Assembly: GCA_036172245.1 (NCBI GenBank)
Contig: JAYWIR010000166.1
Location: forward strand, 1 to 49,517
DNA: 49,517 nucleotides
Reading direction: 5' to 3'
Source: Raillietiella orientalis
Taxonomy: Eukaryota
Shown here: one piece after another, positions 1 through 49,517 of the stretch
Layout: each line of letters begins with the position of its first letter
How positions within the stretch are numbered: the stretch's first letter is position 1
The notes under the pieces: generated by a model
Seen by the model: only the letters and a program-made list of their open reading frames with translations
Told to the model about the DNA's origin: nothing
The model's database searches: none
Position numbers and translations under genes: made by a program

Positions 1-2900
1 GGTCTTTCTATCTTCCTCCCCGATCGCCGGAGCGCCTTCCGGAAGAAGAAGTCGCGAGACGTCCCGTTCCGGTAAATGCGCGCGTACAGGTAGGAGTAGA
101 ATTTGTTGAATAGGCCTTTTACCTAGTCGGGGGTGGAGTGCCCCGAACCCTGGTCGTCCAGTAAGCTGGCCGATTTGGATTGCCACGCCTGCCACTCGGC
201 TCCCGCACGGTATTCGGCTGGCCTGCGTACGTCTGGTGTTCGCGCGTAACATCGAGATTGTAAATACCATCTCTCGTTTCGCACGCTTTATCCAAACCCG
301 GCAGGCAGGAGGTTTATAGGGAACTCGTCGCAAAAATTTCGGACCGAGCGCTTAAAGCGAACCCAGTCCTGAAGCGTCTGCAAACTGAAACCTCCTATGA
401 ATCCGCGGAGATGCTCCGCGGCTTCCGGAAGTTTAAGCCAGTCCCCAGGTAAGCACCACACAGATGACCGCGGACCGCTATCGCGTGGGCGCACCTCGAG
501 TACGATCCGGTCATGGTCCGGCAGTTCCGGCAGTGACTTGCCGCGCCTGCGCACGCGTGAGCATAGGTGCTGGACAAGAAACACGTGATCAATGCTGTCG
601 GCAATTTCCGGATCTCCCTCGAACAAGTTTCGCGTGTGCATCTCTGCGCACAGCTCGTTCACTTGGTCCCGAAGTGTGTCGGACGCACCTGACAGCAGGC
701 GCAGGTTAACGTCACCTGCGATTAGGTGCGCTTTGCGCACTCTTACTTCGTCCAGATATTCGCGTCTCGGTAAGGAAGAAATCTCTTTTTGCCTTTGCCG
801 TTAGCGCGTCTCTGCCGCTTGGGGCGTACACGGTGGTAATGACCAGATCGATGGAGTCGGACCACCTGATAGTCACCTGCCCGACGCGAGCGGCACTATC
901 GAACCGTACGCCTTTTGCCGCAGGCTCGACAGCTGGACGAAGCAGGAACGCGACACCGCAAGATTCAACGGTGCCGCAACGCCACAGCAGCCGTCCATCC
1001 GAGATAAGCTCCTTCTCCGTTGCTTGATCTGCGGAGATCACGTGGATCTCTTGCAGAAGTACCAGGTCGAACGATGCCAGGGTGGAGGCCACGTCTCGTC
1101 TCTTGCCGTCCTCGCTTAGCCCGTTGACTTTCCAACAGGCAATTCGCAGACGGCGGCAATAGGCGATTGCAGGCATTAAGGCTTGGAACGTGGCGTTGCA
1201 GCACCTGTCAACAAACAGGTGGGAGGGACGAGTAAGGGGACCGCGGCCATCTGAGGCACTTGAAGCACCTGGGGCACAGACTCTACCCTTTCCGTCCCTC
1301 CGATGTCGCAGCGTGAGGTTACCTCACGAGGAGAGTACCCGGAGTTCCCCACTTGATTTCACGCTCGCTTCCCTCAATTATCTTACTTTCTTCCACGGAC
1401 GGGATAACTTTGCGGGTAGCCTTCTTCGTGCAATTGGCCTTCGTGCGGGAGGCCGCGATGCCGCAGGCTGTGTTTTCTGCCTCTGCGTCAGAGTTCGGAA
1501 TCTCCGAATTCTTGATCGAGGTCAGACGCCTTAAGGCCTTTTTCGTGGATTTAAGGGGACGCTGCAAGGACGCACCGAGCTCCTCCGCCGCTCGCAGAAA
1601 AGCGACGTCGTCGAGCATGCGTTCGACGACGGACGCCACCGCCAGGTCGATAGCCTCCGGCATTAATTCGGCGGAGGGCTGAAAGTCGGCAGCCACGAGT
1701 GCATTTTTGCCGCTCTTTTCGACCGCAGGAATGCGCTTGATGACGACAGAGCAGCGTTTGATATTTTCGCGACGCGGCAAATTCTCGCTGCGTTTCGCGA
1801 CATTTTTTTTGCTTCCTTGAGGCTTTCCTGCCTCTTGGATTTTACTACCTGCCATCCAGATTCCTGGACGTTCTGCTCGACCTTGTCCGAGTTTTCCAAG
1901 ATCTCGGTGGTGACCTTCACCTGGGGCACGATAGTTGTTTTTCGAGCGGCGGCTCTCTCTCCGGCTGCCTGAACTCGTCTTTTTCTCGCCGCGCGTTTTT
2001 TTGCATTCCGTGCGGACGCGACGCGGACTTTATTTTGCGGGCACACTGGAAGAGTGTGCCCGGGCTGCTTGCATTGCTCGCACTGCAAGTGGGGGCACCT
2101 TTTTTTCAGGGGACCTGAAGTGCTGCAATGCCCGCAGAAATGCGGCTTACCGACATACCAGATGTCAACGGGTTCGCCGTTGACCTCCAGCTTGTTTGGT
2201 AGGGACCAACCCTCGCGGACCGTGATGCGTGCGGAAGATATACCGCAATTCAGAAGATCGAACTCCCAAAACGGAGTAGGCCTTTTCCACAACGCGTAGA
2301 CGGTTCCGAATTTGATTAATTCCGTCCGGAAAGCTTCTTCGGCCATCCGGAAGGTGATTCCGAGGAGGTGGATCACGATAGATCTATCCTCCGTGATGAG
2401 GAGGAGCCGGCGATTCTTCAAAGGAACAGGTGTACGGAGCAAACGCTAGGCAAGACTTTCTTCTTTGCAAATCACATCAACGTACTGTCCATTACTCCTG
2501 ATAGTCATCGCGAAGAGCTCCTCCTGGGGTACTTTGAGGTAGTGCATCGCTTTCGAGAAAACGCGTGCACTCTCGAAGGAGTAAAGGTTGCCTACCTTGT
2601 AGAGTAGAGGAAGATTGTACCCCTCCTCCAGGTAGGCTTTCAACTTAGTTGCAGCCGCTTGCGTTGGCGCCGCAGCCGCGGAACTCCAGATTGTCCCTAG
2701 CGAGGGAGTCGCTTCTGTGAGGGCGGTTGCCCTTATATCCATTGATTCAGAAGGCGACATAGACGTCGCCCCCTCCTTAACATTGGTGGTGGTCCCAGGC
2801 ATTGCTTCGTAGCCACCACCGAATTTACTGGCCCACAAAAAAAAAAAGAAGAAAAATAAATCCACAAACGCTCAAGAGCGAAACAAAAACCCGTGCGCTC
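1..2900 (-). mobile_element. E1: Tx1/L1-clade non-LTR retrotransposon, 5' part (5'UTR, ORF1, APE domain of ORF2; 3' part runs off the window)
   Basis: ORF1 pieces 2446-2865, 1663-2442 (CGHCSTSGPLKKRC, CEQCKQPGHTLPVC) and 1319-1855. ORF2 starts at 1176 with APE motifs (IACWKVNGL, LLQEIH, TVYAPSG, GDVN, SIDHV, PDHD). Contains stops and frameshifts. The 5' end abuts plus-strand ORF2 sequence of E2. Confidence 0.9.
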
Positions 2901-3433
2901 TCGATCGAGGACTGGGACGATCTGAAAAGATCGGTCCGCGAGTTCTGCTGTCGGTTACCATTGCACCTGGTTCCCCGCGGCTTCGGGGAGGGTGTCGCGA
3001 ACAGCAGATCCTATCTGCTGGCGCGTACTTTCTCCCGATGTTCGGACGTGCGGTGTCTGGCGGAGTACAAAGCCTGGGCCGAGCGCCAGGTTTGACAGTC
3101 TGAAGCGGCTTGTCTGCTCGATGACGCTGGACAGGAATGCACGGCTGCAGCCGAAGTACACCGCGTAATCAAGCGCTACTACTTCTGGTTGTACGCGGAG
3201 GAGCTCACGGAATGCAGTCTCTTTGAGCTGCTTCTTCCGACGGGTAACCCTGCTATCGACGAAGAGGAACGCGACAGATTGGATTGGCCCTTCAAGGCGT
3301 AAGAAGTATCTTCCTCTATAGCGGGCCTGAAGAGGCGTAAGGCGCCTAGGGAGGATGGCCTGCCCGCGGATTTCTTTCAGTGCTTCCCGGCGGAGCTCGT
3401 CCCCCTGGTGCTAAGCCTTTTCTCGCTGATGCG
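2901..3433 (+). mobile_element. E2 left piece: Tx1-like ORF2 (APE-RT linker to KAPxEDGLP)
   Basis: Translates IEDWDDLKRSVREFCCRLPL...LKRRKAPREDGLPADFFQ...LFSLMR, homologous to E4 ORF2. Continues at 14858 after an 11-bp TSD. Confidence 0.88.
3423..3433 (+). repeat. Target-site duplication of E3, left copy (TCGCTGATGCG; right copy 14858-14868)
   Basis: Exact 11-bp direct repeat flanking E3. Joining the flanks restores the host reading ...LFSLMRETGDVPASFR... Confidence 0.9.
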
Positions 3434-5535
3434 TTTTAAACCCGGTTGCGCCGGGACGTTTATTTGTGAAAACGAACCACAATCCTCAAGGCAAATTCAT
3501 CCTTTCTAGACACAAGAAACGCCCATACAGAAAGTTCAGTTCAGAAAGATCACCGGCACGCAGGTTGCCTTCCAAAAGAAAGGAACAGAGGGAGAGGGAT
3601 ACAAAATAAACAAAACATAAGAAAACAAACAGAGAAACAGTGGAGGTTGGGGTCAGGGATCCATGGTAGTAAACGTTCCTGATCTTTCTAGAAGCGCTGT
3701 TTGACAATGGCGAATTCCCTGGAGACTTTCCTGCGCAGATGAGGCCACTTGACAGCTGCTTTCATAAGGTTCGCAGCGATTCTGGCGGCGTCCGTTCGCT
3801 GCGAGCTTTCTTCTAGTTTACGGCGAGCGATCACGATGGCGCGGATGCAAGAGATTGTTGCGATAACAGCGCATTTATTTAGTCCGTCTTTGCTGAATAA
3901 GCGTCGAAGCAGGTCTGTGGCAGTGTCCTGAGGACGACGAAGTGCCGAAGCAAGTCTCCGCCATAACTCCCGCAAGTCACTACACTCAAGGAGCAGGTGC
4001 GTAAGCGATTCTATCGCCCCGCACCTGAGGCAGTTCGGGGAGACGACTTTCCCTGTAACCAAGTTTCTGCGCTTATTGCACTAGAATCCCCAGTGCAGAA
4101 AAAGAAGAACATCCTGTTTCCATCAAAGCGGGAACACGGAGCTGTCCACACACAAAGAAGGGACCACAAGATATTCAGGGAATAATCCAAGAACCTCACT
4201 CTAACGAAGAAGTCCCTTTGACTGGTAACGAGGAGTGGCAGCGTCTAACAACACGCTCGTTCTGCAGCCGCTCAGCAGTCTTCCCACTTTTAGAATGCTG
4301 CAGAAGAACTCTCACCTTGCCGGTTGTCTACTGTCGTTGTTTGCCCTCAGAGCAGATAGCGCTGCGGCGATGAATGAGACGGCTACCTGGGACCAAAGCG
4401 ACCAGTCCTGTAGGATCACTCTTAGCGGTTTGCGTAAGAGGCCCTGTGAGGGTCGCAATTGCTCTGGGCGCACATCGAAAGTGAACGTCCAGTGCTCCAG
4501 AGCTACCTGCTGCCGAGGATTAAAATTGGAGGGGCGGCAGGAAATTCAGGAATGGGCTAACAGCAACGAGGACAAATGCCTCAGTGGGTAGCCAAATCCA
4601 GTTCTCCGGCGGAGGTTGCGCGGCAGCAACGAAAGCAATCCTGCACTGCCGACACATCGCTGGAGAATATGGCGAGCCGGAGCACACCAGTGACAAGACC
4701 ACAATTTCCCACATAAGGATAGAAGCCGGAATTGCACTTGCAGTCGAATCTTCTGGATGGTCAGGATTCTTAGTCCTGCGTCCTAGCATGGCGTTACCAA
4801 ATCTTTGAGGCGAACCCTGGATCGCGCAGCTCCCCGCATGACCTTACGTAGGAGACGCTGCGCCCGGAGTTTAACCACACAGGGAGGTGGGCAAACAAAA
4901 AATAAGGGGCGGAGGAGGGGGGGAAGGGAAGTGTTCCATATGCACGTTTTTTCGGCAAGACGAACTTGCCCACCAGGAACGGGCCTAGAGCCATCCCTGC
5001 CTTTTGAAGCCAGGCCGACCACGATTCAGACGAGCAGAAGTCGCCCAACGGTACGCCCAGGTACTTGAAGTAAATAAGCGTTGGGGTCCCCAGGCGGATC
5101 CAGTCGGCCTGTCCCTCCCACGACGCACCCACTGTCACGACGGAGCACTTCGCCCTGTTAACGCTCATGCTCGCTCCACGACGGATCAGCTCGAAGAAGT
5201 CTTGGACCGAGTCCGGAGGAGTAGACATGGGCAACAGAAGCAGAAGGTCGTCGGCGTTTGCTGCCGCGAACGGAGTTCACGGAGAGGCGCTGGGCAGTAC
5301 GGCCAGCGTCAGCCTGTACGCTTGTAGCACCAACTCGAAGTAGATGCTGAAGAACAACAGGTTTAAGCTATCGCCCTGCCTAATGCCTCTGCGCACGGCC
5401 ACTCCGTACACGCGGGAGCCACTGAAATACAAGTTGATAATCGCGTGGCGCTAGCAGGAGCGCAAGTACAGGAGAAGATGATTCGAAAGCCCAAGACGCT
5501 CCAGGAGCTCCAAGAGGCGTTCCTGGTTTAGGCAG

Positions 5536-5550
5536 TCGAACGCCTTGTGC
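5536..5550 (+). repeat. Target-site duplication of E4, left copy (TCGAACGCCTTGTGC; right copy TCGAATGCTTTGTGC at 10980-10994)
   Basis: 15-bp direct repeat with two C/T differences. On the minus strand both copies encode HKAF(D) of the E3 RT motif AVDLHKAFDCLNQ. Confidence 0.88.
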
Positions 5551-5643
5551 GCTCTAGGGTGGACGTGTTTTCTCGGTGCTCCTCGTGCCAGGAAGTCTCC
5601 CCCAGTGCAAGCGTCGTGTGGTTCAGTGGTCGATCAGGCAGCG

Positions 5644-7318
5644 ATGCCTGACGCGACCACCAGGAATGGCCAGGGGGCAGCGGCAACGCCGACCCCAGAG
5701 GCGATGGAGAGCCAGGGGGCGGCGGAAACGTCGCCCCCAGAGGCGATGGAGGTGAGGGCATCCGCATCAACAGAATCGGTCTTCTCTGCAGCGCGGGCGT
5801 GGAGCGCCGTTCTGTCGGCGCCATCGCCTGCAGCCGCGGCGGAATTGTCGGCCTATGTAGAGGAGGGGTACAACCCCTCATTGTTCTACAAGGTAGGCAA
5901 TTTATATTCTTTAGAGAGCGCGTGCGCCTTCTCGAAGGGCATGCGCGCTCTCGATGTGAAAGAGGAGGAGCTCAGCGCTATGACCATCCGCAGCGGGGGT
6001 CAGTACGTTGAGGTCATCTGCAAACATGCAGAGCTGGCCGAACGACTGCTTAAAACCCCCGTTGGGATGGGGACGCGCAGGCTTCTCCCCACTACGGCGG
6101 ACCGCAGCATGGTGGTCCACCTGTTAGGCGTGACGGCGCGAATGCGCAAAGATCAGGTTCGCGCCGCTTTGGAACAGTTTGGAACGGTCCACGCGCAGTG
6201 GTCGAAAGTTAGTCCTCTCGAGGACTACACGGGGCTGCAACACGGCCTCACTGCTGCGCGCGTGACCGTTCGGGAGGGCTGCACTCTTCCCCACAAACTG
6301 GTGGTCGAAGGCGAAACCGTCGAAATCTGGTATGTGGAAAAGCCGAAATACTGTGGCTTCTGCAATACGTCGGGCCACCTCAAAAAAAGGTGTCCCAATG
6401 TGCAGTGCCAAGTATGCGGCACAATGAGCCACACGAGGGAGGTGTGCCCAAAAGCAGCAGTGCGAATGGTTTACAAGAGAAACCTTAAAAAACGCGCATG
6501 GCTTCTGCAGAAAAGACTGGAGGCGAAAGCTGCCGCGAAGGCTGTGCCACCCGCGCCCAAGACCCAGGCCGCATCCGAGACCCCGGAGACCAACGCCGAA
6601 AAAGTTGAGGGAGCAGGCCAGGAGACTGAGTGGCAAGTGGCAACAGCCAAAAAATCAAAGAAGGAGAGGAGGATGGAAAAGAAAATCGCCTACCAACAGG
6701 AGAAGAAAGAGCAGGGTAGCGCGATAATTAAAGAGTGCAGCGTCGTTGTCGAACGCGTTCTCGATGTTGCCGAACGCTGCCGGAAAGAACTCGCCGCTAC
6801 CGACGACATCCCTCTGTTGACACAGTCAAAAGCGAGGGGAGCGAGCCGGCGGCGGCGTCCGTCATCGACACCACCATCGATGACGTAGCCTTCGCGCGAG
6901 CCGCGGAGGAGCTGGCAGCCGCGTTGCAGCCAGAACCCTTAAGGCAGGCAAGAAGGCCGTAAGGCGTCCGGCCTCCCCTGAGGAGTCCCCCACTTCCGAC
7001 CCCGAGGTGGAGGCCGGAAGCGGAGCCTCCGTTTCCACAGAACCGCGCAAGAAGGCTGGACGTAAGTCCACAAAGCCAAGGAAGCTCGTCTCCCCCGCCG
7101 AAGGGGAAGAGATGGCTTCCGCAAGCGAGGGTGCCATGAGCGTGGGAAACTCTCGGGAACCGTCGCCGGAGAGACTCCCACGCACGGACACGGAGGGGAT
7201 GGAGGGGGTGGAGGCCAAACAGGTGCCTCAGGTGCCTGAGAAGGCCAAAACCCTCATGGACATCCCGCCCGCCTCGCAAGAGGAGGGCTCCCCCACACCT
7301 TAATCTTCCAAGCAGTAA
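5644..7318 (+). pseudogene. E4 ORF1 (gag-like nucleic-acid chaperone with two CCHC zinc knuckles), disrupted near 6840-6960
   Basis: ATG at 5644 (homologous ATG in E5). CGFCNTSGHLKKRC and CQVCGTMSHTREVC. Basic/low-complexity C-terminus continues in ORF 7007-7303 after a frameshift and a stop. Confidence 0.85.
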
Positions 7319-10300
7319 TGCCGGGAATCTCCTCCTTCCGTCGTCTGCGCATCGCCGTTTGGAACGTGAACGGCATGACAGACGCCGGCAGGAGACGAGA
7401 CATGGCCGCCCTTCTGGAGTCCTACGACCTTGCGCTGCTGCAGGAGATCCACGTGATCTCTGCAGAACAAGCGCAAGAGATCGAACGGATCTCCGGAGGG
7501 CGGCTATGGTACAGGTGTGGGAGAGCGAAAAGTTGCGGTGTCGCCTACCTGCTTCGGCCAGCCGTCGAGGCCGCGGCTCGGGGCGTGCGGTTCGACGATC
7601 ACGGTCGTGTCGGCCAGCTGACTCTCAGGTGGTCCGACTCGATCGATCTGATCGTCACGAACGTGTACGCACCGAGCGGCAAGGACCTGATGAACAGGAG
7701 GGCGAGGAAAGAGTTTTTCCTTGCCCTCCGGCGAGACTGGCTGACCGAAGCAGGCGTGCGGAATGCCCATCTGGTTGCAGGCGATTTCAACGTTCGCCTG
7801 AAACCAGATGAGCAGAATCCCGAGCGTGACCTGGTCAACGAGGTGTGCATGGCGGTGCACACCTGTAATTTGTTGGCCAGTGCACCGGGGATGGAAGACA
7901 GCATTGACCACGTGTTTCTTGACGAGCACCTGTGCCCTCGCGTGGGCAGGCGCGGCAAGTTACCGTGCGAGCTGTCCGACCATCGCCCGCTAGTCCTCGA
8001 GATCCATCCGCGCGACAGGGGCCCCCCCTCGTCAGCGTGGCGTCTCCCAGGGGACTGGCTGAAGCTCCCGGACGCGGCGGAACATCTCCGCACGTTCATA
8101 CGGAGCTTCAGGCTGCGGACACTCCAGGATTGGGACCGCTTCAAGCGGTCGGTCCAGGAGTTCTGCGACCAGTTTCCTCTGCACCGCCTACCTACGGGTT
8201 TTGGGACCGGGGTCCGTAACGAACGAGCCTACCTGCAGGCCTGTCGTTACGCCAGGACCCCCGACATCCGCAGGCTGGCGGAATACAAAGCGGGAGCCTT
8301 GAGGCAAGCCTGGCAGTCCGGATCGGCCAGCTTACTGGACGATCAGGGCCAGGAGCACTCGGCACCTGCCCAAATGCGCGGCCTGCTGCGGAGTTACTAC
8401 TCTTCCTTGTATGCCAAAGCACCTCCGGAGAGAAACGTCTTACGACTCCTGCTTCCGGAAGGCGCTCCAACGATCGGGGAGGAGCAGAGAAAGACCCTCG
8501 ACGAGCCTTTCACGATGGACGAGATCCTCTCGGCCATCGGAAAGCTCAAGAGGCGAAAGGCTCCAGGGGAGGACGGACTGCCCGCGAAGTTTTATTAAAC
8601 TTTCGCGGCTGTGCTTACCCCCCTGGTACAGCAACTCACCTTGCTGATACGCGAAACAGGTGACGTTCGCGCCAACATCTTCATCAGCCCGGAACAGACA
8701 TATGCTGTTCCCGGGCGTAAAATGGAGGCGAACCTGTTCCACGCTTCTACCTGGCTAGAGCTCCAACATGAAAAGAGCTTGGTGCGCAGCCGAAATTCCG
8801 GTGAGTGCGCCGGCAAGGGGTTGGATGGTCGGGTGGGGGAGGGAGCCCTTACGGTCGCAATCGACTTGCGGAAAGCATTCGATTGCGTCGACCAGAATCT
8901 CCTTCTGGAGCTTCTTGAACGCTTGGGCTTCCCTGCCTAATTAGTGGCATATCTGCGCTCATGCTGGCGCGACGCGCTCATCAATGTTACTTTTAGCGGG
9001 CAGACCGTGCACGGCGTGCCGGTGCGGCGTGGAATCCGGCAGGGAGACAGCCTGAGCCCCTCGCTCTTCAGTACCTACTTTGAGTTTGTACTGAGAGCGT
9101 CCAGGGGAACTCTGGCGCACCTGCCGTACCACTGTGCCGGTACGCCGGCCGTTTCAGCATACGCGGACGACCTTCTGCTGCTGCTCCCTGTGTCCACCCC
9201 GGCTGCGGCGGTCGAGGAGTACTTCGACCTGCTGCATCGGGGAACCGGACTTACGGTGAACACGGCGAAGTCGTCCGTGATGCCAGTTGGTGTGGCGTGG
9301 GCAGGGCAGCAGGACTGAGTCCGTTCGGGGATCTTCACGGTGAGGTACTTTAAGTACCTTTATGTGCTGTTGGGGGACTACTCCCCTGCGGAAGCGTGGT
9401 CCGGCTGCCTCCAAAAAGTAGAGACGGCGATCGGCCCGTTCCGAGGCGGCAGGTTTTTCCTGCCTGAACGGGCCGCTGTTTGGAACACGTTCGCGGCTCC
9501 TCTCCTCCGTCCCCTGTTTCTTGTTTACCCCTTCACAGAGAGAATAAAAAAGCGGACGAAGGACCCCCTCCGTATCGCCCTTTGGGGCAACGGGAGGGCC
9601 GGATTCCGCTTAAAGAATTTGTGCGCTCCTCGTCGGGATGGTAATCTGGGCCTCCTGACGCTGGAGCTGCTGGAGCTTCAGCTTCAGTTTTGCTTGTCAG
9701 CACTCGTTCCAGAGTTGTGGTGCACCTGTTGGTGCGTCCCTGCAAGTCTCCTTCTCTAGCAAGCCACCGGCAAGACGAGACTGACGTCGTTTCTTGAACT
9801 CCGTTGCCGCGTCAACCGATGCGGACTCCAGCTACGGAGTGTGGCTGCGCTGTATCGGAAAAACCCAGGATTGCTCACCTGTCGCCCGTTGAGCGGAAGT
9901 GCCTGGTTGCAGGAAACCGTTTGAACGTGGGGACAGTTCGGCATGCAACGCTCCCAACAGGAACGAAGGTTCGTGTTTGGGGGTTACAGAAGTTGCACGC
10001 TTCGCCAGATCCTGGAGGATCCAAAGAAGAGAGCGTGGGCAGGAAGAACCCCCTTCGCTGCTGCGCTGCCATCCCTGATGGAAGATCTAGACAGCGATGT
10101 TGCGGCGAAGTGGGTGGTTACAGTAACAATCTCCGGAATAGAGAAGAAGATAGGAGAGTGGAAGACGGGCCAGTTAACAGACGTTGCTACCCCGATTACG
10201 CCTCCCAATGGACTTCTGCGCTCGGGCGCGCTGCTTGATGTTCCCATTTTACATCTGAAGTTTCCCCCGGTGCTCGTTAACACTTTCGCCCTCCCCTTAA

Positions 10301-10749
10301 AATGGCAGGAGTCGGCTCTCCTGTTGCAGCACTGGGGACTCCCCTGCGACGCCCGCCGACAGCACTGGACCTGGGGAGCGGTGGACCCCTATTGCGTCAG
10401 GTGTGGGGAACGGGAGTGCCTTCCCCACCTGCTAGTGGACAGTGTTGCCCTTCGGCCCCTTTGGTTTCGCTTTGCCGCGGCCATCGGAATCCCCTGCGGC
10501 AATCCCAGGGACGCACTGAAAGCCCTCTTCGTTGCCGACGCCCTTCGGCCAGCGGCCTCGCTAGCAGCTTTGTGCTGCCTACGCGGGATCGTCACCGCTT
10601 GGAGCAAGGCTACGGGAGGACAGCGCGAACAGGTTGCCATCCTGCCAGCCTCCCAGTTCCTGAGGAGGGCGTCTCGATGGCCCCACCTGGATTCAGGAAT
10701 ACAGAAGGAGCTTGCCGGCATCCTGCAAAGGATGCAACGGCCCCATTAG
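7318..10749 (+). pseudogene. E4 ORF2: APE endonuclease + reverse transcriptase + C-terminal Cys motif, with premature stops and frameshifts
   Basis: IAVWNVNG, LLQEIH, NVYAP, GDFN, SIDHV, SDH (APE). KAPGEDGLP, DLRKAFDCV, GIRQGDSLSPSLF, AYADDL, KYL (RT). CVRCGERECLPHLLVDS. Stops at 8596, 8938, 9316 and 9757. Confidence 0.93.
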
Positions 10750-13700
10750 CAACTGTGATTCCTTCCCTTACCCTCCCAACTTTTCTTTTCTTTTTTTTGT
10801 TTTGTTTTTTGTTTTTCTTCTTCCCCCTGCTGCCGTGGTGGACCGTACCGGTCTGCAAACCGGTGACCCGGCAGGCTGTGTTTTTTTTTTCGTGCGTGGC
10901 TGGAGCAATGGCCCAGCCACCGCACGTCTTTGTAAAAGTTTATTTTACAATAAACGCCTCGGCGAAATCCGGGTTAAAATCGAATGCTTTGTGCAAATCT
11001 ACTGCTAGTGCCAAGGCTCCCGGCTTTTATCCCGTCCGTCCGCACTGGCGCTGGCAGTTGTAAGAAGGTCTAGCCGATGTTTTGCTGTCCGCCGCAACGC
11101 GCTCTTGGAGCTGCCACCAGATGCGCACCATAAGATGGTTCGAATCCATGAATCTACCCGGTACAGCGTGAGGTTGCTCCGGGCTTACCACGGACTCCGC
11201 GACTTCCCCTAGGCGCCTGATCCACTGCTTCGAAAACAACTTGACGTCCCTATTCAGAAACGTGATCGGACGCCAGTTTTTGAGATGGCGCGGATCTCCT
11301 CCTTTCGGGAGGAGACGCACTTTCGCTAAGCGGAAGGAAGAAGTGACATCTCCCGTCACCTTTATCAGCGTCGAGGGTCTGAGCACCAGTGGTGCGACTT
11401 CCGCCGCGAAGCTCTGATAGAAATCCGAGGGCAGCCCGTCGTCACCTGGAGTGATCCGTTTCTTGAGTCCTGCGATAGCGGAAGAAACTTCCTCCGACGA
11501 GAAGAACTTGTCGAGACGGGCGCGTTTCTCCTCGCCGATGCCGTGTGCACCTCACAGCAGAAGCAGTTCCGAGAGTATGCTCTCCGTCTGGGATTTGGCG
11601 TAGAGCAAGGAGAAATGACGCTTCAGTGATCGCCGAACTTCGGCAGGAGCCGTGCATTCTCGGTATTGGTTGTCGAGCAGAATAGGCGCTCCAGACTGCC
11701 AGACCTTGTGCTCGGCCCTCGCCTTGTTCTCTGCGAGGTGCCGCACTACCCTACGGCTAGAGAAGTTGCGCGCCTGCAGTAATTCTTTGCTATTGGCCAC
11801 GCCTTCTCCAAAGCGGCGCGGTAGGAAGCGCAGGGGGAACTGGTCGCAAAACTCCCGAACCGATCTTTTAAGGTGGTCCTAGTCTTTGAGCTGCCGGATG
11901 GCAAAGCCGCGTAGGAACTGGCGAAGATGTTCAACCGCCTCCGGATGACTGAGTTAATCCGCCAACATCCTCCAAACATTGTTCGGAGGTCCGTTGCTTG
12001 GCGGGAGTAGCTCGAACTCAAGCCTATCATGGTCCGATAACGTGGACGGCACCCTGTCTCTCCTTCCCACTTGCGAGAGTAGGTGTTCATCAAGGTAGAC
12101 GTGATCCACGCACCTTTCCAGTCCAACTCGCCGGCTTCCAAGTTACGCGCGTACACCGAAGCGCATGCCTCTTCCACGCACGACCGTTACGCCGGAGACC
12201 TCGTCCCGTTGCAAAGCAGGTGGACGTTGTATTCCCCTGCGACGAGATGTGACACTCTGGCTCCGGAGTTCCTGAGGCATTGGCTCTCCAGCACATCAAA
12301 GAACTCGATTCTTTTGGCGCGCCGATGAAAGCTGCTCGGCGCGTTGACGTTCGTCAGGACAAGTTCTATTAAATCTCACCACTTGAGTACAAATTGGCTT
12401 TTTCGCCCTTCCTGGTCGAATCGAACGCTGCGCACCGCTCCCGTCATCCTACTATGTACGAGTCAACCGACTCCGTACGATTGTGCAGAACCTTCTCGCC
12501 AGTATAGGGTGCCACTCGCGCGCCGTTCAATTTCGGTAACCTCCGCGTCGGAGATGTGTTGCATCTCCTGAAGGATCGCCAAATCGAAATGTCGCAGGGT
12601 GTCTGACACGCCGCGCCTTTTTCCGTCCCTGCCCAGCCCGTTGACGTTCCAACAGGCTACGCTGAACCGACGAAGAGAGGCGACTTCCTGCATTAATTCT
12701 GGGAAGATGAGAACAGGTTTCTCGCCATGTCCGGTGAGTGGTCACGAGACAGAACGGCAGATTTTGGAGAGGGCACATCTCCATTCGAAGCCTCCCTGCT
12801 TGTTGCCGGTCGCTCAAAGGTGAGGTCCATCTCCTCCTCTTTGCTCCCCGGCAAGAGATTTTCTTCGGCAACTACGCGCTTGCGGGTCTTCGAGAGGCGA
12901 TTGCGCGGTTTCGGGCGGGTTTCGCGCTGTGTGCTCATTCTGCGGACTTTGGATCAGAATCCGACAGTCGAGCGCTTGCCAGGCACTGCTTCTGTTTCCC
13001 AAAATTAAGGAAATCATTGGATGCCTGTTTCTTAGCGCTTTTTGCTACTGCGGCTGGCACTTTGGTCCTTTTAGCCGCAGTAGCAGCTTCCCGCTCCATC
13101 AGCGATAGGACGACTGCACAGGAAGAAAGAATCGCAATGTTTTTCTGGGAAGGTTTCGCGGGTTTCTTTCGCCCACTTACCTTCACACAGAGCTGCGAAG
13201 ACCTTGATGGTTTCTTTCTAATGATCTTTCTCACCTGCATCCAGCCTTCTTCCTTCGCGTCGCAGTTATCTTTGCCATCCTGAGATGGCGCTGCTTCCAC
13301 GGTTGTAAGAGGCGTTGCCTTGGCTGACTCTTGGAGTGCTGCCTCCACGCAGGCGTAAGCAACTCCTTTAGCGATCGCGAGAGGCGCTGCCTCTTTCAGA
13401 TCGGAGGATTCGCGCGTTGCCTTTGCGACCGCTGGGGGCACTGCTGTGGCGGTGGTGCTCGCATTAGCAGTTTCTTCCTTGACCGCAGTAGGCGCTGCGT
13501 CCGTGCACGATAGCTGAGGGTTTGCCGGCTGTTTCGTCGCGGCACTCAGCCCCTGGAGCATTTTAGCCGCGGTTGGTTTATCCGGCACGGAGTTCTTTGC
13601 CCGTCGGGGCGATTTTCCCGAATCGGGCGAGCGACCGCATTCCTCGCCACTTGCCGAGGCCTTGGTTGGAGGCTTCGCGGTCGCGATGCCGACAGTAGAA

Positions 13701-14857
13701 AACTTCTTGCCCTTCTGCGCACTCTCTTTTACTCTCAAAAATTCGCTGCGAGATCTCGGTGAAAGTTCGCATTCTTCGCGAGCTTCCGTCCGCTCGCTAG
13801 CTTGGGGCTTCTCCGCGACGAGTTTTTTTATGTTTCCCTCCCCTGTTTTATGGAGGAAGGAAGAGTTTTCTGGGCATGCGCGCTTGCGGTTTTAGCAACG
13901 CTCTTCTAAGTTTTGAGGTTTCTTTTCCCTCGATTCGCGGCGTTTATTTCGCGATGCGAAACGCTCTTCGTTCTTTCGCTTTTCGTTTTTTAGAAGGAGC
14001 TCCGGGCACGTTTGTTTTGTGTGCCCGGGCTCGTGGCAGTAAAGGCAAGTGGCCGAGGGACACTTCGTAAGGTGGTGACCCTTTTTCTCGCATTCCGCGC
14101 ATACAAGCGTTTGCCTCGCATACCACAAGCGGACGGTCATTCCATCCACCTGCGATCGCGTGGGCATTGCCCGGCGATCCGCCATCGTCACTCGCACTTG
14201 CGCGAGACCGCTGTGATGGTCTTCAAAACCCTCAGAAGGGTTTGGCAACCTCCAAAGCCCGTGAATGGGGGCGAATTTTTCAAGGGACTCCAAGACCTGG
14301 CTGTCCGAAAGGCACTTGGCCACTCCACTCAGCCGGACAACGAACTTTTGATCCGCAGTGGTGGGGAGTATTTTCTGCCCACGAATGTGCAGCGGCGTGT
14401 GCAGCAAACGCTGCGTAAGGAGAGCGTCCTTACTGGACACATCCCAGTAGCCGCATTCACTCATGGGCATGATGGACTCCAGCTGGCCTTTCTGAACTCC
14501 AATCCGTTGGGGTTCCTGGACAAACTCGCGCCCAATCCGCTCAAACATAAGGACACTCACCTTATACCTGAGTGCAGACGTGTACCCATTTGCTACATAA
14601 GCCTGCAGCTCAGGGCTGTAGGGCGAAGGTCCTAGTGTAGCCGCTAGGGCAGCGACCTGGGCGAACCTCCTCGCCGTCGGCGAAGACAGTGGCTCCTTTC
14701 TGGCAGCCGAAACCGCCATCTTAGGAGCAGGTACCGTTCCCTTCTTGCGGCAGATGTTCTTCTTTGCTCCCATTGCAGCACAGAAGCACAGCAGAACAAA
14801 AACTCACAAGAGTCAGCCTACCGCGTAGCGACGCAAAAGCACGTCCGTACGCGACCG

Positions 14858-17495
14858 TCGCTGATGCGGGAGACGGGAGATGTTCCCGCTTCTTTCCGCT
14901 CAGCAAAGGTGCGGTTCCTGCCGAAAGGCGGTGATTTGCGCCACCTCAGCAACTGGCGTCCGATCACCTTGGTGAATTCAGACGTTAAGTTGTTCTTCAA
15001 ACTTTGGGTCGCGTGGCTGGGGAGAATCGCAGCGTCCCTGTTGAGTTCGAAGGAGACGTATGCTGTTCCGGGGCGGTCCATGGACGCGAATCTCTTCTCC
15101 GCGCGAACATGGTTCGACCTGCAGCAGCGCGTGTCGCAGCAGAGCCAGGCAGCCAAAATCTCCGCTGCTAAAGGTAAGAGGCGGTTTTCAAGGCACGATG
15201 GAACGCCGGGGCTTTAGCGGTAGCCGTCGATCCTTGCAAATCGTTCGACAGCGTAAACCAGGACCTCCTTCTGGAGCTTTTGGGATGCTCAGGCCTCCCG
15301 ACGCACCTCATTGCCTACTTGCGCTTCTTCTGGCGCCACGCGTTATGCTGTATCTCTTTCAGCGGGCGCCACGTGTATGGCGTTCCCATATGGCGGGGTA
15401 TCAGGCAGGGAGACACCTTAAGCCCCCTGCTCTTCAGCATCTTCTTTGAGTTGTTGCTGAGGGCGTAGAGGCTGACGCTGGCCAGCCTGCCGAGCTCCTG
15501 TCCGGGAACACCGGTCGTGGCCGCATATGCTGACGACCTTTTCCTGTTGCTGCCCATGTCCATCCCGGCCTCCAGGCTCGAGGACTTCTTCGAGCTCATT
15601 CGTAGGGGGGCGAGCCTGTGCGTCAACAGGACGAAATCAACCGTTGTACTGTTGGCTTTACTTGGGAGGAACAGTACGACTGGATCCGCCTGGGGATTTC
15701 CACAGGCAGGTACTTTAAGTACCTTGGCGTTCCCTTCGGCGCCTTTTGTCCATCAGAAGCGTGGTCGGACTGCCTTCACTAGGCCGACTGCTCTGGGCCC
15801 GTTTCAAGGCGGCAGGTTCCTCCTGTCGGAACGGGCCTTCGTATGGAACATTTTCGTTGCCCCTGTCCTCCGCTAACTTTTTTTTTGTTTGTCATCCTCC
15901 CTACTCGGCTAAGTGTCTGGCGCAACGCCTGTTGCGAAACGCCTTGTGGGTACCGGCGATGTCTAGGATACGCCTCAAGGACTTGGCGGATCCTCGGCGG
16001 GATGTAGGCTTGGGCATCCTGACGCTGGAGTGGATCGGACTGCTAGTGCAGTTCCGCATGCTGGCACTTTGCGCCCAGCTCTGGACTACTCCCTGGTGTG
16101 CTCCAGCGCGGCTGCTGCTTCGAAGCTGCACGGGTGGCGACGGATTACGTTCGTTGCATGTGCGCACGGAGCGCGCCCAGAGAGCATTCGGCTTCCCTTT
16201 GAAGCAGCTAGCCACGCTTCTGGAAAAGCATGAGTGGATCTCCTGCCGGCCGACGAACTTCAACGGCTGGAAGCAGGAAGCCTTATCGTCCTGGGCAGCG
16301 CAACAGGATGTGTCCCGTCTGGAACTCCGTTGTGCGAACCTTTCCCCATACTGTACAGTGGGGGAGGTGCTTTAAGACCAGGACCAGTCACACTCCTAGC
16401 CGCTACGCTCCTCGACGAAGCACAGTCTGCACTGATGGTTCGAGACGACAGTGACCTGCCGTCGAGGTTGGAGGTCGCCTGCGAAATCGTTGCCGAAACG
16501 CGACTGCTGTGCGGCTGGAGGACGTGCGAGGTAGCAGACGCTGCCACGCCATGCCTTCGTGCCAAGGGACTTCTTCGATGCAGCGAGCTTTTCGAGGTGC
16601 CCACCGTTGAACTTGTGGTCGCTTCTGCGTGTTTTGACGCGACTGTCTTCCCCCTTGGGTGGAGACAAGACACTTTTCTGCTGGAGCATCGGGGTTTGTA
16701 CTGCAACCACCGCGCGCACCTGATTTCCGGGGGAGTTGCGTCCCCGGAATGTGTCAAATGCGGAGCGGTGGAATTGCTTCCGGTTTTGCTGTTTGAATGC
16801 GGTGCCCTCCAGGAGCTGTGGCGGCGGCTGTTCTCAGCGCTCCTGCACCCCGGACACACCGCACTGGATTGGAAGCGCCGCTTCTTCACGCGTGGCGAAC
16901 TCTCTCTCTGAGCGGTCGTCGCAATGATCTGCTTACCATTGCCAAGATCCTCTTTCTTCATTCTGAGGACACCAAGAACTCGAAACAACCCAAAAGCCAA
17001 AGTACCCATAAACAAAGAGCATCATCCTTCGTTCCCGTACCATTGCCAAGATCCTCAGTCTTCATCCTGAGAACATCAAGACCTCGAAACAACCCAACAG
17101 CCAAAGTACCCATAAACAAAGAGCATCAGCCGTCCGCGCCATTGTCAGGGCCCGCCACGTATTGCAGATGCTAGTAGTGCCAACATCGGTGCCCGACACT
17201 GCAGCTTTCAACCTGCAAATGGCTGCCGGGTGGCCACACCTTGGAGCAGAAGTAAGGACGGATATCGGCTGCATTTACTGCCGGTTCTGAGAATAGGAAC
17301 AGATGAACTTCAGACCCCTATCCCCACCCTCCCACCCAATTTATTTATTCATTGTCTTCTCCCTCATGTTCCCAACTCTCAGTTTGCCCAACCTGCGTGG
17401 CGGGGAATCTACTCCCCATCTTTTGTTTTTTTTGCCTGGGAACACAGTTTCCAGATGTTTTTATCAATGAGCGTCTCGGCACAACCGCGTAATAA
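14858..17495 (+). mobile_element. E2 right piece: RT to 3' end; inserted antisense in E5 ORF1
   Basis: NWRPITLVNSDVK, GIRQGDTLSPLLF, AYADDLF, CVKCGAVELLPVLLFEC. 3'UTR and degenerate end AATGAGCGTCTCGGCACAACCGCGTAATAA are followed directly by minus-strand ORF1 of E5. Confidence 0.88.
16934..17128 (+). repeat. Two-copy ~104-bp tandem repeat inserted in the E2 ORF2 C-terminus
   Basis: TACCATTGCCAAGATCCTC...CCAAAGTACCCATAAACAAAGAGCATCA at 16934 and 17038. The flanks rejoin as AVVAMIC..VRAIVRAR. Confidence 0.8.
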
Positions 17496-18653
17496 ACAAC
17501 GACGCTGAACTCTTTAATTGTCGTGCTACCCTGCTCTTTCTTCTTTTGTTGGTAGGCGATTGTTTTCTCCATCCTTCTCTCCTTCTTTGATTTTTTGGCC
17601 GTTGCCACCTGCCACCCATGCTCAAGTCCGGATCCCTGGACTTTTTCGGCGTTGTTCCCCGGGGTCTCGGGTCCGACCTTGGCCTTGGGCGCGAGTGGCG
17701 CAGCCTTCGCGGCAGCTTTCGCCGCCAGCCTTTTCTGCAGCAACTGAGCGCGTTTTTTAAGATTTCTCTTTAAAAGCACCCGCAGTGTTGCTTTTGGGCA
17801 CACCTCCCTCGTCTGAGCCATTGTGCCGCATACTTGGCACTGCACGTTGGGACACCTCCTTTTGAGGTATCCCGCCGTATTGCAGAAGCCGCAGTATTTC
17901 GGCTTCCCCACATACCATCGGTCGACGGTTTCGCCATCGACCACCAGTTTGTGGAAAAGAGTGCAGCCCTCCCAAACGGTCACGCAAGCAGCCGTGAGGT
18001 CGTGCTGCAGCCTCGTGTTGTCTTGAAAAGGACTAACTTTTGACCACTGCGCGTGGACCGTTCCGTATTCCTCCAACGCGGCGCGAACCTGTTCCTTCCG
18101 GATCCGCAAGGTCACGCCTAATAGGTTGACCACTATGCTGCGGTCCGCCGTAATGGGGAGGAGCCTGCGCGTTTTCATCACCACGGGGGTTTTAAGCAGT
18201 CGTTGGGCCATCCCTGCATGTTTGCAGATGACCCCAACGTACTGACCCCCGCTGCGGATGGTCATAGCGCTGAGCTCCTCCTCTTTCACATCGAGAGCGC
18301 GCATGCCCTTCGAGAAGGCACGCGCGCTCTCTAAAGAATACAAATTGCGTGCCTTGTAGATAAGCGAAGGGTTACACCCCTCTTCTACATAGGCCGACAA
18401 TTCCGCCGCCGCTGCAGGCGATGGCGGCGAAACGACGGCGCTCCACGCCCGCGCTGCAGAGGGGACCGAATCTGTGGGGGCGGACGCCCCCACCTCCATC
18501 GCCTCTGGGGGCGACGTTGCCGCTGCCCCCTGCAATCCATGGTGTTTGCGTAAGGCATCTCTGTCTGATCGACCACCGAACCACACAACGCTAGCGATAG
18601 AGAAGACTTCCTGGCACGAAAAGCACTGAGGAAGCACGTCCGCCCTCGAGAGC
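17496..18653 (-). mobile_element. E5: 5'UTR + most of ORF1 of a close sister of E4; inserted antisense in E6 RT
   Basis: ORF 17345-18736 aligns residue-by-residue with E4 ORF1 (ATG at 18558). 5' end GCTCTCGAGGGCGGACGTG versus E4 GCTCTAGGGTGGACGTG. The right flank reads (H)KAFECVDH on the plus strand. Confidence 0.9.
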
Positions 18654-20913
18654 ATAAGGCGTTTGAGTGCGTGGACCACGATCTTTTTTTGGATCTTTTG
18701 GGTCGCATGGGTTTGGCACCCTCCTTGATCAATCACCTGCGCTCTTGCTAGCGCAGTGCATCATAAACCTTTCGTTCAGCTGTCAAAATGTGTAAGGCAT
18801 GCAGATGCGCCGCGGGTTAAGGCAGGGCGATAGCTTTAGTCCCCTGATCTTTGGCGCCTACTACGATTTGGTGCTATGAGCGTACAGGGCGATTTCGGTT
18901 GCCTTCTTGATCTCGTGTCACGGCACGCCCGCAGCAGTAGCGTAGGCCAACGATTTTCTGCTGATGTTACCCATGTCCACCACGGCAGCCGCAGTCGACG
19001 ATTTGTTTGATCAGTGAAGCCGCGAAATGGGACTGCAGCTGAACAAGGCAATGTCGTCGGTGGTGGCGGTTGGTGCGACGTGGGTTGAACGGCCTGACTG
19101 GATCAGCTTGGGGATCCCCGCGGACAGGTCCCTGAAGTACCATGACGTGACGTTGGGTGATTTCTGCCCGTTAGAATATGGTCAGATTTTCTCCAGAAGG
19201 TAGAGCTGGCGATCGACCCATTCCTCGAAGGCAGGTTCCTCTTGCAGCAAAGGGCCGTTGTATGGAACGCGTTCGCAGCTCCCATCCTTCGCCCCAAGCT
19301 TTTTGTTTGACACGTTTCACCCATTTCAAGAAGAGAACAAAGGATGTACTCTGCATCGCCCTCTGGGGCAAGGGGAGACCTAGATTGCCTCTGAAGGACT
19401 TAAGCGCTCCGCGTCGGGACGGTGGTCTTTGCCTCTTGACGCTGAAGCGCCTGGACATACAGCTGCAATGGCTTACTTAGCCATCGCAGCGAAGTTGTGG
19501 AGCACCCCTTGGTGCGTTCTGTCCGCCTTCTTGCCAGCTGTGTCTCCAGGACTCAAGGACTAGCGTGTTTTCTTCTGTGTTTCTGCCGGGAGATGCGAAT
19601 ATGCGGCCTGTTCCTTGCACTCATGTCCACCTTGGCTAAGGAGAACAGCTGGATAGTAGTCAATCTTGCCAAGCTCCTCCGCATGGCTAGAGGAGAGTGC
19701 TAGCACGTGGGCGAAGATACATGTGAGGAGCAACGAAACGTAAAACTTCTGGCGAATCGGCATCTTCTCCCGGCGCACTCTGCGTGAAACTCTTGAATTT
19801 CCAGAGGATTGCAGGTAGGCGGAAGGGTCATCTTTTGCTTTGGCGTTCCCCTTCCACCAAAGGGTGCTTTACAACAGCCGGAAGCAGAGTTTTCAAGTCT
19901 GCTACCATGTCGCAGGTAGAGAGAAGTCGATGAGCGCCGGACTCGGTGGGAATTCTGTTATTTCCCCTGAGTTGCAACTGGGCGGAGACGACCTCCCTTG
20001 CTGCGTCGCTGCCCTTCCTAAGGAGGGAGCGTCACGGCAGCCGATTGCCGAGGTGGAAAGTCTCCTGTTGGATCGCAGGCAGCGAGAAGATAATGAGGGG
20101 CCTCACCATGGGTCAACTGGCGGACGTCACAATCCCGATCACCCAGCCGCGAGGACTTAAGAAATGGGGCGAGCTGCTCACCGTCCCAATGGATGAGCTC
20201 AAGTGGCCCTCGGTGATGAACGACTTCAGGATCCTTCCCCTGAAGTTGCCAGAGTCGGCGTTGCTGCTGTTATACTAGGGTTTACCCTGCAACGCATGTG
20301 GCGTCAACTGGACAATGGACGCAATGTATCTTGCGTGTGCCAGGTGTGGGGATCGGGAATCGCTCCTTCACCTCATCGTTGATAGTACTGCTTTCCAACT
20401 CCTTTGGGAACGGCTGGGGATGACCCTCGGGCTCCCAATGGGCAGTGCCCCTAGATACGTTTACCGTCACCTCTTCGTGCGGGACGCTCTGCATCCAGCC
20501 GCTGCCCTCGCAGAACTATGCTGCGTTCGAGGCATCGTGGCGGACTGGAGCGATGCCAATGACGCAGATCGAGACCCGAACGAGAGGAATGCCATCCAGC
20601 CTGCAATGCTCTTCATGCAGATAGCTGCCTGATGACCCCATCTTGGACCATTGCTAATGAACCTCGAGGGCTTCCTTCGACGGATGGGCCCTCCTCTCAG
20701 TAATGAGTGTTCCCTTCCTCTCCCAACTAATTCTTTTGGTTCCTTTATTTTTTATTTTTTATTTTTTTTTCCCCCCATCCCTTTTCACTGCCGAGGAGTG
20801 TTACCCCGGGCTGCGTACCGGCATCCCGACAGGTCCAGTGTCTATGGCCGCGTGTGGGGCCTGGTACCTCGGAATGTAGAGTTTTTGAATAAACGTTCCG
20901 GGCGTTCCCGGGT
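18654..20913 (+). mobile_element. E6: decayed Tx1-like element, RT motif KAFD to 3' end
   Basis: KAFECVDHDL, RQGDS, LKDLSAPRRDGGL, CARCGDRESLLHLIVDS. T-rich 3'UTR; ends AATAAACGTTCCGGGCGTTCCCGGGT. Confidence 0.85.
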
Positions 20914-21097
20914 GGCAACAGCATATCCGCGGGGTATGCGGCGCAGAGATCTGCTCCCAGAACTCGCGAACTGACACCTTCTTGCGGTCCGAGTCGTCAA
21001 GATTCCTGGAGATGACGCCTCCCAGGAATTGGCAAAGATGTTCATCCGCACCTGAGATGCGCTTGCACTCCCTGAGTAGATGCCACGCCCTGGATGG
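20914..21097 (-). mobile_element. E7: Tx1-like ORF2 fragment just downstream of APE (host of E6; possibly the same element as E10)
   Basis: Minus strand reads PSRAWHLLRECKRISGADEHLCQFL...DDSDRKKVSVREFWEQ, homologous to E4 SSAWRLPGDWLKLPDAAEHLRTFI...QDWDRFKRSVQEFCDQ. Confidence 0.75.
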
Positions 21098-21397
21098 TTT
21101 TTCACCCTGGTGAGCCGAGGCTTTTATTATGAAGATGTTTTACATCAAAAAAAAATTCTGTAATAAAGTCTTTTTTGTCAATATGTTTTTCCTTTTTCGG
21201 TCAGCACAAAAGTTGTGACTGTCTTGGGGCACTTGCTGTTACCGATCATGAGGCCGATTAGGTCGACCACACTGGTGCAGGGGCGGGAAAAAAAATTACG
21301 AAAAAAAAAGCCTGGAAGGGTAATGTTTTTTGGGAGAGGTGGAAAGAAACGGGTTTACGGTAGGCCGTAAGGAGGCGTCTGCATCCTGTTTCGGATG
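21098..21397 (-). mobile_element. E8: ~300-bp 3'-end fragment of a second Tx1-like subfamily
   Basis: Last ORF2 codons IRNRMQTPPYGLP*, T-rich UTR, end AATAAAAGCCTCGGCTCACCAGGGTGAAAAA. Confidence 0.75.
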
Positions 21398-22270
21398 TTT
21401 TCACCTGGGTAAGTAAGGGCTTTTATTATTTTAAAAAAACAAAATTATAATTATTAATTGCAGTCGATTGAGTTTTCATTGTTTTTGTGTTCCTGTCGGA
21501 ACACATTTACGTATTGTTCTGTACTTGTTTACCGACTTGAGTGCCGGTAAGGTCTACTCAACTCGCGAAGGGGACGGAAAAAAGAAAAAAAATGCTTGAG
21601 GGACATTGTTTATGGGGAGAGGGAGGGAAGGGAAGGGATCCAGGGGGAGGCCTCTGCATCTGGTTCCGCATGCTAACAAGTGCTGGCAGAATTTTCCTCA
21701 GTCAGCGACAACGGGGAGCCTTCTCAATAAAGATCACCGGCCAGTGAATGGCATTCGGACTGCTGTGGCCTCTTATGGACGCGTTCCACTTGTCCAGTAT
21801 TCCTCGTATGCAGCAGAGAACTGCAACACACGCGGCACTTGGCAGGGAGTTCCGCATCAAGAAACAACGAAAAATGTTTCTGGGGTCGCCCACCGCTACG
21901 TTTATGACCGACGAGAGTCGATCCCACGTTAGACCGAGGTCAACACATTCGATTAGTAAGTGGGGGAAGGTCTCCCTTTCACCGCACTCTGCTCATTTGG
22001 CATCCACGATCCCTAAGGTCCAGTGAGACAGGCGTGCTCTGCTTAGAAGTCCACAATGGAGCAGAAGCAACGCCGTCTCCTGCCTTTTCAGGGGGAGGGT
22101 GCCGTTATGCCAAGACGCTGTGGCTACTTCACCTCCTCCAGAGGCACGTAGAGCAGCTCGCCCCAGAGTACAAGTCCATTCGGCGGTACACTCTGGGTTC
22201 TAGCGTCCGCTAGTTCCCAGGACGTCCACGCCTTCATCCGTTTTCTCCTGCCTCCGATAAGGCTGGACAC
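21398..22270 (-). mobile_element. E9: 3' fragment (ORF2 C-terminus + 3'UTR) of the second subfamily
   Basis: HWTLGIVDAK*AECGERETFPHLL, AACVAVLCCIRGILDKW. End AATAAAAGCCCTTACTTACCCAGGTGAAAA. The 5' boundary is approximate. Confidence 0.78.
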
Positions 22271-22279
22271 TTCCCACGT

Positions 22280-23866
22280 TGACGGGGAGTGGGAAATTCT
22301 CTTCCTTTATTTAGACGCAGATGGCTTCCCCTACGGCTGCCTGTGCGTTCCCCTCCTTCCTGGTAGGGATGCTCCTCCTTTGATTCTTGGACTTCCATTT
22401 TGTTTTCTTTGAAGGCACCTCCCCGTAGGAGGACGAAATTCCGACATCCAGATCGTAATCACCTGCGTCAGGTGCCTTGGTCGGCCTTCTCAAGACCTTT
22501 CGCGCCGGATTCTCACAGCCTTCCTGTACGGCCGCGAGCTCTTCCGCATTCTCGCTCACGGGTAGCGCGTCGCGCGGCTCATACTTTGTTTGCACAGAAG
22601 GTTAGCCTTCCGAAATTGCGGCTTTGACGCAAACGAGACGGTGAATATCTCCCCCGGTGGCGTCCTCTAAGGTCTCCACGCTCTCTTAGGTAACAGAGCA
22701 TTCGCGGAGCAATGCGCGGCGTTGTTTGCTATTAAAAGGTTTTCTTTCATCTTCCGGTTACGTGACCTATGTTCTCTCTAGTATTTTCGGTTTCGTCGTC
22801 CTCAAGCCCTCGTTTCTACCAGCGTCGTCGGGAGTTTTCTGTATCAGCGTTTGCTGGGAGGGTCCGGGATGTGGTTTTTGGTTCGCCTAGCTGGTGCCTC
22901 TTTCGGCTTTTTCGTTTGCTCCGCGGGTTTTCTTTTTTTTTAAAAGCAGGGGGAGCAGATGTTTCACGCTTTTACATATTTTTCGGAGGTGGACCTTTTC
23001 TCTGCTTATGAAACACTTGGTGCGAGGCCACCTTTTTTATCATGTGCCCTGTGGCAAAATAGTGCTCATAGCACTTGGGTTTGCCCACGTACCAGACATT
23101 AATCGTATCGTTGTCGATGTCGAGCGTGTGGATTAGCCCGTCGTTTTTGTGCACGGTTTCACGCCCTGCTGTACTTCCATGCCACTGTACAGTCTTTCAT
23201 TTGTTTGGAATACTTTGGTTTTGGTCTAGAGCGCGTGTACCGTGCCGTACTTACAGACTTTCTACTGCACGCCGGTCTTCCACATGCGAAGGGTAACTCC
23301 CGTGAGATGAGCCACTACGGAGCGGTGCTCAGTAACAGGGAAGAGCTTTCTGCCCTCCAGCGTAATGGAGGCATTCAACAGGCGTTGAGTTGCCTTGTAT
23401 CCCTGCAAGTCATGTCCACCCATTGACACCCGTTAAGCACGGAAGGACCTTCCAGCTCTTCCTCCACGACGTTTCACCGCTGCAACTCTGTTTTGAATTT
23501 GCGAGCAGTGCTTCAGACAAAGATATTACCTACCCTGTAAATTAAGGACGGCTTATATCCTTGTGCCCTGTAGGCGGCTTGTTCTGCAATGGCTGCACAG
23601 GATGTTGATGCAGCCACGGCAGTCCAGGTTCTCGTCGTGAGAGAAGACTGCTCCGGGAGTACGGTTACCCCCTTTCTCAAGAGGGCAGTTGCCCTTCCTT
23701 CCGTGGGTCGGTCGCCCCTACTTCCGTGGGTTCGAAAGAGGAATTGGCCTCTCCCCTCCGATATCCATCGCGGTCTCCTCAGGCATTTCTGCCACAGGAT
23801 ACCGGCGATGTACAACTCACAAACACAATCGAAAAAAAGATTCCCGAACTGTCGCAGTCGGCGCGC
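22280..23866 (-). mobile_element. E10: 5'UTR + decayed ORF1; inserted antisense in E11 RT
   Basis: MPEETAMDIG..., AAYRAQGYKPSLIYRVGN, INVWYVGKPKCYEHYFATGH. The right flank reads IIRSRAKVLAKCWLDRLGRVAQIFI on the plus strand (RT N-terminal region). Confidence 0.78.
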
Positions 23867-26213
23867 AAAAATAATACGTTCTCGCGCCAAGGTGCTGGCG
23901 AAATGTTGGCTTGACCGCCTGGGGCGGGTGGCGCAAATCTTCATCATCCCGGAGAAAACATAAGCTGTTCCCGTGCGAAGCCTGGACTCAACCTGCTATT
24001 CGCAAAGACGTGGTTTCACTCCAATGCACCAGGGTAAATGTAACGAACATGGTAAGCACTGTGATTTCTGGGACGTCCGCTGGTGGTTCGTGGGGTGGTA
24101 GAGAGCGCGATGGGGCCCTCGTAGTTGCAATGGATTTGCGAAAAGCTTTCGATTGCGTGCACCAGGTGCTTCTGCTGAAGTTTCTTGAACGCTTGGGCTT
24201 TCCGTCCCCTTTCCGTCGCTCTTGCTGGCGCAACGCGCTGAGCAGCATTTATTTTAGTGGTAGAAACGTGCTGGAGGTGCTGTGCGCCGTGGGATACGGA
24301 TGGACGACAGCTTAAGCTCCTTGCTCTTCAGCACCCAGTTCTAGGTGGTACTGAGGGCGTACACGGAGATTCTAGCTCGCCTGCCGCGCGTGTGTCCAGG
24401 CAAAATGGCCGCATCGTCATATGCGGACGATGTTCTGATGCTGTTCGACAGACGTCGGCGGTCGAAAACATTTTCGAGCCGGTGCTCCGCGGGACAGAGC
24501 TGGAGGTGAAGAGAGCAAAGTCTTCCGTGGTAGCAGTTGGTTGGGCGTGGGGAGAGCAGCAGGACTGATTCCGCTTCAAGATCCTCACTGTGCCATACTT
24601 GAAGTATTACTCGGTGTGCTGCTGGGGGGCATTCTTAGGCGATGCGTGGTCTAGTTGTCTCTAAAAGCCTCGGAATGCGTTCGGTCCGTTCCTGAATGGC
24701 AAGGTTTTCTTGTCCAAATGGGCCGTGGTGTGAAAAAGGCTGGTGGCTTTTCTTTTTGCCCGTTCCTTTTTGTTGTTCCTCCACCGAGAGGTATAATCAA
24801 GCCGACGAAGGACCTATTGAGAATTGCCCTTTGGGGCAGAGGGAGGTTCCGAGTCCGCCTGAAGGACTTGTGCGCTCCATGTCGTTACGGAGGCTTCCTT
24901 CTCTTGACCCTGGAGCGGTTAAGCTGCAGCTCAAGATGAGGACTTTAGCCCTAGTGGCGAAGCGGTGCAGCACCTTTTAGTGCGTACCTGCATTACACTT
25001 GGTTCAGCAAACCAGCATCTGCGCGGACTCGTCTAACTTCCTCGCAGACAAGGTCAGCTTCTCTTCTGTTGTAGTGTCGAGCTTTGACGCGTGAGTGAGC
25101 TGATCTGTACGAACAGCTGGATCTCCAGCCGGCTCTCGAATGGTCCTGCTTTGCTGCAGAAAAGCCTTCGCACATGGGCCAAGAACAAGAAAGCAAGCTC
25201 GGAGTTGCGGAAGCGACTGCTGCACTCCTTTTATGACCACCGCTTTATGCAGAACGTGATCGCGTAGCGCGCCCTGCATGCATGAGACGGAAGGAATTCT
25301 CTTTCGAAAGCTCTCCCTTTCCACAAAGAGCACTTGGGTAGTAGCCAGCTGACAAAAGGGGAAGTCAGATGTAGCATCTCGGGTAGAGAGAAAGAACAGG
25401 TGGTCAGAAGACAAGCTAGCAAGCTAACGACCCGACCCTAAGTGCCCCACCAAAACGATTATTGCAGTGGGGCGAGCTCCTAAGCATTTCTCTGGAAAGA
25501 CCTGAGTGGCTCCAGTGTTGAGAAATACCCTGGTCCTCTTCTCAAATAGCAGGAGTCGGCATTTCTGGTGTTGTGCTGGAGAAACCTTAGCAGCGCCCGC
25601 CGATCTCATTGGACGTGGGAGGCAATGTACCCGAACTGTGTCAGATGTGGGGAACGGGAATCCCTCCCGCACCTGTTTCCTGACTGTGTTGCCCTTTGGT
25701 TCTTGTAATTGCGGTTCGCAACGGCCATTAGTGCACCCATGAACGACCCTAGAGACGTGTTAAAAAGACTCTTTGTGCGCGAAGCCCTTTCGCCAGCCGT
25801 AGCCCTAGCAGCCCATTGTTGCCTATATGGGATTGTAGCCTCATCAAGAAACGTCTCTGACGGACAGCACTGTGCAAGAGTAATCCTTCCCACCTTTTGC
25901 TTCCTGAGTACGGCAGCTGGATGGCCCATTCTAAGGAGTATCTGGACATAACTTGCTGACATCCTGCAAAGGATATATAGGACGGTCCCCTGCGAAAAGT
26001 GATCCCCTTCCACGAGCCCCCTCTGCTTTAGTAAATAGTGTTTTATTTTTAATTTTTGTTTGTCTCTCTCCTTCCGCTGCCGAGTGGATCTTCGCCGGCC
26101 TGCGTGCTAGTCACACTGCAAGTTCCATGTTTGTTTTGGTACGTTGTAGGGTCTATGGCTCTACACATGCATGTTTATTGAGAAATAAACGCCCCAGCGC
26201 ACCCGGAAGTTAA
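23867..26213 (+). mobile_element. E11: decayed Tx1-like element, RT to 3' end
   Basis: MDLRKAFDCVHQ, SYADDVL, LKDLCAPCRYGG, CVRCGERESL. End AATAAACGCCCCAGCGCACCCGGAAGTTAA, followed by minus-strand ORF1 of E12. Confidence 0.82.
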
Positions 26214-26762
26214 GCAGTAGAAGGATCCTATGTGACAGGGAAGAGCTTGCGCCCGTTAACCGTAATGAAGGTGTTCAGCAAGCAAAGCGCCAGACATGCA
26301 TCTCTGCAAGTAAGCTGCACTTTCTGAGCCCCTTTAACGACAAAGAGGCCCTCTAGGTCTTCCTCACTCACCTTCAGCCGTTGCAGCTCCTCTTCGAAGG
26401 AGCGTGCAATTCGTTCGTCGAACACACTGACTACCTTGTGGACCAAAAACGCTTGTAACCACTGGCCTTGTAGGCATTCAGCTCCGCAAGTGCAGCCGTG
26501 GATGGTGTTGCAACGACGGCACGCCATCTCTTCGACGATGGCGAAGAGGGTCTCGAAGGGGCAGTTGCCTCTGATTCTGATGAGGCAGTTGCCCCGGATT
26601 CCGATGAGGCAGATGCCCTACTTCTATAAGTGGAGGAGAGCAAGTCGCCTTTCCACCCCAATCTCAATCGCAGTGTCATCAGGAGTTTCTGCCATGGGAC
26701 ACTGTCTAACTCTCACAACACACAAACTCAAGAAATGCTTTCCACCGACAAGTCCGTAGAGC
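26214..26762 (-). mobile_element. E12: 5'UTR + ORF1 N-terminus; inserted antisense in E13
   Basis: 5' end GCTCTACGGACTTG. MAETPDDTAIEIG, AALAELNAYKASGY, LLNTFITVNGRKLFPVT. Confidence 0.75.
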
Positions 26763-27377
26763 GATGCAAAAACAAGTCCACTCGCAAGAATGACAAGCGG
26801 GTGAGTAAATCCGAGCTGCGCATGGTGCAGGGAGCGGGATTCCCTCCGCACTTGACAGTTGCTTCTGCCACCTTTGGGGACGTTTCGCAACCCCCTATGG
26901 ATTGCGGTGGGCAGTCCTTATTTTCGTCTCCTCTTCTGCAAAACTGCCTGCATCCAGCCGCAACCGTAGCTGCGCTCAGCTGCTTTCACGGTATTGTGGT
27001 TGCCTGGAGTAGATCCGACAAAGTAGAAGATGCAAACAAGAGGGATGTCAAGGAGTGTGCAGCTCGCTTTCAGCGAATTGCAACCCTATTGCCTCACCTA
27101 GAAAACAGGCAAGAGGACCTTGTCGGCATCCTTACAAGGATAAAACCTCTTCCGAGCTCACAGTGATCTCTTCCTTATTCTCCAGGATACGGTTGGTGTT
27201 TTGAATTTATTTTATTTTTCTTTTTGTTTTTTCCCATCGCTTTTAGCTGCTGCGGAGAATCAAGTCGGTCTGCGCACCGAAGACCCTGCAGACCAGTGAT
27301 AGTATCAACCGTAGCGGGGCCTTACACTGCAATTTTTGTCAAGTTGTAATAAACGTCCCGGCTTGACCAGGTAACAA
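26763..27377 (+). mobile_element. E13: ORF2 C-terminus + 3'UTR
   Basis: VNPSCAWCRERDSL, LHPAATVAALSCFHGIVVAWS. T-rich UTR; end AATAAACGTCCCGGCTTGACCAGGTAA, followed by the minus-strand APE of E14. Confidence 0.8.
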
Positions 27378-28387
27378 CGTCTAATTGTACGTACCGCAGC
27401 CTATTAGCGAGCTTTGGCTGGCTTCAACAGGTAGGTCAACATCTGTTTGCCACAGTAGCTTCCTACCTGTCAGCCTCTTTATATCCTGGGCGTCCTCTCT
27501 CCTTAGAGCGTGCGTCTTTTACAGAAGAGTCCAGTCAAAAGGTCGCAGGGTGTCGGCCACGCTGATACCCTTGCCTTCGTGACTCAGCCCATTGACATTC
27601 GAACAGGCTATGCATAGTTGCCGGCAAGAAGATATCCCACGCATCACTCGACTGATAGTGGTGGAGATCGTGTTACCGCCTCCTGTTGAGGAGGAGGTTG
27701 GTCGTTGTCCGGCTGGACTGTCGGCGCTTGCCGGAATTTGCGAACGTCTTACACTCCCCGCAGTATTTTTCCTTTCCCACGTACCAGATGTCAACGAGTT
27801 CGTCTTTGATTTCCAGATTGTAAGAAGTTCAATGTTTTCGCAAAGAGTTACCCACGTGGTCACTCGATCACTGAATGCTCCTCTGAAAGTGAAGGCGTTG
27901 GGCTTGTGTCACATCGCGTTAGTCTTCGAGAATCGGTTCAATTCTGTGCGGATGGCTTCCCCACCCATCCGCACAGTTGTTTCTGTTAGGTGGATCGCTA
28001 TTCAGTGATACACCGTGTGCGGTAGGAGATTTTGTCTGTCGAAAGGTACAGGAGTGCAGAGCAGTTTGTGTGCAGATGAGCACCGCGAAATGTTCCTCGC
28101 TCCGTACGGAGAAGCACACAATCTCTTCATCAACTCTGTCCATCTTTCGGATGGCATTACCGAATTTCCGCGTGGTTAGTGGTGAATATAAGTTGCCTAC
28201 CTCATAAAGGAGAGCAGGGTGTAGCCTCCCTTTATGTAGGCCTCGATTTATGCGGCCCTCTCGGGCAGAGACTTCTCAACCACCTTGTTGCACGCTCGCA
28301 CCTGGATTGCGGGGACGATATCGTGGTAGGGCATGACCTTACCCCCATAGGTGGAAAAGATGTGGCTCTCACGACTCCCATCGCATG
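27378..28387 (-). mobile_element. E14: decayed ORF1 (internally deleted) + start of ORF2 APE
   Basis: AYIKGGYTLL-type ORF1 motif near 28210-28250. TGATG junction, then MRGISSCRQLCIACSNVNGLSHEGK...DTLRPFD. Confidence 0.75.
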
Positions 28388-29620
28388 TTTTTCACTCGTG
28401 TAAGCCAGGTGAAAAACCTTTGCTTTTATCATTAAAATTCAACATAGTATAGTTATATAATGAAGTCTTGTCCTTTTAAACTTTAAATTTTTTGGACAGA
28501 ACGAATGAATAGTTCTGACTTTCTTGTGCACTTGTTCTCGCCGAACCTGAGGCCGGTAATGTCCTTTTCGCTAAGGAAGAAGGCGGGAACCCCCCCCCCC
28601 CAAAAAAGAAAAGAGAAGTCCTTAGGGAACAATGTTTCATGTGGAGGGGAGGGAACGAATGAAATCACGGTGCGCCGTGAGGAGGGTTTCACATCCGGTT
28701 TTGGATGCAGACAAGTTCAGGAAGTATTTTTGTATTTCAGTATTTCAAACAGACCTTCTCCATTGAGATCACTACTCAATGGATGGCATTATGACTGCTG
28801 CAGCCTCTACTTGTTGTGGTCAACTTATCCAAAATCTTGCGTATTTAGCAGACAACCGCAATACATGCTGCTTCTAACAGGGTGTCCCGCATCAGGGGGT
28901 CATGGAAAATTTTCTTTGGACAGCCTACCGGAATGCTCAAGTTCGAAGTCGATTCCACATTGGTGGAGAGCGATGCATTCGTTTATCATTTAAGTAAAGT
29001 TTCCTATTACCTCGCAGCCTGCTTAATTGAAATGCACACATCTTAATGTCCAGAAAGAAATCGAGCTCTGCAAAGGTGCCCCCAATGCTAATCGAGCAAC
29101 GCAGTCTCTTGCGAATCCAGGAGAAAGGTGCGGTTGTCCCAACGCTCTAGGAGCCACTTGAATTCCTCCGGAGAAATACCGAGCAGCACGCCCAACCTCA
29201 CCAGAATTTTAGAAGGGACACTCGGGGTATGCCCATGTACACAGGCCGTGTTGGCTTATAAAGACGATCTACTGCTTCTGCACCCCATGTTCACCTAGGC
29301 ATTGGCGGTCTGAAATTTGTTTGAACTACTACATCAGGAGACAAAACTGGGGATGAACAAAATGGAAACGGCCATGATTGTAGGCCGTTCGACGTAAGCA
29401 GGTCATAAGGACTGTTATATATTATAAATACTCGCGATCTGGAACTTGAAATAACACAGTGTAAAGTTAATGGACTACTTAACTGATGAAGCGTGATCAA
29501 GCTGCCTCTATAAGGTACATGAGGCGATCGCTTCGTTCCTGGATGGCCAAATTTTGTCGTCAAAACGGTCTGCGGTATACAACACTTTCGTGAATCTTGA
29601 TTTGCATTGCTAGCATTCTG
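28388..29620 (-). mobile_element. E15: heavily decayed 3' portion of the second subfamily
   Basis: Minus strand: LLDSQETALLD*HWGHLCRAR, LMRDTLLEAACIAVVC*IRKILDK, ILPELVCIQNRM*NPPHGAP*, matching E9 and E8. The end is ...CACGAGTGAAAAA. The 5' boundary is approximate. Confidence 0.7.
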
Positions 29621-30398
29621 TTTGATCTCCATCCCAGAAGATTAAAATAATAAAATTGGAAAATCGAAGTGATTGAAATCTGGGAAAACAGTGGTCTCAA
29701 ACCGAGTTCCAAGAATGTACGCACCGTGTTGACACGACAAAGCCCTTAAGTTGAGAACAGATTCATCTTGGCAGATTTTCTGAGGCGTTTTGGGAATCCA
29801 AAGTAAGATTTCCTATAATAATGGAGCAAACATTCGCACTGGAACCAGCACACAAAGACGAAGCCTTCAGACAATTGATATGAAGGCGATGGCACAAGAA
29901 GGCTGCTGATAACTTTGAAAGACATCAAACTCCTTGTCCAACTTTAAGTAAATAATGTCGCCAATTTACGAAAACGATTCCTTCTATCAAGATGGAACAG
30001 ACATCTAGAACTCGATTCACGACTGGGACTTTGAAGAAGTAAAGTAAAATGAAGATCTGTTCTCTAAAGTTATCCAAAAAACTCCTTTTCGCAAACTTTG
30101 CGCTAAACCATATTGTCAAAATACTAAATAAAAAAGTCAGTATGAGAAAATGAAGCAATCGATAGAACAAGCAACAATAATTGGGTGCGAGACAGTACCA
30201 AGCCAAAAAAGAAATGGAACAAAAATGTGACATCACCTAGGAAACCAATTCAAATATGCAAATCTCAGTTCTCCCTATTATTAATATAACTAACATTCAG
30301 CTTATCTTCAACACAAGGAAAACAATTCCATAAAGGTAAAGAGCAAAAGTACTGGTAAAAATAAATTGCAAAATTTTCACATTCTAGGTTATCCTGCC

Positions 30399-30785
30399 AT
30401 GACTTCACAAGCTCCACATCTGACACATGATCAACTGAACACGATCCTCAAAGGAATCCACAAACTGTACAAGTGGGTGAGGACGTCACGATATCACGCC
30501 ATATTCAACAGCCAGGAATATTGGAATTTCATCAGCACAGCAGAGCAGTATAACCGCATTCAAACAATACCATATCTAAATAAAAAATTGGAAAGGAAAC
30601 TTCGCTACCAAGGAATATACAGAATCACAGATCTTCACAGAGCAATCAAAGATAGCAGATATCTACCCTATTTCTTTATGATGACCCTGACCACCAGCAG
30701 GGAAAATATCCGACGGGGCAATTGGGACCATATGAAGTATCTCGTATTACTCATGTACTGCTGGATATTATTATCAGCAGCATAA
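30399..30785 (+). CDS. 128-aa protein, divergent BAF-like (barrier-to-autointegration factor / HhH-type) family, paralog 1
   Basis: Intact ORF from ATG 30399. Homologous to 34559-34939 (NSQEYWNFISTA..IQTIPYL.KKL.RKLR.QGI.RITDL). Ungapped by-eye match to BAF SQKHRDFVAEP...LGKKLEERGF and to the terminal W-containing helix. Confidence 0.7.
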   Translation: MTSQAPHLTHDQLNTILKGIHKLYKWVRTSRYHAIFNSQEYWNFISTAEQYNRIQTIPYLNKKLERKLRYQGIYRITDLHRAIKDSRYLPYFFMMTLTTSRENIRRGNWDHMKYLVLLMYCWILLSAA

Positions 30786-30894
30786 ACACCGAAAACAATG
30801 AATTATTCGATGATTAAAAAAAAAATTATTATTCATTATTAAAAAGAAAACAACAAATCACAAACTGGTGACCTTAAAAAACACTGAATTGAAC

Positions 30895-31023
30895 CGAATT
30901 AGACTGGGATAGGTTATCATAGGATGAGTTACGTAGGTTAGGCTCGGTTAGGTTCCGTAGAACGTAGGTTAGGTAAGGACAGGTGTGGCTAAGTTAGGTT
31001 CGCTTAGGTTGCGTTGGATAGGT
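30895..31023 (+). repeat. Degenerate (TTAGG)n pentamer tract
   Basis: GTAGGTTAGGCTCGGTTAGGTTCCG...GTAGGTTAGGTAAGG... with 5-nt periodicity. Confidence 0.8.
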
Positions 31024-32175
31024 TCAGTGAGCTTCGTTTGGTAGGGATAAATTAGGATAAATCGTTGACAATAGCAAACATTCGCAACAGTTATGTATCA
31101 GAAAAGCAATTTCGCGTTCAAATCTCGAGAAAAGCATCGCTCCTCTTAGGAAAGGCATGTCGCTTTCGGAAAAGCAGGCTGGGCAGCAAGGATTGCGCGC
31201 TGCTTTAGTGCAAATAAACAGGGAGAAGAGATGAAGCATTTGAACATTATTGAGAAATAAATACTCAATGTTGAGAGAACAAACTTAGTAAGTGTTCCCA
31301 ATAAAAAAATTAAGAGCAGGTTATAGTAATTATATTGATTGAAGATCCATCAATCACAAAATATTCTGACCATGTGAATCTTCGACATAATGATTGCTCC
31401 TCAGTTCTCCTTAGATTGTTCCCTGATGCACAGCGAACTTCGAACGCAACAACAGCACGTTAGGAAAGCAAGCAATGTTAAAGGTAAATATAATGGATAA
31501 AGACCGATTTGGTCGTCTTCGATTGCAGCAAGGTGTGCAAAAAGCTCACCTCTTTTGTAACTTTCGAGAAATACTCGCGCCAGCTGGATGGAGACCATAA
31601 AAGGGAAAATCCTGAGTCAGGTTCGCAGATGCCAAACAAAGTTCCAAGAAATATTTCATCAGTCTTGAAGAGAACTTGGTACAATATTTCTCGTTGCATA
31701 TATAGCAGCTCTCAGACGACAGCTTCAATGGAAACCCAAGATCAGTCTATGCTGTCCATAGAGCAAAAGTGCTCAAGAAACCGATGCATTTCGTCACGGA
31801 AAGCAAAAACAATATGCATGCTGCATGGAAGTCTCATTGCATATGAAAACTAATTCCATTTCAACGATGTCACAAAACTGAAGCCAGGAAAAAATGTAGT
31901 CAATAGAAAAAAAATCTGTACGGAATTGTGACCCAAGGAATCCTGGGAATGCTATTCCTAGCGGAAGAGATCGATATCATCTACAGTGACTCCACGTATG
32001 AAACTCAGCGTCTCCTGACAAGGTTATTCGTCAGTTCGCCAAAGACACCTTCAATAAGGCCATTTAAAAAAAGTGAGACAACTTTCAGATGCACAAATAG
32101 TCTCTGCATATCTGAGCGGGAACCTCGCTCAACCACAGCATCACCCAGAAGGGAATGTCGCAAACTTTTGGTTGC
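31024..32175 (+). mobile_element. Decayed NeSL/Utopia-like (RLE-type) non-LTR fragment, duplicate of 35450-36600
   Basis: Collinear with 35450-36600. Reads GILGMLFLAEEIDII...PDKVIRQFAKD...VRQLSDAQIVSAYLSGNL...NVANFW. Truncated where it joins the Tx1 fossil. Confidence 0.65.
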
Positions 32176-32189
32176 AGCCGCCAGGATTA

Positions 32190-33420
32190 GTCGAGCGCAC
32201 GCATTACTGCTTGAATGTCGATGCTGCTGCTCCTTGTTTAGCTAGCATTTACCCACTGGGATATCAGCTTGAAATCTAGCAGATTCTCGGCGATCACAAT
32301 TGGGTTACAGTATTACATTTGGGTTTCAAAGAGTAGCTCATTTTTTCTTCTACAAAAGGACTTGAGTGATAACATCAATGCTCATTTCTTTCCCCCTGTA
32401 GAAATCTAAACATAAAGAAAGGTTTGGTTGTGGTGGCCATTTTGCTTATTCCATGAGATTCCTTTCGTTCTAAGTGCTATCTTTGTTCTAGATTTGCGCT
32501 AGAAATTTTGTGCAGCGATCTTTCTGAACAGAGAAACATGATGTGTATTGTCAATCTGCAGCCATCACAAATAATTTCACCGTCTTATCATTTGTCAGAG
32601 TTCATTGCAATGGCTTCGTAATCTAGGGTTACCCAAGAAGCAAGTTGGTCATTGGAGTTGCCCTATTTGGATAGGATGACAACGCTAAATCTCATCCTGT
32701 AGCGTAGAACGCTATCAGGGCCAGAGACTGAAGATTTTCAAGCATTTGGGCAACATGTTGGTCCTGGTGTAGTACCCGGAGACCGTCTTAGAATTTTTGA
32801 GCAGCTGGAGATGCACCTACATGTCCATCCACGGTCGTATGCCTTGCAGGTGCACCAGCAGCCATCGGTATAACCATTCTGACGCGGGAGCCAAGTAGCA
32901 GCTCGAACATTGGTCAAGAACCAGGTAGAGTAGCGTAAACATTCAACATTGCGGATCAGTAAGACGCTGTTCCTGTTGGAGGAATGAACGTCAACCTTCT
33001 ATTTGCAAACACTCGTATCAAGTTCGAGAGTGGAGGAACAAATGATAAAAACGAATTCGGCACTTGGAATGGCGGAACGTCCGTCTATACTGTGCACAAT
33101 GGTCGAGTGGGAATTTGTGCACCCGAACTCGAGTTGAGGTACGTAAGGGATTCCAGCGCGTCGAACAGGGGATTCCTATGAAACATGTGGAATACTTGGG
33201 ATTACTGACCAGGTTATTTGCATTTCTGCGTTCGTGATTATGAAACGTGCCATATATTTGGAATATAGATTTTGGGGAAAGAAACGTTTGCGGTGTCGTG
33301 GTGCGTTCAGAGATACGGTAATGCGACAGCCTGAGATCTGTGCAGTTTAGTATCCACTTTAAACTGGTAAAGAGGGAGCGTATATAAATTCCGTCGTTCG
33401 TGCTGCTAGTTTGACAAGGT
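32190..33420 (+). mobile_element. Ancient plus-strand Tx1-like ORF2 fossil (APE end to RT), copy 1
   Basis: LGDHNWV (SDH motif). PGRVA*TFNIADQ*DAVPVGGMNVNLLFANT versus E4 RANIFISPEQTYAVPGRKMEANLFHAST. VRKGFQRVEQG versus LRKAFDCVDQ. NVCGVVVRSEIR*CDSLRSVQFSIHF versus TVHGVPVRRGIRQGDSLSPSLFSTYF. Confidence 0.72.
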
Positions 33421-34260
33421 TATATAAGTTGATATCTCGAGATATTTATTGTTACTAATTTAGAAATAAAATTAAATGAAGTCTATGAAACTTTTTTGGA
33501 AAGAACACGTGGTTCTAACTGTCTTCTAACACTTGTTTTTGCAGACTGGTCAGTCGGTGTTGTCCTGGTAGCTGGATCAAGGGTTAAGAGAACCGAAAGT
33601 AATCTTACAGTAAAAAAGAAGGAGTAGGAGCCAATATTCTCTAAGGAAGGAAAGAAACAGAGCACTGAATGCTTCGATAAATACTCTATATCGAGTTTTG
33701 AATAGGAATGAGTAGAGATCTGAAAGTTTGCATTTGTTGACATATGCAAGCCTTCACCATGAATACGGCTGCCGGAGAATGGCGAATCTTATGCTATGTC
33801 GTATGCACCATGCTGCTAACCAATGCAGGTTTGCAAGTATCCATTAGAGGATTGCTAAACTGGAAGCTGGCTGCAAAACGAGTGGCATTAGGAGGAAAAG
33901 GAAGTTGTCATTTGGGTTGCAAAAGCGAATGCTGAAACAAGACGACAGTTAGCTGCACATTAGTAGAGAGCGAAAAATTAAATTAGCATCTGAAAGCGGT
34001 TTCTCTTATTCACGGAGTATGTTGAACTAAAAATCAAACATCCTAATGTCACAGGTGTGAACATGCTCTTTAATGAAGACCCCAATGCAGCGTCAGCAAC
34101 GCTGTCTCCCATCAATCCAAGAGATGGATGAAACAACACAAATGTTCTAGGAGGATATTCACAGCCTCCGAAGGAATGTGGAAAATCTTTATAGAGTGCA
34201 AGTTCGAAGAGGGCAATTCAAAGGAAGTTGTGTTCTCAACTATCACCTTCTGAACTACAT
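33421..34260 (-). mobile_element. Ancient minus-strand Tx1-like 3' end fossil, copy 1 (other copies ~40069-40910 and ~43961-44800)
   Basis: Minus strand: WETALLTLHWGLH, FCNPNDNFLFLLMPLVLQPASSLAIL, then AAVFMVKA in an adjacent frame. AATAAA (33450-33445) is followed by the palindrome ATATCTCGAGATAT. Confidence 0.7.
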
Positions 34261-34558
34261 TTTGCAATCGTTACGGAAAGCACTATTAAATAAGTAACCA
34301 AAAAAAAAAGCCATCAGAAATCAAAAAAACCGATGGCATTTACAGCAGCGGACGGGTTCAAAACTGTTGCATAGCAACAATAATTTCGAACACATAGCAT
34401 CATAAGTATAAAAAAAATTTCCAAGATTTAGTTTCCCGGTTCACTCCAACTACTAAACGTCATAAAGAAAATTCCAGCCATACCCCTCAAAAAAGGTATT
34501 CCACTAAATATAAGGATAATAGGAACCTAGACATTAAGAAATTCTAAGATCTCCAAAC

Positions 34559-34939
34559 ATGGCAATACGATTTAGAGAGCTGTCAATTGCTGAACAGCAA
34601 GATATAGAGCATCAGAGAGAAAAAACGTACCTAATGATTTATAGGACACCATTATACGAAAGGTATAACAGCAACGGATATTGGAATTACGTCATCACAG
34701 CACAGAGGAATGACGATGTAGATAACATACCATTTCTACAAGAGGATTTAAAACATAGACTCCGACAGCTTGGAATTTCGAGAATCAGTGACCTGTATTG
34801 CATTATCAGAAGATATTCCTACAGACCGAGACTGTCTACAAACATGCTTAGCTACCTACTGAGAGATGAGAGACCCACAACCAAAATGCAAGTGCTCTTT
34901 CTCGTATTCACATTCTACAACTGGTTTAGAAACACGTAA
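34559..34939 (+). CDS. 126-aa BAF-like protein, paralog 2
   Basis: Intact intronless ORF, TATA-like AAATATAAG ~50 nt upstream, AATAAA downstream. Protein identical to 45098-45478 and 97/126 identical to 41207-41587. Confidence 0.8.
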   Translation: MAIRFRELSIAEQQDIEHQREKTYLMIYRTPLYERYNSNGYWNYVITAQRNDDVDNIPFLQEDLKHRLRQLGISRISDLYCIIRRYSYRPRLSTNMLSYLLRDERPTTKMQVLFLVFTFYNWFRNT

Positions 34940-35235
34940 AATAAAGGAAATAAAAAAAGAACCAAGTAAGAAAAGCTAAATAGTGTCCTTACATTAAAAA
35001 AAGAAAAGGGAATTAAAATCGTGGTTAAATATGGTTCATATATCAGTTCTCAGTAAACATCACAATCGACCTTCCATGACATATTTCGTGGGAAAGCAGG
35101 ATTCAGCAGAACATTGATCCCAAATGGAAGTGCAGCTCCTCTCCGGATGTTGCAAGCTTCCTAGCACAAAAAAAGCAAACCAATAATGAACACAACACTT
35201 TTTGCTAAATACCAAGTCGTCATGCAGGTGAAGAT

Positions 35236-35445
35236 TAAGGTTATGTCATGTTATGTCATTTTACGTTAGGTTAAGTTAGGTTTGGTAGGTGATACATTAG
35301 CTAGGTTATGTTAGGTTAGGATAGGTTAGTTTCGGTTAGGTTCGGTTAGGTTAAGTTAGGTTTGGTAGGTGATACATTAGCTAGGTTATGTTAGGTTAGG
35401 ATAGGTTAGTTTCGGTTAGGTTCGGTTAGGTTGCGTTGGATAGGT
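35236..35445 (+). repeat. Degenerate (TTAGG)n tract containing an exact 80-bp tandem duplication (~35265-35432)
   Basis: GTTAGGTTAAGTTAGGTTTGGTAGGTGATACATTAGCTAGG... occurs twice with period 80. Confidence 0.85.
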
Positions 35446-35449
35446 TCCG

Positions 35450-37250
35450 TGATCATCGGTAGGTAGGGATAAATGAGGATAAATCGTTGACAATAGCGAA
35501 AAAGTCGCAACAGTTATGTATCAGAAAAGCAGTTTCGCATTCAAATCTCGAGAAAAGCATCGCTCCTCTTAGGAAAGGCATGTCGCTTTCGGAAAAGCAG
35601 GCTGGGCAGCTAGGATTGCGCGCTGCTTTAGTGCAAATAAACAGGGAGAAGAGATGGAGCATTTGAACATTATTGAGAAACAAATACTCAATGTCAAGAG
35701 AACAAGCTTAGTAAATGTTCTCAATAAAAAAATTAAGAGCAGTTTATAGTGATTATATCGATTGAAGATCCAGGAATCACAAAATATTCTGACCAGGTGC
35801 ATCTTCGTCATCCTGGTAGCTCCTCAGTTCTCCTTAGATTGTTCCCTGATGGACAGCGAACTTCGAACGCAGCAACAGCACGTTAGGAAAGCAAGGAATG
35901 TTAAAGGTAAATGGAATGGATAAACACCGATTTGGTCGTCTTCGATTGCAGCAAGTTGTGCTAAAAGCTCACCTCTTTTGTAACCTTCGAGAAATACTGG
36001 CGCCAGCTGGATGGATACCATAAAAGGGAAAATCCTCAGTCAGGTTTGCAGATGCCAAACAAAGTTCCAAGAAATATTTGATCAGTCTTGAAGAGAACTT
36101 GGTACAATATTTCTCGTTGCATATATCGGCAGCTCTCAGACGACAGCTTTAATGGAAACCCAAGATCAGTGTAGGCTGTCCATAGAGCAAAGGTGCTCAA
36201 GGATCTCATGCATTTCCTCACGGAAAGCAGAAACAATATGCATGCTTTATTGCAGCCTTAGTGCATATGGAAAATAATTAAATTTTCACGATGTCACAAG
36301 ACTGAATCCAGGGAATAAAGTACTCAATAAAAAAAAAAATCTGTGCGGTTTTGTGATCCAATTATTCCTGGACATGCACTTCCTAGCGGAGGAGATCGAT
36401 ATTATGTCCACTGACTCCACTTATGAATCTTAGTGTGCCTGACGCGGTTGTTCGTCAGTTCGCCAAAGTCTACTTGAATAAGCCCATTCCGGAAAAAGTG
36501 AGAGAGCTGTCAGGTGCAGAAATAGTCTCTTCATATCTCAGCGGGAACCTCGCTTCTGCACAGCATCACCTAGAATTGAATGTCGCATACATGTGGTTCT
36601 GTGCCCAGCTAGCCTTGAATAGATTTGGCATTCAGTGGAACTATCCCCACAGAGCAGTGACGATCACTCTTTTCTATCGAACTCTTGGCGAGGGTGATCA
36701 GAATGTTGTGGTACGCACCATACTTAGGGTTGCGCTCTACCATAGACGCGCGAGTTTACTTGCGAAGCCTGAACAAAACTTCATGAACGATTGCTTGGCG
36801 CTATACTCTGCGTCCTTGTGTATCCTGGGAAGCAATGAGCTATTTCGTGTCAGTTACTGGTGCTTCGTGACTGGTGCAGTTTCGGACTGCACCACTTAAA
36901 ACTGACCGGCAATATTAAGCTTTTAGGCTTTAGAGAAACATGCCAACATTGTCCGTATCCGAAGGATACATTAGTCATGTAGTTCGCCGCTGCAAGCGGC
37001 ATCTGAGCATCAGAAGATTAGACGGACACAATGAGGCGTTAGGCATCCATTTGTATTAAATAGCCAAGGCTGACAATCCACCGTTCCGATTCGAAAATCA
37101 ACAGTGCCCTATAACCAGAGCTGGCGGCTTGCGGAGTACCGCTTGTCCTCTTTATTGATGTGACGATCTCATATGAAAACAGCAAGGAGTCACTCGATGG
37201 AACAGTAGGATCAGCGAATGTAAATGCATAAGGCGCGATTACGAGGCATA
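35450..37250 (+). mobile_element. Decayed NeSL/Utopia-like non-LTR retrotransposon: RT C-terminal region, CCHC knuckle and restriction-like endonuclease
   Basis: PDAVVRQFA...IVSSYLSGNL...MW. LLAKPEQ...FRVSYWCFVTGA (cf. Utopia KPDQG...TRFADWRFIHRARLN). ETCQHCPYPKDT..SHVVRRCKRH...HN (cf. CRKCGY..ETLPHVL..C...RHN). LFIDVTISYENS (cf. LVDVTVSFENR). Comparisons are from recalled family motifs. Confidence 0.75.
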
Positions 37251-37279
37251 GGGCACAACGGCACTCCAATAACGATTAG

Positions 37280-40068
37280 ACCTTGAAGTCCAAAGAAGTA
37301 AACAAGTATCCTCTCAGAAAACTCGAGACCTACGCTCCTCAGGCTCGAATCTTCAGTATTCAAGAAGCAGTAGTTAGTGTTTTTAGGAGTAAAGTAGCAA
37401 CTTGCTGTCCACTAAATCAGGATGGAGCACTATTTCTAAACGTGAAACAGTCAGAAGTTTGCCAAACCAAAGAATTCGCCTCGCCAGAGGACGCGAAGCG
37501 GAAGCACTCACCAAATTACAAGTCTAACAGGTACTAAAATGTTTCATTTTTGTGAGATGATGCAGGTAACCTTTCATCTCGACGATTGCCGACTGCACTC
37601 TTGTTCTGGAGACAAACTGCGCAGTGCCTTAGGGTGCGGCGGCTTTGATCGGAAACATTGCCCGTCCTGCATCATCACTTCCAAAGGCCATGGCAACAGA
37701 TATCCTAAAAAGTGGTGATTGTGAAGGTGAATTCTCTTAAATGCATCTAAGAATTAAACAGTTGCCAGCCGCCAGCTTGAAAGCAACGTTGAGAAGCAGA
37801 AAACCCACGGATGGACTTCCATTAGAAAGTCAATTTGCCTTAAAAATGAAACAAAGCCTTGCATCCTGTAACCCGAACTCGGCAGCAATGAGAGCAGGCC
37901 TTTGCTGACGGCGCAACTCGGCTGAAGGATGCAAGCAAACACAGACGACAAACAAGTGCACGACTAAGAACAAAGTTGCAGCAGATCGATTCGCGCGTAC
38001 ACAAGATGCCTAAGCCTACGCAGAGATGCCTATTCCTTGATGCGAATTCTGGACCTCGCAGTTCTACGGAGAGCTCTCCTCAGCAGGCAATCAGCCCGTT
38101 GCTTCGCCTCCTAGGAAAGTTTGAACACCAAAAAAAGAAGGGGAGGAGGAGAATTGCAAAGGTGTTCCAAAAAAAAGCCGTACGAGCCAGGCCAACCAGT
38201 CATGAAAGAAGGGTTCAAAGTCCAACTCTTCTTATTGTAGGCAGTCCGACCATGCTTCTGCTTCACCGAAGACTCCAAACGCAACGCCAAGGTATTTGAA
38301 TTAGCTACCCGAGAGGTTCCCAGTTCAATGCAGTGGAACAACCGCTCTCACGGCAAACCCTCCAAGATGACCACGCTGTTGCTGCTGTTCATACTCAGGA
38401 GGGATGTTGAAATCTCCCGTTCACTTATAAAATGCATGCAGGCAAGCTTCCACCAAATATTCGCTAATCGGAACTTCTAAGAAGCATGTCCTTCCACCGC
38501 GCATGTCGGGATGGTTTAGTGAGAATATGTTTGCCAATACGAGATGGATTTATTTGGTTTACTTGGTTGCAAACTCTTCCACTGAACCCTAGTCGTCGAA
38601 ATCAACGACTGGTTTCTTGCCTTACATGATTGGCTGCAGTGAGAAGGAAATGCACAAATGAGCTAAGAGACGACTCTGATGCTATTTGTTCATAGGGATC
38701 GATCCATTTTACTGGAATTCTTTCGCAGAGCAGCAGGTTCAATAAGCAAAAGAAGGCAACTGTGCCCCGACTGTTGTCGCCGTCAAGAAGTCCGTCGAAA
38801 TCCCATAAACCACACATATTTGACAGCAATATTCGAGCGCACGGATTACTGCTTGCATGTCAATGCTGCTGCTTCTGGTCAAGCTAGCATTTACCCACTG
38901 GAATATCAGTGCGCAATCCAGCAGCTTCTTGGCGATCACAATCGGGTTACAGTATTATTTTCCGGCTTAAGAGAGCCGCTCATTTTTCCTTCGCCTACAA
39001 CGACTTGAGTGATAAATTCATTGCTCATTTTTTTCTAACTGTAAAAATGTACCGTTAAAGATAGGTTTGATTGTGGCAGGCATTCTGCTTATTCCATGAG
39101 ATTCCTTTCGTTCCACATGCTATCTCTTTTCTAGTTTTGCGCTGAGAATTTTGAGCACCAATCTTTCTGAACAGCGAAACTCGATGTGTATTTTCAATCT
39201 GCAGACATGACAAATAATTTCCAAGCACCATCTTATCATTTGACAGCTTTCATTGCAATGATTTCCTAGTCTGGGCTTACTCAAGAAACGGAATGGTCTT
39301 GGAATTGCCTCATTTGGATAGGATGACAACGCTAAATCCAATCCTGTAATGTAGAACGCTATTAGCGCCAGACGCTAAAGATTTCCAAGCATTTGGGCAA
39401 CTTGTTGGTCCCGGTGTAGTACCCGGAGACCGCCTTAGAATTTTTGAGCAGCTGGAGATGCACCTACATGTCCATCCACGGCCGTATGCCCTGCAGGTGC
39501 ACCACCTGTTATCGGTATAACCCATTCTAACGCGGGAGCCAAGTAGCAGCTGGAACTTTGGTCATGGACCAGGTAGAGTAGCGTAAACATTCAACATTCC
39601 TGATCAGCTCGACGCTGTTCCTGTTGAAGGAATAAACGTCAACCTTGTATTTACAAACACTCGTATCAAGTTCTACAGTGGCGGAAGAAATGATAAAAAC
39701 GAATTCGGCACTTGGAATGGCGGAACGTCCGTCTATACTGGGCACAATAGTCGAGTGGGAATTTGTGCACCCGAACTCGAGTTCAGGTACGTAAGGGATT
39801 CCAGCGCGTAAAACAGGGGATTCCTATGAAACATATGGAATGCTTGGGATTACTCACCTGGTTATTTGCATTTCTGCGTTCGTGCTTATGAGACGTGCCA
39901 TATATTTGGAATATAGTTTTTAGGGGAAGAAACGTTTGCGATGTGGTGGTGCGTTAAGAGAGAAAGTATTGCGACAGCCTGAGATCTGTGCTGTCTAGTA
40001 TCCACGTTGAACTGGTGGAGAGGGAGCGTAGATAAATTCCTTCGCTCCTGCTCCCAGTTTGACGAGGT
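37280..40068 (+). mobile_element. Ancient plus-strand Tx1-like fossil, copy 2 (ORF1 remnants, APE, RT)
   Basis: LLFWRQTAQCLR and RKHCPSC..SKGH resemble the E3 ORF1 knuckle region. 38830-40068 is collinear with 32190-33420. The ORF1 portion is weakly supported. Confidence 0.55.
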
Positions 40069-41206
40069 TATATAAGTTGATATCTCGTAATATTTAGAAT
40101 TACGAATTTAAAAATGAAATTACATCAAGTCCCTGAAACTATTTCGGAAAGAACACGTAATTCTAACTGTCTTCTAACACGTGTTTCTGCGGACTTGTAG
40201 GTCGGTGTTGTTCTGGTAGCTGGAACAAGGTTTAAGAGAACCGCAAGAAATCTAACAGTGAAAAATTAGAAGCAGGAGCCAATATTCTCTAAGAAAGGAA
40301 AGGAACAGAGCATTAAATGCTTCAATAAATACTCTATATCGAGTTTTGAATAGGTATGAGTACAGATCTGAAAGTTTGCATTTGTTGACATATGCAAGCC
40401 TTCACCATGAATACGGCTGCCGGAGAATGGCGAATCTTATGCTATGTCGTATGCACCATGCTGCTAACCAATGCAGGTTTGCAAGTATCCATTAGAGGAT
40501 TGCTAAACTGGAAGCTGGTTGCAAAACGAGCGGCATTAGGAGGAAAAGGAAGTTGTCATTTGGGTTGCAAAAGCGAATGCTGAAACAAGACTACAGTTAG
40601 CTGCACATTGGTAGAGAGCGAAAAATTAAATTAGCATGAGAAAGCGGTTTCTCTTATTCACGGAGTATGTTGAACTAAAAATCAAACATCCTAATGTCAC
40701 AGGTGTGAACATGCTCTTTAATGAAGACCCCAATGCAGCGTCAGCAACGCTGTCTCCCATCAATCCAAGAGATGGATGAAACAGCACAAATGTTCTAGGA
40801 GGATATTCACAGCCTCCGAAGGAATGTGGAAAATCTTTATAGAGTGCAAGTTTGAAGAGGGCAATTCAAAGGAAGTTGTGTTCTCAACTATCACCTTCTG
40901 AACTAGATTTTGCAACCGTTACGGAAACCACTATTAAATAAGTAACCAAAAAAAAAAGCCATCAGAAATCAAAAAGCCGATGGCATTTACAGCAGCGGAC
41001 GGGTTCAAAACTGTTGCATAGCAACCAATAATTTCGAACAGATAGCATAATGGATATAAAAAAAATTTCCAAGATTTAATTCTTCCATTCAGTCATACTG
41101 CAAAACGTCATACAGAAAATTCCAGACATACTCCTCAAAAAAGGTATTCCACTAAATATAAGAATAATATGAACCTAGACATTCAAAAATTTTAGGATTT
41201 CCAAAG

Positions 41207-41587
41207 ATGACAATACGATTTAGAGAGCTGCCAATAAAGGAACAGCAACAGATAGAGTATCAGAGAGAAAAAACATATCTAATGATTTATAGGACACCAT
41301 TATACGAAAGGTATAACAGCAACGAATATTGGAATTACGTCAGCACAGCACAGGGGAATGACGATGTAGATGCTATACCGTTTCTACATAAGGATTTGAA
41401 ACGTAGACTTCGACAGCATGGAATTTCGAAAATCAGTGACCTGTATCACTTTATGCGAAGATATGGCTACAAAGCGAAACTGTCTGCAAACATGCTGAGC
41501 TACCTATTGAGAGATCAGCGACGCACAACCACGATGCGATTGCTCTTTCTCGTATTCACATTCTACAACTGGATAAGAAACAAATAA
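41207..41587 (+). CDS. 126-aa BAF-like protein, paralog 3
   Basis: Intact ORF with the same length and ends as paralog 2; 29 amino-acid differences and no indels. Confidence 0.8.
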   Translation: MTIRFRELPIKEQQQIEYQREKTYLMIYRTPLYERYNSNEYWNYVSTAQGNDDVDAIPFLHKDLKRRLRQHGISKISDLYHFMRRYGYKAKLSANMLSYLLRDQRRTTTMRLLFLVFTFYNWIRNK

Positions 41588-41870
41588 CACAAAGGAAATA
41601 AAAAAAGAACCAAGTAAGAAAAGCTAAATAGGGACCTTACATTTAAAAAAAAAAGGGAACAAAAATCGTGGTTATCTAAGATCTATATATCAATTCTCAG
41701 TAAACATCTTAATGGACCTTCCATCACATATTTCGTGTGAAAGCAGAAATCAGCAGAACATTGATCCCAAATGGAAATGCAGCTCCTCTCGTTATGTTCC
41801 AAACTTGCTAGCACAAAAAATTTAATCGAATTATGAACACAACACTTTTCGCTAAATACGAAAAAAAAAA

Positions 41871-44800
41871 AGTTGCAGCAGATCGATTCGCGCGTACACA
41901 GAATGCCTATGCCTACGCGAAGGTGCCTATTCGTTGATGCGGATTCTGGACCTCGCAGTTCTACGAAAAGCGCTGTTCAGCCGGGAATCAGCCCGTTGCT
42001 TCGTCTCCTAGGAAAGTTTAAACACCAAAAAAAGAAGAGGAGGAGGAGAACTTTAAAGGTGTTCCAAAAAAAAGTTCGTTCGAGCCAGGCCAACCAGTCA
42101 TGAAAGAAGGGTACAAAGGCCAACTCTTCGTATTGTACTCAGTCCGACCATGCTTCTGCTGCACCAAAGACTGTTGACGCAACGCTAAGGTATTTGAATT
42201 AGCTACCCGAGAGGTTCCCAGTTCAATGCAGTGGAACAACCGCTCTCACGGCAAACCCTCCAAGATGACCACGCTGTTGCTGCTGTTCATACTCTGGAGG
42301 GATGTTGAAATCTCCTGTTCACTTATAAGGTGCATGCAGGCCAGCTTCCACCAAATATTCGCTAATCGGAACTTCTAAGAAGCATGTCCTCCCACCGCGC
42401 ATGTCGGGATGGTTTAGTGAGAATATGTTTGCCAATACGAGATGGATTTATTTGGTTTACTTGGTTGCAAACTCTTCCACTGAACCCTAGTCGTCGAAAT
42501 CAACGACTGGTTTCTTGCCTTACATGATTGGCTGCAGTGAGAAGGAAATGCACAAATGAGCTAAGGGACGACTCTGATGCTATTTGTTCATAGGGATCGA
42601 TCCATTTTACTGGAATTCTTTCGCAGAGCAGCAGGTTCAATAAGCAAAAGGAGGCAACTGTGCTCCGACTGTTGTCGCCGTCAATGAGTCCGTCGAAATC
42701 CCATAACCCAGATATATTTGACAAAATTATTCGGGCGCAAGGATTACCGCGTGAATGTAAATGCTGCTGCTTTTAGTTTAGCTAGCATTTACGCACTAGA
42801 ATATCAGTGAGCAATCCAGCAGATTCTCGGAGATCACAATAGGGTTAAAGTATTATTTTCGGGCTTCAAAGAGTAGCTCATTTTTTCTTCTACAAAAGGA
42901 CTTGAGTGATAACATCAATGCTCATTTCTTTCCCCCTGTAGAAATCTAAACATAAAGAAAGGTTTGGTTGTGGTGGCCATTTTGCTTATTCCATGAGATT
43001 CCTTTCGTTCTAAGTGCTATCTTTGTTCTAGATTTGCGCTAGAAATTTTGTGCAGCGATCTTTCTGAACAGAGAAACATGATGTGTATTGTCAATCTGCA
43101 GCCATCACAAATAATTTCACCGTCTTATCATTTGTCAGAGTTCATTGCAATGGCTTCGTAATCTAGGGTTACCCAAGAAGCAAGTTGGTCATTGGAGTTG
43201 CCCTATTTGGATAGGATGACAACGCTAAATCTCATCCTGTAGCGTAGAACGCTATCAGGGCCAGAGACTGAAGATTTTCAAGCATTTGGGCAACATGTTG
43301 GTCCTGGTGTAGTACCCGGAGACCGTCTTAGAATTTTTGAGCAGCTGGAGATGCACCTACATGTCCATCCACGGTCGTATGCCTTGCAGGTGCACCAGCA
43401 GCCATCGGTATAACCATTCTGACGCGGGAGCCAAGTAGCAGCTCGAACATTGGTCAAGAACCAGGTAGAGTAGCGTAAACATTCAACATTGCGGATCAGT
43501 AAGACGCTGTTCCTGTTGGAGGAATGAACGTCAACCTTCTATTTGCAAACACTCGTATCAAGTTCGAGAGTGGAGGAACAAATGATAAAAACGAATTCGG
43601 CACTTGGAATGGCGGAACGTCCGTCTATACTGTGCACAATGGTCGAGTGGGAATTTGTGCACCCGAACTCGAGTTGAGGTACGTAAGGGATTCCAGCGCG
43701 TCGAACAGGGGATTCCTATGAAACATGTGGAATACTTGGGATTACTGACCAGGTTATTTGCATTTCTGCGTTCGTGATTATGAAACGTGCCATATATTTG
43801 GAATATAGATTTTGGGGAAAGAAACGTTTGCGGTGTCGTGGTGCGTTCAGAGATACGGTAATGCGACAGCCTGAGATCTGTGCAGTTTAGTATCCACTTT
43901 AAACTGGTAAAGAGGGAGCGTATATAAATTCCGTCGTTCGTGCTGCTAGTTTGACAAGGTTATATAAGTTGATATCTCGAGATATTTATTGTTACTAATT
44001 TAGAAATAAAATTAAATGAAGTCTATGAAACTTTTTTGGAAAGAACACGTGGTTCTAACTGTCTTCTAACACTTGTTTTTGCAGACTGGTCAGTCGGTGT
44101 TGTCCTGGTAGCTGGATCAAGGGTTAAGAGAACCGAAAGTAATCTTACAGTAAAAAAGAAGGAGTAGGAGCCAATATTCTCTAAGGAAGGAAAGAAACAG
44201 AGCACTGAATGCTTCGATAAATACTCTATATCGAGTTTTGAATAGGAATGAGTAGAGATCTGAAAGTTTGCATTTGTTGACATATGCAAGCCTTCACCAT
44301 GAATACGGCTGCCGGAGAATGGCGAATCTTATGCTATGTCGTATGCACCATGCTGCTAACCAATGCAGGTTTGCAAGTATCCATTAGAGGATTGCTAAAC
44401 TGGAAGCTGGCTGCAAAACGAGTGGCATTAGGAGGAAAAGGAAGTTGTCATTTGGGTTGCAAAAGCGAATGCTGAAACAAGACGACAGTTAGCTGCACAT
44501 TAGTAGAGAGCGAAAAATTAAATTAGCATCTGAAAGCGGTTTCTCTTATTCACGGAGTATGTTGAACTAAAAATCAAACATCCTAATGTCACAGGTGTGA
44601 ACATGCTCTTTAATGAAGACCCCAATGCAGCGTCAGCAACGCTGTCTCCCATCAATCCAAGAGATGGATGAAACAACACAAATGTTCTAGGAGGATATTC
44701 ACAGCCTCCGAAGGAATGTGGAAAATCTTTATAGAGTGCAAGTTCGAAGAGGGCAATTCAAAGGAAGTTGTGTTCTCAACTATCACCTTCTGAACTACAT

Positions 44801-45790
44801 TTTGCAATCGTTACGGAAACACTATTAAATAAGTAACCTTAAAAAAAAGGCATCAGAAATCAAAAAAACCGATGGCATTTACAGCAGCGGACGGGTTCAA
44901 AACTGTTGCATAGCAACAATAATTTCGAACACATAGCATCATAAGTATAAAAAAAATTTCCAAGATTTAGTTTCCCGGTTCACTCCAACTACTAAACGTC
45001 ATAAAGAAAATTCCAGCCATACCCCTCAAAAAAGGTATTCCACTAAATATAAGGATAATAGGAACCTAGACATTAAGAAATTCTAAGATCTCCAAACATG
45101 GCAATACGATTTAGAGAGCTGTCAATTGCTGAACAGCAAGATATAGAGCATCAGAGAGAAAAAACGTACCTAATGATTTATAGGACACCATTATACGAAA
45201 GGTATAACAGCAACGGATATTGGAATTACGTCATCACAGCACAGAGGAATGACGATGTAGATAACATACCATTTCTACAAGAGGATTTAAAACATAGACT
45301 CCGACAGCTTGGAATTTCGAGAATCAGTGACCTGTATTGCATTATCAGAAGATATTCCTACAGACCGAGACTGTCTACAAACATGCTTAGCTACCTACTG
45401 AGAGATGAGAGACCCACAACCAAAATGCAAGTGCTCTTTCTCGTATTCACATTCTACAACTGGTTTAGAAACACGTAAAATAAAGGAAATAAAAAAAGAA
45501 CCAAGTAAGAAAAGCTTAATAGTGACCTAACATTGAAAAAAGAAAAGGGAATTAAAATCGTACTTATGTAAGGTTCATATATCAGTTCTTAGTATACATC
45601 TCAAACGAGCTACAATCACAGATTTCGTTTGAAAGCAGGAATCAGCAGAACATTGATCCCATATAGAAATGCAGCTCCTCTCGGGATCTTGCAAACTTGC
45701 TAACAGGAAAAATTTTATCTAATAATAAAAACAACACTTTCCGGTAAATACAAAGACTTCATACAGGTGAAGATTAATATGTTATGTTAT
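41871..45790 (+). repeat. Segmental duplication unit (Tx1 fossils + BAF-like gene); paralogous to 37974-41860 and 32190-35240
   Basis: 41871-42730 matches 37974-38830. 42865-45515 is almost identical to 32325-34976 (offset 10540). Confidence 0.92.
45098..45478 (+). CDS. 126-aa BAF-like protein, paralog 4 (identical to paralog 2)
   Basis: Same translation as 34559-34939. Confidence 0.8.
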   Translation: MAIRFRELSIAEQQDIEHQREKTYLMIYRTPLYERYNSNGYWNYVITAQRNDDVDNIPFLQEDLKHRLRQLGISRISDLYCIIRRYSYRPRLSTNMLSYLLRDERPTTKMQVLFLVFTFYNWFRNT

Positions 45791-45885
45791 GTTATGACAT
45801 TTTACGTAAGGTTGTGTTAGGTTTGGTTAAGTTAGGTTAGGTTTGGCTAGGTTAGGTGGGTGGAATGTTAAGTTGGTTACGTTTG
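45776..45885 (+). repeat. Degenerate (TTATG/TTAGG)n tract
   Basis: GTTATGTTATGTTATG...GTTAGGTTTGGTTAAGTTAGGTTAGG; paralogous to the start of 35236-35445. Confidence 0.8.
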
Positions 45886-46039
45886 TGTAAATTAGGACAT
45901 ACGGTTGTAGGCCGTCCTGGTGTTCGCAGTTGTTTTTGTCGAGCTCGTGAAAGCGAAGCTAAGAGGTAGTTAGTGTGTTTGAAAGTGGCCGTTTGAAGGG
46001 AGAAATGCCGTAAGACGCCGCAAAACTTAGACGGTTTAC

Positions 46040-47100
46040 GTGAGACCAACGTCTTTCCATCCCGTGAGTGAGGCTGCATGCGCCATCTCCAAATCGTCTC
46101 CCATCGCTCAGGCGAGAGCTTGAAAGTAGGTTGCTGCGTCGGCGTCTCCCGACGTTGCCACCGAAGTCTCAGCCTACATCAAGGAGGGCTACATTCCACT
46201 CTTGCTGTATAAGGCAGGCAACTTTTGTTCTACTGTCAGAACTCGCTAATCCGAAAATGCCATTCGGAAGATGGGCTTTTCCGACGAGGGGATTACGTGC
46301 CTTTCGGTGCGCAGTGGAGGGCTGCTTGCGGTGCTACTCTGCAGAGATGCAGGGCTCACGCGTAACGTGCTCTGCTCGCCCGTGCCTTTCGAGGGACGTT
46401 ATCTCATCCCTCACATGGTGGATCACTCAATTGCGATCCACCAAACTGGTACAACTGTGCGACGGACGGAGAGTACATCCGCAAAGAACCGAACAAATAC
46501 ACGGAGATTTACGCGATGTGGCGTAAATCCAACGCCATCAGTTTATGAGGCGCATTTATTGGGCGCATATCCGCACAAGTAACTTTCCACGACAAGATCG
46601 ATCTTCCCCACAAACTGGAAGTCAAGGGTGAGCTCGTTGATATCGGGATCGTTGGGAAAGAAAAATATCGCGGGCAATGCATGACCTTCGGGCATTTACG
46701 GAACAGATGTCCGAATGTAACGTGTCCATCATGCAACGAAAAGGGCCACACTAGCGTTGTGTGTTCTAAGAACGTCGCTACACCTCCAGAAAAACCAAAA
46801 AAAAAAATGCAGGTGAAGGCGAAAGAAAACAATAAAAATGAACAAGCAGTGTACCAACTAGCAACTAACAGGGCAGTCGTACATCATAGCACGAAATCGC
46901 AAGAAGCGAATCTTGCACAGGGAATCGCCGAGGATGGCTGGAAGCTGGTGTCAACCAAAATCATTTCCCCCAAAAATAAAACAAAGAAAAACGCAAAAAT
47001 TCGGCATACATCCGCAAAACCGAAGGTAAAATCTTCGCCGCACGATGCTACGAAGGAATGCCGCGTAAAAATCGCATGACACTTGTATATCCCAAAGCAT
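46040..47100 (+). mobile_element. Decayed Tx1-like ORF1 between two TTAGG tracts
   Basis: SAYIKEGYIPLLLYKAGNF; DLPHKLEVKGELVDIG; QCMTFGHLRNRCPNVTCPSCNEKGHTSVVC; KECRVKI (cf. KECSVVV). Confidence 0.8.
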
Positions 47101-47349
47101 TTCCTTATGAAAAGAAAAATACAACGAATTGTCCAGTGGCGAACACGAATGTCCGCCACACCAAAACAGCATGCAGGGTGCGAGCGCTATGCCAGCGAGG
47201 TCCTTCCAAAACGCGGGGATTTGCAAAGAAAAACAAAAACAAGCAAAATGTTCAAATATGAATGGCAACAAATGTATCAAGGGTGGTAGGGTGGGTAAGG
47301 GATCACTGTGCGCCTGGAGAGGCTTTCTAGGTCCTATTCAGGATCCCTA

Positions 47350-47848
47350 CAAGGTTAGGTTAGGTAAGGTTAGGTAAGGATAGGTTAGGTTAGGTTAGGT
47401 TAGGGGCCAGGCCAGGCCAGCAGGCCAGGCAAGGCCAGGCCAGGCCAGGCCAGGCCAGGCCAGGCCAGGGCCAGTCCAGTCCAGGCCAGGCAGGCCAGGC
47501 CAGGCCAGGCCAGGCCAGGCCAGGCCAGGCCAGGCCAGGCCAGGCCAGGCCAGGCCAGGCCAGGCCAGGCCAGGCCAGCCAGGCCAGGCCAGGCCAGGCC
47601 AGGCCAGGCCAGGCCAGGCAGGCCAGGCCAGCCAGGCCAGGCCAGGCAGGCCAGGCCAGGCCAGGTTAGGTTGGTTAGGTTAGGTTAGGTTAGGTTAGGT
47701 TAGGTTAGGTTAGGGGTTAGGGTTAGGGTTAGGTTAGGTAGGTTAGGGTTAGGTTAGGTTAGGTTAGGTTAGGTTAGGTTAGGTTAGGTTAGGTTAGGTT
47801 AGGTTAGGTTAGGTTAGTTAGGTTAGGTTAGGTTAGGTTAGGTTAGGT
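47350..47848 (+). repeat. Interstitial telomere-type array (TTAGG)n-(CCAGG)n-(TTAGG)n
   Basis: TTAGG units ~47352-47404, CCAGG units ~47407-47665, near-perfect TTAGG ~47666-47847. Non-repeat sequence lies on both sides. Confidence 0.9.
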
Positions 47849-48460
47849 GATTGCAACCAACATCCACTTATTTATTCGTTTCGTGAACCCTCTTCCGTGC
47901 CCCTGGTCATCATTTTGTCTCGAAAATTACGGATCTTCATGAACGAAACCAAGCTGGAAAAAAAAAAAAACGGGGCCTAACAGAACCGACCTAAGGCTGC
48001 GTCCCCGCAGTTATTGCAGTATTCCGAATGAGACCAGCAGGAAGCTTTTTGGACCCAAAGCCTGTTGCTCTTCGGTTCTTTCGAAACGTCTTCATTCGAG
48101 TCGACGCGTGAGCAAGAAAGAAGGAAGCAAACGTTTCACGGGATGCCTGCATCGAGATGATGATGCATGTGGCCATTCATCGCTTTCTGACGAAGAGTTG
48201 CTTTTTTTTCTCTTGAACGGTTCGCACAGTCCAGCAGTGCCGAAGAGCGATCCAGCTGGAGACCTCATTCCTATTGAACTAGCCAAATGCAAATAAATCC
48301 CCCGAGGCCATCAAGCTCCTTTGAGGAAGTCGGGGTGCACCAATGTGCAGTGATGAGACACACCCCTCTTGCAGACAACTGCGATCCCGACAGTAATCGA
48401 ATGGCGTGTTGGACCTCCTGTTGTTGCCATTGTGCCCGTGGGCTCTCTACAGCGCATTTC
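47849..48460 (-). mobile_element. Probable 3' end of a distantly related non-LTR element abutting the array
   Basis: Minus strand has the same 3' layout as the Tx1 copies (stop at 47993-47991, T12 tract, AATAAA ~25 nt from the end). Weak ORF2 C-terminus similarity (QWQQQEVQHAI, GVSHHCTL, YLHLASSIGM). Confidence 0.35.
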
Positions 48461-49517
48461 ATGCGTGCTCCAAGGCAGAGGATGGTGCGCACGCAGACCC
48501 AGTGTAAGGTCGGAAACCGAAACGCTACGGCTGATGCACTTGAACGTCTTGGATTCCCGGTAGGCCACAGGATAAACCCACGAAGTACTTTTTCAAGAAC
48601 ATGCCGTTTGGATACCCTTGGTCTCATTTCTCTGTGGCCCGGGCTGACGGACGGGTGCGATGAGAGACAGAGACTGACGAAATCCTTGGCAAAAAAGCCT
48701 CGTGTATACACCACACAATGGGAAATTCCAACAGCTGTTTTTCTCCCCTTTCTAAAGAAAATAAAATGAGAAGGTTTTCCGTCCAAGAAACGAGCAGAAG
48801 GTCCGCAAAGCGCTTCAGGAAATTCTCCACCGACAGGTCACCGAGAACCGAGTGAGGTGGATGCATTCTGGCCTACGAGCTATCTAGAAGGAATGTGGTC
48901 GTGGTGTGGAGTGTTCCGGTCGCCGAAACTTCCTTCACAGAAGTCATACGTTAGGGGAAGTCCAAGAGCTTCCAGAGACGCTAGGAACCGAAGGGGGGGA
49001 CCTGAAAAAAATGAGGATTCGGGGCAGGCCCGAACCATCTTTAGCGTGTTTCTTGTCTGATCCTGATTGGAATCTGATGCCGTGCCAGCTTCCGAACGGT
49101 GATTGCAATTCTTCAGTTGTCAAACGACTAGAAGAGAAAGACTTGACAAATTACGATGGAAAGGGAAAAAGCAGCTCCGCTGCACTTCTTCTCCGCGTGT
49201 CGGACGCGAGGGCGCTTGAAATCTTCTCATCCGGCTATCCGATCTTGCGCAAGTAAATCAAAAATCCGCCATGCCAAGAAAAGCCAGGAGTGTTCGGGAA
49301 GCTTCGAAGACGCATAGTGAACGCGAACCGACTGTGAACCTTCGACGAGTGGCTTCAGATCCGCGTGGAGCTGCACCCACCAGCTGCAACGAACGCCTCG
49401 CGATGCTGGGGCGAGATGTGTGAAAGTGTTCGGTGGTGCCCGTTGTCGAGGAAACCGGCGAAATGCTGCTCACAGGTACTGTGCTCGAGGACGACACGCC
49501 GTGTTTCAGTCTGTCCC

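Follow-up and report, generated by a model that had tools for sequence, protein, structure and literature searches.

Antisense nesting of LINE lineages within one another at a locus of Raillietiella orientalis, with one recurrent insertion site

A locus of Raillietiella orientalis (contig JAYWIR010000166.1) contains LINEs that have inserted repeatedly into their own relatives. Our analysis covers a single window of 49.5 kb (49,517 nt), in which positions 1-28387 form an unbroken stack of non-LTR retrotransposons with an APE-like endonuclease and a reverse transcriptase (RT), mutually divergent at 30-55% on the amino acid level. We scored 13 nested events in 28 kb of family sequence, and all 13 insertions at this one locus lie within members of the same family, in keeping with the self-targeting proposed in a preliminary description of the stack. 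They include insertions flanked by target-site duplications (TSDs); the 10 events of the main group are all antisense to their hosts, and two of them share one site. In our judgment there is an even chance that, at this one locus, a multi-lineage family struck its own members through TPRT that is sequence-specific and fixed in strand.

The elements were mapped by six-frame tblastn of the window with E4 and with E3 as queries, and the map agrees with the earlier one to a few bases. The left halves of nine elements fall beyond the window edge. E1 (1-2899, minus strand) carries ORF1 and part of the APE domain, aligning with 5659-8496 of the oppositely oriented E4; at 2899 its 5' end abuts the interior of E2, and the 3' part is cut off by the left edge of the window. 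E2 (plus strand) is visible as an APE-RT linker at 2900-3432, bounded by the insertions of E1 (at 2900) and E3 (at 3432), and as a right piece at 14858-17494 that runs from the RT to the 3' terminus at 17494. E3 (minus strand) is split around E4 into a 3' part (3433-5549, RT motif A to the 3' terminus at 3433) and a 5' part (10980-14857, with the 5' UTR, a long ORF1, the APE and the start of the RT; 5' terminus at 14857). E4 itself (5550-10979, plus strand) is complete at 5430 bp, with ORF1 bearing CCHC knuckles, APE, RT and a C-terminal Cys/His motif; its ORF1 is open and its ORF2 is split into several frames.

Farther right are E5 (17495-18652, minus strand), with the 5' UTR and an open ORF1 of 471 codons behind its 5' terminus at 18652; E6 (18653-20912, plus strand), from RT motif A to the 3' terminus; and E7 (20913-21097, minus strand), a short APE-RT linker piece with homologs in E3, E1 and E4, which hosts both E6 and E8. 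E10 (approximately 22770-23865, minus strand) holds the 5' UTR and ORF1, and its 5' terminus at 23865 abuts the interior of E11 (23866-26212, plus strand), which extends from the RT to its 3' terminus. The main group closes with the first 549 nt of E12 (26213-26761, minus strand, with the 5' terminus at 26761), which are related to E10's 5' region, the last 615 nt of E13 (26762-27376, plus strand), including the 3' terminus, and E14 (27377-28387, minus strand), which contains the start of the APE together with ORF1 and is interrupted at 28387 by E15. Beyond E15 lies E16 (29230-29646, plus strand), a low-GC and decayed RT fragment from the YADD region that is possibly the outermost host. Between E9 and E10, positions 22343-22769 gave no six-frame match at 24 bits or more; the continuous chain of about 10 levels described earlier is broken there, at the link between E7 and E10. 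(TTAGG)n tracts adjoin this repeat-rich locus, which is likely heterochromatic given that neighborhood and the repeats; the tracts suggest an arthropod-type rather than an algal genome.

The order of an APE-like endonuclease and then an RT in ORF2 assigns the family to the APE-type non-LTR retrotransposons of the L1 superfamily. In E4, Pfam detected Exo_endo_phos (E 1e-13) and RVT_1 (E 1e-9), and no DNA-binding domain other than the APE and RT. The best PDB matches were LINE-1 ORF2p (E 9e-15), with human L1 ORF2p as the closest solved relative, and no R1- or R2-type endonuclease chain appeared among the 21 PDB matches at E <=1. The ORF1 protein (468 aa) has two CCHC-like knuckles; its sole match was the zinc-knuckle chain of AIR2 (E 2e-6), and Pfam returned nothing for it at E <=0.01. 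The nearest database proteins are only 23% identical and unnamed.

The elements begin and end alike. A common 5' start, C(G/T)CTC..GGGCGGACGTG, is present in the aligned E1, E3, E4, E5, E10 and E12, so that all six main-group 5' ends visible in the window reach it, E1 stopping approximately 8 nt short. The common 3' end, AATAAACG(C/T)C..CGGC..CC.GG followed by a short A-rich tail, is found in E2, E3, E4, E6, E11 and E13; AATAAACG is found 7 times where 1.38 would be expected, and 5 of these instances are at the 3' ends just listed. The AATAAA hairpin previously proposed for this end did not stand up: its stem is only 4-5 bp, shuffled sequences do equally well, and RNAalifold gave no consensus. 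Two insertions, E3 and E4, have both ends and both TSD copies within the window. The TSD of E3, TCGCTGATGC, is identical at 10 of 10 positions between its copies at 3423-3432 (in E2) and 14858-14867, and that of E4, a 14-mer, at 12 of 14 positions between 5536-5549 and 10980-10993. The host elements E2 and E3 continue collinearly past their inserts, which these TSDs flank. TSDs of variable length (10 bp for E3, 14 bp for E4) and non-repeated termini are hallmarks of TPRT and, with the common termini at the junctions, bear out the earlier view that these are real nested TPRT insertions.

All 12 junctions reported in the preliminary description set a common terminus against internal sequence of a family member in the opposite orientation. 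Counted as events, the main group is antisense in 10 of 10 cases (two-sided binomial 0.002, post hoc), and the strict antisense rule claimed for it therefore holds in this window. The 10 events represent 9 distinct sites and at least 8 lineages. Their sites, described earlier as spread over ORF1, APE, RT and the C-terminus, are partly clustered, with 6 of the 10 inside 760 bp (scan p approximately 0.03; 0.10 when the site shared by E4 and E5 is counted once). In base composition the family's two strands are almost symmetric (A.222, T.220, G.285, C.272). Its most strand-skewed k-mers reach only about 2-3.6:1, so a loose short motif cannot yield 10 antisense insertions in 10. With uniform insertion, a depth of at least 9 would be expected over 5e-5 of the element length for 11 elements and over 5% for 100.

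The clearest sign of target choice comes from E4 and E5 (lineage A), the sole close pair in the stack at 83-87% nucleotide identity, every other pair being at 78% or below. Both ORF1s are open over approximately 470 codons, with dS 0.44 and dN/dS 0.47, indicating that the two copies came from distinct active masters. The 5' ends of E4 and E5 abut the same 14-mer, TCRAACGCCTTRTG, the antisense of RT codons HKAF(D/E), in the same orientation and at positions equal within 0-2 nt. In E3 the 14-mer lies at 5536-5549 on the plus strand (antisense of HKAFD) and is the left TSD copy of E4; in E6 it lies at 18653-18666 on the minus strand (antisense of HKAFE) and is abutted directly by the 5' end of E5. 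The window contains two exact copies of TCRAACGCCTTRTG, both occupied. Because the hosts E3 and E6 share only about 43% amino acid identity, the coincidence points to sequence-specific target recognition, although the recurrence was seen in one lineage, with n=2. The chance of a coincidence within 2 nt and in the same orientation is approximately 5e-4 for a prespecified pair and approximately 0.02 for any of 45 pairs.

What is new here is that the insertions depend on position, as this recurrent site shows; the preliminary description had called them largely position-independent and had seen no shared flank consensus. The latter statement fails for E4 and E5 but stands for the other eight main-group sites, which all differ and from which no consensus could be extracted; these, too, are probably lineage-specific. 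Unoccupied homologous sites in E4, E2 and E11 read AAAGCA, AAATCG or AAAGCT, not AAGGCG. Only 10 of the 14 target positions are matched in E4 itself (counted by eye on the printed sequences), which makes targeting guided by homology of the inserting RNA, an idea raised earlier, unlikely.

The second subfamily behaves differently, as had been noted, but it does not merely break the rule, since its insertions are sense in 3 of 3 cases. E8 (21098-21395, minus strand) is a 3' UTR piece whose 3' end at 21098 lies within E7; E9 (21396-22342, minus strand) is 5'-truncated and has its 3' terminus, at 21396, in E8's 3' UTR; and E15 (28388-29228, minus strand), also 5'-truncated, has its 3' end within E14. 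All three 3' flanks have CAT(C/G)C in common, right after the GTGAAAA(A) tail, with an offset of 0-1 nt.

In the reading we prefer, the stack would result from successive TPRT events of a multi-lineage L1-superfamily LINE family with siblings as its preferred target, and target choice in each lineage would be sequence-specific and strand-fixed. A defined site in a sibling would be read by the endonuclease, or by some other part of ORF2p with a targeting role, and one strand nicked there; recognition would presumably be by protein, and the nick on one particular strand would determine where the insert lands and which way it faces. Lineage A would recognize TC(G/A)AACGCCTT(G/A)TG, the antisense of the RT His-Lys-Ala-Phe-(Asp/Glu) codons of other lineages, and would spare itself because its own version of those codons differs. 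The second subfamily would follow another rule, inserting in the sense orientation, nicking at CAT(C/G)C and leaving 5'-truncated copies. As sites are split by insertion and lost by mutation in old copies, new inserts would land mostly in recent copies, and a deep Russian-doll chain would follow.

A broader version, which we advance tentatively, is that this LINE clade is hyperparasitic on its relatives, each lineage inheriting a rule of inserting 'backwards into a sibling', evolving its own antisense-strand coding site and keeping its own copy immune. If so, the strand rule would be heritable and mechanistic, through polarity sensing or antisense-strand recognition, and an arms race among lineages would generate alternating stacks beside telomere-type repeats. 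The one such site at hand lies in the RT active-site region.

Independent lineage-specific sites would be expected to fall about 50:50 on the two strands, so site specificity alone leaves the antisense rule of at least 8 lineages unexplained. A possible but rather doubtful alternative is that transcription of the host element, not sequence, sets the strand: nascent host RNA would form an R-loop or open the non-template strand, the sense strand thus exposed would be nicked by the incoming RNP, and cDNA joined to it would yield an antisense insert, the local taste of each lineage's endonuclease fixing only the exact nucleotide. That single step would cover all 10 antisense events at 9 sites in at least 8 lineages and would account for a preference for whichever copy is youngest and still transcribed, and so for the deep chain; it even accommodates the E4/E5 recurrence if the lineage A endonuclease has a local preference. 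However, the second subfamily is sense in 3 of 3 cases in the same hosts, and a 14-mer hit twice to within 0-2 nt argues for sequence recognition strong enough to act alone.

Survival that depends on orientation is unlikely. Insertion would then be random in orientation, with sense nests lost through selection, or through recombination or single-strand annealing between direct homologous segments, and antisense nests kept, for instance through RNA silencing fed by convergent transcripts. Direct repeats are indeed deleted more readily than inverted repeats, and a repeat-rich, likely heterochromatic locus beside (TTAGG)n tracts would suit such a process. But insert and host, in those stretches that blastn can align, are only 65-78% identical in nucleotides, which is not enough for homologous recombination; all three sense nests of the second subfamily persist here; and survival bias leaves the recurrent 14-mer unexplained. 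Selection at a silencing 'trap', as suggested in the preliminary description, fits poorly, since strands alternate between plus and minus along the window and the inserts do not share one orientation relative to the locus, whereas piRNA clusters of the unistrand type do not alternate. Finally, misassembly or inversion in a repeat cluster is very improbable even though only E3 and E4 display both ends and TSDs, because each breakpoint has a genuine element terminus on one side, where an inversion or a chimeric join would unite two interiors, E2 and E3 run on collinearly beyond their TSD-flanked inserts, and the junction partners are different lineages rather than palindromic copies.

Target-specific LINEs are models for safe-harbor integration and bear on the evolution of endonuclease specificity. 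Mutually targeting lineages, if the preferred reading of sequence-specific, strand-fixed insertion is true, would offer a small natural system in which to ask whether the TPRT strand is fixed by sequence or by the polarity of transcription and R-loops; its useful features are the fixed strand, the full-length copies and a site in a rival's RT gene that the attacker lacks. The contest would then pit transposon lineages against one another, not against the host. The stack also illustrates how dense blocks of repeats in alternating orientation can form without inversions, which matters for reading subtelomeric or centromeric assemblies.

R1, R2, TRAS and SART nick specific sequences and so have fixed positions and orientations, with many full-length copies; on the preferred reading the elements described here would share these traits, but R1, R2, TRAS and SART belong to other clades and target multicopy host genes or telomeric repeats. 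Compared by insertion behavior, lineage A, which has a 14-bp site, keeps to one strand and joins its target precisely at the 5' end, is like the Tx1-clade LINEs, whose insertions into other transposons are documented to have a fixed position and orientation (Kojima 2015, PMC4494074). Target-specific members of that clade include Tx1L in Tx1D, Tx1-Mar in Mariner-N4_AMi, Tx1-8_Crp and Tx1-4_AMi in LTR elements, and Keno, Kibi and Koshi. The same paper (PMC4494074) takes the presence of over 20% of the copies at a single target as its mark of target preference; at our one locus, both lineage-A copies (2/2) are at TCRAACGCCTTRTG. The targets here differ in being sibling lineages of the same LINE family, mutually stacked, with one target site in the RT-coding region. 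In green algae, the L1-type Zepp/ZeppL elements are described as aiming at their own copies and building GC-rich nested clusters (PMC3446292, PMC8226300), with tandem arrays of mostly 3' ends (PMC8226300). Only our second subfamily fits such tandem, same-orientation arrays of 5'-truncated 3' ends (3/3), as where E9 lies within E8. The main group, unlike Zepp, is antisense, its six visible 5' ends are complete but for the few nucleotides that E1 lacks, and the elements here lack a poly(A) tail and come from at least 8 divergent lineages. In sum, the stack recalls both the way Tx1-clade elements target other transposons and the self-nesting of Zepp, yet is antisense, mostly full-length and lineage-on-lineage.

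Across its left 28.4 kb, the window has a GC content of 51-60% and only broken reading frames, with no long intact genes, while the right 21 kb is mostly 38-45% GC, reaching 51% at 46-48 kb. The sole uninterrupted unit of the GC-rich part is E4 (5550-10979, + strand), a main-group LINE copy. Its ORF1 spans 468 codons, contains two CCHC-like knuckles, and matched the AIR2 zinc-knuckle chain in the PDB; Exo_endo_phos (the endonuclease, APE) and RVT_1 reverse transcriptase (RT) domains were also found. Human LINE-1 ORF2p is the best solved relative (PDB, E 9e-15), and none of the 21 PDB matches is an R1- or R2-type endonuclease chain. These domains and matches place E4 among the APE-type non-LTR retrotransposons of the L1 superfamily. 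Its APE ORF has two relatives in the databases, both unnamed and both at 23% identity. Among metagenome contigs, none of the 254 stretches with the peptide pattern encodes a relative (tblastn). The 5'-end pattern of lineage A, which comprises E4 and E5 (17495-18652, - strand), occurs in 119 metagenome stretches, but none of the 80 loci compared by tblastn and blastn resembles E4; these are chance matches. A search of Rfam returned no family match. Internal tandem duplications occur near the start of the E4 ORF1 (42 bp x 2, 5669-5751) and in the 3' region of E2 (104 bp x 1.9, 16934-17128).

We checked the segmentation by six-frame comparison with E4, E3 and individual regions, which reproduced the element map of the preliminary description to within a few bases. 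Alignment revealed one start motif common to the 5' ends of E1, E3, E4, E5, E10 and E12, and the visible main-group 5' ends extend to this shared start, except that E1 lacks about 8 nt. The 3' ends of E2, E3, E4, E6, E11 and E13 carry AATAAACG(C/T)C..CGGC..CC.GG followed by a short A-rich tail, while those of the second subfamily (E8 and E9) differ in having AATAAAAGCC. The window contains seven copies of AATAAACG against 1.38 expected: five at main-group 3' ends, a sixth in the ORF1 frame of E3, and the seventh outside the stack. E2 resumes collinearly across E3, as does E3 across E4. Target-site duplications (TSDs) are visible as pairs for two of the ten main-group insertions, an exact 10-bp TSD for E3 and a 14-bp TSD with 12 of 14 positions matching for E4. 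Every breakpoint therefore brings a genuine element terminus up against the interior of a different copy. This is the signature of nested insertion, as had been proposed, and not of an inversion or a chimeric assembly.

For the copy of AATAAACG at 13941, a concealed sense insertion into E3 was considered and rejected, as this copy lies inside a 303-aa frame (13895-14803) with homology to ORF1. A single stop separates this frame from a 318-aa frame (12938-13891), and the E3 ORF1 region that contains the 318 + 303 codons (12738-14803, - strand) exceeds that of E4 by about 440 bp. The 3' hairpin previously described at the element ends was not recovered as a conserved fold: RNAalifold yielded no consensus structure, and folds of individual sequences did no better than shuffles. 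The E4 TSD copies (5536-5549 and 10980-10993) differ at two positions, each a C-to-T change on the right-hand side and one of these within a CpG, which could be a trace of cluster decay driven by methylation.

All ten main-group events are antisense (E1 into E2, E3 into E2, E4 into E3, E2 into E5, E5 into E6, E6 into E7, E10 into E11, E11 into E12, E12 into E13, and E13 into E14), in agreement with the preliminary description. The two-sided binomial probability is 0.002, for a hypothesis formed on the same data. A check of every fragment for collinearity with E4 and E3 revealed no hidden sense insertions. Between E9 and E10, 427 bp (22343-22769) have no detectable homology, and E7 and E10 could represent a single element with a deletion, or two elements. 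Nesting depth at the window start is at least nine. Under uniform insertion, the probability of such a depth is 5e-5 for 11 elements, 5% for 100 and 31% for 1000, so that it is improbable for a small cluster, whereas a very large one could well reach it; the depth is only suggestive. The evidence comes from a single 28-kb locus.

The elements share 30-55% amino acid identity with one another, except for E4 and E5, which are 83-87% identical at the nucleotide level. Both have an open ORF1 of about 470 codons, with dS 0.44 and dN/dS 0.47; they therefore derive from distinct active masters of one lineage and did not arise when a single insertion was duplicated. E3 and E6, the respective hosts, share only about 43% RT amino acid identity. 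Nevertheless, the 5' ends of E4 and E5 adjoin the same 14-mer (5536-5549 in E3 and 18653-18666 in E6), which reads TCGAACGCCTTGTG or TCAAACGCCTTATG in the orientation of the insert, and the insertion positions agree to 0-2 nt. Read on the host sense strand, this 14-mer specifies H-K-A-F-D/E, which are conserved residues of the RT. Across the whole window, the degenerate form TCRAACGCCTTRTG is matched perfectly only twice, each time at an occupied site; at the homologous unoccupied codons of E2, E11 and E4 the core is AAAGCA, AAATCG or AAAGCT instead of AAGGCG. The probability of a chance coincidence is about 5e-4 for a prespecified pair and about 0.02 for any of the 45 pairs. A recurrent, fully occupied 14-mer whose core differs in E4 itself indicates that lineage A, at least, is site-specific and strand-specific and does not carry its own target. 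The proposal that insertion was largely position-independent, with no shared flank, thus fails for this lineage. A demonstrable recurrent antisense site in the RT gene of relatives is what is new here.

In E4 coordinates, the ten insertion sites lie at about 6100, 6750, 7585, 8118, 8210, 8606, 8650, 8869, 8869 and 10365, six of them grouped in a 760-bp stretch located between the end of APE and RT motif A. For this clustering, a scan statistic using a post hoc window gives a probability of about 0.03, or 0.10 with the recurrent site counted once. The neighboring pairs 8118/8210 and 8606/8650 are different sites at the codon level, and shared sites for E1/E6 and E3/E10 were rejected, the host alignments being offset by about 20-30 codons. 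No consensus emerged across the remaining main-group flanks.

The second subfamily had been noted as departing from the antisense rule. It does differ from the main group; beyond that, all three of its insertions (E8 in E7, E9 in E8, and E15 in E14) are sense to the host. Truncation at the 5' end is clear in E9 and E15, E8 is visible only as about 300 bp of 3' UTR, and E9 entered about 300 bp from the E8 3' end. CAT(C/G)C lies directly 3' of the tail in all three. The 3' end of E15 (28388-28420, - strand) contains a 9-bp inverted repeat, GTTTTTCAC ... GTGAAAAAC, so the tail motif occurs there twice, in opposite senses.

Sequence-specific recognition would set both the position and the strand of lineage-A inserts, but it does not explain the antisense choice of every main lineage. 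Polarity sensing, in which a transcribed host would be nicked on the non-template strand and the cDNA joined to the host sense strand, would account for the antisense strand in every main lineage and for the preference for the newest copy; the sense inserts of the second subfamily, which share those hosts, speak against it. Homology-directed targeting had also been suggested, but base pairing between the RNA of an insert and its host is weak, E4 matching its 14-mer target at only 10 of 14 positions by manual count. Priming by the 3' end of the E4 RNA was rejected by inspection even though AACGCCT is common to the 3' motif and the 14-mer, because cDNA would then begin upstream of the terminal 25 nt or so, which the copies retain. 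A survival bias acting through recombination is unlikely at insert-host nucleotide identities of 65-78%. A silencing trap was another earlier suggestion; a unistrand trap does not fit a locus in which orientation alternates. Asymmetry of short motifs between strands was rejected as the cause, because sense-strand composition is symmetric (A.222, T.220, G.285, C.272) and among 4- to 6-mers the strongest skews are only about 2-3.6:1. As a whole, the earlier interpretation is partly supported.

To the right of the stack (28.4-49.5 kb), partly degenerate (TTAGG)n-type tracts occur at 35261-35432, 45816-45857, 47352-47404 and 47663-47848, with an 80-bp higher-order unit at 35265-35453, and a (GGCCA)n array (47405-47665), with about 53 copies of the pentamer, lies between two of them. 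TTAGG is the arthropod-type telomere repeat, so the locus may represent heterochromatin, subtelomeric or interstitial-telomeric, in an arthropod-like genome. Units of about 3-3.9 kb, repeated at 88-97% identity, span 32182-35286, 37966-41863 and 41863-45754, and also 30965-32173/35387-36598; two are in tandem, and each ends near TTAGG-like sequence. Small decayed LINE fragments lie inside these units (38107-38300 and 42280-42549). Outside the stack, just upstream of the TTAGG/GGCCA arrays, the same LINE family is represented by a fragment that includes ORF1 (46145-47163, + strand), with up to 52% amino acid identity to the E14 ORF1. None of 12 ORFs from this region scored above the curated Pfam cutoff.

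The literature searched, which included only a minority of subscription papers, gave no account of LINE stacks built by antisense self-nesting, and this does not prove their absence. Kojima 2015 (PMC4494074) describes Tx1-Mar families with two insertion positions in a Mariner element, one per orientation, and other Tx1-clade families that target LTR elements. The fixed position and strand of lineage A match this documented Tx1 behavior, a likeness of behavior only. According to Blanc 2012 (PMC3446292) and Craig 2021 (PMC8226300), Zepp and ZeppL of green algae insert into copies of themselves, and the resulting GC-rich clusters are characterized as tandem arrays in which 3' ends predominate. 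Self-insertion and GC-rich clustering are common to both systems, and the second subfamily here resembles the tandem 3'-end pattern. In contrast, the main group is antisense, lacks a poly(A) tail, combines many divergent lineages in one stack, and has 5' ends that reach a shared start. The stack is a new variation on target-specific, self-nesting LINE behavior.

Follow-up and report, generated by a model that had tools for sequence, protein, structure and literature searches.

Two antisense LINE insertions at the same RT codons of diverged relatives suggest a mobile element that may target its own kin

The stretch of DNA considered in this study, 49,517 nt of a contig from Raillietiella orientalis (hereafter the window), is filled by a nest of LINEs about 10 levels deep. 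Those parts of it that bear on the present question are listed in Table 1. The window sequence contains no N, and an Rfam search of it returned no match. Every guest in the chain is placed in the next-younger element, through the roughly 10 levels, and within the group of LINEs to which E4 belongs all guest/host pairs in the window are antisense (10/10, one-sided 0.001). Two of these nested insertions, those of E4 in E3 and of E5 in E6, are the subject of what follows. The remaining eight lie at eight distinct host positions and yet are all antisense as well, so something besides one fixed recognition site must contribute to orientation.

Table 1. Elements, junctions and motifs of the nest, in order of position within the window
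Feature	Position	Strand	Details
E2, left part	~2890-3433		other side of the E3 insertion
TSD of E3 in E2	3423-3433 and 14858-14868		11 nt, TCGCTGATGCG
Host E3, 3' part	3434..5550	-	from RT HKAFD to 3' end ..CCGGGTTTAAAA; tblastx map, 3' end motif
Left TSD copy of E4	5536..5550	+	TCGAACGCCTTGTGC; antisense of E3 codons (L)HKAF(D)
E4	5551..10979	+	decayed but full-length APE+RT LINE, inside E3 (-)
E4 5' UTR	5551-5643
E4 ORF1	5644-6882		two CCHC knuckles, then frameshift
E4 ORF2 start	7318
E4 APE	~7318-8000
E4 RT	~8600-9500
E4 in-frame stops	8596, 8938, 9316, 9757, 9922		three-frame translation
E4 own intact motif	8863..8883	+	DLRKAFD; homologous 15-mer TCGAATGCTTTCCGC on minus strand
E4 Cys/His motif	near 10390
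Right TSD copy of E4	10980..10994	+	TCGAATGCTTTGTGC; 13/15 as in left copy, 2 mismatches
Host E3, 5' part	10980..14857	-	5' UTR, ORF1, APE, RT up to AVDLHKAFD; tblastx map
E2, right part	14858..17495	+	host of E3, guest in E5; sequence and tblastx map
E2 uninterrupted motif	15229-15249		DPCKSFD
E5	17496..18651	-	5' 1.15 kb (5' UTR and ORF1) of an E4 sister; alignment with E4
Same 15-nt site in E6	18652..18666	-	TCAAACGCCTTATGC on minus strand; antisense of HKAF(E); adjoins E5 5' end
Host E6, 3' part	18652..20921	+	HKAFE to 3' end; tblastx map
E9 uninterrupted motif	24133..24153	+	DLRKAFD; E9 is probably the E11 of the initial annotation
Target site of E4/E5, flank form			TCRAAYGCYTTRTGC

E4 has the features of an APE-type LINE. 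Pfam finds an APE followed by an RT within one ORF (Exo_endo_phos, 8.9e-14, 7318-8595; RVT_1, 1e-9, 8944-9315), no long direct repeat was found at the ends of the element (the largest repeat is a 42-nt internal tandem), and the target-site duplications (TSDs) vary in length, 15 nt for E4 and 11 nt for E3. ORF2 is interrupted by five stops and, at ~8670, has lost about 50 codons to an internal deletion. The element ends in AATAAACG, a putative hairpin and TTAAAA, with no poly(A). The hairpin is conserved, but its five pairs show 0 compensatory changes in six sequences, so its structure is not proven by covariation. The best relative among solved structures is human L1 ORF2p (6.7e-15, the alignment taking in the APE and the RT's N-terminal extension). 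Among 20 solved chains found at E ≤ 0.01, by a sequence search rather than a phylogeny, L1-EN and L1 ORF2p are present and the endonucleases of R1Bm and TRAS1 absent. These L1-like best hits, the sole pointer of their kind, are an indication that E4 may be L1/Tx1-like.

E5 breaks off at 17495/17496, where the 3' end of E2 interrupts it, so that its 3' junction and TSD are not visible. The initial annotation regarded E4 and E5 as sisters, which agrees with a comparison of the seven elements whose 5' region lies in the window: of the 21 pairs, only E4-E5 belong to the same family, and that pair shares the site, the other 20 not exceeding 65% identity along any long stretch, or giving short hits or none. 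The same annotation went too far in calling their 5' UTR and ORF1 near-identical, since they agree at 994 of 1152 aligned bases (86.3%), with one 43-nt gap in addition. The 344 codons of ORF1 are free of stops in both copies, with a dN/dS of 0.42 and with differences distributed 40/32/62 over the three codon positions. A dN/dS of this value without stops marks E4 and E5 as two products of a family that is active and evolving, and together with the pattern by codon position it implies that part of the divergence arose in active lineages, the site being kept meanwhile.

At the 5' junction of E4, TCGAACGCCTTGTGC (5536-5550) is followed by GCTCTAGGG from 5551, and at that of E5, read on the minus strand, TCAAACGCCTTATGC (18652-18666) is followed by TCTCGAGGG. 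Both junction strings are present in the window as the initial annotation quoted them. It had placed the two junctions within about 2 nt of one position, and they fall on the identical nucleotide in an ungapped alignment (0 nt) and 2 nt apart in a gapped one. Both elements are antisense to their hosts, so that E4 and E5 show the fixed orientation and the nucleotide-precise junction of target-specific LINEs. The 15-mer is repeated at the 3' end of E4, with 2 mismatches, which identifies it as a TSD and proves insertion. Translated by hand, the minus strand reads GALALAVDLHKAF(D) on the right-hand side of E4, HKAFDCLNQERLLELLERLGLS on the left-hand side, and E6 reads HKAFECVDHDLFLDLLGRMGL at the site. 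As a correction to the initial annotation, the insertions are inside RT motif A but two codons past the catalytic Asp codon (the D of D-L-H), not on it. I take the D of D-L-x-K-A-F-D in these elements to be the first catalytic Asp of RT. Solved structures, searched with fragments of motif A, yielded no usable match.

A 15-mer of this kind is expected at any one given place with a probability of about 9e-7, and a uniform insertion model gives about 9e-5 per pair for the same nucleotide and the same strand. At up to three mismatches the 15-mer is matched five times in the 49.5 kb, three of the matches being the two TSD copies of E4 and the site in E6. Shorter parts of the site are also found unoccupied: an 11-mer, AACGCCTTGTG, occurs at 15938 in E2, and two of the four occurrences of the 8-mer AACGCCTT in the 49.5 kb are the occupied sites. 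The two occupied sites encode HKAF, and the three unoccupied ones encode RKAF, RKAF and CKSF, too few sites for a test (Fisher p ~0.1) of whether the His codon could be part of the specificity, as the initial annotation suggested.

The two hosts are quite different elements. E3 and E6 share 50.3% identity in an alignment of 2076 columns (about 2.1 kb), E3 being closer to E2 and E6 closer to E4; what precedes the site in E6 must be sought past the window's left edge. Similarity changes in a step at the junction, from 162/275 (58.9%) in the flank, through 13/15 in the 15-nt site, to 994/1152 within the elements, and the hosts agree at 11 of the 19 positions upstream of the site. A segmental duplication of one insertion was tried as an explanation and rejected, since flanks that are 59% alike and hosts that are 50% alike exclude a duplicated ancestral insertion. 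The two insertions are therefore independent events in diverged hosts, alike in site and orientation, as had been proposed for them.

Two antisense insertions at the same spot of unrelated hosts suggest a mobile element that targets its relatives, with two cases to go by. I consider it reasonably probable that the E4/E5 family is an L1/Tx1-like APE LINE, site-specific or at least strongly site-preferring, that integrates by target-primed reverse transcription. Both copies of the family in the window (2/2) are at the site, E5 by its 5' junction only, and it is from these two copies that I infer sequence recognition as the cause of the shared site and its validity for the family as a whole. The machinery of E4/E5 would nick the sense strand of the host after ..GCGTTCGA, within the codon for the second Asp in D-L-H-K-A-F-D, and cDNA synthesis would be primed at the nick, from the 3' end of the element with its hairpin and TTAAAA in place of poly(A). 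A cut of the opposite strand within the Leu codon, at a distance of 15 nt, would then leave a full-length copy with a 15-nt duplication, antisense to the host. The candidates for the recognizing part are the APE, some other DNA-binding part of ORF2p, or read-through 3' RNA annealing to the target. Few coding stretches common to diverged LINE families are as well conserved as RT motif A, so the same 15 nt (at 13/15) can be found in hosts whose identity elsewhere is 50%. The benefit to the family is likely to be a conserved, multicopy and harmless landing site, with the disabling of the host as a by-product; a multicopy safe haven, by analogy with R1 and Tx1, would explain the same facts more simply than the disabling of competitors by a retrotransposon hyperparasite, as the initial annotation had proposed.

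A looser preference is the first alternative to be weighed, in which the endonuclease would follow a short nick motif of a few bases that, in a locus consisting almost wholly of LINEs, diverged hosts happen to conserve only at RT motif A, with other copies of the family scattered elsewhere in the genome. There are only two cases to set against this, the other insertions of the nest are at varied positions, and the agreement of 11/19 upstream means that whatever sequence is recognized is either short or confined to the 15 nt. I nonetheless find this account rather doubtful, given that the junctions are nucleotide-identical for the cuts of both strands, as far as these are visible, that the 8-mer is as rare as stated above while half of its occurrences are occupied, and that the coinciding pair is the only same-family pair.

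A bolder scheme, which I put forward as speculation and think unlikely, would make the nest the work of a guild of related LINE families found almost wholly within one another, each with its own fixed antisense site in the ORF2 of its relatives. The site of E4/E5 would be the 15 nt of (L)HKAF(D), which their own RKAFD escapes, and fresh, undecayed copies would be hit preferentially, giving rise to strictly alternating nests of the Russian-doll type. Each insertion would then serve both as a safe haven and as a knockout of a competitor's catalytic center, a form of transposon warfare.

Guests might instead be directed to a strand, the displaced sense strand of transcribed relatives (in R-loops, for example), with no defined recognition sequence and with the E4/E5 site as a local hot spot. 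The uniformly antisense pairs and the chain of guests in next-younger elements both speak for this possibility, which I regard as improbable because strand targeting alone leaves the nucleotide identity of the junctions unexplained. A variant in which homology between guest RNA and host DNA guides insertion was rejected: guest and host similarity at the insertion sites reaches only the top 11-21% of windows, the ranges for single pairs being 11-14% (E4 in E3) and 16-41% (E3 in E2), and such ranks give it no real support. Least credible by far is that one ancestral insertion was duplicated with its flank, or that the second junction is an assembly chimera, for while E4 and E5 lie inverted about 11-13 kb apart in one nest, and rearrangement and misassembly are common in repeat nests, the fall in similarity comes exactly at the site, the hosts have different neighbors, a dN/dS of 0.42 is unlike decay after duplication, and the window is free of N.

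If the E4/E5 family does recognize its site, its closest counterpart among known elements may be Tx1L of Xenopus laevis (Tx1 clade), which according to PMC1950540 is likewise an APE+RT LINE with an ORF1 and one site in another mobile element. R1Bm, which targets 28S rDNA, and Tx1L, whose site is in the transposon Tx1D, are described there as APE LINEs with highly specific endonucleases, and transposons are counted among the targets of target-specific LINEs in PMC4640811. Tx1L has a fixed orientation and an endonuclease proven to be highly specific (as presented in PMC1950540), whereas specificity of E4/E5 is read from the positions of two copies. The target also differs, being the RT motif A codons of related LINEs and not a DNA transposon, and the site would have to be recognized across host families merely 50% identical. 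The R1 clade with R1Bm, TRAS/SART, R2 and Utopia resemble E4/E5 in a conserved multicopy target, precise junctions, fixed orientation and the logic of a safe haven, as far as they are treated in PMC1950540 and PMC4640811. The targets of all these LINEs, however, are host genes or simple repeats, and that of E4/E5 would be the catalytic motif of another parasite.

If the reading of E4/E5 as site-specific is true, the codons of a catalytic motif in other LINEs would constitute a new type of LINE target; the targets known for site-specific LINEs are the genes of rRNA, snRNA and tRNA, repeats of the telomeric and simple kinds, and a single DNA transposon. Transposon families would then be seen to compete in a concrete case, deep nests under a single rule of orientation would be accounted for, and an APE/ORF2p that is naturally programmable and cuts with a 15-nt stagger would be on offer for study. 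Should specificity fail, the locus would still be a clean case of two independent hits at one nucleotide, and a caution against deriving specificity from a single locus.

Further members of the family were sought in several collections, and the protein and metagenome sources yielded no other copy. A search of the full-text literature outside subscription journals and Repbase Reports found no LINE aimed at the RT codons of other LINEs. There were no hits with ORF1 and its upstream extension among near-length proteins (8000 scored), nor with ORF1 residues 1-170 among shorter proteins (1242 candidates). In metagenome contigs, ORF1 gave 88 pattern matches with none confirmed, and an exact 22-mer of its most conserved stretch gave no match. 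The N-terminal part of ORF2, compared with longer proteins, found three distant hits in 7999 scored candidates (21-34% identity), and a protein atlas yielded generic eukaryotic APE clusters only. In sequencing run X1, 17% of sampled words are present, and at 80% likeness the interval 5300-11200 is matched by 310 short contigs, of which 25 reach 99% or more, from which it follows that the LINE group is present in the run. Among the loose ends (6 of 196) and pieces (8 of 318) listed, none is at the junctions at 5551 and 10979, and I base nothing about flanks on this run.

Nests of LINEs have precedents. Zepp of Chlorella is a self-nesting or region-targeted LINE. Human L1 differs from E4 in its short nick consensus (TTTT/AA) and its poly(A) tail, where E4 has the hairpin and TTAAAA. 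Celine, of poplar centromeres, resembles the present nest in that LINEs are stacked in one another and in other retroelements, but its copies each have a unique TSD and are directed to a domain of chromatin rather than to a single nucleotide position (as reported in PMC11288735). In the group of E4 all six guests with a 5' junction visible in the window begin at a homologous 5' UTR motif, whereas copies of human L1 are mostly 5'-truncated.

LINE-like retrotransposons make up almost all of the window's first 29.6 kb, as judged by a tblastx map with E4 as the query, and E4, which lies within its host E3, is the only complete element in that part. No terminal repeats were found in E4, and among solved proteins human L1 ORF2p is nearest (6.7e-15). 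The element is dead, since its translation is interrupted by five in-frame stops, a frameshift 3' of ORF1 and a deletion of ~50 codons in the N-terminal part of the reverse transcriptase (RT). Diverged families have in common a 3' terminal module made up of AATAAACG, a 5-bp hairpin (CCCGG/CCGGG) and (T)TAAAA, with no compensatory changes in the hairpin among six sequences.

Coordinates of LINE-like elements, their parts and their insertion sites
Feature	Position	Strand	Description
E4 left flank 15-mer	5536-5550		TCGAACGCCTTGTGC; immediately 5' of E4's first base
E4	5551-10979	+	complete LINE
E4 5' UTR			93 nt
E4 ORF1	5644-6882		two C-x2-C-x4-H-x4-C knuckles, read in translation
E4 ORF2	from 7318		Pfam Exo_endo_phos (apurinic-type endonuclease, APE), 8.9e-14; RVT_1 (reverse transcriptase), 1e-9
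E4 3' end			AATAAACG, then short hairpin, then TTAAAA; without poly(A)
E4 right flank 15-mer	10980-10994		TCGAATGCTTTGTGC; immediately 3' of E4's last base
E5	18651 down to 17496	-	aligned to E4's first 1.2 kb
E5 site in E6	18652-18666	minus	TCAAACGCCTTATGC; adjoins E5's first base; antisense of HKAF(E)
E3		-	inserted in E2, splitting it into about 2890-3433 and 14858-17495 (+)
E3 target-site duplication	3423-3433 and 14858-14868		11 nt, TCGCTGATGCG; E2 codons ..SLMR|ETGD.., N-terminal part of RT
3' terminal module copies	10949-10979, 3434-3464, 20888-20921, 26184-26215, 27348-27378
Second LINE family, three 5'-truncated copies	21098-21399, 21400-~22300, 28385-~29200	all minus	sense to their hosts

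The 15-mer that directly precedes E4 also directly follows it, which identifies it as a target-site duplication. On the minus strand the right-hand flank reads ..GALALAVDLHKAF(D) and the left-hand one HKAFDCLNQERLLELLERLGLS.., so that the reading frame of host E3 runs on through the empty site. The duplicated stretch extends from the final base of the Leu codon to base 2 of the codon for the second Asp of the motif D-L-x-K-A-F-D. I take the D of this motif to be the first catalytic Asp of RT, an identity that was not recovered by alignment to solved RTs. E5, the 5' part of a sister of E4, adjoins the equivalent site in host E6, which continues beyond it as ..CVDHDLFLDLLGRMGL..; E5 breaks off at 17495/17496, where the 3' end of E2 interrupts it, and its 3' junction lies outside the window. 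The junction readings and the 15-mer matches agree with the initial annotation that E4 and E5 are inserted antisense at the same RT codons of E3 and E6. Its placement of the two junctions within ~2 nt of each other tightens to the identical nucleotide in an ungapped alignment and stays at 2 nt in the gapped version.

If insertion into a 5.4-kb host were uniform, two events would coincide in base and strand with a probability of ~9e-5 per pair. The seven elements with 5' regions in the window make 21 pairs, of which E4/E5 is the only closely related one (the remaining 20 show at most 65% identity over any long stretch, or short matches, or none), and this sole related pair is the one with the common site. 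The observation of E4 and E5 at one site is confirmed and non-random. In the 49.5 kb there are four occurrences of the core 8-mer AACGCCTT, two of them at the occupied sites, and an 11-mer from the site is present at 15938 with no insertion there. Both occupied sites encode HKAF and the three empty ones RKAF (E4 itself, 8863-8883), RKAF (24133-24153) and CKSF (15229-15249), numbers too small to tell whether His as against Arg matters.

Could the two sites descend from one ancestral insertion that was later duplicated, a scenario raised in the initial annotation? It is excluded by the step in identity at the junction, by the different hosts and by the dN/dS of ORF1. Identity between the E4 and E5 loci jumps across the junction, from 162/275 (58.9%) in the flank, with 13/15 at the site, to 994/1152 (86.3%) within the elements, whose alignment has a single gap of 43 nt. 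E3 and E6, compared from the motif down to the 3' ends, match at 50.3% of 2076 columns, and each has a nearer relative (E2 for E3, E4 for E6, both 59%); E3 lies within E2 and E6 within another fragment. Over 344 codons of ORF1, both copies are free of stops, with a dN/dS of 0.42 and 40/32/62 differences at codon positions 1/2/3; much of the divergence therefore arose in a still functional family, not after duplication. The only gap in the element alignment is due to a 42-nt tandem duplication (90% alike; 5669-5751) near the N terminus of ORF1 in E4, missing in E5.

The anatomy of the E4 insertion is that of target-primed reverse transcription. A first nick would fall in the host sense strand after ..GCGTTCGA, cDNA synthesis would be primed from the element's 3' end, and a second nick 15 nt distant would complete a full-length copy. 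Because the two events at one nucleotide are independent and the hosts are alike in little beyond the 15 nt, sequence recognition best explains them. I consider targeting fairly probable, and it may hold for the whole family, of which two copies were available (n = 2). The site could be recognized by the APE, by another domain of ORF2p, or by annealing of read-through 3' RNA with the downstream half-site; annealing of such RNA to the target has reportedly emerged from work on R1 and R2. Pairing of guest RNA with homologous host DNA finds no real support, as the sites rank in the top 11-41% of windows for similarity, only a moderate excess over the average. R1Bm, which inserts into 28S rDNA, and Tx1L, which inserts at a site inside the transposon Tx1D, encode highly specific endonucleases and are established APE-type LINEs with specificity of this sort (PMC1950540); transposons are counted among the targets of target-specific LINEs (PMC4640811). 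E4/E5 would belong with the target-specific APE LINEs, a known kind of element; full-text literature searches, whose coverage excludes subscription journals and Repbase Reports, listed no account of one directed at the RT codons of other LINEs. The idea of a "hyperparasite" disabling its competitors, which presupposes hosts still alive when hit, is an unproven interpretation, and a safe haven for the element fits equally well.

With E3 in E2, the window has a second antisense insertion that is documented in full. Rightward from E4 the series (guest < host) runs E4(+) < E3(-) < E2(+) < E5(-) < E6(+) < a minus-strand fragment at 20922-21097, and farther right E10(-) lies in E9(+) in E11(-) in E12(+) in E14(-); if the fragment belongs to E10, the arrangement fits a single nest of about ten levels over 1-28400. 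All ten guest/host pairs of the group ending in ..TTAAAA or a close variant, E1(-) in E2(+) included, are antisense (one-sided 0.001), eight of them having one junction in the window and a host assignment that rests on the nesting argument, and orientation therefore alternates with nesting depth. The ten insertions are spread over nine host positions; six insertions fall within ~8100-8900 in E4 coordinates, a span picked post hoc from the data, so that the value of 0.001 is no more than indicative. One fixed site does not explain the general antisense rule; one candidate cause is nicking of a strand that host transcription exposes. All six guests of this group with visible 5' junctions begin at a homologous 5' UTR motif (GGACGTG..TTT), hence none is 5'-truncated.

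A protein database search for relatives of the E4 ORFs gave none usable, a metagenome search gave no further loci, and one public sequencing run contains the LINE group as short contigs, none of those listed lying at a junction.

The 3' UTR of a second LINE family is AT-rich, and its copies end 3' in ..GGTGAAAA(A), also given as ..CCAGGTGAAAA(A). Two of the copies lie in tandem, and the 3' flanks open with CCATCC, CATCCG and CATGCG, in short form CATCC or CATGC, a hint that the family may prefer a short target. The region ~30900-45900 is lower in GC (about 40%) and is built of repeat units some 3-4 kb long that are 89-97% identical (32186-35286 and 42726-45827, for instance, at 97%), with a recurring ORF of about 133 aa. 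Outside the main nest, 46049-47079 (+) is ORF1-like, with CCHC knuckles and 34-51% protein identity to E4 ORF1.
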